A stretch of 63,332 bases of DNA, counting the filler, from Chrysochromulina tobinii (lineage: Eukaryota), in the NCBI GenBank assembly GCA_001275005.1. It is 4 parts of 4 records of this genome, joined end to end, with 100 filler letters (N's around TTAATTAATTAA, not from the genome) between each part and the next. Parts side by side here need not be neighbours in the genome. Positions count along the whole stretch, not along the records: positions 18,111 to 39,373 come from JWZX01001252.1; positions 39,474 to 58,759 come from JWZX01001256.1; positions 58,860 to 63,332 come from JWZX01001259.1; 1 more part is not named here. One strand, given 5' to 3'. Made by a program: the position numbers and the translations under genes. How positions within the stretch are numbered: position 1 is the stretch's first letter; each line of letters starts with the position of its first letter. Shown piece by piece: positions 1-63,332 of this stretch. Under the pieces are notes generated by a model that saw only the letters and a program-made list of their open reading frames with translations, did no database searches and was not told the origin of the DNA.

Positions 1-490
1 AGGACCTCGATGCGCTGCTGTCCGAGTGTGGCTGCCTCACAGGCGATAAGGCTGCGACCTTGAAGGCGGGCATCAAACGCTTGACAGGAGAGACTGTGCA
101 GATTTTCAGAGAACGGCACTTCCTGCTTGAGTACTATGCTCGTGTCAAGTACGCACGCGCACACAGCATATCGCAAGCCCGATCTCCGATACCGTACCAA
201 CGCATGCATGGACCTCCCTCGCAGGTGCGTCGCCTTCGGCGTTGAGCCGGCCGAGAGCTGTGCGGAGCAACGTACGCACAGCGCGCACGCCGATGGGGGA
301 GGCAATCATCGTGCGCACGCCATAAGGCAGGAGGATGCTGTGGCGCAGCTGCCAGCTTCACATGGATCGTGGGTGCCACGCTCCGGTTGTAAATGCGTCG
401 GCTCTGGCACTTGTCATGTACAGCCTGAGAGCTTCACGTGCGCAGGTCACGTTCGGATAGCGCGATACTGTGCTTGCCTGAGATTCGGTG
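1..490 (+). CDS. Partial multi-exon protein-coding gene, unknown function (3' part)
   Basis: Open frame from the window start (DLDALLSECG...YYARVK). Putative GT-AG introns 149-224 and 272-445 keep the frame. 3' end uncertain. Confidence 0.3.
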
Positions 491-537
491 TACAGGGCAC
501 AGGGGTCGGGTCCGTCGAGGTCATTCCGAGACCGACG

Positions 538-587
538 TGTACAACTGTATATATAAATGTGTACAACTGTATATATGTGTACAACTT
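538..587. repeat. Short AT-rich tandem repeat (TGTACAACTGTATATAT x~2.5)
   Basis: Visible direct repeats in otherwise GC-rich DNA. Confidence 0.7.
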
Positions 588-1191
588 TAGGCCTTTACCT
601 TCAGCGTCGCGATACGCGAAAATATGCACAGATGTACACAGGTAAAGTTTTTGTGACGGCCGGGCGCGGCGACGACGCCGGACGACGGGACCCGGTAGGC
701 GGCGTCACTCTTACAGGGTTGAGCTTGAGGGTTCGTCACACAGGGTTGCGGGTACGATAGGCTTGGGAATAAGTATAAGAGCGCTCGCGCATTCAAACAC
801 AGGGCTCAGCTCACAAGAGCAGCTGCTGTTTCCCCACACATGCATGTCAAAGATTACATAACGGCTAGAGACACCCTAAGGATCGGAGCTCAGGCGGCTT
901 GCTTCGCAGATTCAACCACAGCCGACGCATCCGTCAGTGTACAGGGCGGATTCTGAGCGGGCAACTGTGGCAGCTGCACACTAACTGGGGGTTCCTTCGC
1001 GCCTAGCCCGCCAGCTGGCGTCTACGGCGTCGTGATCGGGGCCTCATGCAGGTCATCTTCGTGCCCATGGAGCCTGCAGTCCCGCACGGCTGTGTCACAC
1101 GGACCAGAGCTAAAGACCATCAAGCGCCGACGCGAAACGCGAGGGCTTCGGGAATTTCCATTTTCGGGAAAATGGTTCGGGGCTTTCTCAA

Positions 1192-3317
1192 ATGAGGCGT
1201 CTCGCAATGCGACGTCTCGTCGCCAACTCGGCGACACGCTTGGCAAAGTCTACTGGAAAGATGTCCGAAGAAGGAGGTGTACGACGATGGCAGGGCCGGA
1301 TAGGCACGTGGGTGTGGGATTCGGGGGACGATCTCAACGCGGGAGACGATGCCACCTTGTTCCGCGTTGGTCCGCTCTCTTCGGATCTTATGGAGAAGGT
1401 GGAGAGTGGTGAGGTGAGCCTTGCGATGCGGTTTGGCGTCTTTCGTTACGCTTCCTTGCGTGACGCCTACGCGCGCTACCAGATTCCCTTCATCCAGCGG
1501 CGTGCTGCTGGTATCCTTATCTTCTACGCGCTGTGGCGGACGGCGTGGACCATTCACTTTGCCCTGTCTGGAGGCTCCAAGCGGAACATGTTCTTCTTCC
1601 ATGGTGCTGATTGGCGCAACGGCATGGGTGTGCTGTATCTTTACTTGAGTTTTGCGCTTGTCGCTTCCTTGCCCATGATCGCGCGTCAGCAAGAGCGCGC
1701 CACCTCTTGCACCGCGCGCACGATCACGCGCCTCGCGGCCAGCCCTCGCACTCCAGACGTGGTAATGGCTCTGGTCGTGGCGGGGTATCTGCTCCTCATC
1801 CCGCGGGTGTGGAATGACAACGACCCGTTCGATCTCCTCCATGCCGACTACACGGCTCTTGACACGCAGACGCTCTTCTCGGTGGTGGCCGTCTTCCTTG
1901 CCATCGCGGTACGTCAAGGGGACCAACCCTCATAGGACTATATGGACCCTGATGAGGCCACAGGCACTGTGCTCATGCTATGCGCCACAGCTCCTAGTGA
2001 GCCCCCTCTGGTCCCCATGACGTTCTTGGCCTGCGCGTCCCTTTTCATGAGTCGCTCGCCGTGCGCTTCACCTCGTGCGCTGTGTGCGTTCGTGGGACCC
2101 CTCGTCCATGTGCCTCACAGGCGGGAGGCGTGTTTTTCTCGCCGCTCTTCGCCTTCGCCTCGTCCGTCACCTTCCTGATGACCTGGATTCATGCCTATCA
2201 CAGCCTTGTCGACCACCCGTTCTACCTCGACCGTCAGAATGCAAGCGCCTCGCAAGCCTCGACAGAGGGCAACCAAGGCAGGGATCAGAGCGACCTCGAG
2301 CTGGGCGGACTCCGAATCGTCTACTGGCAGACGTGGCCGTTGCTGGTCACCGTAGCCGTCATCAACTTTCATCGTGAGGTGTCGGCTGCGCGCCAGTTCC
2401 GGCTCGCCTGCGTGATGCAGCGGCTCGCGTCGCGTCGTATCGAGCAGCTGCGAGGGGAGAAGCAGAGGCTCAACTACGAGAGGGCGATAGAGGAGCACCG
2501 TGCCGTGCGAGTTGGCTCGGACTGCGGGAGCAGCTACGGCACGGAGATCGAGCTGTTTCATGCGTGGAAGAGATACGGCACGGAGACCGAGCTGTTGCAG
2601 ATGCATCGGCCGGTGCAATTGCCGCAGTCGGCGCAGTCGGAGCAGTCGGCGCAGTCGGAGCAGTCGGAGCAGTCACCGTTTCTGCCACTGACGCCGCAGT
2701 CGCTCGCGCGGGTGGAAGCCCTTACGCGGACGCTGCAAAAATGCGGCCTCGAGCTTGATCGTGAGGGTGAGGAGGCTCCCCTACCGTTACCTCAGGCGCA
2801 GGAGCCTCCGGCCTTTGCAGCAGCCACGGCTGAAGCAATGATGGCAGACGGTGCTCTGCAGATCGCCGTGCACCGTGTGAACGAATATCTTCTCGGCACA
2901 CCCGAGCTCGCCCCCGCCGAGGTCCCGCGCCGCAACCACGTATCCGCCACGCACAGGATTCTCTCGCAGCGGCATCGGCCAGCCCTCGATGGGCTTGCCC
3001 TGACGGCATGCAATCCCAATCGCGACGACAGAGCTAACGACGGAGCGGCCTCCCCATGGCCTCCTCATGGCAGCCTGCCACGTGACCTGGCGGGGAGGCC
3101 TTCCCATGGCCTGCCACGTGGCTTGGCGGAACGCGCGCGCCTCATGGCCCTCCCCTGGGGTTTGACCATCGGGGCACAGGGCGGCTGGGCACGGACTGGG
3201 CGACCTCCGACGCTACGGGATGCTCTGAGCGGTCTCGAGGCTCGTTCATTGCCGTCCGATGCTTCCGATGATGCGGTGGCTGCACGAGCCGACGAGCTCA
3301 TCGCTGGGATCTTTTGA
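1192..3317 (+). CDS. Multi-pass membrane protein with C-terminal coiled coil and low-complexity tail
   Basis: Consecutive hydrophobic ORFs 1192-1935 and 2121-3317, probably joined by intron(s) (GTACGT at 1909, CTCACAG at 2120). Several TM-like segments, then RRIEQLRGEKQRLNYER. Junction unresolved. Confidence 0.5.
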
Positions 3318-3473
3318 GCTCGAAACAAAAATAACTCAACTGACCTTTTCTCAAAGTTGCACGGAGAAGCTCGTTCGTGTGTGTGGAACTCCCTCTCCCT
3401 CCTTATTGGCACTGAAGGTCTTCTCACCCGCCCGACGTGCTCGACGAGGCCTTCCGATCAGATTCGTATCGGC

Positions 3474-6296
3474 ATGGCGCGCCGTCGTCTCGGCGCCACC
3501 TCCTTTACGATCCCGGATCTAGACAAGCAGGAGGTCGAGAAAGAAATCCTTGGCGAGCAGCATGAGGTCAACGCGGGCGTGCGGGCAACCTTTGGCGCGG
3601 TGCACTCCACGCTGAATTCGCAGGGCGCCGCCATCCGCGGCCTGGAGGAAGTGATCAAGAAAGTGCTTCCCGAGTTGGATCGGCTGACCGATCTGGTGAA
3701 GGACGCTGTTCCTAGCTCTGATGTGGCACGCATCGCCGAAAACCTGAGCAAGGTCGCCGAGGACGCCAATTTCTTGGCGGCGAACGCCAAGGAGATCAAG
3801 GTGAATCTGGACGCGAAGTTCGACGCGCAGCTCGGGCAGCGGGCGCTCGAGGCTCTTGCGCGGCAGCAGGCCCAGGCGGAGCACGAGGCTGCCGCGCGCG
3901 AGGCGGTCGGCGGCGAGGTGGTCCGGCTTGTCGCCTCGACGGCGTCGTTCACCCAGGTCGTGGAGTCGGTGCGCGTGGATTGCAAGAAGCTCGAGCCGCG
4001 TGTGGACGGGCTCGAGCGGCGGACTCAGGCGGATGAGGAGGCGCTCGAGGCGTACCGCAGAGACACGGATCGGCGACTGACCCTCAAGGCTGATGGCATC
4101 TCGCTCGAGGCTCTCGCACGCACTGTGGGCGAGGATGCGGCGGAGGCGCAGCGCCGGTGGACGAAGCTCGAGGCGGAGGCGAAGAAGCAGCACACGGAGG
4201 CGCTCAAGGTGGCCAACGAGAAGATGCCCCGTCGCGAGGCGCAGCAGGCGCTCGATGCGCTCGCTGAGGCCATCGCCCGCCAAGCGCATGAGCACGCGCA
4301 GGCGGGCGCGCGTCTCGCGGACGCCATGGCTGCGCGCCTTGAGCGCTCCGAGGCGGACGCGGCGCAGACGCTGTCCCAGCTGCAGGCTGAGGAAGCCGAC
4401 TGGCGCGCCGAGGCGCAGTCGCAGCTCTCGGCTCTCCAGCAAGCCATCGACGCTGCGACAGGCCGAGCTGAGCGCGAGCTTCGCGCGCACCGAATGAGCG
4501 CCGAGCGCGAGGCGGCCGAGTTGCGCTCAACGGGGAGCTCGCATGCCGATCGGCTGGACGAGCAGTCGGCTCTGCTCTCGGAGCTGCGCGCGGACGCGGC
4601 AGGCACCGCCCGGGAGGCAGCCGCGCTCACCAGCGCCAGCGCACGCGCGGCTGGGGTGATCGAGCAGTTACGTGCTCACGGCGTCGAGCTCGAGGAGACT
4701 GTCGATCGCTTAGGCGCGCGGCACAAGGCGCTGGGGCAGACGGTCGAGCGGGAGCTCGGGCTGTGCTCGGAGCGCGTCGAGGGGCTCGAGGGGCACTGCG
4801 CCGAGCTGCACGCCGCACTGAGCACCCTCACCGCCAACGGGCAGCCCCTAACAGCGAGTGATCTGGCCAATCTCGAGCATCGAGTCGGCTCGCTCGAGGG
4901 GGCTCTCACGAGCACGCTCGAGGAGCTGCGTCGGCGAGAGCTCGCGCGCGACACGGGTCACGTGGTGCAGCGCACGACGGACGCGATGCGCTTGCGCCTC
5001 GAGCAGCTCGAACAGAAGGTGAGCGACGAGGCCGAGGCGGCCGAGGCCTGGCAGGAGGAGGCGCGCAGGGCCGGGGCCGCCGCCGCGGCGGCCGAGCTTG
5101 CGGCACAGACCGCCGCGGCCAGCGCGCAGGCTGCCGCGACCGCTGCCGCGACCGCCGTGGGGCCTGGGAGCGCCGCCGCCACTCCGATGAGATTGCTGCC
5201 GCCTCCGCCACCAGTACAGGAACTGGGGCTGCGCGCCACGCCGCAGCGGCGCCAAATGGACGATGTGGCGGCAGCGGCGGCGAGCGCGGCGGCAGATAGC
5301 GCGGCCGCGGCGGCGAAGGCGTCGGCGGCGGACGCGGCGATGACGGCGCGTCTGGTCGAGATGCTCCAGCGCCAGGTGGAGGCCTTGCACGCGCAACTCG
5401 GCCAACTGAACGAAGAAGCTGTCTCCGCCCTGCGCGATCGCGATGAGGAGCGCAGGGCGGAACAGCAGCGGCGGCAGGCGACGGACGAGGCGCTGCGGGC
5501 GCTGCGCCGGGACATGGCAGTGGTGCAGGAAGAGGCGGCCGCCACGCGGGCGGAGCTCCATGCCCTCAGGTCTCGCGCCACACCAGCGCCGCCCGTGACC
5601 GCGACCGCGACCGTGACTGCGCCGCCGACGCCCTCGCGGCCAACGCTCGCCCCCTCGCCCATGCCCACGCCCGCTGCACCGCTCGTGGGGGGGTCCGGCA
5701 TCGGTTCGAGCATGGAGCTCGTGTTCACGGGGAGGCTCACGGCGCTTGAGGCGGCCCATCGCGCCATCGAGGCGGCTCAGCGCGATCTAGAGGGCACGAT
5801 GGCGAGTTGGACTGCCGAGCACGCACGCAAGCTGGAGCTCCTAGCGTCGCAAGCGCTCTCGGGCAAGTGGATTGGGCTTGTGGGCATGGGCGGCAGCGCA
5901 GTGGGCGGCGCGGTGGGGAGTGTGGTGGGCAGCGGTGCGACGGCGGGCGCGGGCGTGCTCGTGTGCTGGCATGAGCAAGCGGCGAACACTTACGAGGGTG
6001 GCTTCGGTTGGATACCTCGCACTCACGAGGTCAACTGCGCTGCAGCCGGCGTGTACGAGGTGGCCGTGGGTCTGTGGCCAGCTTCGCCTGGGCTGCTCGC
6101 CGAGCTGCGTGTCAATGGTGCGACCGCGATGCTCCTGACTGAGCCGCCCGCCGCGCTGGCGCACCTGGGCGCCGCCGAGGCGGGGGGGCTCTGCGCTGTC
6201 TCGCTCCTCTCCCTCCCCGCGGGCGCCGCCGTGAGCCTCGCAGCCGAGCACGCGACACGGCGCACAAAGGCATACCTCGGGCTGCGAAAACTTTGA
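3474..6296 (+). CDS. Long coiled-coil protein with C-terminal C1q/TNF-like beta domain
   Basis: Intronless ORF, ATG at 3474. Heptad-rich Ala/Glu/Arg body; C-terminus WHEQAANT...AAGVYEVAVGLW...LRVNG resembles the C1q-like fold. Confidence 0.75.
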   Translation: MARRRLGATSFTIPDLDKQEVEKEILGEQHEVNAGVRATFGAVHSTLNSQGAAIRGLEEVIKKVLPELDRLTDLVKDAVPSSDVARIAENLSKVAEDANFLAANAKEIKVNLDAKFDAQLGQRALEALARQQAQAEHEAAAREAVGGEVVRLVASTASFTQVVESVRVDCKKLEPRVDGLERRTQADEEALEAYRRDTDRRLTLKADGISLEALARTVGEDAAEAQRRWTKLEAEAKKQHTEALKVANEKMPRREAQQALDALAEAIARQAHEHAQAGARLADAMAARLERSEADAAQTLSQLQAEEADWRAEAQSQLSALQQAIDAATGRAERELRAHRMSAEREAAELRSTGSSHADRLDEQSALLSELRADAAGTAREAAALTSASARAAGVIEQLRAHGVELEETVDRLGARHKALGQTVERELGLCSERVEGLEGHCAELHAALSTLTANGQPLTASDLANLEHRVGSLEGALTSTLEELRRRELARDTGHVVQRTTDAMRLRLEQLEQKVSDEAEAAEAWQEEARRAGAAAAAAELAAQTAAASAQAAATAAATAVGPGSAAATPMRLLPPPPPVQELGLRATPQRRQMDDVAAAAASAAADSAAAAAKASAADAAMTARLVEMLQRQVEALHAQLGQLNEEAVSALRDRDEERRAEQQRRQATDEALRALRRDMAVVQEEAAATRAELHALRSRATPAPPVTATATVTAPPTPSRPTLAPSPMPTPAAPLVGGSGIGSSMELVFTGRLTALEAAHRAIEAAQRDLEGTMASWTAEHARKLELLASQALSGKWIGLVGMGGSAVGGAVGSVVGSGATAGAGVLVCWHEQAANTYEGGFGWIPRTHEVNCAAAGVYEVAVGLWPASPGLLAELRVNGATAMLLTEPPAALAHLGAAEAGGLCAVSLLSLPAGAAVSLAAEHATRRTKAYLGLRKL

Positions 6297-6552
6297 GCCG
6301 AAAAGATAGTCGATGTCGACGTGACACCGGGTCAGCGCCGGCAGGGTCGGTGCGGTGGTGTGGCGTGGACTCCTTCGAATCGCCAATGATCCATAAATGA
6401 TCCACAGAGCGATCGAGTCGGAGGGACCAAAGTTTGATCTTCGTCCTTCATCCGCGCGAGAAGAGCGCGATGGAGTGCCGGCGGCCGCACGGGCAGACCA
6501 CGGATGTGTTCAGGCTAGTTTCTTCGGACTGCGTGGGTTGCTTGACCTTTCC

Positions 6553-6937
6553 TTAGCGAATACACTCCCCACACACCGCTACCCCGTCATTGACTCTGAT
6601 GCCATCTCTACGGTACAGCTGGACACTCGGGATAGGGACCTGTGCTCGCTCGCCCTTGATCCTTCAGAAGATGCACAAGTAATACCACTTCTTGTAGCCC
6701 AACCCGATGCTGGAGCAAACGCGCCTGTGGTGACGCGAGTCGAAGGGTGTCTGTTAGGTTCGTTCTGCGCGTGTGTCAAGTTTGTGTGCATTTGGCGCAC
6801 GTCGAGCTGACTGCTGCCATCCAACTAATAATGTTGGCCTTGGTGCTCGAGTCGGCGGCCTCATTCTTCACAAGCTTGACGAGCCCCGACACGTTGGACT
6901 TGATGAAAGTGCGCACCTCCTCCTCGTCTTTCGTCAT
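6553..6937 (-). CDS. Small two-exon Zn-ribbon-like protein with in-frame TGA (CIF*R...CGEC); selenoprotein candidate or pseudogene
   Basis: ATG 6937; intron 6800-6725 (GT...CCTAAC...ACAG); TGA at 6666-6664 in the second-Cys position of a CxxC; frame continues to CGECIR and TAA at 6555-6553. Confidence 0.5.
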
Positions 6938-7976
6938 CGGGTTTTGCGTGGTACTTCGTCGTCGGGCCCGACGCACACACTCACTCGTGACAAGTTATGA
7001 GGCCTCGTGTGTGCACGCAATGACGAAACATGGTTCGTTACATGTACAGTTTCGTGTAGAAACACAAACCGGAGTGCCGGCGGGACACACACGTTCACGA
7101 TCACTAAAATACACGAGACCGGGACACTCCTCACTCGAGAAAGCAATGGTGATCCACACAAACTGAAAAACTGCTATAGGGCCGCAGGCGCAGCAGCGCT
7201 CCCTTTACCGGTACGTTGAGGGTTTGGCGAGCCGTGGGTAATCCATGGGGAATGGCGTGTGAGGGGGGGTGACCACGCGCAGTGTTTGACGCTGTTGATG
7301 GTGTAGATCTGTGAGTGTGTTTTTATTGAGCTGAATACAATCATGTCTGTTGTAATGTTGGAAAAGAAGACCTAGGGGAAAGGGGAAACGAATAGGAAAC
7401 GAATCGTCGACGGCATCGCCGGGGGCGTACCGGTACGGGGGGCGGGGTGCGGCGGTGCTGCACGAGCCGCAGCGCTCGCGCACTAAAATGTGTCGGAATC
7501 ATGCCGACCGCCGGACCGCGACGGTTCCACACACGCTCAATCCTCAAAGCGCGGTCACCTCCATTACTACGATTAAATTTGGACGTGGGAGAGTGACTCT
7601 TATTTGGAAATATTTTGCTGGCCCCGAAACGCGCACCTTAGTTTCCAGATTCCGCACAAAGAGACCATGAGCACCGGGCGGCGGCCGACACACGACTGCC
7701 CCACGCGATACCAAAACCACCACACACACAGACGCAGATGTATTTTCATTGGGCGACCCTTCTAGCTCACGAGCCCTCACGCTTGTCCAGCATTAATGTC
7801 CAGCATATCCCAGCGCTGGCCAAGATGTTCTGTGCCGGCATATTTATTAGTGCCCCCAGCATCACACACGATGAGGACCCCGAAGCGAGGCAATGAGCCC
7901 GTCTCTGAGCCCGTCAGAGCAAAGCATCTTGCTTTAGCATCTTGCCCACCAAGATCCTGTCCACATTTCACAGCGA

Positions 7977-10900
7977 TCACATGAGCCACTGGAGGAACGT
8001 GTTCCTTTTCTCCGGCTCGCCACCCTCGTCGGCCTCGGCGACCTTCTCCACGTTATCATCCTCGAGCCGCTTGAAGATGGCCCTGGGGTCGGTCGAGCAG
8101 TCAAACGCCGTCTTCTTGTGCGCGGCATCCGACTCGAGATTCGAGATCGACATCTTCGCCGACCCCAACGCGCCCATCGGCCCGGTCGTCAGTCCAACCA
8201 GCTGCAGAGCGTCGCCGAGGCACTTGTCGGCCGCCTCCGCGCCAGCCCAGCAGTCCTCGATCTCGATCTTGCCGTCGGCGACGGACGTGGCCAAGACAGC
8301 AAACTCGCTGGGCGCGCGCTGGAGGCTGCAGTCGAATTCGGTGCCAGCCGGAGCAAACCTGTGAAACGCTGAGAACTGCCTGTCAATCTCTTTTCGCGCG
8401 ATCGCCATCATCGCCACCTTGGGATGCTTGACGATGGCATCAAGCTGGGACTTCCACGCGAGCATCTCCTTTGCATTCAGCGCGAGCGTGCACTTGCCTG
8501 GGGGCTTTTCCTTCACGAGCTGCCCTGCCGTATTGGCGTTGACGAATTGCGGGAACATTTTGAGCGTGATCGTGCAGTCCGAAGGGGGGCACACGTCGGC
8601 GGGCACGCCCTTGCAGACGAGGTCGCGGATGCGGACAAAATAGTCGGCAACGTCGTAGTGCAGGCCGGCGTACAGCGAGGGGTCGTCACCGGTGAGACCC
8701 ACAGGCGCCTGCGAGGGAGACTTTGTGCCGTGAACGGTGCCTTGGTTGCTCAGCCCGAGGATCTTCGACGTGAGGACCGGGTTGCTGCTGTTCCTCAAGG
8801 TACCGGTATCCGCATCAAAGATCGATTGAGGAACGGGCTTCCCAATGTTCTCGCACTCGCTGACCTTGCTGGTTGACCACACCCTGCTCGCAGCCGAGAA
8901 GGGCTCTCCGAGGTCGAAGACGCACGGGTGGATGTTGAGAGCCTCCCCAACCTCCGTCGTGCCGCTCCCGTGGTCAGAGACGATCACTAGCACCTGCGCT
9001 CGGCCCGCAGCCCCGGCCGGCGTCGCAGTCGCGACCGGGGCCGGAGCGGTAGCAACGGCCGGGGCCGGCTTCACAACGGGGACCGGCGTGGTGGCCGCGA
9101 TCGGCTCCGACGTTGCGGGCGACGGTGTGCTATCCACGACCGGCTCGAGCGCGGGCTTCGCGGCCGGCGCGGGAGTGGGTTTCGCGGTCGGGGCCGGCGT
9201 GGCTTTCGCGACTGGCTCCGGCTTGACGGCAGCCTGCCCCGCACCGGTCCCCACACCGACTTTGAGCACCCGCTTGACGATGGCGTTCGGGTCGTTTGCG
9301 GTGGGCTTATGGTTGACGTCATTTGCCAGCACCTCGTAGATGGCGGTCGGGTCGGTCGAGCATGCCTGCTCCTCGGTGCCGAAGCCATGGTCGGCGGTTC
9401 CGCTGTTCATCGGCTCAAGGAGGGTGGTCCACGCGGTGGTGGCATTGGGGCCGGCCATCACCCGTGCACCCATGCCGCCCATAGGCTCGATGGTCAGTCC
9501 GACCAACTGCAGAGCGTCGCCGAGGCACTTGTCGGCCGCCTCCGCGCCAGTCCAGCAGTCTTCGATCTCGATCTTGCCGTCCACGTAGAGCTTCGACGCG
9601 GTGGCAAACGTGCTGGGGGGGCGCGGGAGGCTGCAGTCGAACTTGCTGCTAGGCGGGCTGAAGCGCTTGAATGCCGAGAACTGCCTGTCCACCTCGCGCC
9701 GCGCGATCTCCACCATCGCGACCTTCGGGTGCGTTTGCATCGTCTCGAGCGCTTCGTTCCAAGCGGCCATCGCCTTTTCGTTCCGCGCGATCGTGCACGG
9801 CGATTGCACATCATCCTCCATGAGCTTACCGGCCGTGTTGGCGTTCACGTACGCCGGGAACATGTTGAGCGTGATCGTGCACTGCGAGGGGAGGCACACG
9901 TCGGCAGCCACGCCCTTGCAGACGAGATCGCGCACGCGGACGAAGTAGTCGGCGAGGTTGTAGTGCAGCCCGTTATACAGCGGTGACGCGTCACCCGTCA
10001 GAGGAGTAACACGCTGGTCCACGAGGATAGGCTTCGATACACTGGTCCCCATCTTAAGGATCTTCTCCTTGAGCTGCGGGTTGACGTTGCTCTTGAGGGC
10101 GCGAGTGTCCGCGTCGAAGATCCCGATCGGGAATGTGTAGCTATCGCACTCAGCGACCTCGCTCGTCGACCACACGGTATCCGAGAACGCAAACGGCTCT
10201 CCGAGGTCAAAGACGCACGGGTGCTTGGCGAGGGCCTTGCCAAACTCGGTGGTGCCGCTAGCGTGGTCAGAGACGACGACGAGCACCTGCGCACGACCCG
10301 GAAGGCCTCCGGGAATGGCCTTCGCGACCGGCGCCGGCGCCACCTTCGCGCCCGGCTTGGCTTTCACGGTCGGTGCCGCGACGAGCGAAAAGGGAACCTC
10401 AGCGTCGGGAACTTCCTCAGCGTCGGGAACGTCCTCATCCTCGGGAACCTGCTCAGCCTCGGGAACCTCAGCCTCGGCGGGAACAGACTCAGCGGCCGGT
10501 GACGGTGAGGCGACTGCATCGGGTGACGGTGAGGCGACTGCATCGTGTGCCGTCTCGGAAGGCTCAGGGGCCGGTGAGGCGACTGCATCGGGTGCCGCGA
10601 TGAACGTCGCGGGAACCTCATCCTGGGTCGGCTTGATGACGACTGCTTGAGGGCCGTCATCGCTCGGCGGAGCGGCGATCACCCAGACAGGATCATCGGT
10701 CGGCCTCTCTGGCGCAGGCTGCTCGTCGGGATCGGCACCCGGTGCGGTGACCAACTCGGGGTCGTTCGGGTCAATCGGAACCGGCGCGGCGACCGCTGTG
10801 ATGCCACCAGCCAAGGGAGCCGTATCCGGGGCAGGTTGAAGGACTGACTCGGGAGCCTCAGGGGCCGGTGCGGTGACTGCCTTGGGGTCTTCGGGGGTCA

Positions 10901-11696
10901 TTTTGTCCTTTTCAGGATCCTCAGGATCCTCGGGAGCCTCGGGGTCCTTGGGAGCCTCGGGAGCCTCGGGGTCCTTGGGAGCCTCGGGAGCCTCGGGGTC
11001 CTTGGGAGCCTCGGGAGCCTCGGGGTCCTTGGGAGCCTCGGGGTCCTCGGGATCCTCGGGGTCCTTGGGATCCTCGGGGGCCGGTGCTGTAGCGCCTGCT
11101 TCAGGCACGGATGCCTCGGGCGCCGGCACTGCCCCCGCCTCGGGGCACCAGGACCAACTGTAATTCGCCAATCGATGAGGAACGCATGGAGCCGATGCGG
11201 CATCTGCGTCGGGTGCCGCGACGAGCCTCTCGGGAGACTCAGACTTCAATGCATCGGGCGCCGGCGCCGGCTCTGCCCCCGCCGCGGGGCACCAGGACCA
11301 ACTGTAATCCGGCAGTCGATGAGGAACGCACGGGACCGTGGCAGGTGTTGGAGCCTCAGCGGGAGCCTCGGCGGGAGCCTCCGGAGCCGGCGTGGCGGCC
11401 GCCTCGGGAGCCGGCTCCGGAGCAGGCGCGGCGGCCGTCTCGGGAACCTCCGGAGCCGGCGTGGAAACCGTCTCGGGAGCCTCCGATGAACGCTCAGATT
11501 TTTTGTGCAAGTCGAATATGTGGTCGATGGCATGGAAGTCGACATCCGATGCCACGCTGAGCTGTTCGGGAGCCCCATCCTGCGCGGCGGCCACGTGCTT
11601 CGGCACCGGTGGGTCGTGAGGCCGGTGAGCCCAAAGCGCTTGAATCGCCGGCCCCTTCAGCGGGGCCCCGAGGAGAAAGACGGCCAGCGTCAGCAT
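7977..11696 (-). CDS. Secreted Pro/Ala/Glu-rich protein with two tandem sulfotransferase-like domains
   Basis: 1239-aa ORF with signal peptide. Two homologous ~300-aa domains begin VLV(V/I)VSDH(A/G)[18 protein letters not shown], a PAPS-binding-loop-like pattern. Confidence 0.75.
10880..11078 (-). repeat. Coding tandem repeat ([15 protein letters not shown])
   Basis: 9/27-nt periodic repeats inside the 1239-aa ORF. Confidence 0.85.
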
Positions 11697-11942
11697 TCGA
11701 AGGCCCTTTTTAGGAGCAGTCCCGAATCATCCTTTTATGGATCTTTTTTGCCTGCGCTCACATGAAGTCTGCACACACGCACCCCGCCCAAGTCCTCGCG
11801 TGCGTCGCATATGCGGAAAGTTGCGTGCATAATTTTCCTTTTCTTTAGACCTTGACTTGCGTGCGGAATCGGCGGAACGTTTATCGGAACCTGAGGGTGG
11901 ACGGCACCGACGAAGGCCTGGCGCGACATCTGTGCGCAAGCC

Positions 11943-12872
11943 ATGGGTTCCAGCGTGCTGCAAGGCGAGCAGCAAAAGTGGTTCGGCCTCGAGCGCGCCT
12001 TTCGCGAGCAGTGCATGCGCGAAGGCATCCTAAAACCCGAAGACGTCGAGGAGCTCGAGAGAGACGACGATGACAACTGGTTTGCAGGCCAGCGTGCCGT
12101 TGCACTCGAGGTGGCGGACAACTTCAAGCGCACGTTCACGGAACAGAAGCTCGGCCTGCGGCTCAACGTGGGCGAACGGGGTCGCATCATCGTCAAGGGC
12201 TGCATACCTGACTCGCCGGCGGCTTCGCGGCGCATTCCGCCCGGCGTCTTCCTTGACAAAGTCAACGAGGTGTCGACCGAGCACAGGAGCTTGCAAGAAG
12301 TGCAGACGATGATGCAAGAGGCAGCACGGCCCATCCACCTCGAGTTCTCTCAGTCGGCGACCAGTAAGGACTTTGCGGAGCGCTCGCGGCGCGAGGCTTC
12401 CGAACAAGTGTCCAAGGCACGCACCAACAAGGCAGCGGCGGAGAAGGAGGAGGCGGAGCGCAGGGCTGCGGAACTCGCCGCCGCGAACGCCGCGCGTGAG
12501 GCGCTTGAGCAGCTGCCCACGTTCTCGGTCACCTTCGAGGAAAGGATCCTCGGACTCGCGCTGCGCGACGGCGAGGGCGACCACGGCGGCAAGGAACTCG
12601 GGGCCAAGGGTATGTGCTTCGTCAAGAGGGCGCTGCCGCTCTCGCCTGCTTGGCGCGCGGGTATCCCGGAGGGCGTGCGAGTGATCGCCATCAACGGCAA
12701 GTCGGCGCAGCTCCGCAGGTTCAAGGAGGTCAAGAAGCTCATCGAGATCGCGCCGCGCCCCGTCACCGTCGATTTCTCGAACGAGGCGGAACCCACGTGG
12801 CCGCACGCGAGCAGCGCCAAGCGCCCGACGACCATCGGTGGGGTACCCTCGTACGCCTTGAAGCCGGTTTAG
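11943..12872 (+). CDS. Tandem PDZ-domain protein
   Basis: Two PDZ-like units (F.E..LGL.L...VK...P.SPA...IP.G....VN/ING....RP+.+.FS) separated by a helical linker. Confidence 0.8.
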   Translation: MGSSVLQGEQQKWFGLERAFREQCMREGILKPEDVEELERDDDDNWFAGQRAVALEVADNFKRTFTEQKLGLRLNVGERGRIIVKGCIPDSPAASRRIPPGVFLDKVNEVSTEHRSLQEVQTMMQEAARPIHLEFSQSATSKDFAERSRREASEQVSKARTNKAAAEKEEAERRAAELAAANAAREALEQLPTFSVTFEERILGLALRDGEGDHGGKELGAKGMCFVKRALPLSPAWRAGIPEGVRVIAINGKSAQLRRFKEVKKLIEIAPRPVTVDFSNEAEPTWPHASSAKRPTTIGGVPSYALKPV

Positions 12873-13068
12873 TTTCTGTAGGTTGTATGTGGGCGCATCA
12901 CTGTGATGAGCTGGACGAACTCTGGCACTTAATGTAATAAACGCCCCGGCGCGACCGTCATGCTCATGTGGCTCATATCGGCCGACCTCACTCTTGGAAG
13001 TTGGATCCTGCACGTCTCCTCGACACGTCTCCTCGACACGTCTCCTCGGATGCCGTGCACGCCGCCGC

Positions 13069-14433
13069 TCAAACAAGCACAGCCGCGCCAACCTCGGGTC
13101 TCTCGCCCTCCCGCCCGCCCGCAACACTCTCGCCGGCCCGATCCGCTCTCGGGCGCGGACGCAGCACGAGAAACACGAGTGCGGCAACGAGCAAGAGAGG
13201 GCCAGCCGAAACATGGGCGTGGGCGCCGACTGACAGACTGTTGTATCCTACGCGGGCGGCTAGCAGCGGCATGGGCGCGGGCGGCAGCGCCGCGGGCGGC
13301 GTGGACATCACAGGCGGAACGAGGAGCCGGAGGCATTCTGGGCATCGCGTGCCGAGTGTCAAGAACCCAGCGTACTCGCTCTCGCTAAAGCCGCTCGGCA
13401 GCACGCGCACGCGTGGGTCGTCGCGCAGCAGCTGGTACACGTGCTCGTTGGACGCGTCGAAGCTCTGCTCGAGCATCATGGCGTCGTCGGGATCGATATC
13501 TTCGGCGAGTGGCGGGTGCGCGAACGAACCGATCCGCGGTCCGGGCTGCGGCTCGACGACCTTGCGCGAATCACAGCCAGATCCCAGGGCGGCGACCGCG
13601 TCCGGCTGCGAAAAGAAGCGCGTCGGCGGCCACGGCACCGCTGACGGCATGCTTCCATTGATGCTCAGCCCTTGGCTCCGCCTCCGGACCATGCAAGTGA
13701 GCTCGAGGCGCGTGGCGAGCTCGTGATGACTGTACAAAGGCAGCGGGATGACGTGAAGTTCGCCGATTGCGCTGACCCATTCATCGAGCATCCAACCGTA
13801 CCGCCCCCACGAGAAGAGCACACCATTAAAGTCGTCGTGCGGCGCACCCGGCTGCTCCCGTGCCTGTCGCGCCACGTCCGCGTCACGACGCACCAGATCG
13901 CGAAAGCTTATGTGCGGGTCCTTTTGTATGTGAGCCAGCGTCGGGCCGATCAGCTGGCTCTGATCCAATCCTTTGCCCACAAAGAGTCGCATGTGGTAGA
14001 GCGTCGACTGCGCCCGCTGAACGGGCTCACATAGGGACACCACGACCGTTGTGCGCGCGAGGCGCTCCGGCCCATAGAGCCGCGCCAGGCGATCGGCCGC
14101 GCCACGTGAGTGCAGGTAGTCGGGAGTGCCGTCGAGCGTATACGCCGCCTTGTCGCAGCTCGGAAAAGACTGGGCGTAATAGTCGAGGCCTTTTGACCAC
14201 CGAGCCTCCACGTCGAAGAAGTGATGCTCCTTAGTGTCACTGAAGCGGTTGTCCTCAAAAGGCACTCCTCGAGAAAAGCCATTTTCAGCGAAAAGGGTGC
14301 GTGCAAGAGACGTGGTCGCACACTTTTGGGCTCCAATTATGAAGAGTGCTGGTAGCCGCCGGCCTTCGTAGCAGAAGAGATCGTTGGCAGGCAGCGGCGT
14401 GGAGCCTACCAAGTGGAATCTGTCGATCGGCAT
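13069..14433 (-). CDS. Sulfotransferase, heparan-sulfate 3-O/N-sulfotransferase-like, with C-terminal TM helix
   Basis: LPALFIIGAQKCATTSL (5'-PSB loop), KEHHFFD, W.KGLDYY...FP, DGTPDYL, EPVQRAQS. Confidence 0.85.
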   Translation of the reverse strand: MPIDRFHLVGSTPLPANDLFCYEGRRLPALFIIGAQKCATTSLARTLFAENGFSRGVPFEDNRFSDTKEHHFFDVEARWSKGLDYYAQSFPSCDKAAYTLDGTPDYLHSRGAADRLARLYGPERLARTTVVVSLCEPVQRAQSTLYHMRLFVGKGLDQSQLIGPTLAHIQKDPHISFRDLVRRDADVARQAREQPGAPHDDFNGVLFSWGRYGWMLDEWVSAIGELHVIPLPLYSHHELATRLELTCMVRRRSQGLSINGSMPSAVPWPPTRFFSQPDAVAALGSGCDSRKVVEPQPGPRIGSFAHPPLAEDIDPDDAMMLEQSFDASNEHVYQLLRDDPRVRVLPSGFSESEYAGFLTLGTRCPECLRLLVPPVMSTPPAALPPAPMPLLAARVGYNSLSVGAHAHVSAGPLLLVAALVFLVLRPRPRADRAGESVAGGREGERPEVGAAVLV

Positions 14434-14796
14434 TTCGTCCGATCACCCCAAATTCACGATGCGTTGATCTTCCGTCGGCAGGCAAGGCAGCAACCCACTC
14501 ATCTCAAATACCACAATACGGTACCACACCATACTCAACAACCAGGGACCCGGAATCCACACGAAACTCAAGACATATAGGAAGGTCGGAGGTACCGGTA
14601 GCGTGTCCCGGCTCCCCCCGGTGTCTTTTTACCGGTACCAACCCAGAGAGACAGACCAAGTTTCAGAGTGCCACACTGCACGCCACACTGTGACGCACGC
14701 GTGCGTCACAGTGTGGCGGTTTTGCGTCACAGTGTGATGACTCTGACTTGGTCTCTCTCTCTCTGCTGCCCTGGGTTGCTCAGTCAGCTCCCCAGG

Positions 14797-16443
14797 ATGT
14801 CCTCCTACTCACACATCTATGTCCCTCTCATGCACGCCATCCTGAACCACACCGAGCTGGAGGCTGGGTCTTACTTTCTTTCGGCTCAAGCGTGGGCCAC
14901 ACACGATCCTGAGTGGGGCATTCTGGTTCAACAATATCAGGAATGCTTCATCCAGGCCGATGTCGGCCTGCTCGTCGGTTCCGGAGACCAACAGGGCATC
15001 AGGCTCCGGGTGAGCGACGGTGGCTCGAGCATCCTGCAGCTGGGTGTGCTTGAGCAATTTAATGAGCACGAGCAGTCGACGAGACCAGATGGCGACGGTG
15101 ACATATCCTGGCCGTACATCCGGCGAGCACCCGATGGAACTGCAGTCTGCTACTTCCATGACACGGGAGATGATATGGTCCCATATGATCAGTGGCCACT
15201 GTTCGTCAGAGGTCAGGGGGTGACGCAAGAAGGTTTCCTTTCCCAGCACCCTCTCCTGTTTGTGCGACTGCTAGAGATGATCCGCAGATGGATCCACGAC
15301 CCGATGCACGCGCCGGGTGGCGGCGGTGGGGGTGGGGGTGGCGGTGGCGGTGGCGGCGGCAGCGGCGGCGGCGGAGGCGGCAGCGGCGGCGGCGAGGGCG
15401 GCAGAGGCGGCGTTGGCGGCGGCAGCGAGGGCTCTGAGGGCGGCGAGGGCCACGGTGTTGAGGGCGAGGGCGAGGGTGAGGGACCCGAGGGTGGCAGTGG
15501 TGGCGAGGACGAGGGAGGCTCGCCCGCCCGCGTCGAGTATGGCGACATGGCGTATCCTTCCGGCAGCCCTGAGGCACGGACTTATCGCCAGGCCCGGCGC
15601 CATGACCTACTTCATGGACCCGCACGAGGGAGGCGAGAGGGTCTCCAGGCGTTCATGGTAAATGCGATGGGAAATCGACACGCTGCTGCCACAGCCGAAC
15701 TAGAACTTCCAGACGCTCCTGACGCTCCTGACGCTCCTGACGCTCCAGACGCTCCAGACGCTCCAGACAACACCTCCGCTGCTGCCGCCGCCGCCGCCGC
15801 CGCTGCCACTGCCGCCGCTGCCTCTGCCGCCTGCTTGTTGGCCAACCGGCAGAGACGTGCCATGGCTGCGGACGCACGTGCGGCTGCATTTGCTTCTGAA
15901 TCTCGTCGCACCACTGTAGATGCAACAATTGTGCAGCCGGGTGCTGATGCTCACATGGCGGCGCCCGCCACAGTAGTCATGCCCCCTGGCGCGTCTTTGC
16001 TCACGCCTGCAACGAGTTCACTGGGCTCACAACAGCCTCTAGAGGCTACGCACTGTACTAGCGGCGGGTTTCAGTCAGCCAGCACCGACGCAGCCCGGCG
16101 GCGTCGGACTGCGGCAGCAGCAATATTTGCGGAGAGACGGGCTAACTACTCCACTTCCGCAGCTGGCCGTGCTGAAGCAGACGCCTTGGCTTCGGCCTTG
16201 GCTGCGGGTGCTGCAAATGAGGATGACACTTGCCTCATCTGTCGCATTCAGACGGCCACCGAGGCTATCGAGCCGTGCCACCACGTCTCCATGTGTGGCC
16301 CGTGCTTGAGCCAGCAGCGACAGCGGCTGCGACTGGCAACAGCAGACGAGCGTCGATACAGTGACGCACAGGTGCATGACTTCCAGGTTCCCGTGAGCGG
16401 GCTCCTGCGGTGTCCGCTGTGCCGCGTCCTAATGACGAGATAG
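14797..16443 (+). CDS. Gly/Ala-rich protein with C-terminal C3HC4 RING finger (putative E3 ligase)
   Basis: CLICR...PCHHVSMCGPC...CPLCR at the C-terminus; poly-Gly and PDA repeats. Confidence 0.75.
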   Translation: MSSYSHIYVPLMHAILNHTELEAGSYFLSAQAWATHDPEWGILVQQYQECFIQADVGLLVGSGDQQGIRLRVSDGGSSILQLGVLEQFNEHEQSTRPDGDGDISWPYIRRAPDGTAVCYFHDTGDDMVPYDQWPLFVRGQGVTQEGFLSQHPLLFVRLLEMIRRWIHDPMHAPGGGGGGGGGGGGGGGSGGGGGGSGGGEGGRGGVGGGSEGSEGGEGHGVEGEGEGEGPEGGSGGEDEGGSPARVEYGDMAYPSGSPEARTYRQARRHDLLHGPARGRREGLQAFMVNAMGNRHAAATAELELPDAPDAPDAPDAPDAPDAPDNTSAAAAAAAAAATAAAASAACLLANRQRRAMAADARAAAFASESRRTTVDATIVQPGADAHMAAPATVVMPPGASLLTPATSSLGSQQPLEATHCTSGGFQSASTDAARRRRTAAAAIFAERRANYSTSAAGRAEADALASALAAGAANEDDTCLICRIQTATEAIEPCHHVSMCGPCLSQQRQRLRLATADERRYSDAQVHDFQVPVSGLLRCPLCRVLMTR

Positions 16444-17029
16444 GACTGACTTACTGACGAGAGCAGGCGGTGTAAACGGGGGAAGTCGCATACTCGGAGA
16501 AAAGAATGGCATTCTCTGGGGAGCATAACAGCATGCAATGGCAAACACTTGGCACGTGCGGAGAGGACACGCGTGCCTAATTTGGTGGAGACGGGGGCGG
16601 GCAAAGCATGCGCACGAGAGCACAAACATCAAACTGGTACGTACGGGCAGTCGAGACAGACAGGGGTATGCGGGTTCTAGTGTGCGGGGGGAGACCAGGT
16701 CGAGATCACATCGTGAAGTGATGTGAGCCCTCGCAGAGCCCTCGCGGGCGCGTGTGTGCCATGGTGCGTGTGGTTGACGGGACAATTTCTCTGTCCAGTT
16801 GCGGTCTGTCCGGTTGCGGAGGTAATGTGGTAAATCCGCACTCACGAAAACTCACGACGGTTGAACTTTGAAATCAGGGTATGGCGGGGATTGTGTGCAC
16901 GAATGTCGAATCCAGATATTCATCGATAACTGACAGACACCCTGACATGGCGTCCGTGACGTTTGTGTTGACAGATGCCGTGGGGTTTTTGAAGCATATG
17001 ATTTCGATTAGTGTTCCCTATGATTTCAA

Positions 17030-18010
17030 TTAGTGTGCCGGGATAACCCAACGTCCGACCCAGGATAACCCATACAAGTCGGTGTGCGAGCCTGAACCAC
17101 CGTCCTGGCACGCGCTGCCATTTGCCAGGCCATACGTGTTGGTGCACCACATCGGCGGAAGCGAGGGTGAAGGTGAAGGTGGCGGCGGCGAGGGCGGCGG
17201 CGGCGAGGGCGGCGTCGGCGAGGGTGGCGGTGGCGAGGGCAGGGGCGGTGAAGGCGGCGGCGGCGCGGGTGCAGGCGACGAGGGCGGCGGTGGTGAGGGC
17301 GAGGGCGAAGGAGGCGGGGGCGAAGGTGGCGGTGGCGAGGGCGGCGGTGGTGAGGGCGGCGGTGAAGAAGGCGGCGGTGAGGGCGGTGGGGATGGAGGTG
17401 GAGGAGACGGAGGCGGTGATGGTGGCGGCGATGGTGGAGGCGGCAATGGAGGAGGCGGTGACGGAGGAGGAGGCGAGGGCGGCGGTGGCGAGGGCGGCGG
17501 TGACGGCGGCGAATAGTAGCGCCGTCCACAGTCGGTGCAGTCGGTGCCAAAAGCGCACAGAGCCGCTGCACCATACAGGGCGGTGTGCGAGCCTGGGCCG
17601 CCATCTTGGCACGCGCCGTTGCTGGCGTAAGAACCTTGACTAGAACCTTGACTATCAGCGCATAAGTCGTCGCAAATCATGGGTGGGGGCGGCAGCGAGG
17701 GAGGCGGTGGCGACGGCGAGGGTGGGGGCGGTGACGGTGGGAACATGAAGCGTGCGGCGCGGCAGTCGGTGCAGTCCGTGCCCCTGAAACACAGAGCCAC
17801 AGCTCCAAACTGGGTGGTGTGCGAGCCTGGACCGCCATCCTGGCACGCGCCGTTATTTGCTAGCTCACACGTATTGGTGCACCACATCGGCGGAGGCGAG
17901 GGTGGCGGTGAAGGTGGCGGCGGCAAGGGCGGCGGTTTCAAGGGTGGAGGCGGCGAGGGCGGTGGCGGCGAGGGCGATGGCGGCCTCGGCGGTGGCGATG
18001 GAGGAGGTGG
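17030..18010 (-). CDS. Extensin-like SPPP protein with repeated Cys-rich modules (partial; third module truncated)
   Basis: Poly-SPPP tracts alternate with C..C...NGACQDGGPGSHT....C..GTDCTDC modules. 5' end lies in the assembly gap. Confidence 0.75.
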   Translation of the reverse strand, partial: PPPPSPPPRPPSPSPPPPSPPPPLKPPPLPPPPSPPPSPPPMWCTNTCELANNGACQDGGPGSHTTQFGAVALCFRGTDCTDCRAARFMFPPSPPPPSPSPPPPSLPPPPMICDDLCADSQGSSQGSYASNGACQDGGPGSHTALYGAAALCAFGTDCTDCGRRYYSPPSPPPSPPPPSPPPPSPPPPLPPPPSPPPSPPPSPPPPSPPPSPPPSSPPPSPPPPSPPPPSPPPPSPSPSPPPPSSPAPAPPPPSPPLPSPPPPSPTPPSPPPPSPPPPSPSPSLPPMWCTNTYGLANGSACQDGGSGSHTDLYGLSWVGRWVIPAH

Positions 18011-18110
18011 NNNNNNNNNNNNNNNNNNNNNNNNNNNNNNNNNNNNNNNNNNNNTTAATTAATTAANNNNNNNNNNNNNNNNNNNNNNNNNNNNNNNNNN
18101 NNNNNNNNNN
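18011..18110. other. Artificial contig spacer (N44-TTAATTAATTAA-N44)
   Basis: Identical 100-nt spacer occurs three times; the core gives stops in all six frames. Confidence 0.97.
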
Positions 18111-18802
18111 AACGGAAAGCTGGACCTGAGCGAGTTTGCGCAGGTCATTCACGACCTGAGCGCCGCCGACGAGGCTCCCGCGGCGCCTGAGCCTGTCAAG
18201 AAGAAAACAAAGACGCACATGCGTGTCGGTAGACACGGCGTCAGTGTGCGTAAGGCCGCCCCCAAGGACAAGGCCGATAAGGGCGAGGCCGACAAGGGCG
18301 AGGCCGACAAGGCCGAGGCGCCCAGGCTGGCCGCTAACTCGGCAGCGCGGATTTACTCTTACGAGAGCCTCAACGATGGGCTTCTGAAGGCGTCGCTCTC
18401 GTCACATTGAAGAACAAGGACTGGCCTGGGGTGAGGCACATCATCCTCGGCTGGGGCCTGTCGATCGGGATGTTCGGGATTTTCCTGTTGATGACCCTCT
18501 TTTTCGGCTGCTCGCTCTTCGAGCCGCAAGACCCGGCCAAGAATCCATACTTGCCGCCTCTCGAAGAGGGCGAGGTCTCGACTCACGTACCGGGCGATAC
18601 GGTTGAGCTCATCAGGACGTGGCTCTTCTCCTGTGGCTTGCGGTTCTTTTTGAACGAGCCGATGATCATCCTCGCATCCAAGGGGCTGCCCATGCTATTC
18701 GCGAGCGCGTTCTGCGCCAACCTGTGCGGCGAGGTCATCGTCGAATCGCTCAACCTGCTGGTGACGATCATGATTGAGGTGATCAAGTCGATCAAGAGCT
18801 GA
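18111..18802 (+). CDS. 3' fragment of an EF-hand-containing membrane protein, with an apparent frameshift at ~18407
   Basis: NGKLDLSEFAQVI (EF-hand end) open from the gap. Frame stops at 18408-18410 while a TM-rich frame (LKNKDWPGVRHIILGW...) continues to 18802. Confidence 0.55.
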
Positions 18803-19947
18803 AGCTGAATGTGGGAGCGAGCGCGCCTTGCACGGTAACGTGCACGGCGGGAAGCAGAGTGTTGGCACTGGGCATAAAGGGGGGGGTAGAGGTGGGGATG
18901 GCGAGACGCGGGGAGAAGGAGGGTTTCATGAGGGTGCGCTATCGCAGAAGTCGAGCGGGAATGTGGACAGAGAGTCTGAGTGGACACTCGGCAGCGGCGT
19001 AATCGGCAGTGGCGATATCAGCAGCAGCGGTATTCATGGCGGACGTCGCGGCGGCGGTTTTTTTGTGTGCTTATGGCGATCCGTGTGTTGATATCCCGGT
19101 CCGTTGCGGGTGTTGATATCCCGGTGTTGCTTGAGTTCTTTGGGGAATGTTGTATGCATGGTTGTATGTCGCGCATCGTATGTGGGACACGTTTCCGTAG
19201 AACGTAGTCGAATGATGGAGGTGTACTGTAAAGACATGTGAACGTTAACACGACAGACGCGACAACCGGTGCTACGGCACTGTTACTGCCCGCTCAGAAT
19301 ATACACACCTTACATGACCCCATACGAGACACGGAGCATGCGCGCGCTGGCGGCGTTGAGGATGGTTTGGGCGTCGGCGACATGTGTAATATGATGTCAA
19401 CTGTGTTACGCGGACGGTCACGTTGCCGACATATCCGTCCATGTAGGAACGATGGTTCGTGGTAGACGGGTCTTGTGTGGAGGTGAGTGTGTGGTCTGTG
19501 CGTGCTGGTGTGTTGTGAATGAATATGAATGAATGTGAATTATGCGGAGCTCCTCGGGTGATTGCCCCTTGGAGGGGAGAGCGTGAGTGGGTCCCTGTCT
19601 CGAATCTGGCTCTTTGCCGGGTCGTTGACATGCGCGAGGACGGACGGATGCTGCGTCTCTTCAGGGGGCCGCGACACATTCGATTTCGACTCGATGCTCG
19701 TTGCCCCTTGGCTCGCCCATTCGGGGGTTCACCGCCCACGTTGCTCGTTGGCGGGCGCACTCCCTCCCGAGTTCATATTTGGGTCTCGCCGCTTTTTCTT
19801 TCTATGGCTGTTTCTCAGCTCTCCATCTGCATGTGTCTCATGTGAGGCCTGGCCTTTTTGTTTTGATTTGTTTTCACGGCTGTGCTGCTTACGTGTTGTG
19901 TGTATTCATTATGAATTGTGCGTCTTCATAATGATCTGGGGATATTC

Positions 19948-21423
19948 ATGCATGACTCCTCCCCTCGCGCATTGCCGCTCGTCCCTCCGCTGCAGCTGTG
20001 CGAACCGGCGTTGGCCGCTGATCCACCCTCGGCGGCACATTCAAGCCCTCTGCCGCAGCTGTGCGAACCGGCGTTGGCCGCTGATCCACACTCGGCGGCA
20101 CATTCACGCCCTCTGCCGCAGCTGTGCGAACCGGCGTTGGCCGCTGATCCACCCTCGGCGGCACATTCACGCCCTCGCCGCGCTGTCGACTACCTACTAA
20201 ACGGCTCCAGCATCGTGCAAAATCGGCACCTCGCACGGTTCAAAGCGGCTCCGTACTTGCAGCAGCTGCTTGACGCGCCCGAATTCTCGCCGATGTTGAG
20301 CCGCCAGAGCAAGCAGCTCAAAAAGGAGCTCATCGAAGCCTATGCCATCGTCGAAGTGCTCGAGCGACAGCTCGCGTCCGACGAGGCCTCGGCGCCCGTC
20401 GCGGCCATCGTCGACTTATGCTCGGGCAAGGGCTTCATGTCGGCCATCCTGGCGCTCGAGTTCCCGTCCACACGCGTGATCATGGTGGACATCGACCAGC
20501 GCATCAAGACCGGCCACGTGGGCGCCCTTCCCAACTTGCGATTCGTGCGCGCGGACATCATGGGCAGCGCGTTTGCGGCTCAGCTCACGGCAGCGCTTGC
20601 CGCAGCGGTCGACGACAGCATCAGCGGCGGCCGCGGCAGCAGCAGCAGCAGCGGCGGCGGCGGCGGCAGTGGCGAGCACTGCGGCGAGCTCGGCGACTGT
20701 CAAGAAGGTGCGGCAACGGTCATGAGCGACCGTTACATGGGCGACCGAGGCCGATGCATCGCAGTCGGCATGCACCTATGCGGGTCACTCGCCCCACGGG
20801 CAATTGAGCTCTTCGGCGGCTGTGTGCAGCTCGATGCACTCGTGCTCGTGCCGTGCTGTCTCGACAAGCGCACGGACACTCTCCTCAAGGCCCAAGCGAA
20901 GCTGCGTGGCGTCGATCCGTATGAGGCGAAGGTCGAGGAGCTCTGTGGGCTCTTGCACGCGCTTCCCGCCGGCGGCATTCTCGCCGGCGACTGCGGCGCC
21001 GGCGCCGGCAGCGGCGGCGGCAGCAGCGGCGGCGGCGGCTCCGGCGGCGGCGGCTCCGGCGGCGTGCGCGTGGACGTGATCCGCGACAATGCGATGCGGA
21101 CGCAGCTGGGCGGCGAGGACTCGGAGGGTACGGCGAGCTGCAAGAACGCGCTGCTCTGTGCGCGCAAGGCGGGCTGGGACCGTCGGCCGTTGCCCTTGGA
21201 GGAGCAGCACATCCTCAACGCGCCGCCATCGCCACTCAAGGAGCATTTCGACGAGCTCCCAGCGGTGGGGATGCCGGCCGACAAGGCCCACGCCCGCGAT
21301 TGCACCATGGATACATTGCACAGTGGCTCGATGAGCATTCTCGAAGGACTGGCCGCAATTTGGGGCTGTGCGGCTGCACGCAAGCCTCCTCCGAACATGG
21401 ATACACAACGAGCCCCAAAATAG
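19948..21423 (+). CDS. Class I SAM-dependent methyltransferase (Trm13/Trm44-like RNA MTase family)
   Basis: IVDLCSGKGF (motif I), VIMVDID, VGMHLCGSLA, LVPCC. Confidence 0.8.
   Translation: MHDSSPRALPLVPPLQLCEPALAADPPSAAHSSPLPQLCEPALAADPHSAAHSRPLPQLCEPALAADPPSAAHSRPRRAVDYLLNGSSIVQNRHLARFKAAPYLQQLLDAPEFSPMLSRQSKQLKKELIEAYAIVEVLERQLASDEASAPVAAIVDLCSGKGFMSAILALEFPSTRVIMVDIDQRIKTGHVGALPNLRFVRADIMGSAFAAQLTAALAAAVDDSISGGRGSSSSSGGGGGSGEHCGELGDCQEGAATVMSDRYMGDRGRCIAVGMHLCGSLAPRAIELFGGCVQLDALVLVPCCLDKRTDTLLKAQAKLRGVDPYEAKVEELCGLLHALPAGGILAGDCGAGAGSGGGSSGGGGSGGGGSGGVRVDVIRDNAMRTQLGGEDSEGTASCKNALLCARKAGWDRRPLPLEEQHILNAPPSPLKEHFDELPAVGMPADKAHARDCTMDTLHSGSMSILEGLAAIWGCAAARKPPPNMDTQRAPK
19985..20175 (+). 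repeat. 63-nt coding tandem repeat x3 (PLPQLCEPALAADPPSAAHSS)
   Basis: Copies recur at 19992, 20055 and 20118. Confidence 0.9.
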
Positions 21424-21808
21424 ATTGAAGGGTGCAACATGAGATGCATGTACTATGAATCTACGATACCATGATGGATGCTTAATGGATGCAGAATTGC
21501 AGGCGTCGGAGCTCGGCCTTCGGCCAGCTCTCGGAGCTGATTTTTCGCTTAACAAACCTCCTTCACGTGTGATGCACAGAGTGTGAGCGCGGAAGGACCG
21601 CGACGAAACTGACTTACGGCTGCTGTTGCACGGAGTTGATATTGAGCGCGGGGGGACCTTCCTGGAGATGATATTCAAGTTTTCGCGACAGAAAATTTCT
21701 CAACTGTTCCCTTCCTTCACAAAGCTGATTTTCGAGAACCCCGCCGAAGCGCTGGCTGCCGTCCGTGAGGGGCAGTGCGTCGTCAACCCCTCGATCAACC
21801 CCAAAACC

Positions 21809-24287
21809 ATGGACCTCGTCATCCATGCGGGCACGCTGAGCGTGCGCGACCCATCGAAGGACCACTTTGTTGAACGGTTCGCGCCACTCCCTAGACGTCG
21901 CCGGCCTGCCGCCGCCAGAATCACCACGCGCGCGTGCGTTATCAGCCGCCGAGCCACGCATGCTCCACGCCGAACTCATGCCGCAAATTGATGTACCCAT
22001 GCGCGCAGGTTCTTTGTGCTGCGGCCGACCGAGCTCGAGTGTCACCTTCCGGACGGGCAAGATGCCATGCCGCTCGACGTGATGCCACTCGCGACCACGT
22101 GGGTAAGCGGCAATCTGCATAAGGGATCCGAGCAGGCCATCTTCACCATCGAGTGCGTTGGCGAGCAGAAGAAGTGGGTGCTCGCCGCCAAGTCGGTCAC
22201 GCTCGCGAGGCAGTGGATCGACGCGCTCGAGAGCATCGGTGTGGGCCGGGACGACTCGAAAGCGCTCGCGCCCGCCGCTCTCTCACGTGCGCACACACAG
22301 CCGTTACATCTCCCGAGCGCCGCCACCACGTCTAGCGTGAAGCCGCCGCCCGAGTCGGTGCCCGCTCCTGTCAAGGTGCCTTCGCTCGGGGTGAAGATCA
22401 ACATCGCAGCGCTGACGTCATCCTCGCACGGCTCGCGTCACGAGACGACGCCGCGCCCGCTCTCGGCGCGCACGCCACGTGGAGTGACCACCTCTCGGAG
22501 CGCCCTGACGTGGCGAGGCCCGACGCCGTCTCACCTCGCATGCCTGTGGGGTCGCATCTTCATCCACTCGCTCTGCGGCACCGTCGGCCCGTGCATGTAT
22601 GAGCTCTTCGAGCTCATCGGGCACCCGTACTCCAAGCCCGCCGCCACGCTGTACGTGCTCCAGGCGTGGCTCTGCAGCGCCGTGCTCGAAGCCTGCGGCG
22701 GAGTGCGCCGCCGGTGCGTCGAGACGGCGCAAGCGATCGAGGCGTGCTTGGGATCGTGCTGGGCGTCGCGCGGCACATGGTGCGCGTGTCAGTGCATGTG
22801 CGCGGGCTGCCAGTGCATGTGGCGCTGGGCGTCGCCGCTGCAGCGCGACACGTGCACCAGCCCGATGAAGGAGGGATCGACTTCCAAATTAGGATCGACT
22901 TCCAAAGTAGGGAACCACGCGCACGCGGGGGCGAGCGCCGCCGTCGCCGCCTCCGCCACCACCACGAGCCTGTGCAGCGACAGCGACACGGCGGCGACGG
23001 AGAGCGGGAGCGCCCCTGGGGCAACGGTCACGAGGATGGCCACGTTCACGGCCGTTGCGCCCACGTTCACGGCCGTTGCGCCCACGTTCACGGCCGATAC
23101 GCCCACGGCCACTCCCAAGGCCAAACCGACCCTCGACGCGCAAAAGGTCACACGTCTGGACACTTTCAATGCGGACCGTTTCGGTTCAACGCCGTCACTG
23201 TTCACGCCCGGCGGACTGTTCACACCCGGCGGGAGCCCGACGGTGCCGACGCACCCGCATGCGTCGGCACGGCGCTCGCGCTCCTTCAACAGCTCGAACA
23301 TCTCCTTCTCCAAATGGCTCGTGGCCGAAGAGGGTGGCGACGAGGGTGGCGACGAGGGTGGGTCTGACGAACTTGACAAACTTGACGAAGCGCTCGAGCC
23401 GCTCGCGCCCCAGCTAGGCGAGCTCACGAAGATCGCGCCGCTACAGCGCCTGCTGCAGGCGCGCGACGAGGCCGCGCTCGCCGCCGCCGCATCCGCCGCG
23501 TCCAAGGACGACTCGCCGTACACCTGTGCGATGCTCAACGAGATTGAGGTGGAGCCCCATGAATGGCGCCGATGGGATGACCTCTGATGACCGCTGATGA
23601 CCGTTGATGACCGCTGATTGCCTCCCTCATCAGGCGGAGCTCCATGAATGGCGCCGGCGCGACGCGCACGAGTTCGTGCTCGCGACGTCGCTCGGGATCG
23701 CCTTCTTCTTGGATGCGTCGTATGCGATCGGCCTCTTGTGCGTGCAGACCGCCTCGTTCAACCCAAAGGCGGTCATCATCTTCCTGCAGGCCTTCTTCGG
23801 CGCGTACTTGGCCTACTTTCTCGCGTACTCTCTCTTCGTCGCCGCTCGTTGGCTGCCCCCTGCCGCGCAGTGCTATTGCTGCTCGGCGATCCCCTCGGCG
23901 ATCTTCCGGCTGCTCGCGCTGCTCGCGTGCCTCCTCTGCGCCGCCAGTGCCGTTTGCGAGCTGCTGCCCGTGATCGCGACGGCGCCGTGGCGGGCGCAGC
24001 CGGCTGAGGAGGGCGAATCGGCCGAGGGCGCCGTGCTGGGCGAGGGCGCCGTGATGGGCGAAGGCGCCGTGATGGGCGAGGGCGCCGTGACGCTCACCGA
24101 CCTGCTGAGCAGCGCCGGTCTGCTCGCGTTCTGGGGCATCGAGCTGCTGTGCTACCTAGCGGCTGCCGCGGCCGTCACGCGTCGTCTCGGGCTCCAGGCC
24201 TTCGAGGACAACCGGCCGTGGTTCTCTTTTGGTCCTGGATACCCGTCGAGGCGCTCGCATCATTGGAACCGCGCTGACCTCATGTGA
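21809..24287 (+). CDS. PH-domain membrane protein (3 exons)
   Basis: ATG 21809; introns 21877-22008 and 23549-23633 keep the frame. PH signature HAGTLSV...RFFVLR...WVLAAKS...ARQWIDAL; multi-TM C-terminus. Confidence 0.7.
23549..23633 (+). other. Duplication-plus-microsatellite intron (type example)
   Basis: Starts GTGGAGCCCCATGAATGGCGCCG, a 21/23 match to the next exon start GCGGAGCTCCATGAATGGCGCCG. Filler (CTGATGACCG)n; ends TGATTGCCTCCCTCATCAG. Removal joins NEIE|AELHEW in frame. Confidence 0.85.
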
Positions 24288-24650
24288 GCGAGTGCGGCGC
24301 ATTCTCCATTCAGTTCCCAAACCAACGCGACGCCGACGGGCGGCGTGTTCTAGGGACTACGATTAGGGAGGGACCCTTAAAACCGTCAAACATGAAAACA
24401 CGAAATTTAAGAAGACCAAAACACTGTCCGAGTCACTGTGAATTCCCTTGAAGTTGATTAATCTCCGTCTCTTGCGTTCCGCCTGAGGCCGCGCGTGTGG
24501 CCGAGTTGTTGTACAGACTGACCACGACCTCTGAGTGACTCGACCTCTGTGTGGTCGAGTGGGTCGTCTTTCTGTTCTTTCACACTCTTTTCGTCATGTT
24601 TCGTTCGTCTCGTCATCATGCAATGAGAAGTTTTTGTCCTTGTCGGGAAT

Positions 24651-26541
24651 ATGTCGGAAGCTGCAGGGGACGTCGACCCGGATGCCGTCACATCGCGGTC
24701 GTGGTGCATCGAGAATCCCGACCTTGTATTTCTCATCGTGGCCCACGCTGAGTTCCAAAGCCTCGCCACAATCGCTCGCATCTGCAAGAGTTGGAGGGCT
24801 GCAGCGCTCCGCACAGACCTACCTCACTGGAGCGAGTGCGACGAATCGCGCTTCCTTGCACTGCAGAGGAGCAACCTCCGTCGCTATTCCAGCGAGGCGC
24901 TAATTCGTGTGCTGCGCTCGAAGCCACGGATCAGTGCACTCGACCTCACGAACCTGAGCGCCAGCGATGGCAGCAGCCTGCTTCGGATGAGTGCCATGCT
25001 GCCAGCGACGCTGCACACGCTCGCTGTGCGACCGCCGGAGGGGCGAGGGCGCGTGCGCATTGAGCATCCCGACGCTTTCCTCGATGCGCTGCTTGCCTGC
25101 ATCGAGGAGCTGCCACTGCTGCGCTCACTCGACCTGACGGGCATTCTCACCGAGCGCTCGCTCGCGGGGCTCCGCTTGCAGCAGCGCCGGCGTGCGAAGA
25201 CGGCCGCCATGCGCGATGACGATCTCACCCAGGGATCGCCGAATGTGGCGAGGCTCAGCTTCGCGCGCGCACTGCCGCGCCTCGAGGTGCTCGCCCTCGG
25301 ATTCCATTGCTTTAGCGCGATCGGCCGGCGGGAGGGGCTGGAGTACGCGCTCCCCCCACCGAACTCGCCCCCTGCTCCAGACGTTCACACCACCCACCGG
25401 ACTCGCTCCCCCTGCCCGGACGCTCACGCTCCGAACGCCCTGTGCACCGTGCCAAACGTGCCAACGACGCCCGAAGTTGATGACAGTGCTGCTCGATGCT
25501 CGTGCGTGGGCGTGTGCCCGTGCTTCGTCATGTTTCGTCAGGTACCTCCTCGAGCAGCAGCGGCTGGCGCCGCGACTGTGCCGTATCGGCTGTCTTGTCG
25601 ACGCACCGCGCTGCGCGCCTCTGGATGTCAAATGCCGCATGTGCGGCGAGGTGCTTTACCGTCGGCTCGAAGAGTACATAGTGCATCCGCCACAGCAGCC
25701 ACACATCTCGTGTACGCGCGCCTGATTGCGCCTGATTGCAGCGCATCTCGTGTACGCGCGCCTGATTGCGCCTGATTGCAGCGCATCTCGTGTACGCGCG
25801 CCTGATTGCGCCTGATTGCAGCCGCGCATCTCAGCTACGTCTCATTGGCATGCGCACACCAGTGTGCCCCGGCTCGCGCGCCATGTCTCTTCCTCTCGTT
25901 AATCTGCCTTTAATCTGCCTTTAATCTCCTTAATCTGCCCTTAATCTCCTTAATCTGCCCCTAATCTCCTTAATCTCCTTAATCTGTCCTTAATCTGCCC
26001 TCTTCCTCTCCTTAATCTGCCCTCTTCCTCTCCTTCATCTGCCCTCTTCCTCTCCTTAATCTGCCCTCTTCCTCTCCTTAATCTGCCCGTACCGATGCCG
26101 CTAAGAGTCATGCGCGCTCAACTCTCTTTTGCAGACGAGCTGCATACGAACGTGCCGCCGCGCAGCATGCATCTGGTCGACGGGGATCCCACAAGGCGTC
26201 AGTGTACACGCCAGTGCCACGGCCAGCTGTGGCTGGTCGACGGCGGGAGCGGTTTTGTCCACCACGTGGCAGGCAAGGCGTGGGCGATCGCGTGTGGTCC
26301 CGCGTCGTCACGCGGTGTTCAAGTGTTCCCTGGGTTGTGCATTGCGGTACCAGCGGCGCCCGACGCGGCGCCCGTCGCGGCGCCCGACGGTGCAGAGGAA
26401 GACGAGCACGAGGGCGAGGGCGAGGGCGAGGGCGAGGCGCACGGGCTGCCGCGCGAAGGACGTACCCCTGGACGCACCCCCATTGAGGAGCTCACCGAGG
26501 ACCACTTCCCCCTCTTCGCAATCAGCGGCGCAGGACAGTGA
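24651..26541 (+). CDS. F-box-like/LRR protein with C-terminal Cys-rich (Zn-binding-like) domain, 3 exons
   Basis: PDLVFLIV...LATIARICKSWRAA (F-box-like), LRSLDLTG and LEVLALG repeats. Introns ~25343-25541 and ~25712-26134 give CRMC...CTRQC. Confidence 0.6.
25704..26088 (+). repeat. Intronic arrays: 40-nt unit x3 (includes the exon end and donor), then pyrimidine-rich (TTAATCTGCCC/TTAATCTCC)n
   Basis: 40-nt period at 25704, 25744, 25784; TTAATCT-based units at 25899-26088. Confidence 0.85.
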
Positions 26542-26796
26542 CCTCTGCCGACAACGCGCAACGACAAGGCCCACAAGCATGTCTCTGACAGAGTGTTTGT
26601 AATTACCACGCCAGCACCCAACGTGCAACGTCTCTTCAGAGTTCACCGAGTGATCGACCAAAACCGGTAAGACCGAGGAATGGTGGGTTGCCCACGGTGT
26701 CCCGGTGTAAGACGACCCATACAGTTTCACGAGCGTCAGAGTCAGACCTCTGAATGAGCAAAAAATCAAGCCATTAAAATATAAATAATAACAGTG

Positions 26797-29700
26797 TCAT
26801 AGATCGATCTCCAATGTGTCCAGTTCTACGGGTGTCCTCTCAATTCGAGGTAGATCCTTCGAGGCGAGGGATGGGAGCCCGAGGGTGTTCGGGAGCAGGG
26901 TGCCATGGGGGGGGGAGGTGACATCTGTCTCGCCTTGCGCTTTCTGTGCATGCAAGGTCATGGCATCTTCGGCTGCTGAGAGGTGCTCCTCGAGCAGCTT
27001 CTTAGCGGTGGCCGACTGCTCCAACCATTCGACAAACTGCCTCGTGGCTTCATCCAGATCGGTGAGCATGCCTCCCACATCCTCGAGTGCGTCTCTGCCC
27101 GCCTTGCGGCCCGCCTCGACGTCGGCCGTTGCGGAGATGGGGGGGATCGCGCCCAGCGGTGGCGGGAAGACGCGTTTCCAATTCGTGGGGTGAGCGGCAG
27201 CTTCCTCGTGCAGCAACGCCATCAGCACAGGTATGACCAGCGCCACGTCGTGCTCGTCGTACCCCCGCCCCTGGGTGAATGCATGCACGAGGGCCCGCGC
27301 GCGCGAAGTGTACAAAGGGCGCTTAGGCCAGCCGTCCGCGCCCACCAGACGCATGAGGTCGACTGTGTCGGCTTGGGCTGTGAAGAGTTCATCATCACCA
27401 ACCATGAAGCCGTTGGTGTTCACCTGGAGGATGTTGGAAGGAGAAAGAGGCCATCCGTGGCCATCGGAAGGACATCAGAGGCCATCAGAGAGCAACTAGC
27501 TACAACTAGCGGCCATTGGTAGCCACCAGAGGCCATCAGAGGCCATCAGAGGCCATCACAGGCCATCACAGGCCATCACAGGCCATCACAGGCCATCACA
27601 GGCCATCACAGGCCATCACAGGCCATCAGCTGAGGATGCGCACCTCTTCGAGGAAGGCAGCTCCCGAGTCGTCCACGATGAAGTCTGGCGAGAGCATTAG
27701 GACGCGCCGATACGACGCGCCGCTCGCCTGCAGCCGCCGATGGAGTGCAAGTGGCTCGACGTTGCGCGCAAGAAGGACCGCCGCGACGAGCGCCTTCGCC
27801 ACTTGCGGCATCACCTGAGCCATCGATAAGCCATCGGGAGCCGTCAGAGGCAATCAGAGGCGATCAGGGCAAGTTCGCCTTTGCCAGTTGCGGCGTTGCC
27901 TGACGTCCCCAGAGGCTCGAGTCGTGCGCGACATGATTGCATTCAGCTGATGAGGGAAGCAATCACGTCCATGCATCACCTGTCGTTCCCACAAGCTCGA
28001 GTCGTGCGCGACGTCGCCGCGCCCGCGGAAGGCTGGGCCGAAGCGCAGCCCGCGCTGAAAGAGTGGAGAGGCCGTATGCGGAGGATATGGCGCCACGAGC
28101 TGTTCCTTGTCGCACCCTTCACCGAGGGGCATGCGCACGTGCATGCACGCACCTGATGAGAGGGGAGCAATCGTAAGCAATCAGTGGTCCACAGAGGCCA
28201 TTTTGGAGGCAATTAGAGCTCTCATCAGAGGCCCTCGGAGGCCCTCATTCCACGAGTACTCTTCACTTGCGAGCACATTGCGAGCACGCACATTTGGGCG
28301 ACGAGAGGCAATGCCGACCGACCACGTCAGTATCGGTCGAGTACTTCACTGTCGAGATCTTGGGAAAGGCGCGATCGAGCATGTAGAGGCGCAGCGGGTC
28401 GACGGAGGTGATGACCGCCCACACACGCATGTCAAATTTGCGTCCACGATAGAGGAGCGGGTGCTTGACGTATGCCTGCAGATCGAAAGGTGGTCATCAG
28501 TGGTCATCAGTAGCTATCAGTGGTCATCAGTGGTCATCGGTCATCAGTGGTCCTCAGTGCTTGACGTATGCCTGCAGCGTCCATGATCCGTCGAGGGGCA
28601 GCGAGCGAGAAAGCCATGCATGCATCGCCGCGTCCGAGCCGAGGTCGGCCTCGCCGAGGAGCACGAGTGATATGCCCACCTGCAAAGTTAGGGAGTGCAT
28701 CAGAGGCCATCCGAGGCCATCCGAGGCCATCCTAGGGAGAAGCGCACCTGGTTGAAGGACTGCTGAGGCTTGAGGATCCACATCTGGTGCGGCAGCTCGT
28801 TGCGGTCGCCGCCTTGGCTGCGTGCAAGCTCGAGCGCGTGTGCGCGCAGCGCAGACACGGGCCCATCAACGAGACCCTCGCCCCGGCGTACCTGATGAGG
28901 GAGGCAATCAGACGTCATCAGAGTGAGGAGGGAGGCAATCAGACGTCATCAGAGACCCTCGCCCCGGCGTACGTAATTGAAGCCGCGCTTGGTCCAGTCG
29001 CAATATGGTATGCCATCGGACCATGGGGATGGTATGAAGGAGGAGGAGGAGGAGGAGGAGGACAAGGAGGGCGAGGGCGAGGACGAGGACGAGGGCGAGG
29101 AAGAGGGCGAGGATGAGGCTCGCAAGGAGGCGCGCCGCAGCGGCTGCTCAGTGCCTTTCACAGTGCCTTTCACACCGCGCGTGCGGTTGTTCTTGGAGCC
29201 CTCGGCCCCGTCGCGCTGCGCCAGGCAGCTGTCATGCAGGCGTGCAAAGGCAAACTTGTCGCCAAAGGACGAGCGGAACCCGGGGATCGAGTTGACGAGG
29301 GCATGCTCTGCGATGGCGCCGTTGGCAAACTGTTCGGGCTTGAGCCACTGCTCGCCCCAGTACACGTCCCAGTGCGCGCTGTGCGTCTCGCACAGGCCAA
29401 GCGCGCGCAACGCGGCGGAGACGGATCCACGATAGTCGTGCCGGGATCCAACGGCGAATCGGCGGCAGCGGTGGCGCCACGAACTGCTGTGCGTCGTATG
29501 AGCGCCGTGATGAGCGTCGGTTCTCGAGCCGCCGCTCGCCTTGTAGGACTGCTGGCTCACATTGAGGCCGAGGCGCTGAGCTCGCCGATGCACATCGGCC
29601 CATAAGGCGCCAAACGCTCGGCGCGCCTGCAGAGCAGTCCACTCGTTCGTCGTGGGCAACTTCGCCTCGGGGGGCGTAGCGGGGGGGGGCTCCAGCTGCG

Positions 29701-30175
29701 AAAGCGATGGAGGTGTGCTCTTTGCCACCGTGGCTGTGCGTACGATTGCCGGGTCGCTTTGGATCATGATGGCACCACTTGCTGGCAGCTCCTGCGCTGA
29801 TCCTCGTGCGTCTGGTGCTACGGCGGCCGCTGATATGTTGAATCGTGCCTGGCGAATGCGAACCTTGCTCGCGGCAGCCTCGATCGCTGCTCGGCTCGCG
29901 TTCAGCCGACTCGATCGACGGAGCGCTGCACGTTTGGCGTACTGCATGGATGCTCGACGCAGTGCTGTTGCCGCGGCGTCCTCGGAGCTGGGAGAGCTGG
30001 TTGGAGTTCCGCTCCTCTCACTCTTCCGCGCAGCAGCTACTGGCACGTCTGCTTGCATGGACTCATGCGAAAGTAGCCAACTAGCCAAGTACAGCTGAAC
30101 CATCAAACTCACTGCTGCCAGGACGAGCAAGGGTTGCCCGCGCATGGAACCCATTCGCCCTGCAACCCACACCAT
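26797..30175 (-). CDS. Tubulin-tyrosine-ligase (TTL/TTLL) family ATP-grasp protein with N-terminal membrane anchor, 7 exons
   Basis: Spliced motifs WDVYW, LVNSIPG, WILKP, LQAYVKHPLL, RKFDMRVW, SPDFIVD, LEEVN. Introns 28972-28892, 28747-28680, 28571-28476 (GC-AG), 28291-28153, 27979-27815, 27643-27424. Confidence 0.85.
28892..28972 (-). other. Duplication-plus-microsatellite intron with perfect 21-nt duplication
   Basis: GAGACCCTCGCCCCGGCGTAC at 28871-28891 (exon) and 28952-28972 (intron start); acceptor TGATTGCCTCCCTCATCAG. Confidence 0.9.
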
Positions 30176-30630
30176 CTTCGTAAGCCCTCACACGCACCAG
30201 GTTGTCGCCCCTCACCAGGTTGTGCGTTTCAATGCATGCTATGGATAGGAACTAATCCGCGAAAACGTTTTGAGAAAATGTGGTCTTTCAAAAGGTCACC
30301 TCTGAACGATCAGGTGCGAAAAGGTCCGGAAGGGGTAGGGGGAGGAACCGGGAGCGGGAGGTATTCCTTCTGGCGATCTGGATCGTCAGACGTCACACCG
30401 CACACTTGATCGAGTATCCGGACCACCTGATTTTGAACTGAGTGACATTTGAGCGCGCACCGGCCAGCCACTACAACACGACACGAAACACACACGGTCG
30501 CTACGGTCGCGTCGCGCGTTCGACTAACCTCCCGGCGGTCTACACGGTCGGGACCCCCCAACCCCAACCCGTGTGCGTTGCGAAATGGTCAGCTGCAGCG
30601 CAGGACATGCGTATCGCTGACTGAACATGT

Positions 30631-31458
30631 TTAAGAGGTCGGCTTGAACATGCGCCGACCGGTGCCGAAGCCTGTTGCAGCCATGCGTCGGAAGGACGTC
30701 ATGACTCTCATCTCTTTGACGAGTGGGTCCAGCCATTCGGGCTTGGCCCCCAACTTGATGGCTTCCTCACGCAGCGTGGGTACCTTGTGGAGTATCAGTC
30801 GCAGCGTCGCCACACCGACCTCCTGCGCCGCGGGGATGGCGTGGTGTGCGTTCATCGCACCGATCACCGCTTTGAGCGCCCCTGCATCGGCCGCACTCTG
30901 CCGCCGATGGATGGCCATATCATCTTCTCCGTCGCAGCAGTTCTGGAGTGCCATGCATCCCATCTCCTGAACCTCCGCGTTGCTGACCATCATTATCATC
31001 GCATTCGAGACCGCCACAAGTACGCCCGACGATACGGACGTGTTGCGGTGATCATGTTCCTCTGAGCACAGGTTGACAATGGCAGCGAGGCCCTGCAGCT
31101 GCACGTTCGTATCAACTGGAAGCACCTTCATCGCCCCCACGACTGCCGCTGATGCCCCTTGCTTGTCGCACTCGTGGCACTGCTCGGCATCACGGCAGAG
31201 GACTCGCACGCGCCTACAGCAAACCTCCACAACCGTGTGATTGAGAGGCCTGGCCTGCACTGCCGCGTTCAGCATCTTCACCGCTTCTGCCGGCCCCATC
31301 TTGTCTATTTCAAGACACATCTTGTGTGCTTCAGCGACGGGGTCAGATACTGCTCCCGCGCCGATAGTCGTTTCTTGCGAAGAGCTGGGATGTGCTTCGC
31401 CGCCGTCGATGGGCGCCCCCGCCGGCGCATCACTCACTGCGCTCTGCTCCGCACCCAT
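30631..31458 (-). CDS. Armadillo-repeat protein, possible N-myristoylation (MGAEQS)
   Basis: Repeats of GA..AV+.AM......VQ..G..AL.N; ATG at 31458. Confidence 0.8.
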   Translation of the reverse strand: MGAEQSAVSDAPAGAPIDGGEAHPSSSQETTIGAGAVSDPVAEAHKMCLEIDKMGPAEAVKMLNAAVQARPLNHTVVEVCCRRVRVLCRDAEQCHECDKQGASAAVVGAMKVLPVDTNVQLQGLAAIVNLCSEEHDHRNTSVSSGVLVAVSNAMIMMVSNAEVQEMGCMALQNCCDGEDDMAIHRRQSAADAGALKAVIGAMNAHHAIPAAQEVGVATLRLILHKVPTLREEAIKLGAKPEWLDPLVKEMRVMTSFRRMAATGFGTGRRMFKPTS

Positions 31459-31903
31459 CTTGTGAGAGGCCCAATTGTGAGGGGGTGTCAAAACAGATCG
31501 GAAGTTAAAATTGGAATCCATTAAGAACTATTTGGGGGATGCGTGCCTGTTGTGCACTCCGTTTCGTCGGACATGGGATTCGCCGTCGGCCGAGCAAGTT
31601 CTAAGCATCGGGTGGTGCATCTGGTGCAAGACTTCGCGACGTTCGCAGGTGGGCAGGCACGACCTTTTCATGCATGTACCCGGTATCCACGCTGTGAGTT
31701 GGCGCCTAGGCGAACGTTCCGCAAGCTCCGACTTTCACAGCCGTTTCGCACAGAGAAGCGAAGTTCGTGAGGAGCGGTGCGGGAATAAAAAATTTACCGA
31801 ACCTTCGGAGGCGCCGACGGTGCTCGCAAAACCAGGGGCACGGAGATCGGCACGGAGTTGCAACAAGTTGCAGCCGCAGGTCAGAGTGGCTCAGTGGGCT
31901 CTG

Positions 31904-32890
31904 ATGCCCGCGCCGCTCAACATCGCAGGCAAGCTGCGCACGCTTTGCATCGGTACGTGGGCGTGGTCGCCGTCCCCCACGTGGGGTAAAGAACCAGGAA
32001 CAAATACCGACGAGGCGACCAATCATGAGGCGTTCAAGGCTGCCATCGATGCAGGCATAACCTTCTTCGACACTGCGGAACATTACGGCGAGTCAGAAGA
32101 GCGTATTGGGCGCTACCTCAGCGCGCTCTCCGCAGAAGAGCGCTCCAAAGTGGCCATCGCGTCCAAGTTCCTTCCATTGCCGTATCACATCAGCTCGTCC
32201 AATGTCGTGTCTCATCTGAAGGCGTCACTGGCGAAAATGGGCCTCGAAAGACTTGACTTGTATCAGATCCATGGACCTTCCGTATCGATTCGCTCCGTCG
32301 AGACATGGGCGCACGGCCTGGCCGACGCACTCGACCAGGGGCTCTGCGCACAGGTCGGCGTGTCCAACTACAATTCAGATCAGGTCGCACGCACGGTGAA
32401 GGTTCTCAAAGATAGAGGGCATCGTCTCGCTTCTAACCAGATCGAGTTCTCCCTGTTGAAGCGTCGACCGGAGACTTCGGGTCTGCTCCAGAAGTGTGCC
32501 GACATGGGCGTGGCGGTGATGGCCTACTCGCCCTTGGCTATGGGGCGGCTCACGGGTAAGTCGTTTAAGGGGGCGGAAACCAAGGAGAGAGTCTTTGCGA
32601 GCGGCGGCTACTCGTCAGAGCAGTACGATGCGCTCATTGGCAAGCTGCGGCAGGTGGGCGAGGCGCACGGCGGCGCGACGCCAGCGCAGATTGCGCTCGC
32701 GTGGACGATCGCCAAAGGTACCGTGCCCATCGCTGGCGCCAAGACGGCCAAGCAGGCGCGCGAGAACGCGGCGGCGGCGACGATCATTCTGAGTGGCGAC
32801 GAGGTGGCGGCTCTCGATGCACTCTCGGTCGACGGCCAGCGCAGCGGCCTCGTACCGGGCTGGCAGACGAGCAAGTTGGACGAGCTTTAG
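31904..32890 (+). CDS. Aldo-keto reductase (pyridoxal-reductase-like)
   Basis: IGTWAW, GITFFDTAEHYG, IASKF, LDLYQIH, VGVSNY, NQIEFSLL, AYSPLAMG, AQIALAW, PIAGAK. Confidence 0.93.
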   Translation: MPAPLNIAGKLRTLCIGTWAWSPSPTWGKEPGTNTDEATNHEAFKAAIDAGITFFDTAEHYGESEERIGRYLSALSAEERSKVAIASKFLPLPYHISSSNVVSHLKASLAKMGLERLDLYQIHGPSVSIRSVETWAHGLADALDQGLCAQVGVSNYNSDQVARTVKVLKDRGHRLASNQIEFSLLKRRPETSGLLQKCADMGVAVMAYSPLAMGRLTGKSFKGAETKERVFASGGYSSEQYDALIGKLRQVGEAHGGATPAQIALAWTIAKGTVPIAGAKTAKQARENAAAATIILSGDEVAALDALSVDGQRSGLVPGWQTSKLDEL

Positions 32891-33597
32891 ATTTGACGCG
32901 CGAGAGGCGAAAGCCGTACGTGCTACTGTATCTGTAGGCCGTGCGAACCCGCATATGAGGCGGCTGCGTGCTGCGTCGCGGCCGCCAGCGTTCATGCGAC
33001 GTGAGCGGCGTGTGTGACATCGGGTGGCAGACGGGGCGTCGGGACGTGTACTCGTGGTAGGACCCGCGGCACCCGCGGCATCTGTGGTGCTGGCGCAGCG
33101 TGTTCGTCACTGCGCGTCCAGCGTGCGCGTCTCGTCACGGCGCGCGACCAGATCAGCGACCAGAGTGCGCGCAGCCGGGGAAAAGGTTTGTCAAGTAAGG
33201 TTCGTCGTTCCAACAGTGTGGCCCGAGGTTTCGTCAATTGGGTTTCGTCACTTAAATACAGAACCGTGCACGGTAAGAAGAACACCCGGGGGTGCCGGGA
33301 CACACAGGAACCAAGCTTGGTACTACGTGTATAAACCGCAGTGAAACTGTCAGTGTGAACGTTTCCTCCGCTATCTTTGTACATTGAGTACGTTGGTAGT
33401 AGGAACCTTGAAAGTCAAAATGACTGTTCTCTCTTGAATTTGCTGACCAATTTTCTCACCTCGTAAGAGACTGGAAAGCCCAGCGAGCCTCTGCGAGGGA
33501 ATTGCGAGAGTCGAAACAGCGTCCCGTCGTTTCAAATTCATGAAAGAAGTAACCACACCCACGAGGGACCCCCACACAAGCCACCTGTCAACTTCTC

Positions 33598-35404
33598 ATG
33601 GCGTCGCCTTCAGCCTTCAGCCTTCAGCCTTCAGCCAATATTCCTAGCGAGAGAAAATGTCGGCGGTTGGGGTCGATGCCTTCCATCCTTTCGGAGTCCC
33701 TTCTTCCGCAGCAAGCATTGAGCGAAGAAACAGAACAAGCAGCGCTGTGGCCGGCTCCAGGAACCGAGGCCGCGGCCGGGATGGACAGTGAGGCTCGCAC
33801 TTTCATCCCGTCAAGGGTGGCGTCGGCCCCCCCAAAACACCGACGAGAATCATCAAATTCTTCAATCGATAGTGACACGAGAGAATTTGAAGAAGCGACA
33901 GTGCAGTTCACGGCACGCAGTACACGGCACAGTCCCTCAGGACACACAGGCTCCGGCAGGCGTCTTTCGTCGCCTGCGGCATGCTCTGCTGCACGCTCTG
34001 CATCAAATTCTTCAAATTCTTCAAGCGAGAAGCTCGATTCCGCACACGTGGTCGCGCCTGCAATGGCATTCGAAGCCCGAGCGCCTGCAATTGTATCTGA
34101 AGGCCGAGCGCCTGCAATGGCATCCGGGCTGTTGCCTCTTGCGCTCACAAGAGCTCCACCGAAGCTCGAGAGGTTGTCAAGTAACTTTTCCCAGTGGAGC
34201 TCAATCCTACCTTATCGATATCGCGAGGTGGACGAGCCCTGCTCCAAGAGCGATCTAGCTGACCAGGAGGTCAATGAAAGAGCAGAGCAGCTTGAAGAAG
34301 CGCTTCACCGAAAACTCGCCAAAAATGATAAGACGGATAAAGGCTACGACCTCACTATTTCAGCCTCGTCAATGCTGGGCGGCTTCAGCATTCGAGACGT
34401 GCTTGCTCCACCAACGTAAGCATCCCCACATCGCCCTGGCTCACTGTCCCTAGCCTGATGTCGTCGCAGCCTCTCATGGTGATGGCCCCGCTCGTGACTC
34501 CATTCACGATTGTGACTCCAATCACGATTGCTCGCTGCGCGCTTCGCTGTGACAGGGCGAAAGATTTCAACTGGGATGGGGCCGCAGGTTTGTATCGCCT
34601 GCTGATGGCGACGGCAGTCGCGCTATGCCTCTACGCTGGCCTTACCCTCATCTTGAATCGGTACCTGGCGGCTCGCGCGTACAAGGACCTCTCAGAGCTT
34701 GCTTACCTCGACTACTACAAGGTGAGAGGTCGCCGCCACCGCAGCTCGCCTTCCACTGTTCGGCTCGCTCTGACAGCCCCTTCCAACCTACTCCTGCCTC
34801 TTCCCACGTGTGACCATGCGCCCTGCCCGTCCGTCCGATCCTCTTTCTGGTCCAGAACACTGGCCGCCATCGTCGAAGCGCGGTCTATGCCTTCCTATCG
34901 AGCCTTCCCATTTTCCTCGTCGCCGCAGCTCTCAAGCAAGTCAACGTGGGCACCCTGAGCGAGTCGGCAGGCGCCGTGGCGATTCTGGTGGTTGGGTTCT
35001 GCCTGCTGGTGTGGACGATGATCCAGCTCGGCGCCCAGCTTGAAGAGACCCAGTTGAAATCTCTCGAGGCCGACGAGGAGGCTGGCGATGAGATGGGGCG
35101 TAGCGGCAGCGCATCAGTACAGCCCGGCGGCACGGCTGGCGGCGCAGCTGTCAGCGTTGCGCCCGGCGCGGCTGGCAGCGCGGCTACCGTTCTGTCGTAC
35201 AGCCCACCGCTCCTAGTCCCTACTCTTGAGTCCATGAGAGAATCAATACGGTCGGTGGCCCCACCGCTCCTAGTCCCTACTCTTGAGTCAATACGGTCGG
35301 TGGATGGGCTCGCTGAATTCGGCCGCGACGGCGAGGAGGATGAGGATGAGGATGAGGATGGAGAGGAGCAGTCAAAACGCACCGCAGATAAAGAACCTGC
35401 ATGA
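33598..35404 (+). CDS. Four-TM membrane protein with Ser-rich N-terminus (PGG/Orai-like pattern), 3 exons
   Basis: Introns ~34416-34555 and 34722-34855. TM segments SASSMLGGFS, LMATAVALCLYAGLTLIL, AVYAFLSSLPIFL, GAVAILVVGFCLLVW. Confidence 0.55.
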
Positions 35405-35842
35405 GGATCAGATGGCAAGATGAGGGTAGAAATTGTGCGAGCTGCAGGCGGATTGGACGGGCGAGCCTCTCCGCTCCTGACGAGAGAGCCGCCGGTGAAG
35501 GATGCTGTGAATGGGGATTCTTCCAATTAGAAGATCGCATGCTTGGGCGAACGCGAACGGAACGACACTGTTTTCCTTGCTGTGGGGTTGGCGAACTGTG
35601 GCTCATGTGGCTTGTGGGTTGCATGTGGGGGTGGGGAATTTGAAGCGTGGTTTTCATCGGTTCATATAAGAAGATTGCATACAGCCGTGTAACATCGCTA
35701 CGTACCGTATGAATCGTATGTAGTTACCATGATCGAGATCTCGTCTCCCACCAGCCACCGTCCCGCGTGAATTATTGCAACATGTTCAAAGCTGCGTGGT
35801 GTGCGCTGATGTGAGTGTGTCGAGCGGAGGCACCTCGAGGTC

Positions 35843-37585
35843 TTAGTCGGCATTTGAATCTGAGGCTGCCGCCGCCTCATACTCGGCTTGACGCTTAAGG
35901 GCCATCTTGCGAGCTTTTTCACGATCGGCCTCCTTGGTTGCCGCGCGTGCCTGCTCGAGGTTTGATAGTTGCCGTTCAAGCGGCGCCGGACGCTGAGGTA
36001 GGGATGCTGCGGGTGTTGATGGTGGAGCGCGTGGATCCGGTGGTGTGGGCTGTGCCTCGCGCAGCGTTCTCTTCGCATCGAGCAAGCTCGATCTGGCTGC
36101 GGCCATCGGGTCTCTCTTCGCCTCCTGCGCCTCCTGCCGCACGGCCGCCACCTTCTCGGCCGCCACCTTCTCGGCCGCCACCTTCTCGGCCGCCTCCATC
36201 TTCTCGGCCGCCTCGCGGTTATGCTTGCGGACGTCCTCTTTCGTCTGCGCGGGGACGTGCCGCGTGCGATGCAGCAGCGGAGCCACGGCCTTGCACGCAC
36301 CGACAACCTCCGTGAGTTCCCGGGGTTCGAAGCCCCAGGAGCCTGCCGCATTGACGAGCTCGATGATCCCTAATATGGGTTGGCCCGCTATGGGGCTTGG
36401 GATGGGGACCGAGAGGACGTTGCGCACTTTATTCGGGTCGAGCCCGAGTGCATGCACGGCGCCGGTTTGGAAGCGGGGGTCGGCGTTCGCTCGCTGCAGG
36501 CACAAGGGCTCTCCCGACGCAAGGACGGTCGCGCCGCAGCAACCTTCGACGGGAGGGATCGCCTCAGTCGAAGGGATTCGCTGCCACACGTAGCCGTCCA
36601 CGGCGGCCACGTGTAGCCGCACCGGGCCGCTGCTGGCCAACTCGTCGCTGTTGGTCAACTCGCCGACGAGGTATTTGGGGTACCCGCCAGCTATCTTCAA
36701 CGGCTGCCCGGGCTCCCCGGTGGGATCTGCACGGAGGCAGATAACGTGCTCGCATCCCATGTGTTTGAGGAGCACCGCCGTCAAATTGGCAAGCCCGACG
36801 TCAGTGTAGCCGCTGCCCACCGCCGCCAGCGCCGCGTCGTACAGAGCCCCGCGGCTGCCGCCCGGCGGCGGCGACCCGTGTGCTCCTCTCTTTCCTTCAG
36901 GCTGCGAGTCCCTTTCGACGCTGGACTGTTGCGGTGGGCTGCGGCGCGGTGGTGGGCTGTGGCGCGAGGACTGTGGCGCGGAAGGGAGCGTGAGGCCCGT
37001 GGCGAGCCCCAATGGCTGCAGCAACTCTCCGGATACCAGGGCCTTGTCGGGGTTGGCTGCACCACCGGCATCGTGCTCTTCGTCCCACATGCACGAGCTG
37101 ATGCCACCTATCGCCAGGACTGCCTTGAAAAAGTGGCGCTGCACACTCGGTGGCCATGCGCAAAAGCTCGTGCACAGGTCCCGCACCGAGACGAGCGGCT
37201 TATCGGGCGACCTGTGTGAACGGCTCGCCTTGCTCAAAGTCGCCGCAAACTGACGAGACTGACGGACCGCGGCCGCGGCCGAGACGGCGCTCCCGGACCG
37301 TGCCTCGAGCAGCTTCGTGATGTTTTCGCGAAATCGTTCGAGCTCGCCCGTGCTTAGGCTTGCAGCCATGGCCGTGAGGTCGTCTACAAAGTGTGGCAGC
37401 GGGCTGCCCGGCAACGGAGTCGCGTGCTCCGTCAAGAATGTGTGGAGCGCCCCGTCCGTATGTGTACGCGGCGCACGGGCGAGCTTCTCGAGATGTGGGT
37501 TGCGAGGAGAGCGAGGAGAGCGCGGCGGCAGAGCCCACGAACGCTCGATCATCGGCGCGAGGTCGACGAACGTCGGCGCCGGCAT
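35843..37585 (-). CDS. GAF-domain protein with C-terminal coiled coil
   Basis: GCCGATVLASGEPLCL..A.ADPRF...VRNVLSVPI...ILGIIELVN....F...E matches the GAF consensus. Confidence 0.8.
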   Translation of the reverse strand: MPAPTFVDLAPMIERSWALPPRSPRSPRNPHLEKLARAPRTHTDGALHTFLTEHATPLPGSPLPHFVDDLTAMAASLSTGELERFRENITKLLEARSGSAVSAAAAVRQSRQFAATLSKASRSHRSPDKPLVSVRDLCTSFCAWPPSVQRHFFKAVLAIGGISSCMWDEEHDAGGAANPDKALVSGELLQPLGLATGLTLPSAPQSSRHSPPPRRSPPQQSSVERDSQPEGKRGAHGSPPPGGSRGALYDAALAAVGSGYTDVGLANLTAVLLKHMGCEHVICLRADPTGEPGQPLKIAGGYPKYLVGELTNSDELASSGPVRLHVAAVDGYVWQRIPSTEAIPPVEGCCGATVLASGEPLCLQRANADPRFQTGAVHALGLDPNKVRNVLSVPIPSPIAGQPILGIIELVNAAGSWGFEPRELTEVVGACKAVAPLLHRTRHVPAQTKEDVRKHNREAAEKMEAAEKVAAEKVAAEKVAAVRQEAQEAKRDPMAAARSSLLDAKRTLREAQPTPPDPRAPPSTPAASLPQRPAPLERQLSNLEQARAATKEADREKARKMALKRQAEYEAAAASDSNAD

Positions 37586-37859
37586 GCGCACGCCGTCGCG
37601 AGTTGCGACGAGTCCGCGCACGCGTTGAGATCCGTTTCAACAGAACTAACAGAGGGACACAGTACAAAACTTGCTACTTTAGGAAAGTGCGAAATGAACG
37701 TTGTCAAGTTCACACACTGTACTATTCTGATCACACAACGGCGTTGTGGTTTTTTGTTCAGTCATTCTCGCATGCAATCGGCGCAGCACACTTCAGCGAA
37801 GTTCCTGATAGACGCGCGCGCGCCGCGGATGACAGCAACCAGCTGCGCGACACACGCAG

Positions 37860-39373
37860 ATGGGCCACCAGCGCAAGGTCGAGAAGTCGATCACGCAGGT
37901 GAAGGAGTCACGCCAAGCGGCGAACCTTCTGTTCGGCCACTGCCTCGCCCAATCTTGCTGTGCCCAAGACGAGGTGCGCATCTGTCGCCGCCCGCCAGCT
38001 GTGCCGCACGCTGCCTTTGACACCTGGCTGCTAGCACCCTTGATGCAGCTGTGCGCGATGCTATATGTGTGCGCGTGCGCCCGCTTTCCGGTTGCCAGGT
38101 ACTTGAATCGACGCCAAGCGCCGACAAGAAGCTCGACAAGCTCCGAAGCTTTGTGACCTGCGTGTGCTCCAACGAGTCGTGCAGCATGGGCCGCCAGATG
38201 CACCTGGCGTGCTTCGAGGACATGACGCGACGTCTCATGCTGAACGTCACCTTGAACAAGGAGACCACTCTTCACAGTTGGCTGCGCCAGGAGACGAATA
38301 CCAAGGACGGCACCCGGCTCCTCGAGTTCAGGGCGAATGTGTCGGCGAGTGACCCTCTGCGGCTTGCGAACAAGATCTGGCAGCACTCGCGCGAGAGCGC
38401 GATCCTGAGCATCTGCAAGTGCCGCTGCGGCGTAGGCCACCTCCGATACGAGCCCGACGCGTGTGCGAGCTGCGCCGGCGCCGAGCCCGACGTCGACGAA
38501 ACCGAGCTCAAGCGGCGCGAGAAGCAGTTCGCCATCGAGGAGCGCTCGCGCCAGGCAAAGGAGGAGGAGGCCAAACGTCGGAACGAGGAGCGCGAGAAGA
38601 GGCGAGCGGCGTCGCTGTTAGCGTCGCTGCAGCATACGGAGCAGGCGCTCCGAGCGCGCGAGGAGAAGGCGGCGCGCGAGCGCGGTCAGGATGTGCTCGC
38701 GAGCGCCTTCGAACCGGGCAAGCCGTGGGCGTCCATGCGCGCGGCGCGCCCCGCCGCTTCCGCCGCGCCCGGCGCCCCCGGTGCGCCCAAGTCGCTCTCA
38801 TCGCTCTCGCCCGTGGGGTCGTCGACCTCGCCACACACGAGCGAGCGCAAGGGCAAGTGCTCTGGCTGGTCCTCGTCGTGGAGCCTCGATGCGCCCGACG
38901 AGGAGGCACGCGCATTCTTGTGGACACCGCCCGCCTCCCCCACGCTCTTCCCAAGCGAGCTGGCGGCGATGAGCTCCGCGTGCGCGTCGCCGACCAAGGT
39001 GTACCGCACGCCAACACAGCGCGTGGAGGACCCGCGCCTTGCGAAGCTGCGCGCCGACGGCGACGCGGCGCGCGAGGCGAGGGCCAAGGCGGAGCGGCTG
39101 AAGAAGGAGGCTGAGGCGGCGGCGGCGGCTGAGTGGACTGCCAAGGCGGCCGGCGGGCTCCCAGGCACCTCGACGGCGGACGCGCACTTCGTCAAGCTGC
39201 GCGGGCTGCCGTACCAGATAAACGAGCAGCAGATCTCGGCCTTCTTCCAGCCACTCTTCGTGGTCGCGGTGCAGATCGCCTTCAGCCCGAGCCGCCAGCC
39301 CTCGGGCTTCGGTTACGTGCAGTTCCGCACGCCCGAAGATACCACGCAGGCGCTCCACCGCACCAACCAGGTG
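37860..39373 (+). CDS. Headcase-like Cys/His domain + coiled coil + RRM (hnRNP F/H-ESRP type); 3' end in gap
   Basis: Intron 37974-38098; CSNESC...MHLACFE...W...CKCRCGVGHLR; FVKLRGLPY...SGFGYVQF. Confidence 0.7.
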
Positions 39374-39473
39374 NNNNNNNNNNNNNNNNNNNNNNNNNNN
39401 NNNNNNNNNNNNNNNNNTTAATTAATTAANNNNNNNNNNNNNNNNNNNNNNNNNNNNNNNNNNNNNNNNNNNN
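39374..39473. other. Artificial contig spacer
   Basis: N44-TTAATTAATTAA-N44. Confidence 0.97.
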
Positions 39474-42400
39474 GGAGGGGGAGGGGGGAGGGGAGGAGGG
39501 GATCGGGGGCAAGTGAAGGCAAGGGAGGACGAGACTGGAGAATAGGGGAGGGGTGTGGGGAATCTCGCACGCACCTCCGAGGTGAAGTCGTCATAGAGCG
39601 CGGGAAGCTCGTGTGGAAGTATCTTTGCCATCACCTCCATGCCCGCCTTCGTCGCCGCTTTGGCCGCCTTGAGCTCGGCCGCCGAGATCTTCCCATCACC
39701 GTCCATGTCGATTGCATGCACCTGTGGGGAGAGGGGCGGCGCGCCGTGACGAGCACTTGCATGCGCGTCCATGTCGATCGCGTGCACCTTGTTCTGACGA
39801 AGCCACTTCTTCGGTGCCAGGGGCGCCATCGTGGGCGCCCGCGTCAAGAGCCTTAGGTCCACATGGCGCTGCAGCATGTGCTGGAAGGCCGCCTTCTCCG
39901 TGTCGTCCTGGTGGGGTTGGAGGCGCGAGGTGGCGCTCATCTCGAGCGCGGAGCCCTTCGAGACCTCGGTCGCGATGGCGTTCTTGTAAATCTCGCCCAC
40001 CTGCATGTGATGAGGGAGGCCATCAGCATGCAATGAGGGAGGCCATCAGCATGAAATGAGGGTTGAATGAGGGCAACCCAGCAGGCCATCAGCATGCAAT
40101 AAGTCGCTCTCATTGGAGTCCTTCCCCAGTGCCCAATTAGGGACGCTCTCATTGGAGTCCTCCCCTAGTGCCTAATTAGGGACGCTCTCATTGGAGTCCT
40201 CCCCTAGTGCCTTATTAGGGACGCTCTCAGGGGAGCCTCGAGTGGGGCGGCGCTGCTCACCGTATTGACGAACTCGAGGCGCGCTGCACTGCTGCGCTGC
40301 TTCGGCGTGAGTTCCGTCAATCCTTCATCGACGAAACCCTGGGGCGCGATCACGTCGTATCTCTCGGTGCGCAGCCGGTACTTGTAGATCTGGTCGACGA
40401 TCTGATGTGCGCCCATCAGGCACGTCGCCCACCTGCATGCAATGAGGGAGGCAATCAGCATGCAATCAACGATCTGATGTGCGCCCATCAGGCACGTCGC
40501 CCACCTGCATGCAATGAGGGAGGCCACCAGCATGCAATGAGGGAGGCAATCAGCATGGCAGTTACTTTTGGCGAGGGCGCATTTGCAGCTTCAGCATGCA
40601 ATGGGGGAGGCAATCAGCATGGCAGTTACTTTTGGCGAGGGCGCATTTGCAGCTTCAGCGCACCGACGGCCGTTGAGAGCATGGGCAGAAGGATGACGAA
40701 GAGTCCCCACCATGTCATGCCCGCTACGGCGCCTCGATCGGCCGCGATGGTGCTCACGACAGCGCCCACTCCATCGCCGCCCGCGACGGCGCCTCCCTCG
40801 CCCGCGACGGCGTCTCGATCGGCCGCGTCTTCGCCTTCGCCACCCCATGTGCCATTCATCATCTCGTCGCGAGATTCACCCTCGGATTCACCCCGAGATT
40901 CAGGCCCGAGCGCTGCACCGAGCGCAATCTCGCACCCCTCGGCAGTGTACAGGATGGCCACGGTGGTCGAGATGATGGCGAGCGCATAGAGGAGGATCTG
41001 CAGCCGGTCGCCCACCTGCATGCAATGCCAATGGGGGAGGCAATCAGCCTGCAATATCAGCCTGCAATCTCGGCATGCAATCTCGGCATGCAATCTCGGC
41101 ATGCAATCGGCTGCAATCAGCTCATTGGCCACCTGCTTGAACTTGGTAGCATTCTCCCACAGGATCATGTGACGCTTCCATGCAGTCAGCACGCAGAGTA
41201 CCTGCACCACACCGTGACTGCGATCCTCAGCGTGCAAACAGGCGCCATCCGCATGCAATCACACCCGCAATCAGCCCGCAATCAGCATGCAATCCGGATG
41301 AAATCGACCTCGGCCTCGCCGAGCCCGAGCTCGTGGATGATGGCGCAATCACACCCGCAATCATCATGCAATCAGGATGCAATCAGGATGCAATCACCTC
41401 GGCCTCGCCGAGCCCGAGCTCGTGGATGATGGCGCAATCACACCCGCAATCATCATGCAATCAGGATGCAATCAGGATGCAATCACCTCGGCCTCGCCGA
41501 GCCCGAGCTCGTGGATGATGGCGCCGCCCGAGAAGCACGTGAATAGTACCGAGAGCACCTGCATGCAATGAGGGAGGCCATCAGCATGCAATGAGGGAGG
41601 CCATCAGCATGCAATGAGGGAGGCCATCAGCATGCAATGAGAGCACCTGCTCCGATGCGTCTGCCATCACGTCGACAGACATGATCGTATTCTTGAGCAG
41701 TACGGGCGCGCGCTGGTGCAGTTCCTTGAGCATCACGATCTCGGGCAGCCCAAAGAGTTTCGTCCACGCCGCTCCCGACGTGAGCTCGCACCTGATGAGG
41801 TTGGCAATCAGCCAATGCGATCAGCATGCACTCAAGACAGCCCACCCACACAGAGAGTTTCGTCCACGCCGCAGCCGAGCTGTGAGCTCGCGCACATCGT
41901 GATGAGCTCGCTTGCCGAGGGCGATGGCAGCTGTGAAAGCAAGCCGCGACGTAGCGAGGCGAAGGCTTGGGTGACGGAGCCCGTCTGATCGAGAAGGACA
42001 ACAGACTTGCCCGTCTGTGCTCACGCGAGCGAGGGGGCACCGCATCCAAATTAGGGCATCGCATCCAAATTAGGGTATCGCATCCAAATTAGGGCATCGC
42101 ACCCAAGACGCTCAGCGCGACGCCGCGGCACCGCGAGCGACCGACGCACCCACACCGCTGATCAGTCGCACAATCAGGCTCGCTCAGGCGCGCTCTTGGA
42201 CGTAGAGAGATCCCCCACCTGAAGCAGCTGCTTGAGGCGTGGAAGCATAGCCGCAATCAGCATGCAATCAGCATGCAATCACCTGAAGCAGCTGCTTGAG
42301 GCGTGGAAGCATAGCCGCTTGGCCGTTGGCGACGAGATAGCCCAACGGCCCGACGGCGGATAGGTCGGGAGCGTCGAGCACCTGATGAGGGACGCAATCA

Positions 42401-44097
42401 GCATGCACTCAGGGAGGCACTCAGGGTACGTCACCTGATGATGAGGGACGCAATCAGCATGCTGATGAGGGATGCAATCCACAGTGCACTCGGCATGCAA
42501 TCAGCATGCTGATGAGGGATGCAATCCACAGTGCACTCGGCATGCTATCCTATGCACCGAATCCAGCAAGATGTAATGAGTGCCCCGGTTGAACAAGGTC
42601 TGCATGTAGTGAAGGCCCCACTTCTCACGAGGCGAGAAGAGGCCGTCGTGACCGAGCATCGCCTCGTCTGCGTTGCGTGGCACCTGCATGCTGCTGAAGG
42701 TCGATGGGTCCCTGACGAGGGTCGCAATCAATAGGGCGCTCGTTGGAGCACTCCAAGGCACTCACACAAGCAATCACACAAGCAAGCCGATGTCCACGAT
42801 TACATGTAATCCTCCACATCATAGAATTGCGAAATCGTCTCGCAATCCGGCGGCTCATCGGAACCCAACGGCCTCGCGCCCCTTCGGATGAGCGTGCACT
42901 TATCGAGGCACGACTGCGTAATGGGTGCCACGCCGCCCCGTTCGCCCCCTTCGCCCCGGCTCTGCAGTCCGTGAAGTCTCTCCATGGAGTCGATCACCAC
43001 AATCGGGGGCCGCGAGTCCGTCAGCTTCATCGCCGCCTCGATGAGTAACGCCGCTGCGGGCGAGGGGCTCAATTAGAGAGCAATTAGAGCGCAATTAGAG
43101 CGCAATTAGAGCGCAATTAGGGGGCAATTCGAGCGCAATTAGAGGGCTCTCCGCATAGTCACTCACCTGAGGGCGAGGGGCTCTGCACGTAGTCCACGAT
43201 CAACCAGTTGGGCGTGCGCGAGAGGGTCGTGGCCGCATCCAGCAGCGCCGCAAAGACGTTCACCAGCTTCGCGAACAGGATCTCATTGATGATCTTGAGG
43301 GCGAACTCGTTCACACCCTCAAGGCATCCGGCGCCCTCGTTCACACCGGCCCGAAGCGCCTGTTGTTGGGCGGCGGCCCGAAAGCTGCTGAACGAGGGAA
43401 GGGCAATCAGCCCCGGCGTGGCAAAGTCTTTCGGATGGAGGTGTCCCGCGTCCGAGACGATGAGCGTCTTGGGTGGATCTAGTCTCCAATGTCCAACGAA
43501 CAGGCGCTGTAGCTGCGCCGACGATAGGACATGGCGCTGGCCTGAGCGCCTGTCCTTCGGCACGAAGCAGACCTTCGTGCGCTGTCCAGTCTCCTTGCAG
43601 ATGTACTCGCCGCACGTGAGCGTCTGGTCGCCATCGCCGTCCTTCTCGTCGGCCTCGCGCTCGGCCTCCACCAGCTTCGTCGATCCAATCTCGCCGAGCT
43701 CGGCCTCCACCAGCTTCGTCGATCCGATCTCACCGAGCTCGGCCTCTACCGGCATGCCGTCGCTTGTGGGCGGCGCGGCCTCGGCGGGAGGTGATGCAAG
43801 GGACGGCTCGGCTCGAGCGGAGAGGTAGCCGTCAAGGTCTGTGTTGCTGGGCATGCGCATCGAAAATCCGGAGTCCACGCCAAAGCCTGGGTCGGGCGCA
43901 GATGGCGCGTACCGATCCTGCTGCGCCGGCGTCCACGATGCGGTCAGCTCCGTGGCGCTCGAGCCTGGCTCAAACGTGGGCGCAGCCCGCCTGGGTGGAC
44001 GCGCCGCCGCCGCTGACAGATGCCGCATCGCCGCATCCACAAATTGCAGCTGGACGTCATCGTCCATGTCACTGGCGGCCGGGACCGTTGTCGCCAT
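39474..44097 (-). CDS. SLOG (LSDAT/TRPM-N-like) + SLATT two-TM effector + EF-hand protein, at least 12 exons, 3' end in gap
   Basis: Spliced motifs WRLDPPKTLIVSDAG, RGTHYILLD, LGYLVANG, GKSVVLLDQTGSVTQAF (SLOG-like); AWKRHMILWENATKFK..DRLQILLYALAIIST, LFVILLPMLSTAVGAL....P.QKWATCLMGAHQIVDQIYKYRLRTERY (SLATT-like); DMDGDGKISAAEL (EF-hand). Confidence 0.75.
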
Positions 44098-44219
44098 CGA
44101 GTCGGATTGAACCCGTTCGCTGAAAACATAGTTCTGATGAAATTCGTGCAAAAAGTGGAATGCATGCTCGGATGCTGTTCAAAAGGACTCACTACAGGAT
44201 CTCCACTCTGCCAAGGCTT

Positions 44220-47059
44220 TCACACCGCCCACAGGTGCAACGCTCGATCATAAAACGAGCACGTCGCTGCGACCATACGCTCGCCCGTCTCGGCGCCCCT
44301 GGAGGTTGCCCCCGCCGCCTCCACCGCCGACCCCCCAGATGGCGGCTGGACGATGGATCCGGCGAGGACGACGCCAAGGAACGTGCCCGTGCCCTCGTCA
44401 CGCAAAGGGGCCACAAACGACACCAGCCGATCTCCGGTGGCTGGGTCAACGTAAGGGTCAGTCCAGCGAGCCTCGGCCGAGATTGGATCTCCCTCGGCCG
44501 AGATTGAATCTCCCTCAGCCGAGATTGAATCTCCTTCGGCCGAGATTGAATCTCGAAAGGCGACGAGCCAGGGCCGCGAGCGCACGTCCCAGGTGGCGCC
44601 GTCCTGAGCGCGCCACTCGTAGATCACGTCGCCCTCCTCACCTGCACTCAGACGCCATCAGACGCAATCAGACACACTCGGACACAATCAGACGCAATCA
44701 CAGAGGCAATCAGACGCAATCAGAGGCCATCAGAGGCCATCAGAGACACTCAGAGGCCATCAGAGGCCATCAGACGCAATCAGAGGCCATCAGAGGGCTC
44801 ACCGAGACAGCGCCAGACGCCAGGCTCCCCCACTGTCATCGTCAACGTCGAGCCATAAGCGAGCTCGCCTGATGAGGGAGGCCATCAGAGGCTCATCAGC
44901 ATGCAATCGTCAACGTCGAGCCATATGCGAGCTCGCCTGAGCTCGAGAGGATCTCGCGATCAGACGCAATCAGACGCAATCAGACGCAATCAGAGGTCAT
45001 CGTCGAGCCGTATGCGAGCTCGCCTGAGCTCGAGAGGATCTCGCGGTCGATTCCGTATGCCGCGTAGTATGTGCCATCGAGCGCTGACGCGACGCCGAGC
45101 ACCTAATGAGGGAGGCCATCAGAGGGTCATCAGTGTGCAATCAGAGACCATCGAGCGCTGACGCGACGCCGAGCACTTCGATCGAGAGAGGGGCGTCCCT
45201 AAACAGGCAATCACCTTCGAGTGAGAGAGGGACGTCCCTAAATAGGCAAGCAGCGCCGTCGGAATGCATGCACGGATCTTATCGAGCAACGCCTCCCGCC
45301 CGTGTGAGAGCGGCTCGGCTCCAAGACAGTCACGCAGCTTCAAAGCCGCCGACTCACACGCGTGACGCAGCAGCTGTTCAGAGCCCTCGGAGGTCCTTGC
45401 CTGATTAGGAGTGCCGTCGGAGGTCCTTGCCTTATTAGGAGAGCGCCGCCAGTCTGCACCGTATCCGAGGCCGCCCGCGCCAAGCCCGTGGGCCGTGTAC
45501 TTCGCAATCTGCTCGAGGGTCACGACGAGATTCTTAGTCACCACCTCCTTCTCCTTCTCCACCTCGCCCACCACCTCGTCCTTCTCCTCCTCCTCCTCCT
45601 CCGCCACCACCGCCCGGAGCACGGCGAATCCCGCATGCATACGCGCTGCTAAGAGCACCTTCGGACGCTCCGGATGCCATCGGAGACGCCACACGCCACC
45701 GCCGTCGCCGCCCTCCTCGGCAAGGGGCGCGCGGAGCTGCCGCGTGTCCCACAGGCGGACGGTTTCGTCATAGGAGCCCGTCGCGAGCAGGTGCTCGTGA
45801 TCGGGACAGGGCGCGATGCAGCACACCTGATGCAAACGGGCCATCAGAGCCGCAATCAGCATGCAAACGAGCCATCAGAACCGCAATCCGCATGCAAATG
45901 GGCCATCAGAGCCGCAATCAGCATGCAAATGGGCCATCAGAGCCGCAATCAGCAGATGCCCGTGATCGGGGCAGGGCGCGATGCAATACAGCAGCAGCAT
46001 GCGCTCGAGACGGCGCTCGTCCAGGTGCGCGCCGAGCTGAGCGCCGAGCTGAGCGCCGAGCTGAGCGCTAGCTGGGAGGCGCGCCTGGCGGCGGTGGAGG
46101 CGGAGCGTTTGGGCTGGCGCTCAACACGGCGCGTGAGGGCTGGCGCGAGGCGGCGGCCCTGTGTGGATTTCCAATTGAGTCGCAATCAATGGCCAATCCA
46201 TGGCCAGTCGCACCCCGGCCCTATGCGGATTTCCAATTGAGTCGCAATCAATGGCCAATCCATGGCCAGTCGCACCCCGGCCCTATGCGGATTTCCAATT
46301 GAGTTGCAAGCAATGGCCAATCAATGGCCAATCAACGGCCAGTCGCACCCCGGCCCTATGCGATTTGCGGTTGGTCGCCGTCGCCGAGGGTGTTCCACAG
46401 CCACCGTCGTCGTCGATGGCAGTGCGCAGATCCCAACGCTTGAAGAGGCCGTCGTCTGCGCCCGAGTAGAGCGTGTGCTCGTCATGCCATCCGAACGCCA
46501 CTGCCCAGCCCTCCAGCTCATGCGCCTGCCACGCCGTCAGCAGCCGAAGACCGCCCTCAGCTAGAGCACCGACGTATACCTTGCCTGCGGTGCTGCTGAG
46601 TGCGAGGCGTGTGAAGGGCGTGTCACTCCATGCGAGGCTCATGCACACGCCCGCATCCTCACACGCCATACTTCCGGCGTCCACGAGCTCCGATCCGCGC
46701 CCGTTTCCATCCGCGCACCCAGCGGCGGCAGCAGCGTCGGCACCGCGCAGCGAGTAGAGATGCGCAGTTCCCGCGGCGGTGGCGAGCGCGAGCACGTGAG
46801 GTCCACCAGGCCGAGGGGGTAGCCACGCGCAGTCCAGGACGCCGGTGCCCTCGATCGCATGGGTCTCGACAAGTGCGTCCGCCGCGGTGGAAAGCAGCGC
46901 GAGCCTCCCGATGCGCCCTCCACTCACCGTTGATGGATCCGCGTCCGGAGTCAGTTCGTAGCTCCCACAAGCCAGCAGATGCTCGTGCCCCTCGTAGGGG
47001 CAGAAGGCAACAACGTCCGCGTTCAGAGGCGTTCCCTGCGAGGCAAGGGTGGTGGGCAT
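44220..47059 (-). CDS. DPH7: Diphthine methylesterase DPH7/WDR85 (WD40) with an internal Cache-like insertion
   Basis: ADVVAFCP, LACGSYEL, GVLDCAW, AHELEGW, YSGADDG...WDLR, H.AGVCCI, LATGSYDE.VRLWD.R, GGGVWRLRWHP, MHAGF, YGADW, and terminal ATCSFYDRALHLW. Intron 46348-45827 plus others. Confidence 0.88.
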
Positions 47060-47270
47060 GATGCTCCGCCTCGCCCGTCGGGACCCCCCTGGCGGCCCGC
47101 GTCCCGGGGCTTCTTCCGTCTCGGCGCAAAAAGTTGCCTCTGGCAAAGGCTCTACACCAACGAGCCTTCAGTCGCCACGTGTGTGGGCGGTCTTCACATG
47201 AACGTGTCGCGTCCGACGGTTCGGCTCTCGCGTTGGTCCCTTATCGCTGCCGCCTTGCTCGGACGCGCTC

Positions 47271-48599
47271 ATGGCAGATCCGGAGCGCCAACCTGCGTCC
47301 AACAAGCCCTACCTGGGCGCCTTCTACCTCCGTGACGAGGCTTGCTACCGCATCATCGAGGCCACCGGCCCGAGCACCGTCTCCGTGAAAGGCGTCGACG
47401 AGCCGGGCGGCAAAGAGTGGACGACGACAGGCGAGGTGTTCAAAAAGGGCCTCGCCTTGGACTACAAGTTCAGGGCGGTCGAGCGCGACGTCTTCGGGCG
47501 CATCATTGGCGCCGGCGCCATCAGGTGGGAGTGGCCCAAGGACGACCAGTGGGAGCGCCTCCTCTCGTGGAAGAGCGCAGCGACACCGTACCTCGGCAAG
47601 TACGTCGACGCGACCAACCCGCAGAAGTTTCGGACTTTGGAGCCCGGCGCCGTGGGCACCACCTCAAAGGTGCTCCTGCGCGGCGCCGATGTCCAGGAGG
47701 GAGGCGACTTCAAACAGTGGACGGCCTCTGGCTCCGTGACAGCGGATGGCCTGGTGCTTGATCTCTCGAAGATGCCCGGCGGCGGCGGCGGCAGAAATGA
47801 GAAGGCGACGCTGATGGTGGGCGGCGGGCTGCAGTTTTCGGACAAGAGCGGCACCGTGTGGAAGCGGCTGCCCCCCAAGGAGTACATCAACGAGTTCGCG
47901 CGCTTGCACGACATCCAGGCCAAGCTGACCGTGGTCCTGAACGAGCTGGTCTTTGACGAGCAGTTTGCGGCATATTCGATACCAGAAGATCCTCTGAAGA
48001 GATTTGCGGAGCTGCTGATGGCGCGAATCTCGGGTGGAGCGCCCGAGGCGGCGGCGACGCAGACCTCGCGACCGATGACTGCCAAGCCCGACCAGCCCGC
48101 GGGCACGCAGATGACGCCTCGTCATGCAATCTCGAATCGCGAGGATCCTCGGAGTCTCGTCCATCTCGAGACCCAGATGACACCTCGGGATCCCGGAGAT
48201 GCCGAGACCCAGATGACCCCGCGCACGGCGGACGAGATCGAGACGCAAACGTCGCGCCCCGGAACGCGCCCCGCCTCACGGGAAGGCGCTCTTGTGCTTC
48301 GGTACGGCTTTGGCGGCGAGGGTGCCCCTGCGCCGGCGGCCAGTTCCGTCAGTTTCGTCGAGGACCATTTCCCAAACCCCCCGATGTCTCCGATTGGCGA
48401 GGACGGGCCGTTGGATGCCGAGGGGGACGAGGGCGGCGCCGGCGCATCGGCAGAGGAGCACGCGTTGGACGGCAGCTCGCTAGCAGAGGATCTCGCAGCG
48501 GCTCCGGCTGAAGGAGGAGCTGACGGAGGGGCAGCTCCGGCGGCGTCCGATCCCACGGCACCGCCTCCCGAGGCGCCGCCGGCCGCTGACGCCGCGTGA
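47271..48599 (+). CDS. Hypothetical protein: two repeated beta domains + RIIa/Dpy-30-like helix pair + acidic tail
   Basis: Duplicated PYLG.Y.....R.+E....V.++G.D.....WT..G.V...GL.LD unit; IQAKLTVVLNELV...PEDPLKRFAELL; TQMTPR repeats. Confidence 0.7.
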   Translation: MADPERQPASNKPYLGAFYLRDEACYRIIEATGPSTVSVKGVDEPGGKEWTTTGEVFKKGLALDYKFRAVERDVFGRIIGAGAIRWEWPKDDQWERLLSWKSAATPYLGKYVDATNPQKFRTLEPGAVGTTSKVLLRGADVQEGGDFKQWTASGSVTADGLVLDLSKMPGGGGGRNEKATLMVGGGLQFSDKSGTVWKRLPPKEYINEFARLHDIQAKLTVVLNELVFDEQFAAYSIPEDPLKRFAELLMARISGGAPEAAATQTSRPMTAKPDQPAGTQMTPRHAISNREDPRSLVHLETQMTPRDPGDAETQMTPRTADEIETQTSRPGTRPASREGALVLRYGFGGEGAPAPAASSVSFVEDHFPNPPMSPIGEDGPLDAEGDEGGAGASAEEHALDGSSLAEDLAAAPAEGGADGGAAPAASDPTAPPPEAPPAADAA

Positions 48600-48950
48600 T
48601 CTATGCTCACGCACGAGAGAGACGAGAGCCCCTGGTCTCTCCACGGTCCGCACTCTCTACGTTCACCAGATTACACCACACACCACACATGACCGGACTC
48701 CACGATACAGTACGCCGGGCCACAACAACGCATGACGAATGTATAATGGTGTAATAGACAAATAGACCAGCAGGGAGTTAGAGGGGAGTGCGAAACTGCG
48801 AATAGAGCGCCAGTCCGCGAGGCGGCTCGGCCTTATCCTTTTTTGGGTGCAAGTTGGCGGAAATCACAAACGGTGGCCGTATCCGAGAGTTTGTTGAACA
48901 TCTTTGAACCCCGGCCAGGCCAGCCGCCTCAGGAGCTGCGTGCAGTTCAC

Positions 48951-50645
48951 ATGATGCGCGCAGCTCGTTTGCTGCTGGCGATGTGCGCCGTCCCGTGCGC
49001 GGGCTGGCGTACGATCACGCAGACTAGTTACGGCGGCCAGATCTCGCAAATCCGGCAGCAGATGAGCGGCACTAGTTCCGCGAGCGTGTACCAGCGGCTC
49101 GGCTGGATGTGGACGTGGCCCGCAAGCGCGAGCGACACTACCGGGCTTGGCGGGGGGGTCACGTGGGCGTGGGATCCAGAGCTCTGCGATCTTCTGTTGC
49201 CCATCTTCCGCGAGCGCTTCACAACCGTCTCCTTCATCGATTGCTCCTGGATCAAGGCCGCCATGCATAGCGCTTTTGATACATGGTCGCAAAACCATCC
49301 GTACATCACCTTCCGGGAAGTGACCGACATGTGTGAGTCGACAGGTCAATTGCAGCCGGGCACCACTGGCTGCTCACACGCCGAGATCTGGGTGACGAAG
49401 AAGAATATGAGCAATCCTACCGTATCGGCGGATCAGGCGGCGCGCGCCGGCGCCACGCAGGCGTTTGTCTCGAGCAGCTTTCGGTTCACGAACGGCCAAG
49501 CGGCGCGGCAGCAGCTGATCGAGGTTACTCGGGGCTCCATCCAGTTTGCGTATGAGGAACCCATGTGCTGGTACTTGGACAGTGGCTTTTGCGCCGGCTT
49601 CCACCGCTTGAAGCAAAGTTCCTCGCCGGAAGCGGCCCTTGCAGGCGGCGTTGGGCTGCTGTTCTCCGTTTGGAGCATCGCGATGTTGTCCGTGGCTTAT
49701 TCGGTAGTTAGGGCCGTCAAGCGCCAGCTGACAACGATGCTTGTCGAAGATCTGGCCGTCTCAGATCTCGACGGCGATGGCAAAGTCGACGCCACTGAGG
49801 TCGCACAGCATGTCGTGAAGCGATCGTACAAGAGGACGCAAGCGTTCCTCAACGCGCTGGCGGAGGAGGCGATCCTGCTGACCGCGCTCAAGTTCACGGT
49901 CCTGCTCATCCCGTGGCCCTTTTACGTGTATGTCTTCCAGGTGTGCTGGGACTGCTACGATTTCGAGGCGGCGGCGGCGCACGAGGTCGGCCATCTCCTC
50001 GGCCTCAGCCATCCGGACACGAAGGACCGGGAGCTGCGTCCTCCATTCACCTCAACCGGACAGAACTCGTACAACGCCCTGCTCGCCGCGGGAAATGTGA
50101 TGAACTCGTCCACGTGCGGCAATCCATGGGATTACGTACGAGAATGGGATCCAGTGGGGGACCCCGACGCACCCGTGTACCAGGGTGTCCAACTGACGGC
50201 CGCAGGAACGCGGATGGCCATCATGGAGGCCTTCACGACGCACAACCCATCCGTGTGCCTCTCGCAGGACGACTACGAGGGCCTTCTCACACTCTACCCC
50301 GTGTGCGGCAGCGGCATGCCCCCAGAGCCCACGTGCATCAAGACCAAGGTCAGCATCGGCGCCTTGCGCGTCTCCGTCTTCGTCCTCGCCCCTTTCATCT
50401 TCTCTCTGCTCATCGCGATCCTCGTCCACTGCTGCGTCGAACGCGCGGCCAAGGAACAACTCGATGAGCAGAAGCGTCGTAAATTGGAGAAAAGGAAGGA
50501 GGCTAGGGAAGCGAAGCGAAAGACGAGCTTGGAGGACGGCACGCAAGAGGGCAGTCTAGCGAGGATTGGCTTCTCCGGCGACAAGGTCCTACCAAACAAG
50601 GGGTCGCCTGGGCCGCCAGCCGTCGATCCATTGTATGTTGACTGA
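48951..50645 (+). CDS. Membrane-anchored M10/matrixin-like metzincin with internal TM hairpin and EF-hand
   Basis: Signal peptide; AMHSAFDTW...ITFREV; HEVGHLLGLSH; Met-turn AIMEAF; LSQDDYEGLLTLYP; C-terminal TM. Confidence 0.85.
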   Translation: MMRAARLLLAMCAVPCAGWRTITQTSYGGQISQIRQQMSGTSSASVYQRLGWMWTWPASASDTTGLGGGVTWAWDPELCDLLLPIFRERFTTVSFIDCSWIKAAMHSAFDTWSQNHPYITFREVTDMCESTGQLQPGTTGCSHAEIWVTKKNMSNPTVSADQAARAGATQAFVSSSFRFTNGQAARQQLIEVTRGSIQFAYEEPMCWYLDSGFCAGFHRLKQSSSPEAALAGGVGLLFSVWSIAMLSVAYSVVRAVKRQLTTMLVEDLAVSDLDGDGKVDATEVAQHVVKRSYKRTQAFLNALAEEAILLTALKFTVLLIPWPFYVYVFQVCWDCYDFEAAAAHEVGHLLGLSHPDTKDRELRPPFTSTGQNSYNALLAAGNVMNSSTCGNPWDYVREWDPVGDPDAPVYQGVQLTAAGTRMAIMEAFTTHNPSVCLSQDDYEGLLTLYPVCGSGMPPEPTCIKTKVSIGALRVSVFVLAPFIFSLLIAILVHCCVERAAKEQLDEQKRRKLEKRKEAREAKRKTSLEDGTQEGSLARIGFSGDKVLPNKGSPGPPAVDPLYVD

Positions 50646-50987
50646 GAGGTCAGAGTTGGGAGCGGAAGAGCGCCTTATACCGTGCCTCATAAGGGTGATA
50701 TGGGCATGCACTCTTGACTTCACGCTGCGAGGCCGAGGGTGCTGGGGGAATCCACGGGCGTGGACCGACCTGGACCAGGGTCTTGACCGGATCAGTAGTA
50801 AAGGGACGCTCGTGCGCGGTCGGTACTCATTTGTCATCAAAAGGTCTTTTCTCGAAATATGGCGAAGACAACTTTTGTCAACAGGTTTACTCCGTCGCTG
50901 CACGCTTCAAAACCCGCAAAGGCCAAACATGGCCAAAGCAACGATTGGGGGGTTTGTTCCATTTAGGGTGTGACTCGAAACTGTGTT

Positions 50988-52610
50988 GTAACCACCGTGA
51001 CCGATGTAACTGAACAACTGAGGTGAGCTCATGATATGACGCCCCGCCATGGGCATGGCGGCGCTGGCGGACACTGATCGTTTGCACCTCGTCCGGGCCA
51101 CCACCGGCCTACCCGACCGGCAGGCGGCACGGCTAGTACGCGACCCAGTCCGCGCACATGTCCGCGCACGGGCCGTGGGCAACATGTGCGATTGATGACG
51201 GACGATTGTGGAGAGTTTGACCGGTGCCACGTGGAGTGAGCGACATTGCGTTGTGGAGACACGCGACAATAGAGAGCCTCGCTCCTGACCGCGCTCGCTC
51301 TTCGCTCCCCAAGATCTTGGAACGACAGGAACGGTCTAACCTGAAGTCCGCCAAGCACGGCCTGGGTGTCCATGCTTTCCACCGCCAAGGAGATCGCCAA
51401 GGAGATCGCCGAGGTCTGCTCCTGGAAGCTCGCCGAGGTCCGCTCCGAGCTCAGACCTCAGTTCCCGAGGTCTGCTCCTGGGAGCTCCGAGGTCACGTCC
51501 TCCTCAGAGCGGAGGAGCTCCTCTGCAATCTCCTCTGCGATCTCCTCGGGGATCGAGGCCGAGGAGGAGGAGGTGTCGAGCTCCTCAGAAATCGAGCCGA
51601 GCGCCGACAAGGAGGAGAAGGACGACGACGACGATGAGGGACACTCGAACCGCGGGCTCATCGGATCCAGCCCAAAGTGACTGTGGCTGCTGCCACCCGC
51701 CAAGGCCGCGTCCGCCAGCACTCCGAGAGCACTTGACGACGGGCCGGGCGCCGCCTGAGCCGTGGTGATCGCGGGAGGCTCGTCCACGTCCACCTCGGCA
51801 GGCGCACCCTCCTCTTCCTTGCCATGGCTCTTGTCCTCGCTCGAGGTCGAACCCTTTTCGTCGCTCGGGCTCCAGCAGATGCCGTCGGTGCGCTGCTTCT
51901 GCTCGGAGTACAGACGTCGGATCTCGGCGTCGTCATCGGCCGGACGTTCGCCACGGCGCCGCTTGTGCCGGTGCGAGCTCGTGTCGAGCACGGGCCGGAA
52001 GAGTGTCGCGACCGTCAGAGACGAGCTGAAGGGCTCCCGCCGACTGGCCGCGTGCACCGGCGTTGCTGGAGGCGGCGGCGGCAACATCTGGCAGATGGCA
52101 ATGAGGTCGACGATGCCGATCTCGCGCAGCGCCTCAGAGAGGTCGAGCTTGACGAGCGCCTGATCTGCTACCAGACGGATGACCGTGCCCGTTCCTTCGC
52201 CACGCGCACTGACACGCGTGCCAACGACAATGCACATGGCGATTGTAAGGGCTCTGAGCGGGGCGGAGACGCTTTTGTGCGCCTCTGAGGCTCTGAGGGA
52301 AAAAGCCGCCGTCTTGGGCGCTGCGCGATCGCCTTATTAGCGCACAATAATCTCCTCAAATCACGCGTGCGATCACCGGCGTCAGACATGCGGACCATTC
52401 GCGTACTAGCCGTGCCGCCTGCCGGTCGGGTAGGCCGGTGGTGGCCCGGACGAGGTGCAAACGATCAAGCAAGCAATTCAACTTTCAACATTCAAGAAGC
52501 ACGATTAGCAAACGATCAGTGTCCCGTCCGCCAGCGCCGCCATGCCCATGGCGGGGCGTCAAATCATGAGCTCACCTCAATTGTTCAATTACATCGGTCA
52601 CGGTGGTTAC
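50988..52610. mobile_element. Non-autonomous long-TIR (foldback/MULE-like) element carrying an ORF
   Basis: 50988-51143 is the near-perfect reverse complement of 52399-52610 (right arm has two small insertions). No transposase and no clear TSD. Confidence 0.75.
51458..52237 (-). CDS. Cargo ORF: SH3/Tudor/KOW-like N-terminus plus acidic Ser-rich tail
   Basis: 259-aa ATG ORF between the TIRs; IVVGTRVSARGEGTGTVIRL...ALVKLD. Confidence 0.45.
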   Translation of the reverse strand: MCIVVGTRVSARGEGTGTVIRLVADQALVKLDLSEALREIGIVDLIAICQMLPPPPPATPVHAASRREPFSSSLTVATLFRPVLDTSSHRHKRRRGERPADDDAEIRRLYSEQKQRTDGICWSPSDEKGSTSSEDKSHGKEEEGAPAEVDVDEPPAITTAQAAPGPSSSALGVLADAALAGGSSHSHFGLDPMSPRFECPSSSSSSFSSLSALGSISEELDTSSSSASIPEEIAEEIAEELLRSEEDVTSELPGADLGN

Positions 52611-52774
52611 TGTACCAGCGGGCGGGCGGCGACCCTGGCACGACTGACAGCGGTTCACGACTCACCTCTCATGACGTGATGCTGCCCGCAGCTCGCGCGC
52701 CGTCCCGGGCGCTCTGTGAGGCGATCCTACCGATCTCCCAACAGCGTGCTGCGCTGCTGCCGCGCAGCTCACGC

Positions 52775-52899
52775 GCCGTCGCGGGCGCCGTCGGCGAGGG
52801 GAGGCGCGGCGGGCGCCAGCGTGCTGAGCGCCGTGGCGCCGTCGCGGGCGCCGTCGGCGAGGGGAGGCGCGGCGGGCGCCAGCGTGCTGAGCGCCGTGG
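52775..52899. repeat. 63-nt tandem duplication x2
   Basis: Copies start at 52775 and 52838. Confidence 0.85.
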
Positions 52900-53033
52900 T
52901 GAGCTGTGCGCGTGCAGAGAGGAGGGGTGATGGAAGGACATACGGCGTCGCCCCATCTCCTCTGCCAAAGTCGGAGGGCAACGGTCATCAGTTGCAATCG
53001 GTGGCAATCGGAGGTCATCAGTGGCAATCACAC

Positions 53034-55256
53034 CTGGCCTCAAGCTGAAGCAGCGCCTCATCCGTGGCAAGAAAGTCAAGCATTGCGGACGGCGTCAGAC
53101 CGAACTGAGGCGAGAGCTGCGAGGCGAGATCGCTCGAGATCGATGAGTGCCAATCAGAGCCAATCAGTGGCAATCAGTGGCAATCAGAGCCTATCAGAGC
53201 CAATCCAAGCCAATCCGAGGCAATCAGTGGCAATCCGTGGCACTCACTTGCGAGGCAAACTCTTGGAGCTCACGCGGCGTCTCGAGCGCGCCCAGGAAGC
53301 TCATCACACCGCTCGCGCTCAGGCACTGCACCGCGTCGTAACGGGCGCTCAGGCAGCCCATATTAGGCAATTGCGTCGAGCTCAGCGCGGAGGTGGCGCC
53401 GTGTTGGGCGCCTGCGCCGGGCGCCTGCCCGGCGAATGAGACGAGATCGAGATCGCTCGAGATCGGTGAGTGCCAGTCAGAGCCAATCAGAGCCAATCAG
53501 AGCCTATCAGAGCCAATCAGAGCCAATCAGAGCCTTTCAGAGCCACTCGGTGGCCCTCACCTGCCCGGAGATCGTGACGAGCTTGAGGTCGGTCGCGCCC
53601 ACGGGACGTTTGGTTCGTAGTTTCGATTTGGAGCCGCCGGAGCCTTTGCCTGGGCTGCTGCCGCCACCATCCTCGCCGGCGGCGCTGGCGCTGGCGCTGG
53701 CGTTGGCGTTGGCGTTGGTGCTGCTGCTGCTGCTGCAGGGCGGAGGAGGCGGCATCATGTCCCTCGGCATCATGTCCCAAGTCGCCGCCGCCACCGCCGC
53801 CACCGACGCCGCAGACAGCCCGCTCGCCATCGCACCCCCCTGCGAAGCGCCGTGCTGGGCGGTAGCGCCGTGTTGGGCGACAGCGCCGTGTTGAGCGGAC
53901 GTCGCCCCGGCACTACGGCTTCGCTTCGCGGCTGGCTCGGGCGCCCGCGACGGCGCTCGCCTCGCCGCCGTCGCCGGCAGCGCCGCGCCCGAGTCCGCGC
54001 CGTACTGAGCGCTTGCATGCGCGCCCCCGCGTGCTCCTCGCACGGCTTCCGCAGGCACGCCGGGGTGGATGACGTCGGGGAATTCGGGCAGCTCTGATGA
54101 CGTCCTCATCACGTCATCAGCGGCGCCGCCGAGCACGTCGGCGAGCGCTGCCGTCATCGGTGAGGCTCCAATCGAGAGGACATCTCCAATCGAGCCGCCG
54201 ACCGCCGCCGACGAAGCTGACGAAATTGACCAGACCGACGAGATTGACGAGATTGACGAGACTGCGCCCGCAGCCGGTTTCGTCACTGGCGGCGGTTTCG
54301 CGAGGGTGCCGCCATGCTCAGGCGGATACGCGCCCGGGCTCGGCGTCGCACCGATGGCATTCTGCAGCCGGGCGGTCGCGTCGAGCAGCTCGGCTGGCGT
54401 TCGCGCGCGCTGTGAACGAGGGTGTGAACGAGGGACGAGGCGCCGTGGTGAGCATGCAGAGGCGAGGCGGGAGAGGGCATTCAGACGAGTCCTAAGATGG
54501 CACTCGTCCCAAATTGGCACGCGTCCCAGAAAGGCAATCGAGGTCCCACTCACGAGCATGCAATCGAGGGCCCACTCGCGAGCATGCAATCGAGGGCACA
54601 CTCACGAGCATGCAAAGCAGCGCATCCAGACCGCCTTGAGCGACCGCCGAGCGCGGCGCAGAGCCCTCGACGACAGGGAAATCGATGAGCTGCGCGAGCG
54701 ACGACTGCGGGTTCGTGCGCAGCAGGTTGTTGATCTTCGCCGCCTCGATGTGCGTCGGCGTGCCCATCGTCCTCGACGGCTCCGTGCCCGGAAGCGACGG
54801 CAGCCCCTCCGGGAAGCCCTTGGGTAGCTGGCCGTCCACGAGCATGTGTGCGATGTTCTCGCCGCGGCGGAGCGCCGAGTTCCAATGGTTCTTGACCGCG
54901 TTGTCCGTGCGCCCGGGTAGGTACTTGGCAATGTCCGCCCACTTGTTGCCAAACTCGTCGTGGAGCTGCATGAGCTTGCGGTCCTCGTCCAGCGACCAGG
55001 CGGACTTGTTGATGTCGTGGTCGAGGTGGTTGTGCCAGCGCTCGCGGCACTGCTTGCCCGTGCGCCCGGGCAGCGACAGCGCCACAGTCGTCCATGCGCG
55101 CGTCCCGTGCTGGTGCACGAGGGCGCGCACGGTGTCGTCCTCGAGCTGGGTCCACTGCTTGCGCTGCGTCCCCGATCCTCGCGCGGAGACTTCTTCGTCG
55201 TCCGCATCGATCGAAGCCTCGACGATCTGGGCGCTCGAGGATCCCGCGTCGCTCAT
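53034..55256 (-). CDS. R2R3-type MYB transcription factor, at least 4 exons (3' end uncertain)
   Basis: WTQLEDD...W...LPGRTGKQCRERWHNHL...WSLDED...GNKWADIAKYLPGRTDNAVKNHWNS. Introns 54605-54410, 53560-53425, 53247-53105. Confidence 0.92.
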
Positions 55257-55452
55257 CGCGTCGCCGTCACGGGAGTGCGCGACCCAATCGGGGTGGCGGA
55301 GCCCACCCTGAACGCCTCACGGCAACTATGAAATCGCAATCAAACAAAAATTACGAAGAAAGAGGAGTCGACATTCGCAGGTGTAACGAGATTCAAGTTC
55401 CAATGAGTCATTCACACTTGAAGTGACCGACGAGTTCCAACGTCCATACACC

Positions 55453-58254
55453 ATGCCGCGCCCTGCGGTGGCGTCGGCTAGGACGCCGTTTGACGACGAC
55501 GAAGACGTTGCCTTTCCGCACGAGGACGAGGCAGCGTATACGAGTGCCGAGGTGCTCCCGACCACGGACGAGCTGCTCGAGCTCTCCGGCGAGGACACAC
55601 TCGACCAGATCCGCGAGGTGGTGCTGCGCGAGCGCGGCCTGCGCGAGGTGGGCAGCCTGCTGCGGCAGCTGCCGCGGCTCGAGGTGCTCTCGCTCTCGAA
55701 CAACTGCTTGCACTCGCTCGTGGGCTGGCCGCCGCTCCCGGAGCTCACCGTGCTCAACCTCAACTTCAACCGGCTGTCGTCGCTCGAGCCGCTCACGGTG
55801 TGCACGCGGCTGACGAAGCTGTACGCCGCGTCGAATCGAGTGGGCGCGATCGGCTCGCTCGCCGCATGCACCGAGCTGCGATGCCTCTCGCTCTTCCGCA
55901 ACCGCATCAGCTCCCTCGACGCTGCCGTCAACGCGCTCGCCGCGCTGCCTCATCTGACCGAGCTCGATCTCGGAGCCAACCCGTGCGCCCTCGGCCCGGC
56001 GTACCGGCACCGGCTGGTGGCGGCGCTGCCCGCGCTGAGCAGCCTGGACGGCGACACGCTCACCGAGCTCGACTACGAGATCGCCGTCGGATTCCTCGAG
56101 GAGGGGTCGCCGGCGGACGCCCAACACGGCGCTCACCCCGAGCACGGAGACGCCCAACACGGCGCGCGCGGCGAGCAGAGCGGCGGCAGCGGCGGCAGCG
56201 ACGAACGCTCCCGTGCGCCCACGCTCCGCGCGGGTGGCGAAGGCGGCAGCGTCGCGAGCAGCAGCAGCGGCAGCCTCGGCGGCGGTCTTACCGGTAGCCG
56301 ACGAGGCGCCGCAGACGTTCTCGTCCTTGATGATAGTGGTTACGGAGCGCCGTCGCGGTACGGAGCGCCGTCGCGCGCGCAGCCGCCCTTCGTGCCGGGC
56401 GGCGATGGTGGTTTCGACAGGGCGCTGGGCGGGGCGCTGGGCGGAGCCCATGGCCAGCGTCTCGATAGCGATGAGGAGGAGGACGACGACGACGATCGCG
56501 GACGCGGCGCAGGCGGGCCCATGGACGCGGTGGCATCGGCGATGGCGGCGGCGGCGGCGGCGGCCGATGCGGCTGAGTGGCAAATGGACGGCGGCGCTGG
56601 TGGCGGCCTCGCAGCCGAGGAGGGAGGCATGGGAGGCATGGAGGAAAGCTACGCTGCGCAGCGGCCAACCTCAGCGGCCGTCCGCCCCAGCACCTCCTCT
56701 CGTCTTCACACCGCCTCTCGTCTTCACACCGCCTTCGGCTCACACCCGGCTACCGGCTTACCGGTCAGACCTCACGGAGCGTTGAACGCCTCCGCCCCCC
56801 GCCCCGGCACCGCCTCCGCCAGGCCCGGCACGGCCACAACGCTCGCCACAACGCGCCTCGAGTCGGCGTATACGCGCTTAGGCACCGCCTCCGGGGCTCG
56901 CCCTGGCACCGCCGCCAACAGCCGCCCTGGCACCGCCGCCAACGGCCGCCCTGGCACCGCCACAGGCGGCGGAGGCGGCGGCGGCGGCGGCGGGGAGCGT
57001 CTGCCGATGGCTTCCGGCTCAGTGCGCGAGGCCTCTCTCTTCCGAGACCCCTTTTTGAACACCAACCCCATTCTACTCGAGTACCTCTCCCAAGCCGAGA
57101 TAGAGAAGCATGCGGAGGGGGCCGGCAGCAGCCGCGGCAGCAGTCGCGGAGGCAGCCGTGGCGGCGACGGGCACGGCGACGGCCTGAGCGACGGCTACCG
57201 AGAGGAGGGAGTAGGCGAGAACGGCTCGGCCCTCGGGGCCGCCTACGTCCCCAAGGGCGCTTGCCTCTCTCTACCTGATGGCACAGCCGCAGGGGTCATC
57301 AGCCTGCGGCGTCCGATGGTGGAACGACTCCGACTGACTGCCATCACGATGGAACGAAATCAGGAGGTGAGCCTCGAGAGGCCCTCTGATGACGACTGAT
57401 GACCTCTGATTGCCTCCAATCAACTCTGATGACCTCTGATGACCTCTAATTGCCTCTGATTGCCTCCAAGTGACTCTGATGACCTCTGATGACCTCTAAT
57501 TGCCTCATGATGGCCTCCCCCATTAGGTGAGCATCGACACCCTCGCCGCCTCGGCGCTCTTCGACGGGCAAGAGGCCGAATGTGGCGACGCGGCGACAAC
57601 TGAACTGCGCCGGCTGCTCATCGCGCTCCAGGTGCGTGCCCCTGATTCCATCTCATTCATTCCCATCTCATTCCCATCTCATCGCCATCTCATCGCCATC
57701 TCATTACGAACGAATGGCTCCTCCTCCCTAATTACGAACGAATGGCTCCTCCTCCCTAATTACGAACGAATGGCTCCTCCTCCCTAATTACGAACGAATG
57801 GCTCCTCCTCCCTAATTACGAACGAATGGCTCCTCCTCCCTAATTAGGACGTGACCTCGGAGCGAGACCAAGCCCGCAAGGAGCTCGACACGGCGCGCGA
57901 GGCGGCGCACGCGCGCGCCGTCGTCCTGAGCGCCTCGGACGCCGACGGCGCGCCCAACACGGCGCTCGACCCCCTCGGTGCGGCAGAGGAACTCGCGGCG
58001 CTTCGGAAGGAGAATGCGGTGAGCTTCTGATGACCTCTGATCACCACTGATCGCCTCTGATGGCCTCTGATCACCTCTGATCGCCTCTGATCACCTCTGA
58101 TGGCCTCCCTCATCAGGAGCTGCGCAAGGAGAACGCGAATATGTTCACGCTCATGGAGGAGAATGACGCGCTGCGCAATGAGACGCAGACGCTCCGGCTG
58201 CGCCTCGAGTGCCTCGAGCAACTCGCGACGAGCATCCAGGAGGACTGCCCATGA
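55453..58254 (+). CDS. SDS22-like LRR protein with LRRcap, RPGTA repeats and C-terminal coiled coil (likely ciliary/centriolar), 4 exons
   Basis: LEVLSLSNN, LTVLNLNFNRL, LDLGANP...YR..LV..LP.L..LDG. Introns 57367-57526, 57632-57847, 58019-58116 keep the frame to TGA 58252-58254. Confidence 0.85.
57703..57847 (+). repeat. Intronic 28-nt tandem repeat x5 (ATTACGAACGAATGGCTCCTCCTCCCTA) ending at the acceptor
   Basis: Period of 28 at 57703, 57731, 57759 and onward. Confidence 0.9.
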
Positions 58255-58396
58255 GCGCCGTGTTGGGCGCCTCGAGCAACTCGCGACGAGCATCCAGGAG
58301 GACTGCCCTTGAGCGCCGTGTTGGGCGCCTCGAGTGCCTCGAGCAACTCGCGACGAGCCTCCAGGAGGACTGCCCATGAGCGCCGTGTTGGGCGCA
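58201..58396 (+). repeat. Triplication of the LRR gene's last codons and stop
   Basis: CGCCTCGAGCAACTCGCGACGAGC.TCCAGGAGGACTGCCC.TGAGCGCCGTGTTGGG x3. Confidence 0.9.
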
Positions 58397-58759
58397 CTTT
58401 AGATCCGCCCATGGGAAAAATCCGAGAGGCTTTATCACTCGTCGTCCGTATGGACTCTGAGCACAGCCAGCATTGCCAGGGCATTGAACGTGCCCTCAGG
58501 CGTGCGCGGCGTGTCCGCGTGAGTCGCGCGAGCAAGCAGAGACGCCTGACGGCCCAACGACCGATGCGATCTCCTGCAAAGATTCTAAATTGAATACATT
58601 TGCATGCCCGGTCGTGATTTTTGGTTTCTCAGTACCGGGAGGTGGCCCCTCGGCATTGTGACTCAGAACCGGGCCCTCAGAGGTGGGGAGGCTCGATACA
58701 ACGCGCTGACCCTCTTCACGCACGCTCGCATTTTATGGCACGCCTCGTCGCGACGATGG

Positions 58760-58859
58760 NNNNNNNNNNNNNNNNNNNNNNNNNNNNNNNNNNNNNNNNN
58801 NNNTTAATTAATTAANNNNNNNNNNNNNNNNNNNNNNNNNNNNNNNNNNNNNNNNNNNN
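58760..58859. other. Artificial contig spacer
   Basis: N44-TTAATTAATTAA-N44. Confidence 0.97.
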
Positions 58860-58889
58860 TGCAGGCCTTGTCTAGGGACGCTTATTAAA

Positions 58890-60870
58890 GAGATCTCTTC
58901 TCTTACACTCTTAGCCCCCGTCTGACATGAAAAACGGAACCCAGTAATACGCGACCACGCCCACCCCACGGGATGATACGTGGGAACTCGATGGCGACCA
59001 ATACTCCTGCATCGCGGCGGACAAGTCGCTGCGACACATTATCATCGACGGTATCACACGCCACGCCCTCGATCGCCTACCGAAACCGACCCAGGAGCGC
59101 TGCGACGCGCGCATCGTCGGTGAAGTGACTCACATGCGGGGACGTCCGGAGGGCGCGGCGCCAGGCGCCCCGCCGCGTCGTAGCGTGACGGCGCCGACCG
59201 CCACCGGCGGAGCTTCGCGATTGCGCTCTAACGACCTCCGCCAACACGGCGTCTATCTGCACGCCGAGCACCTCTGCCGCCTCGCCGAGGCGCTCCGCGT
59301 CGGTGCTCACGTGCGTCGGGGCCGGTCCGGGTGGCGCCGCGTCGTGCTTGGCCATGACGCGAGCCTCAGCCTCCGTCGCGGCGGCGTCTCCTACCGCTCG
59401 TTTCGCTAGGTGTGATTCCAGTCGTTCGCGAGGGGTGGGAGGGGGTACTTCCCCCCCCAAGACGCTGCGCAGGGAGCGCCAGGTCACACCTTCTGGGCCC
59501 CCCTGGCAGCGCAAGGCGGCAGCCGCTGTCGCGCGTCGTACTGCGGCCTGTGCTCCGTGCTCTTCCGCGTGGGCCCCGTACGCCATTTCCCAAAACACAC
59601 CTGTCGTTGGTATTCCCTATTCCGTCCAGAGGTCCATGAACGCCCCGCTCGCCGTGCGGATGTGTTGTGCGGCGGTGCGCCATGGCGGGACCCATTCCGC
59701 TTCGGCCCGTTTGCGCGCCTCCTCCCGCGCCTGAGTCACTTCACGCGAGAGCCGAAGTGCCCTTTGCGTCGCCGAGTCCGTCGTGTCGCGTCGGGCCCGC
59801 GCCGCCGCGATCGCTGCGTCCCGCAGCTCCCTGGTGGCCCCTTGGCGCGCGGTGCTCGTCGCGCCGTCCAAGAGCTGATAGGCTGCCTGCATGCCGAGGA
59901 AGGCGGCGTTGGAGCCCCCTTTATCCGGGTGTAGGCGAAGGGCCGCTAGCAGGTATGCGCGCCGCAATTCGGCACGCACTGGGTCACACTCGTACGCTCC
60001 GCCGCAACCGCCGCGGAGCGACGACTCCCAATCGCGCGGGCGAAATGGAATCGCTTCCAGGTCAACTGGGACTGCCTCACGGGAATCTCGCGGTACGGCC
60101 CGGACCTCCGGGGCCTCGAGATCGTACCACGGGGCACCGCGGACACGACGTCGGCGGAGGAGGCGGAGACGAGCGACGAAGAACGCCAGCTCGCTGCATC
60201 CGAAGAGACAAGGGCGATACGACGCGCGGCACGACTGATCGAAGATGCACGCACCGCCGATCGCGACGCTGCACGAGTCCTCCGCGAAGAAGCGCGACAG
60301 GGTGGGGCGCACACGGCGGCGGACGAGGCAATGCAGCACGAGGATGCCCTCCGCAACGAGTGCGCGATCACAGCTTTCTTCAGTGCATTCCCTAACCCCA
60401 GGGCACTCTCTCACGCACACCCTCACTCCCTACCCGCCGCAACCCGCTCCCGCGAGACGAACGGGCCAGGCGATGCCGACGGCGGCGGCAGGGAGGACGG
60501 GGGCGGAACAGATGCCGCAAGGGCGGCGGGGGCGATGGGGATGAGGTCGGCGCGTCAACGGAAGAGTCCGACAGCGATGGCAAGGGTAAAGGCGGCGATG
60601 GCAAAGGCGGCGGCGGAGCGGGAAGCGAGGGCGGCCAAGACGACTACGGCTGAGGCAGCGGGGATAGCGGCGAAGGCGGCGGCGACGGAGGATGCGGCGA
60701 CGACGGCGACGGCGGTGACGGCGAAGGGGGCGACGGTGACGGAGGCGGGGTCGACGGCGGCAGAGGCGACGGGGACCAGGGTAGCGACGGCCGAGGAGGT
60801 GCTAGCGGAGGCGGGGAGGACAGCGGCGGCGGACGGGTGGGTACGGCCGCGCGATAGCCGCGCGACACTT
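58890..60870 (-). pseudogene. Decayed long ORF with a DnaJ J-domain and Pro-rich N-terminus (pseudogene or TE relic)
   Basis: ELRRAYLLAALRLHPDKGG....F..MQAAYQLL. The same frame continues past in-frame TAG stops at 59619-59617 and 59079-59077. Confidence 0.5.
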
Positions 60871-61508
60871 TAGAACCAGACGACAGTCACGAGGACGGAA
60901 TGACCCGAATGAAACGACAGGAGACCACGTTTGGAGACGAGGACGTTGAAGAGCAGGCTCATGATACCGACGGTGACGCCGTAAGGGACGGAAGCGGAGC
61001 GGATGGCACGAGGGCGAAGAGGCGCGCGACCGGGGACGGAGGCACGACAGACGGCATCAAGCAGCGCGGGGAACGCGGCGGAAGATCGGAGGCGGCCCAC
61101 AGGGCTAAACGGCGCAAGCGAAACGACAAGTACGGAAACGAGGCGACGTGAATTACCGGAGGACTGGCAGCGCTTGCGCAGCCAGGCTGATCCCAACGTG
61201 CTCCACTACGAGAAATACGCGACGCCAACCGACCCTTAGTTTTAAAAAGAATTGCTCGCAGGTTTTCCTCCCCACCTCTCAAAACATTTCAAGGCATGGA
61301 CGGGCCGCGCCTAGCAATAGGTTCCCAGAGCCGAAACGTAACCGGGTAACCGGGGGGTACTCCGTAGTCCGGGGAGAGCAGAGACTGCAGTGTGACGGCT
61401 GTCGGGAGTCTGTGTACGCTCAACAGCCAACCCGTGTTGACTAGCCTCGCGGCCAGACGCGCGGCGCACCGGCGCCGTCCACATCCGCAATGAGCGCCGT
61501 GATGGGCG

Positions 61509-63332
61509 TCAGATCCGCAGTGAGAGCGCCGTGGTGGGCGTCAGGTCCGCAGTGAGCGCCGTGGTGGGCGTCAGGTCCGCAGTGAGCGCCGTGGCGGCAT
61601 CTTCAAACGCGCGGAGCGATGCGACCGCAAGCTCGGGCTGTGCAACGGCTTTGAGTAATGAGAGAGCGACGCGCGCGGTCTGCGTCTCGCCGGGCATCGT
61701 GAGCATCGGCGTACCCGCCCACAGAGCGTCAGTGCCACTCGTGTGCGCGTTGCAGAGCGCCGAGTCGAGCATCAGGTCGCAGTGCTGTGCGCGGCGTAGG
61801 TGCGCCACGTGGCGTACTGTGGGCAGGCCGATGAGCGCGGCGCGCGGCGGCGGCGAGGCATGCGCATGCGCCTCGCGTCTCAGGTGAGCCTCGCCCGCCG
61901 CGGGGAAGCGGAGCAGCCAGAGGCGCGTGCACGGCGCCCGTGCCGCCGCGCGCGAGAGCGCATTGAGCCATGCGAAGTAGAGTGAGGGGTCCAATTTAGG
62001 CAGCTGGTTGAGCGAGCAGAGCAGTACGCAGTGGGGGGGGAGACTGTCCGCCGAGGGCGGCACGCGACTCCGCAGCAGCTCCGCGTGCGACGCCGCGTAG
62101 TCGTTGAGGTAGTACGTGTGGGGAAGCAGCACTAGGCGCTCGGTGAAGCCTAATTTGGCTAGATGCACGGGCACGGCGGCGGTGTCGACATAAGTGTACT
62201 GGATCGCGCCCGGGGCTCCGCATGGGCCCGGATAGCCCATGTATGCCGCCCGCACAGGCGCGGCTGCGAGCCCAAAGAGACCGAACCGTACCTGCGATCA
62301 GATGCAATCAGATGCAATCAGATGCAATCAGATGCAATCAGAGGCAATCAGAGGCAATCAGAGGCAATCAGCGAGCCCAAAGAGACCGAACCGTACCTGC
62401 CACCAGATGCAATCAGATGCGATCAGATGCAATCAGATCACAGATGCGATCAGCGGCCATCAGAGGCAATCAGCGCGCCGGCGTGGCTGTATACGCCCAA
62501 CGCGCAACTCGTTTTGTGTCGGCCGCTGCATTCTAAGGTTGCCCGTTGAGGTTGATGGCGAGGTGGAGGCAATCAGAGGCAATCAGAGGCAGTCAGAGGC
62601 AGTCAGAGGCCATCACCGTCTCGGACGCGGCATTCCAATGGTGCCCGTTGAGGTTGATGGCGAGGTGGAGGCAATCAGAGGCAATCAGAGGCAGTCAGAG
62701 GCAGTCAGAGGCAGTCAGAGGCCATCACCGTCTCGGACGCGGCATTCCAATGGTGCCCGTTGAGGTTGATGGCGAGGTGGAGGCCTTCGCGAGTCATAGC
62801 TTCAATGGCGGCACTGGTAGGCAAGGAGCGAATGCGTGTGAACGAGTCGACTGCGCGGCGAGTCTCGTTAAGGATGGCCGAGCCGTCGTCATCGGACTCG
62901 GCGAAGAGGACCACACGCAGGCGTGATCGGTCGTAGCGCAGGAAAAGCGAGCGCGTGAGTCGGAGCAGATTGTGATCTCGAAAGTACGACGAGACGAACC
63001 CGATCACAAGGCGTGTGAGACGGCCGGTGGCTCCGGTCGGCGCTGACGAAACTTCGGTCGGTGCTGACGAAACTTCGGTCGGAGCTGACGAAACTTCGGT
63101 CGGCGCTGTGCCCGCGGCGGCGACGGCGGCGGCGGCCGTCGAGGTTGCCCGTCGGGGGCGAGGCTGGGTGGGTGCTCGACTCGGCGCCTCCTGCAAGCCC
63201 AGCTTGGCAGCCGTGGCCGCGCGCGACACCGCCAGCAGCTCCGTGGAGGTGAGAGGCGAAGTGAGCGCCCCGACGGGATCAACATTGAGGGTGGGGAGCA
63301 CCTCAGGGTTGCGAATCGCCGAGCGCAGGAAG
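61509..63332 (-). CDS. GT41 O-GlcNAc/O-fucose transferase (OGT/SPINDLY-like) catalytic region; 5' part outside window
   Basis: IGFVSSYFRDH, HLAINLNG, AP+.A.YMGYPG, FTERLVLLPHTY, SLNQLPKLDP, LWLLRFP, DLMLDS..CNAHTSGTDALWAGTPMLT. Intron 62728-62292 restores the frame. Confidence 0.9.

What the first reader, a model, noticed from the sequence alone, without database searches (positions are those of the whole stretch)
23549..62728. Family of introns built from an exon duplication plus a microsatellite filler: a candidate intron-gain system
Seen: many introns carry a direct copy of the adjacent exon edge, and that copy supplies a splice site. Intron start matches the next exon start at 23549-23633 (23 nt, 2 mismatches), 28972-28892 (21 nt, perfect), 28571-28476 (21 nt spanning the junction), 28291-28153 (8 nt), 39787-39722 (22 nt), 41646-41559 (8 nt) and 57367-57526 (~13 nt); a 29-nt copy at 45148-45176 matches exon 45074-45102. 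Intron end matches the previous exon end at 43166-43054 (AGCCCCTCGCCC(T/G)CAG) and 53560-53425. Between the copies usually lie tandem ~10-mers (TGATTGCCTC, TGATGGCCTC, TGATGACCTC), often closing with TGATTGCCTCCCTCATCAG. Removal restores conserved motifs (TTL, SLATT, DPH7, OGT). Known: introner transposons co-opt splice sites from short fixed-length TSDs. Inference: 8-40 nt variable duplications with iterated short filler fit staggered-break repair or target-primed, reiterative templated synthesis better than a cut-and-paste element. I cannot check whether this has been described for this lineage.
Basis: partly seen in the sequence, partly recalled or inferred. Interest (0 to 1): 0.9.

Follow-up and report, generated by a model that had tools for sequence, protein, structure and literature searches.

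The report
Alga making new introns by duplication
Many introns of the freshwater alga Chrysochromulina tobinii begin with a copy of the next exon's start and end in a short piece shared between unrelated genes; one is missing in very close relatives, so they are likely new introns, made by a still unidentified insertion process that duplicates 8-40 bases of its target.

Summary
In 30 modelled introns (7 genes), 8 begin with a copy of the next exon's start (0.07 expected by chance). A shared ~19-nt 3' end occurs in 13 introns, always in sense. RNA contigs support splicing of 13 of the 30.
Gain is supported by relatives' proteins. Intron 28476-28571 is absent from 13 of 14 informative ORFs of a 97%-identical relative on contigs up to 19 kb. 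The fourteenth carries a different intron at the same junction. A ~70% relative lacks all six TTL-gene introns and has two of its own.
Two later processes overlay this. The repeat arrays change by whole units between strains, and exon edges are re-duplicated inside standing introns ('mirages'). So not every copy marks a birth, and the filler need not be made at insertion.
It works like an introner, but fails the fixed short duplication and end-to-end similarity tests. A published introner survey lists zero families for this genome. The enzyme and the template (intron DNA or RNA) are unknown. This scan noted one such intron before, elsewhere in this genome (e1-2577349).

The parts
28476..28571 (-). 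GC-AG intron in a TTL-family gene; 21-nt perfect duplication across the junction; recent gain
   Evidence: Pfam TTL; absent in 13 of 14 informative ORFs of a 97% relative, another intron in P0104; present in X15/X16 contigs; splicing not seen
28892..28972 (-). Intron: 21-nt perfect copy of next exon start, two 31-nt filler units, shared 3' cassette
   Evidence: absent in P0013/P0107; splicing not seen
28153..28291 (-). Intron with 8-nt copy of next exon start
   Evidence: present in the 97% relative (15 of 15 read into it), absent in P0013/P0107/P0108
27815..27979 (-). Intron with 7-nt start copy and an internal degenerate copy of the exon-exon junction
27424..27643 (-). Intron with long 10-mer array, no clear exon copy
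   Evidence: spliced in X2 record 25; array
28680..28747 (-). Intron with filler; possibly eroded start copy (10/14)
   Evidence: position shared with the 97% relative, 3' sequence differs
23549..23633 (+). Intron: 23-nt copy (2 mismatches) of next exon start, filler, exact 3' cassette
   Evidence: removal opens the frame; no RNA or relative data
39722..39787 (-). 66-nt intron, 22-nt start copy, second kind of 3' cassette, no 10-mer filler
   Evidence: same splice in NCBI model P0023
41559..41646 (-). Intron: 8-nt start copy plus three 23-nt units; unit number varies between strains
   Evidence: removed in X10 record 9 by length account
41792..41895 (-). Intron starting with a degenerate ~40-nt copy of the next exon
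   Evidence: X10 record 9 length account
43054..43166 (-). Intron ending in a 17-nt copy of the previous exon end (mirror type)
   Evidence: spliced in X10 record 9; position shared with 91-97% relatives, with another start sequence in 14 of 15 listed members of one cluster
42015..42282 (-). Intron with internal 36-nt copy of previous exon end plus donor (mirage type)
41202..41486 (-). Intron with two internal copies of exon end plus donor (mirage type)
40433..40629 (-). Intron with internal copies of both exon edges (mirage type)
42382..42557 (-). Intron made of several cassettes each ending in CAG; L002 has an extra exon-end copy
44869..45023 (-). GC-AG intron: start copy, filler, junction-spanning copy, filler, 3' cassette
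   Evidence: 155-nt skip in X2 with 17 ambiguous letters
45103..45214 (-). Intron holding a ~67-nt copy across the exon-exon junction, including 45148-45176
   Evidence: spliced in X1 and X2
45827..46348 (-). Long intron in the WD40 gene with copies of both exon edges
44642..44802 (-). Filler intron; L002 begins with an extra filler plus exon-end unit
53425..53560 (-). Intron ending in a degenerate copy of the previous exon end; shares its interior with 53117-53247
   Evidence: splicing not seen
53117..53247 (-). Filler intron with 8/9-nt end copy
   Evidence: spliced in X1, X2
52962..53033 (-). Filler intron, no exon copy
   Evidence: spliced in X1, X2, X10
57367..57526 (+). Intron with 10/11-nt start copy and 3' cassette
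58019..58116 (+). Filler intron with 3' cassette, no exon copy
62292..62728 (-). Intron in a GT41 (OGT-like) gene with 56-nt exon-end copies and a 26-nt exon-start copy (mirage type)
283..321 (-). The cassette without its AG end, between two copies of a 9-nt direct repeat, outside any modelled intron

Best explanation
These are spliceosomal introns, some of them recent gains, likely made when a short piece copied from the 3' end of an existing intron is inserted at a staggered break in a gene, duplicating 8-40 bases of exon whose first two letters (GT or GC) then serve as the donor. Shown: the copies, the shared 3' cassette ending at AG, splicing of 13 of 30 introns, and absence of one intron in close relatives with another intron at the same junction in one of them. 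Inferred: the break, copying by microhomology-guided template switching, and an intron-derived template (DNA or excised intron RNA, not separable here). After birth the branch-point-like units expand by slippage and the exon edges are re-duplicated into the intron, which hides the origin.
For: Start copies in 8 of 30 introns vs 0.07 expected; 22 of 30 next exons start with GT/GC. The cassette motif has 24 matches vs 0.05 expected; 23 lie in introns, all in sense, in 13 introns of 5 genes. The 24th sits between 9-nt direct repeats. Junction 28572|28475 is intron-free in 13 of 14 informative ORFs of a 97% relative; all 15 cluster members read into the next intron and several lie on 15-20 kb contigs. 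P0104 has a different intron there, whose translation resembles window intron 39722-39787. P0013/P0107 (70%, 10-kb contig) run through all six TTL junctions and carry two introns of their own, one with the same filler. A 34-41% paralogue in genomic locus L004 has a stop-free 1,010-codon frame across the junctions it aligns to. Another intron with a 12-nt start copy occurs in L004. Microhomology of >=3 nt at 12 of 16 assessable joints vs 20% of 1,920 null joints. Filler 9-mers are shared more within genes than between (0.071 vs 0.041, p=0.02).
Against: Relatives were read only as predicted proteins, not DNA; P0104 is one 2.6-kb contig. Direct presence/absence among close relatives is shown for one intron only; L002 and X15/X16 share every position they cover. 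Seven of the nine introns named with coordinates in the finding were not seen spliced (23549, 28892, 28476, 28153, 39722, 53425, 57367). Nine of 25 joints could not be assessed, and the microhomology null understates chance extension. Mirror-type introns (43054, 53425) do not fit a fixed 3' end, and position 43166 holds another start sequence in 91% relatives, so introns can be rewritten in place. Three distant homologues seem to have an intron one or two codons from junction 43167|43053, which could be sliding. No enzyme or master element was found; the genome was not available.
Confidence: 0.62

Rival explanations
1. A non-autonomous retro-element: a short RNA, possibly an excised intron, is target-primed and reverse-transcribed by a borrowed LINE- or Penelope-type enzyme. 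This would give a fixed 3' end, a variable 5' end and a variable duplication. It is a specific version of the best explanation.
For: Fixed cassette end at AG with variable 5' joint and duplication; two cassette types; sense-only and almost absent outside introns; none of 29 introns in the first third of the CDS (KS p=0.002). A Pavlovales introner family that co-opts its 5' site is classed non-LTR (PMC12130899 supplement).
Against: Mirror-type introns; no RT found; no Rfam RNA in the window or L004; the copy at 283-321 lacks the AG end. The 3' skew may reflect low-complexity N-termini or introns I missed.
Confidence: 0.2
2. Old introns are remodelled in place. Duplications across existing splice sites, followed by loss of the older part or patching from spliced cDNA, leave an intron that starts with exon sequence, with no new position gained.
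For: Mirage-type copies in 9 of 30 introns; strain-specific extra copies in L002; position 43166 holds different sequences in relatives; junction-spanning copies in three introns.
Against: It cannot explain 28476-28571, which is absent in the sister lineage and in all outgroup ORFs that cover it, nor the six TTL positions missing from P0107. It does account for part of the copies.
Confidence: 0.13
3. A conventional DNA-transposon introner whose ends have decayed.
For: Donor taken from the duplication and acceptor carried by the insert, as in Polarella classes 4/5 (10.1101/2020.10.14.339549).
Against: Duplication is 8-40 nt rather than a fixed 3-8 nt; no shared terminal inverted repeats in 10 introns; even perfect-copy introns share only their 3' end.
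Confidence: 0.05

Closest known systems
Introners that co-opt the 5' splice site from the target duplication (Symbiodinium; Polarella glacialis classes 4/5 and 6/8/10; bioRxiv 10.1101/2020.10.14.339549, parts 1-2 of 4 read)
   Same: Donor from the upstream duplicate, acceptor carried by the insert, one orientation, G-rich exon starts, phase-0 excess (20 of 29 here)
   Different: There the duplication is fixed per class (3-8 nt), and the Symbiodinium elements have inverted repeats. Here it is 8-40 nt, without TIRs, and only a ~19-nt 3' end is shared
Haptophyte introners in Gozashti et al. 2022 and 2025 (PMC9860276 passages; PMC12130899 section 6, passages and supplement rows)
   Same: Same algal group; E. 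huxleyi fam24 is noted with 10-bp terminal direct repeats, co-opting 5' and carrying 3'
   Different: The Chrysochromulina sp. MAG family has a 4-bp duplication and co-opts the 3' site. C. tobinii GCA_001275005.1 is listed with 0 families, and the 2022 pipeline filters out microsatellite-rich candidates
Daphnia pulex neointrons attributed to staggered double-strand-break repair (PMC4202315 passages)
   Same: Exon-end direct repeats, presence/absence alleles, parallel gains at one site, internal repeats in young introns
   Different: Repeats of 4-12 bp and inserts of mostly unknown source, against longer repeats and shared cassettes here
Amphioxus 'mirages' (PMC3087553 passages)
   Same: Tandem copies of exon-intron boundaries inside standing introns, unit number varying between haplotypes
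   Different: Mirages copy an existing boundary; they do not give an intron that starts with the next exon and ends in a cassette shared across genes
Intron gain by tandem genomic duplication of AGGT (PMC3443670 passages)
   Same: Duplicated exon supplies a splice site
   Different: The intron body here is foreign filler, not the duplicated exon

Membership tests
Introner (DNA-transposon type) | Many introns similar end to end | tested here: not met
   Only the 3' ~19 nt and repeat units are shared; mean 9-mer sharing 0.04-0.07
Introner (DNA-transposon type) | One splice site taken from the target duplication | tested here: met
   8 of 30 introns start with the copy, which gives GT/GC
Introner (DNA-transposon type) | Fixed short duplication (3-8 nt) | tested here: not met
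   Start copies of 8, 8, 11, 15, 21, 22, 23 and 28 nt
Introner (DNA-transposon type) | Terminal inverted repeats | tested here: not met
   No shared TIR in 10 introns
Introner (any type) | Recent gain, shown by absence in close relatives | tested here: met
   28476-28571 absent in 13 of 14 informative ORFs; protein-level evidence, one intron
Introner (any type) | Autonomous partner or mobilising enzyme | not testable with these tools
   No genome held
Non-LTR target-primed insertion | Variable duplication, fixed 3' end, 5' joint with microhomology | tested here: inconclusive
   Fits the start-copy introns; mirror-type introns and the 283-321 copy do not
Non-LTR target-primed insertion | RNA template and RT/endonuclease | not testable with these tools
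   No genome; Rfam scan blank
Break-repair intron gain (Daphnia type) | Exon-edge direct repeat and parallel gains at one site | tested here: met
Break-repair intron gain (Daphnia type) | Insert mostly without a recognisable genomic source | tested here: not met
   Cassette shared by 13 introns in 5 genes
Mirage | Tandem copies of an exon-intron boundary in a standing intron, varying between haplotypes | tested here: met
   42015, 41202, 40433, 45827, 62292 and others; extra units in L002
Tandem genomic duplication | Intron consists wholly of duplicated exon | tested here: not met
   Filler makes up most of each start-copy intron

The most novel reading that the evidence does not exclude
Introns beget introns: the 3' end of an excised intron RNA (branch point to AG) is copied into staggered breaks in transcribed genes, with no transposon at all. 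This would be an active, spliceosome-fed intron-gain cycle, with at least two cassette families hitting the same junction in parallel, invisible to current introner screens.
Probability: 0.2. Interest if true: 0.93.

Novelty: new variant of a known kind. Interest (0 to 1): 0.74.

Why it matters
Where new introns come from is an old open question, and transposon introners are currently held to be the only source of bursts of gain (PMC12130899). Here a cultured alga with a 59-Mb genome (PMC4580454) shows ongoing gain, empty alleles and a parallel gain, with a footprint that the standard introner screen scored as zero families. Empty and filled alleles in lake populations make the mechanism directly testable, and similar repeat-filled introns in other genomes may have been filtered out.

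Tried and rejected
No whole genome was held, so there is no genome-wide count and no RT search. Cassette and array patterns gave 0 matches in viral contigs. In genome contigs they gave 0 matches, then 1 isolated match in a bacterial record, taken as chance. Rfam gave nothing. The first protein search timed out. The E. huxleyi genome paper is not held; my recall that it reports 10-11 bp intronic repeats is unverified. Copies taken from a diverged coding allele or cDNA: differences fall 11/9/16 on codon positions 1/2/3, which does not support this. A template among spliceosomal RNAs was considered from recall only and not tested. RNA runs X2 and X10 barely cover the TTL gene; lack of cover is no evidence. 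Many joints come from filler-bearing contigs of other loci and were ignored. An apparent read-through of P0005 at 28292|28152 is the start copy itself, not absence.
Full report
Source. A protein search named an NCBI model on a 19,286-nt contig as Chrysochromulina tobinii Ctob_010612, 100% identical to the query exon. The window is therefore taken as this haptophyte.

Observation. I modelled 30 introns in 7 genes; removing them leaves open frames, and homologues align across the junctions without indels. Eight of 30 introns start with a copy of the next exon scoring >=8, against 0.07 expected from 870 non-cognate pairs. Copies anywhere scoring >=10 occur in 10 of 30 (next exon) and 11 of 30 (previous exon), against 0 of 870. 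The set was chosen from filler-bearing genes; five candidate plain introns elsewhere show neither feature. The filler core occurs 102 times in sense and 4 in antisense. The terminal cassette motif has 24 matches (0.05 expected), 23 of them in 13 introns, all in sense. Its branch-point-like motif typically sits 17 nt before the end (the branch point itself is inferred).

Splicing. RNA contigs skip 45103-45214, 52962-53033, 53117-53247, 44869-45023 (17 ambiguous letters) and 43054-43166, and 27424-27643. One X10 contig has 661 letters between 41011 and 42803, where the model has 662 exonic letters with one shared. That supports seven more introns in sum, although two acceptors were chosen with help from homologues and this count. 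So 13 of 30 have RNA support. Not seen spliced: 23549, 28892, 28476, 28153, 39722, 53425, 57367, 62292 and others. An assembly artefact is unlikely.

Gain or old introns. Gene callers run on metagenome contigs read through until a stop, so ORFs reveal intron positions. P0005 (97% identical) enters from the intron at 28680, leaves into the intron at 28153, and runs straight through junction 28572|28475. In its cluster of 15, 13 run through, one starts after the junction, and P0104 has a different intron there; all 15 read into the next intron. Contigs reach 15-20 kb, so these are DNA. P0104's read-in resembles the translation of window intron 39722-39787, a second cassette type; it rests on one 2.6-kb contig. 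Outgroup ORFs at 54-70% that cover the junction also lack the intron, so gain is the simplest reading, twice at one site. P0013/P0107 lack all six TTL introns and carry two others, one with the same filler. P0011, P0015 and P0016 share an apparent intron that the window lacks. For the 11-intron gene, a genomic paralogue is intron-free. Among 69 distant hits, 40 run through the first junction, but many may be transcripts, and three seem to have an intron one or two codons away. Closer strains (L002, X15, X16, P0019-22) share all positions they cover.

What happens after birth. Intron 41559-41646 is 42, 88 and 111 nt in three strains, in steps of the 23-nt unit. Nine introns hold internal copies of an exon edge, most with the splice site, and L002 has extra units in two introns. 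Position 43166 carries another start sequence in 91% relatives. These are slippage and mirage-type events in standing introns. They explain the OGT-like intron and several others without any gain.

Mechanism. The start-copy introns read: upstream exon, copy of next exon start (GT/GC), joint, filler, cassette ending in AG, next exon. Twelve of 16 assessable joints share >=3 nt between copy and filler (null 20%, probably understated; 9 of 25 joints not assessable). Filler is modestly more alike within genes (p=0.02). The cassette also occurs once between 9-nt direct repeats outside an intron, as an insertion process would leave. I infer templated insertion of an intron 3' end at a staggered break. 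A DNA template fits the mirror-type introns and local sharing. An RNA template fits the fixed AG end, the near absence outside introns and the 3' skew in genes (0 of 29 in the first third). I could not separate them.

Known work. Introners with a duplication-derived donor have fixed 3-8 nt duplications. Daphnia neointrons have 4-12 bp repeats and parallel gains but mostly unknown inserts. Mirages match the secondary copies. The 2025 introner survey lists C. tobinii with 0 families (supplement files 13-14 not searched). The genome paper mentions introns once (term search; its supplements not read). Nine paper searches returned no description of this architecture; subscription journals are mostly not covered. 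This scan earlier reported a 66-nt intron with a 15-nt duplication in the same genome; I did not check its metagenome count.

Verdict. A real and apparently active intron-gain process, a new variant beside introners and break-repair gain, overlaid by ordinary repeat turnover. Interest 0.74.

Noticed in passing
window 283-321: The intron-end cassette, lacking its AG, lies on the minus strand between two copies of a 9-nt repeat; a 30-nt addition outside any modelled intron.
   Followed up: partly
window 52901, 53406, 53875-53893, 56122-56155, 57955, 58265-58390, 61536-61566: A 10-nt motif recurs in exons of three genes (giving AQHGA- or LTTA-like peptides), in a 3' repeat and in two introns; a related word lies in intron 39722-39787. 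Possibly unspliced inserts of the second cassette type.
   Followed up: no
window 25704-25822: Three 40-nt units, each running from GT through filler to CAG plus a short exon-like piece, in the F-box-like gene; looks like tandem mini-introns.
   Followed up: no
window 149-224, 1909-2120, 34416-34555, 34722-34855, 37974-38098: Five candidate plain introns with no filler and no exon copy; unverified, possibly an older class.
   Followed up: partly
window 42382-42557: Intron built of several cassettes each ending in CAG, as if inserted serially at one junction.
   Followed up: partly
L004 6298-6365: 68-nt candidate intron with a 12-nt perfect copy of the next exon start; removal opens a frame.
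   Followed up: partly
window 39576-44097 and L004 9700-12633: A widespread membrane-protein family (70 hits) with no convincing Pfam match in the exons tested; 11 introns here, none in the paralogue.
   Followed up: partly
window 50988-51143 and 52399-52610: An inverted pair of related non-coding stretches flanks a short ORF.
   Followed up: no
window, whole: Introns cluster in a few genes, while genes at 47230-48800 and 48914-50490 are covered by unbroken RNA contigs.
   Followed up: partly

What the first reader, a model, noticed from the sequence alone, without database searches (positions are those of the whole stretch)
39474..44097. Eukaryotic SLOG/LSDAT-SLATT fusion with an EF-hand, hidden by about a dozen introns
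Seen after manual splicing: a TRPM-N/LSDAT-like SLOG domain (W.L.PP..++, THYILLD, LVANG, SVVLLDQTG), then AW....WENA.KF....RLQ+LL..LA++ST (TM1), LFVILLP+LST+V.AL (TM2) and KW.....A..I...IY.YR.RT..Y, which is the SLATT/DUF4231 pattern. An EF-hand loop (DMDGDGKISAAE) and a DDFTS motif follow; the latter may begin a second SLATT past the gap. Known: SLOG domains bind or process nucleotides (ThsA, TRPM N-terminus), and LSDAT-SLATT fusions are predicted pore-forming effectors of bacterial nucleotide-signalling conflict systems. Inference: an algal nucleotide- and Ca2+-gated membrane effector, possibly for antiviral or cell-death defence.
Basis: partly seen in the sequence, partly recalled or inferred. 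Interest (0 to 1): 0.8.

Follow-up and report, generated by a model that had tools for sequence, protein, structure and literature searches.

The report
Algal TRPM-like sensor, bacterial-type pore
A spliced, transcribed gene of the alga Chrysochromulina belongs to a large plankton protein family that joins a domain predicted to fold like the nucleotide-sensing head of animal TRPM channels to two bacterial-type SLATT membrane hairpins, so it is likely a small-molecule-gated membrane channel inherited from bacterial signalling systems; its ligand and any antiviral role are untested.

Summary
The gene is real. It lies on the minus strand: 12 exons give 919 codons without a stop, and RNA contigs skip all 11 introns. 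One contig runs from the SLOG region past the EF-hand and into a second SLATT module beyond the contig join. It matches Chrysochromulina tobinii Ctob_010612, whose public model is partial and mis-spliced. Full-length relatives form a large family (468 clusters; haptophyte, pelagophyte, dinoflagellate and cercozoan names) built as N-domain–DUF4231–SLATT_1. Pfam misses the N-domain, but a relative's model (pLDDT 95.8) matches TRPM MHR1/2 (Foldseek E 6e-8). The family is colinear with bacterial LSDAT–DUF4231–SLATT_1 fusions (hhalign 99.8%). Two qualifications: the SLOG pocket is remodelled (no arginine at the TRPM2 R358 position), and the EF-hand is a single loop in the least conserved linker, not a family trait. 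Best reading: a likely nucleotide-gated four-helix membrane channel or effector. Defence is possible but has no direct support. It is a eukaryotic variant of a known bacterial architecture; I found no description of it, but could not read Burroughs 2015.

The parts
39575..44097 (-). Gene, 5' 12 exons: 44097-43167, 43053-42804, 42711-42558, 42381-42283, 42014-41896, 41791-41647, 41558-41487, 41201-41133, 41015-40630, 40432-40261, 40000-39788, 39721-39575 (919 codons, open at the 3' end)
   Evidence: no stops, all GT-AG; RNA joints at all 11 intron lengths; start codon inferred from relatives P0002-P0003
43618..44097 (-). Low-complexity N-terminal extension (aa 1-160), with a 13-residue tandem repeat
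   Evidence: not aligned to relatives
41172..43617 (-). Divergent SLOG domain of the TRPM MHR1/2 (LSDAT) fold plus helical connector (aa ~161-600, exons 1-8)
39911..41192 (-). SLATT module 1 (DUF4231-like; aa ~594-829): amphipathic helix, TM1, acidic loop, TM2, KW...IYKYR.RT motif
   Evidence: bacterial-fusion profile 38.6 bits vs 0.0 for shuffles; Pfam DUF4231 in relatives
40941..40997 (-). TM1 (aa 620-638)
   Evidence: hydropathy 2.06
40650..40706 (-). TM2 (aa 717-735); missing from the public model Ctob_010612
   Evidence: hydropathy 1.91
39674..39709 (-). Single canonical EF-hand loop (aa 875-886) in the inter-module linker; specific to this copy
   Evidence: Pfam EF-hand_5 27 bits; not found at this site in relatives; linker conservation 0.22
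39575..39592 (-). First residues of SLATT module 2 (SLATT_1-like); the rest lies beyond the contig join
   Evidence: same motif opens module 2 in 29 of 94 long sequences by a strict pattern; RNA loose end continues it
39474..39574 (-). Start of intron 12, cut by the contig end
   Evidence: GT donor at 39574; RNA contigs leave the window sequence here
39374..39473 (.). N-linker with an all-frame stop spacer; inferred to be an artificial contig join, so DNA to its left is not this gene's continuation
   Evidence: three such linkers in the window; an unrelated plus-strand gene ends at its left side

Best explanation
The gene encodes a member of a plankton protein family built as SLOG-fold domain, SLATT hairpin, linker, SLATT hairpin, and the protein likely works as a ligand-gated membrane channel: a small nucleotide-type messenger would bind the cytosolic SLOG clamshell and would open an oligomer of the four predicted membrane helices. 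Shown: splicing, transcription in related strains, architecture, homology to bacterial LSDAT-DUF4231-SLATT_1 fusions. Predicted on a relative: the TRPM MHR1/2-like fold. Inferred: topology (N-terminus inside, acidic TM1-TM2 loop outside or luminal, inter-module linker inside), oligomeric pore, and coupling through the conserved helical connector. The ligand is probably NAD-derived or another adenine nucleotide but is probably not held as TRPM2 holds ADPR. In this copy a lone EF loop in the cytosolic linker may add Ca2+ tuning. I favour a routine signalling or stress role over dedicated suicide defence.
For: Fold: all 45 Foldseek rows shown are TRPM chains, including isolated MHR1/2 and MHR1-3 structures; best E 5.6e-8, query TM 0.34-0.46; 142 matches at E<=0.001. 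Weak but concordant sequence signals: 11 of 15 PDB hits at E<=10 are TRPM; atlas top hits LSDAT at 0.79, lead only. Colinear hhalign from the last SLOG strands through both SLATT modules, 99.8%, E 1e-27; the bacterial partner is LSDAT_prok-DUF4231-SLATT_1 at Pfam cutoffs. Conserved polar residues in the N-domain (H74 98%, D150 95%, R151 97%, R184 96%, H285 94%, R318 91%, N334 93%; P0006 numbering) fit a binding pocket. Known: MHR1/2 binds ADPR and gates TRPM2 (PMC6759353, passages); SLATT proteins are proposed nucleotide-activated membrane effectors (10.64898/2025.12.03.692087 and PMC9503650, passages). For a routine role: 468 clusters, names from four eukaryote lineages, two copies in C. tobinii, and 17 synonymous vs 5 non-synonymous strain differences outside the TM1-TM2 loop (39 of 113 differences only).
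Against: No ligand, pore or gating data exist. Canonical LSDAT motifs are replaced: bacterial GG and DGGT..G (91-100%) have no glycine-rich match in the family by my reading, and the bacterial R (70%) at the TRPM2 R358 position is G in 91% of the family and S in this copy. Pfam LSDAT cutoffs are never reached, and hhalign to the bacterial SLOG alone is only 52%. This copy departs from consensus at 10 of 69 conserved columns, against 1-2 in its closest full-length relatives, so its own pocket may be altered or dead. The fold was modelled on P0006 (48.6% identical), not on the window's protein. The 3' end of the gene is not in the window.
Confidence: 0.55

Rival explanations
1. It is a dedicated immune effector: a virus-induced TIR/NADase signal opens the pore and kills or arrests the infected algal cell, as proposed for Thoeris type VII and CBASS SLATT effectors.
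For: Homology to bacterial fusions. TIR or DUF4062 genes lie within 3 kb in 6 of 23 sampled bacterial fusion loci (63 of 112 selected ORFs scanned). SLATT is the effector in type VII Thoeris (10.64898/2025.12.03.692087, passages). Paralogues exist and this copy has a divergent pocket.
Against: 17 of 23 bacterial loci showed no TIR-like neighbour among the ORFs scanned. No TIR or NADase was found in 11 window frames scanned, though gene order says little in eukaryotes. Broad conservation and mostly synonymous strain differences outside one loop do not look like an arms race. No infection data.
Confidence: 0.25
2. The SLOG domain is a membrane-anchored enzyme (LOG-like nucleotide hydrolase) or a ligand-free scaffold, and the hairpins only anchor and oligomerise it.
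For: The pocket is remodelled with conserved His, Asp and Arg residues. Some SLOG clades are enzymes (PMC9503650, passages). Two relatives (P0032, P0053) carry the N-domain with an EF-hand pair and no predicted TM helix.
Against: Both SLATT modules are as conserved as the SLOG domain (0.45-0.48 vs 0.48), more than an anchor needs. The structural matches shown are TRPM sensor domains, not LOG enzymes; the wider structure search could not be run.
Confidence: 0.15
3. This copy is a derived paralogue whose nucleotide site has decayed and which is gated mainly by Ca2+ through its EF loop, or by pairing with the second paralogue.
For: 10 of 69 conserved columns are changed, including R151, E160, H257, Y273, N334 and G337, in the one copy that gained an EF loop in the linker. 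EF-hands were added to 4 of 51 other members at other sites.
Against: The EF loop is unpaired and falls below the Pfam cutoff in context. 14.5% departures lies inside the family range (0-42%). No model coordinates were available to show that the changed residues line one pocket.
Confidence: 0.15

Closest known systems
Bacterial LSDAT_prok-DUF4231-SLATT_1 fusions (e.g. WP_341472297.1, Ca. Chlorohelix plasmid; Pfam PF18171 + PF14015 + PF18181)
   Same: Same three-part order and four predicted TM helices; colinear profile alignment across the SLOG-SLATT junction and both hairpins.
   Different: The eukaryotic N-domain is about 430 aa against about 250, and lacks the canonical glycine and GSGR motifs. 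Loops and linker are long and variable. 45 eukaryotic and 25 bacterial sequences split cleanly (support 1.0, branch 1.46). No operon context.
TRPM channels, MHR1/2 (LSDAT_euk) domain; TRPM2 ADPR site
   Same: Predicted fold of the N-domain; cytosolic sensor placed before a membrane module.
   Different: No six-helix TRP pore, TRP box or NUDT9-H (no such Pfam hit). The R358 position is Gly or Ser. By sequence the bacterial LSDAT domains are far closer to TRPM (E 4e-30) than this family is (E 0.13).
Thoeris type VII (TIR ThsB + SLATT ThsH, cADPR) and type I (SIR2-SLOG ThsA)
   Same: SLATT hairpin effector and SLOG sensor are used in NAD-derived signalling (10.64898/2025.12.03.692087, passages).
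   Different: Here SLOG and two SLATT hairpins are one chain in a eukaryote, with no known cognate TIR and no evidence of defence.

Membership tests
LSDAT family of SLOG domains (TRPM MHR1/2) | TRPM MHR1/2-type Rossmannoid fold | tested here: met
Not modelled on the window's own protein.
LSDAT family of SLOG domains (TRPM MHR1/2) | Pfam LSDAT_euk or LSDAT_prok at the curated cutoff | tested here: not met
   0 of 12 exons, 0 of 7, 0 of 51; sub-cutoff hits in P0021 (E 0.0015) and P0102 (E 0.019).
LSDAT family of SLOG domains (TRPM MHR1/2) | Glycine-rich loops and GSGR.AD motif, with the ADPR-phosphate arginine (TRPM2 R358) | tested here: not met
   hhalign places bacterial GSGr.AD on family NTGGv.Q; position is G 91% in the family, R 70% in bacteria, S in this copy. 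R358 role from PMC6759353. Mapping of the other loops and of Y295/R302 is my reading by eye.
LSDAT family of SLOG domains (TRPM MHR1/2) | Binds a nucleotide ligand | not testable with these tools
   Needs a binding assay.
SLATT superfamily (DUF4231, SLATT_1) | Profile match to SLATT families | tested here: met
   DUF4231 at cutoff in 2 of 7 and 5 of 51; SLATT_1 at cutoff in 3 of 51; either family at E<=0.02 in 29 of 51. Window protein 38.6 bits to a bacterial-fusion profile; its single exons give no Pfam SLATT hit.
SLATT superfamily (DUF4231, SLATT_1) | Two-TM hairpin followed by a helical tail | tested here: met
   TM1 aa 620-638 and TM2 aa 717-735; second hairpin in relatives.
SLATT superfamily (DUF4231, SLATT_1) | Oligomerises into a membrane-breaching assembly | not tested
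Bacterial LSDAT-DUF4231-SLATT_1 fusion architecture | SLOG, DUF4231 and SLATT_1 in this order in one chain | tested here: met
   Full-length relatives. For the window gene, module 2 is shown only at its first residues by RNA.
TRPM channels | Six-helix TRP pore domain | tested here: not met
   Only SLATT hairpins follow the N-domain; no Ion_trans hit in 7 + 51 relatives.
Thoeris-like nucleotide-signalling immune systems | Cognate signal-making TIR or NADase | tested here: inconclusive
   None in 11 window frames scanned; no whole genome held; eukaryotic partners need not be linked.
Thoeris-like nucleotide-signalling immune systems | Protects against virus by cell death or arrest | not testable with these tools
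   Needs infection experiments.
EF-hand Ca2+ sensors | Canonical 12-residue loop | tested here: met
   Pattern match at aa 875-886; EF-hand_5 27 bits on exon 12.
EF-hand Ca2+ sensors | Paired hands, conserved across orthologues | tested here: not met
   EF-hand_7 (pair) below cutoff. 5 of 94 long relatives have a canonical loop, none at this linker site. The exon continues straight into SLATT module 2.

The most novel reading that the evidence does not exclude
Microbial eukaryotes (haptophytes, pelagophytes, dinoflagellates, cercozoans) carry an old, overlooked class of nucleotide-gated channels in which the TRPM-type sensor drives a bacterial SLATT pore instead of a TRP pore. It reads a messenger different from ADPR, repeatedly gains EF-hands, and serves as the effector of a Thoeris-like antiviral or stress pathway in bloom-forming plankton.
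Probability: 0.25. Interest if true: 0.88.

Novelty: new variant of a known kind. Interest (0 to 1): 0.62.

Why it matters
The TRPM sensor domain is thought to come from bacterial SLOG proteins that were later fused to a TRP pore (PMC13143021, passages). This family shows eukaryotes also keeping the bacterial SLOG plus tandem-SLATT layout, in abundant plankton, where Pfam does not see the sensor domain and at least one public gene model is broken. It offers a testable candidate for a non-TRP nucleotide-gated channel and for the effector end of NAD-derived signalling in algae. Intronless relatives and a high-confidence model make ligand screening straightforward.

Tried and rejected
Exon-by-exon Pfam found only the EF-hand. 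A first splice model with acceptor 42684 gave 17 stops and was rejected. Sequence search of PDB with the shallow alignments gave no TRPM hit; the deep one gave only E>=0.13. hhalign of the N-domain to a single bacterial SLOG failed (0.2%). The full-length model was poor (pLDDT 52); its APPL1 BAR match (Z 10.9) to module 2 is treated as a generic helical match. The wide and second-look VIA searches on the good model could not be run, so other SLOG clades such as LOG or ThsA were not compared outside Foldseek's list. No whole genome was held, so no genome-wide search for TIR or NADase genes or further paralogues. The tree cannot name a donor: the bacterial sample came from two motif patterns of two seed proteins, and 24 of 94 rows (including the window protein) were left out for lacking a module. 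No earlier scan finding matched by sequence or by the seven-word query. Burroughs 2015 and Burroughs and Aravind 2020 are not held.
Full report
Gene structure. The gene is on the minus strand. Twelve exons from 44097 to 39575 give 919 codons without a stop, with 11 GT-AG introns of 66-285 nt. A 12th donor at 39574 runs into an N-linker that I read as a contig join. RNA contigs skip stretches of exactly the 11 intron lengths: all 11 in run X13, 10 in X14 (same study), and some in X12 and X15 (other studies). The RNA corrected my first model, which had the wrong acceptor for intron 2. One X13 contig covers exon 2 to exon 12 and runs on for 297 letters; the 30 letters shown give, by hand translation, 10 residues of which 8 equal the start of SLATT module 2 in P0006. 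These contigs come from related strains and cannot alone prove one transcript.

Organism. Exon 9 is 99% identical to Ctob_010612 (partial) of Chrysochromulina tobinii. That public model starts at exon 6, skips exon 8, loses TM2 and ends at the same residue as the window's contig, which explains why it is unannotated.

Family. Seven longer relatives align to the spliced protein at 41-49%; six are complete through both modules and one (P0012) diverges after module 1. Sixteen more loci came from metagenome contigs. A profile of the N-domain found 468 clusters at E<=0.001 among 1.84 billion representatives. Of 20 clusters looked up, 5 named an organism: Chrysochromulina (a second paralogue, Ctob_001738, and C. 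parva), Aureoumbra, Pelagodinium, Dinoflagellata sp. MGD and Mataza; none named a prokaryote. Transcriptome contamination was not excluded for single records.

SLATT part. DUF4231 marks module 1 and SLATT_1 marks module 2. DUF4231 reaches its cutoff in 2 of 7 and 5 of 51 relatives, SLATT_1 in 3 of 51, and one or the other scores E<=0.02 in 29 of 51 (many of the 51 are fragments). A plasmid protein found by tblastn is LSDAT_prok-DUF4231-SLATT_1 at Pfam cutoffs. The family aligns to it and one relative colinearly from the last SLOG strands through both hairpins (99.8%, E 1e-27). A profile of 26 bacterial fusions scores the window's own spliced protein at 38.6 bits against 0.0 for the best of 200 shuffles. 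In a tree of both modules, 45 eukaryotic and 25 bacterial sequences split with support 1.0 and a long branch. This fits an old acquisition, but 24 of 94 rows were left out, the bacterial sample is biased and no donor can be named.

SLOG part. No member reaches a Pfam LSDAT cutoff. The fold supplies the link. A 95-sequence alignment gave a model of the P0006 N-domain at pLDDT 95.8; all 45 Foldseek rows shown are TRPM chains, best E 5.6e-8, including isolated MHR1/2 and MHR1-3 structures. The earlier weak model gave VIA Z 12.4, rmsd 3.8 over 178 residues to TRPM3. Sequence signals agree but are weak: 11 of 15 PDB hits at E<=10 are TRPM, hhalign to 43 bacterial SLOG domains is 52% over the last strands, and the atlas returns LSDAT clusters at 0.79, a lead only.

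The pocket differs. In human TRPM2 the ADPR phosphates contact R358, and Y295 and R302 also take part (PMC6759353, passages). The R358 position is Arg in 70% of the bacterial domains but Gly in 91% of this family and Ser in this copy. By my reading, the glycine-rich loops after strands 1 and 2 and the Y295/R302 helix are also replaced. The family instead conserves its own polar set. This copy departs from consensus at 10 of 69 conserved columns, against 1-2 in P0006 and P0012, within a family range of 0-42%. I had no coordinates to test whether these residues cluster.

EF-hand. The loop is canonical and passes EF-hand_5 on exon 12 alone but not in context. It is unpaired and sits in the least conserved region (0.22 against 0.45-0.48 for the domains; linker length 43-385). 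Five of 94 long relatives have such a loop, none at this site. EF-hands were added elsewhere in 4 of 51 members, so a recurring Ca2+ link is plausible but is not a family trait.

Function. The architecture suggests a ligand-gated membrane channel: cytosolic SLOG clamshell, helical connector, four TM helices in two hairpins (inferred). SLATT proteins are proposed nucleotide-activated membrane effectors (10.64898/2025.12.03.692087 and PMC9503650, passages). For defence the evidence is indirect. TIR or DUF4062 genes were found near 6 of 23 bacterial fusion loci (63 of 112 selected ORFs scanned, 3 kb flanks). None was found in 11 window frames. Strain differences outside the TM1-TM2 loop are 17 synonymous to 5 non-synonymous, and 5 to 12 inside it (39 of 113 differences). 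I put ligand-gated channel in routine signalling at 0.55, dedicated immune effector at 0.25, enzyme or scaffold at 0.15; that this copy has a decayed pocket is a separate 0.15.

Novelty. The bacterial architecture is known from Pfam families. Searches for LSDAT+SLATT (0 papers), SLATT/SLOG/eukaryot/TRPM, SLATT/eukaryot/DUF4231, SLATT domain/pore, SLOG/TRPM2/MHR1 (0 papers) and SLATT/SLOG/fusion/TIR showed no description of a eukaryotic SLOG-tandem-SLATT family in listings or in the passages read. One algal hit is a lone SLATT_4 gene in polinton-like viruses (10.1101/2025.10.09.676808, passages). Burroughs 2015, which defined these families, was not held; it or its supplements may list such fusions. 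For every paper cited I saw listings and passages only.

Verdict. Observation confirmed; interpretation partly supported; new variant of a known kind; interest 0.62.

Noticed in passing
window 39722-43166 (introns 1-11): 6 of 11 introns hold exact 13-38 nt copies of the flanking exon end or start, and 8 of 11 carry short repeated units absent from the exons. These create decoy splice sites and may explain the broken public model. Introners are reported in a Chrysochromulina MAG (10.1101/2022.06.06.494994, passages); I did not test whether these are such elements.
   Followed up: partly
P0018 cluster (P0192 Ctob_001738, P0195 C. parva): A second Chrysochromulina paralogue, 37-40% identical to this copy, is called as a full 956-aa ORF on metagenome contigs, which suggests it lacks introns while this copy has at least 12.
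   Followed up: partly
P0032, P0053, P0046, P0076: Two relatives join the SLOG-like domain to an EF-hand pair with no predicted TM helix; two others carry N-terminal EF-hands. Ca2+ modules were recruited to this family more than once.
   Followed up: partly
P0007: One full-length relative has an N-terminal WW domain.
   Followed up: no
window 43658-43736: A 39-nt tandem repeat in exon 1 varies in copy number: one RNA contig skips 39 nt and P0001 and P0004 have one copy.
   Followed up: no
window 38021-39373 (+): A frame with a Headcase N-terminal match (E 5e-9) and an RRM ends at the contig join; an unusual pairing outside animals, by recall.
   Followed up: no
window 18011-18110, 39374-39473, 58760-58859: Three N-linkers of the same layout; the window is probably several joined contigs, so neighbours across them are not informative.
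   Followed up: partly
window 44223-44654 (-): The gene upstream has a weak dCache_1 match (E 2.5e-4, far below cutoff).
   Followed up: no
L018, L021 (Hymenobacter): The bacterial SLOG-2xSLATT gene sits directly after a glycosyl hydrolase 108 gene.
   Followed up: no
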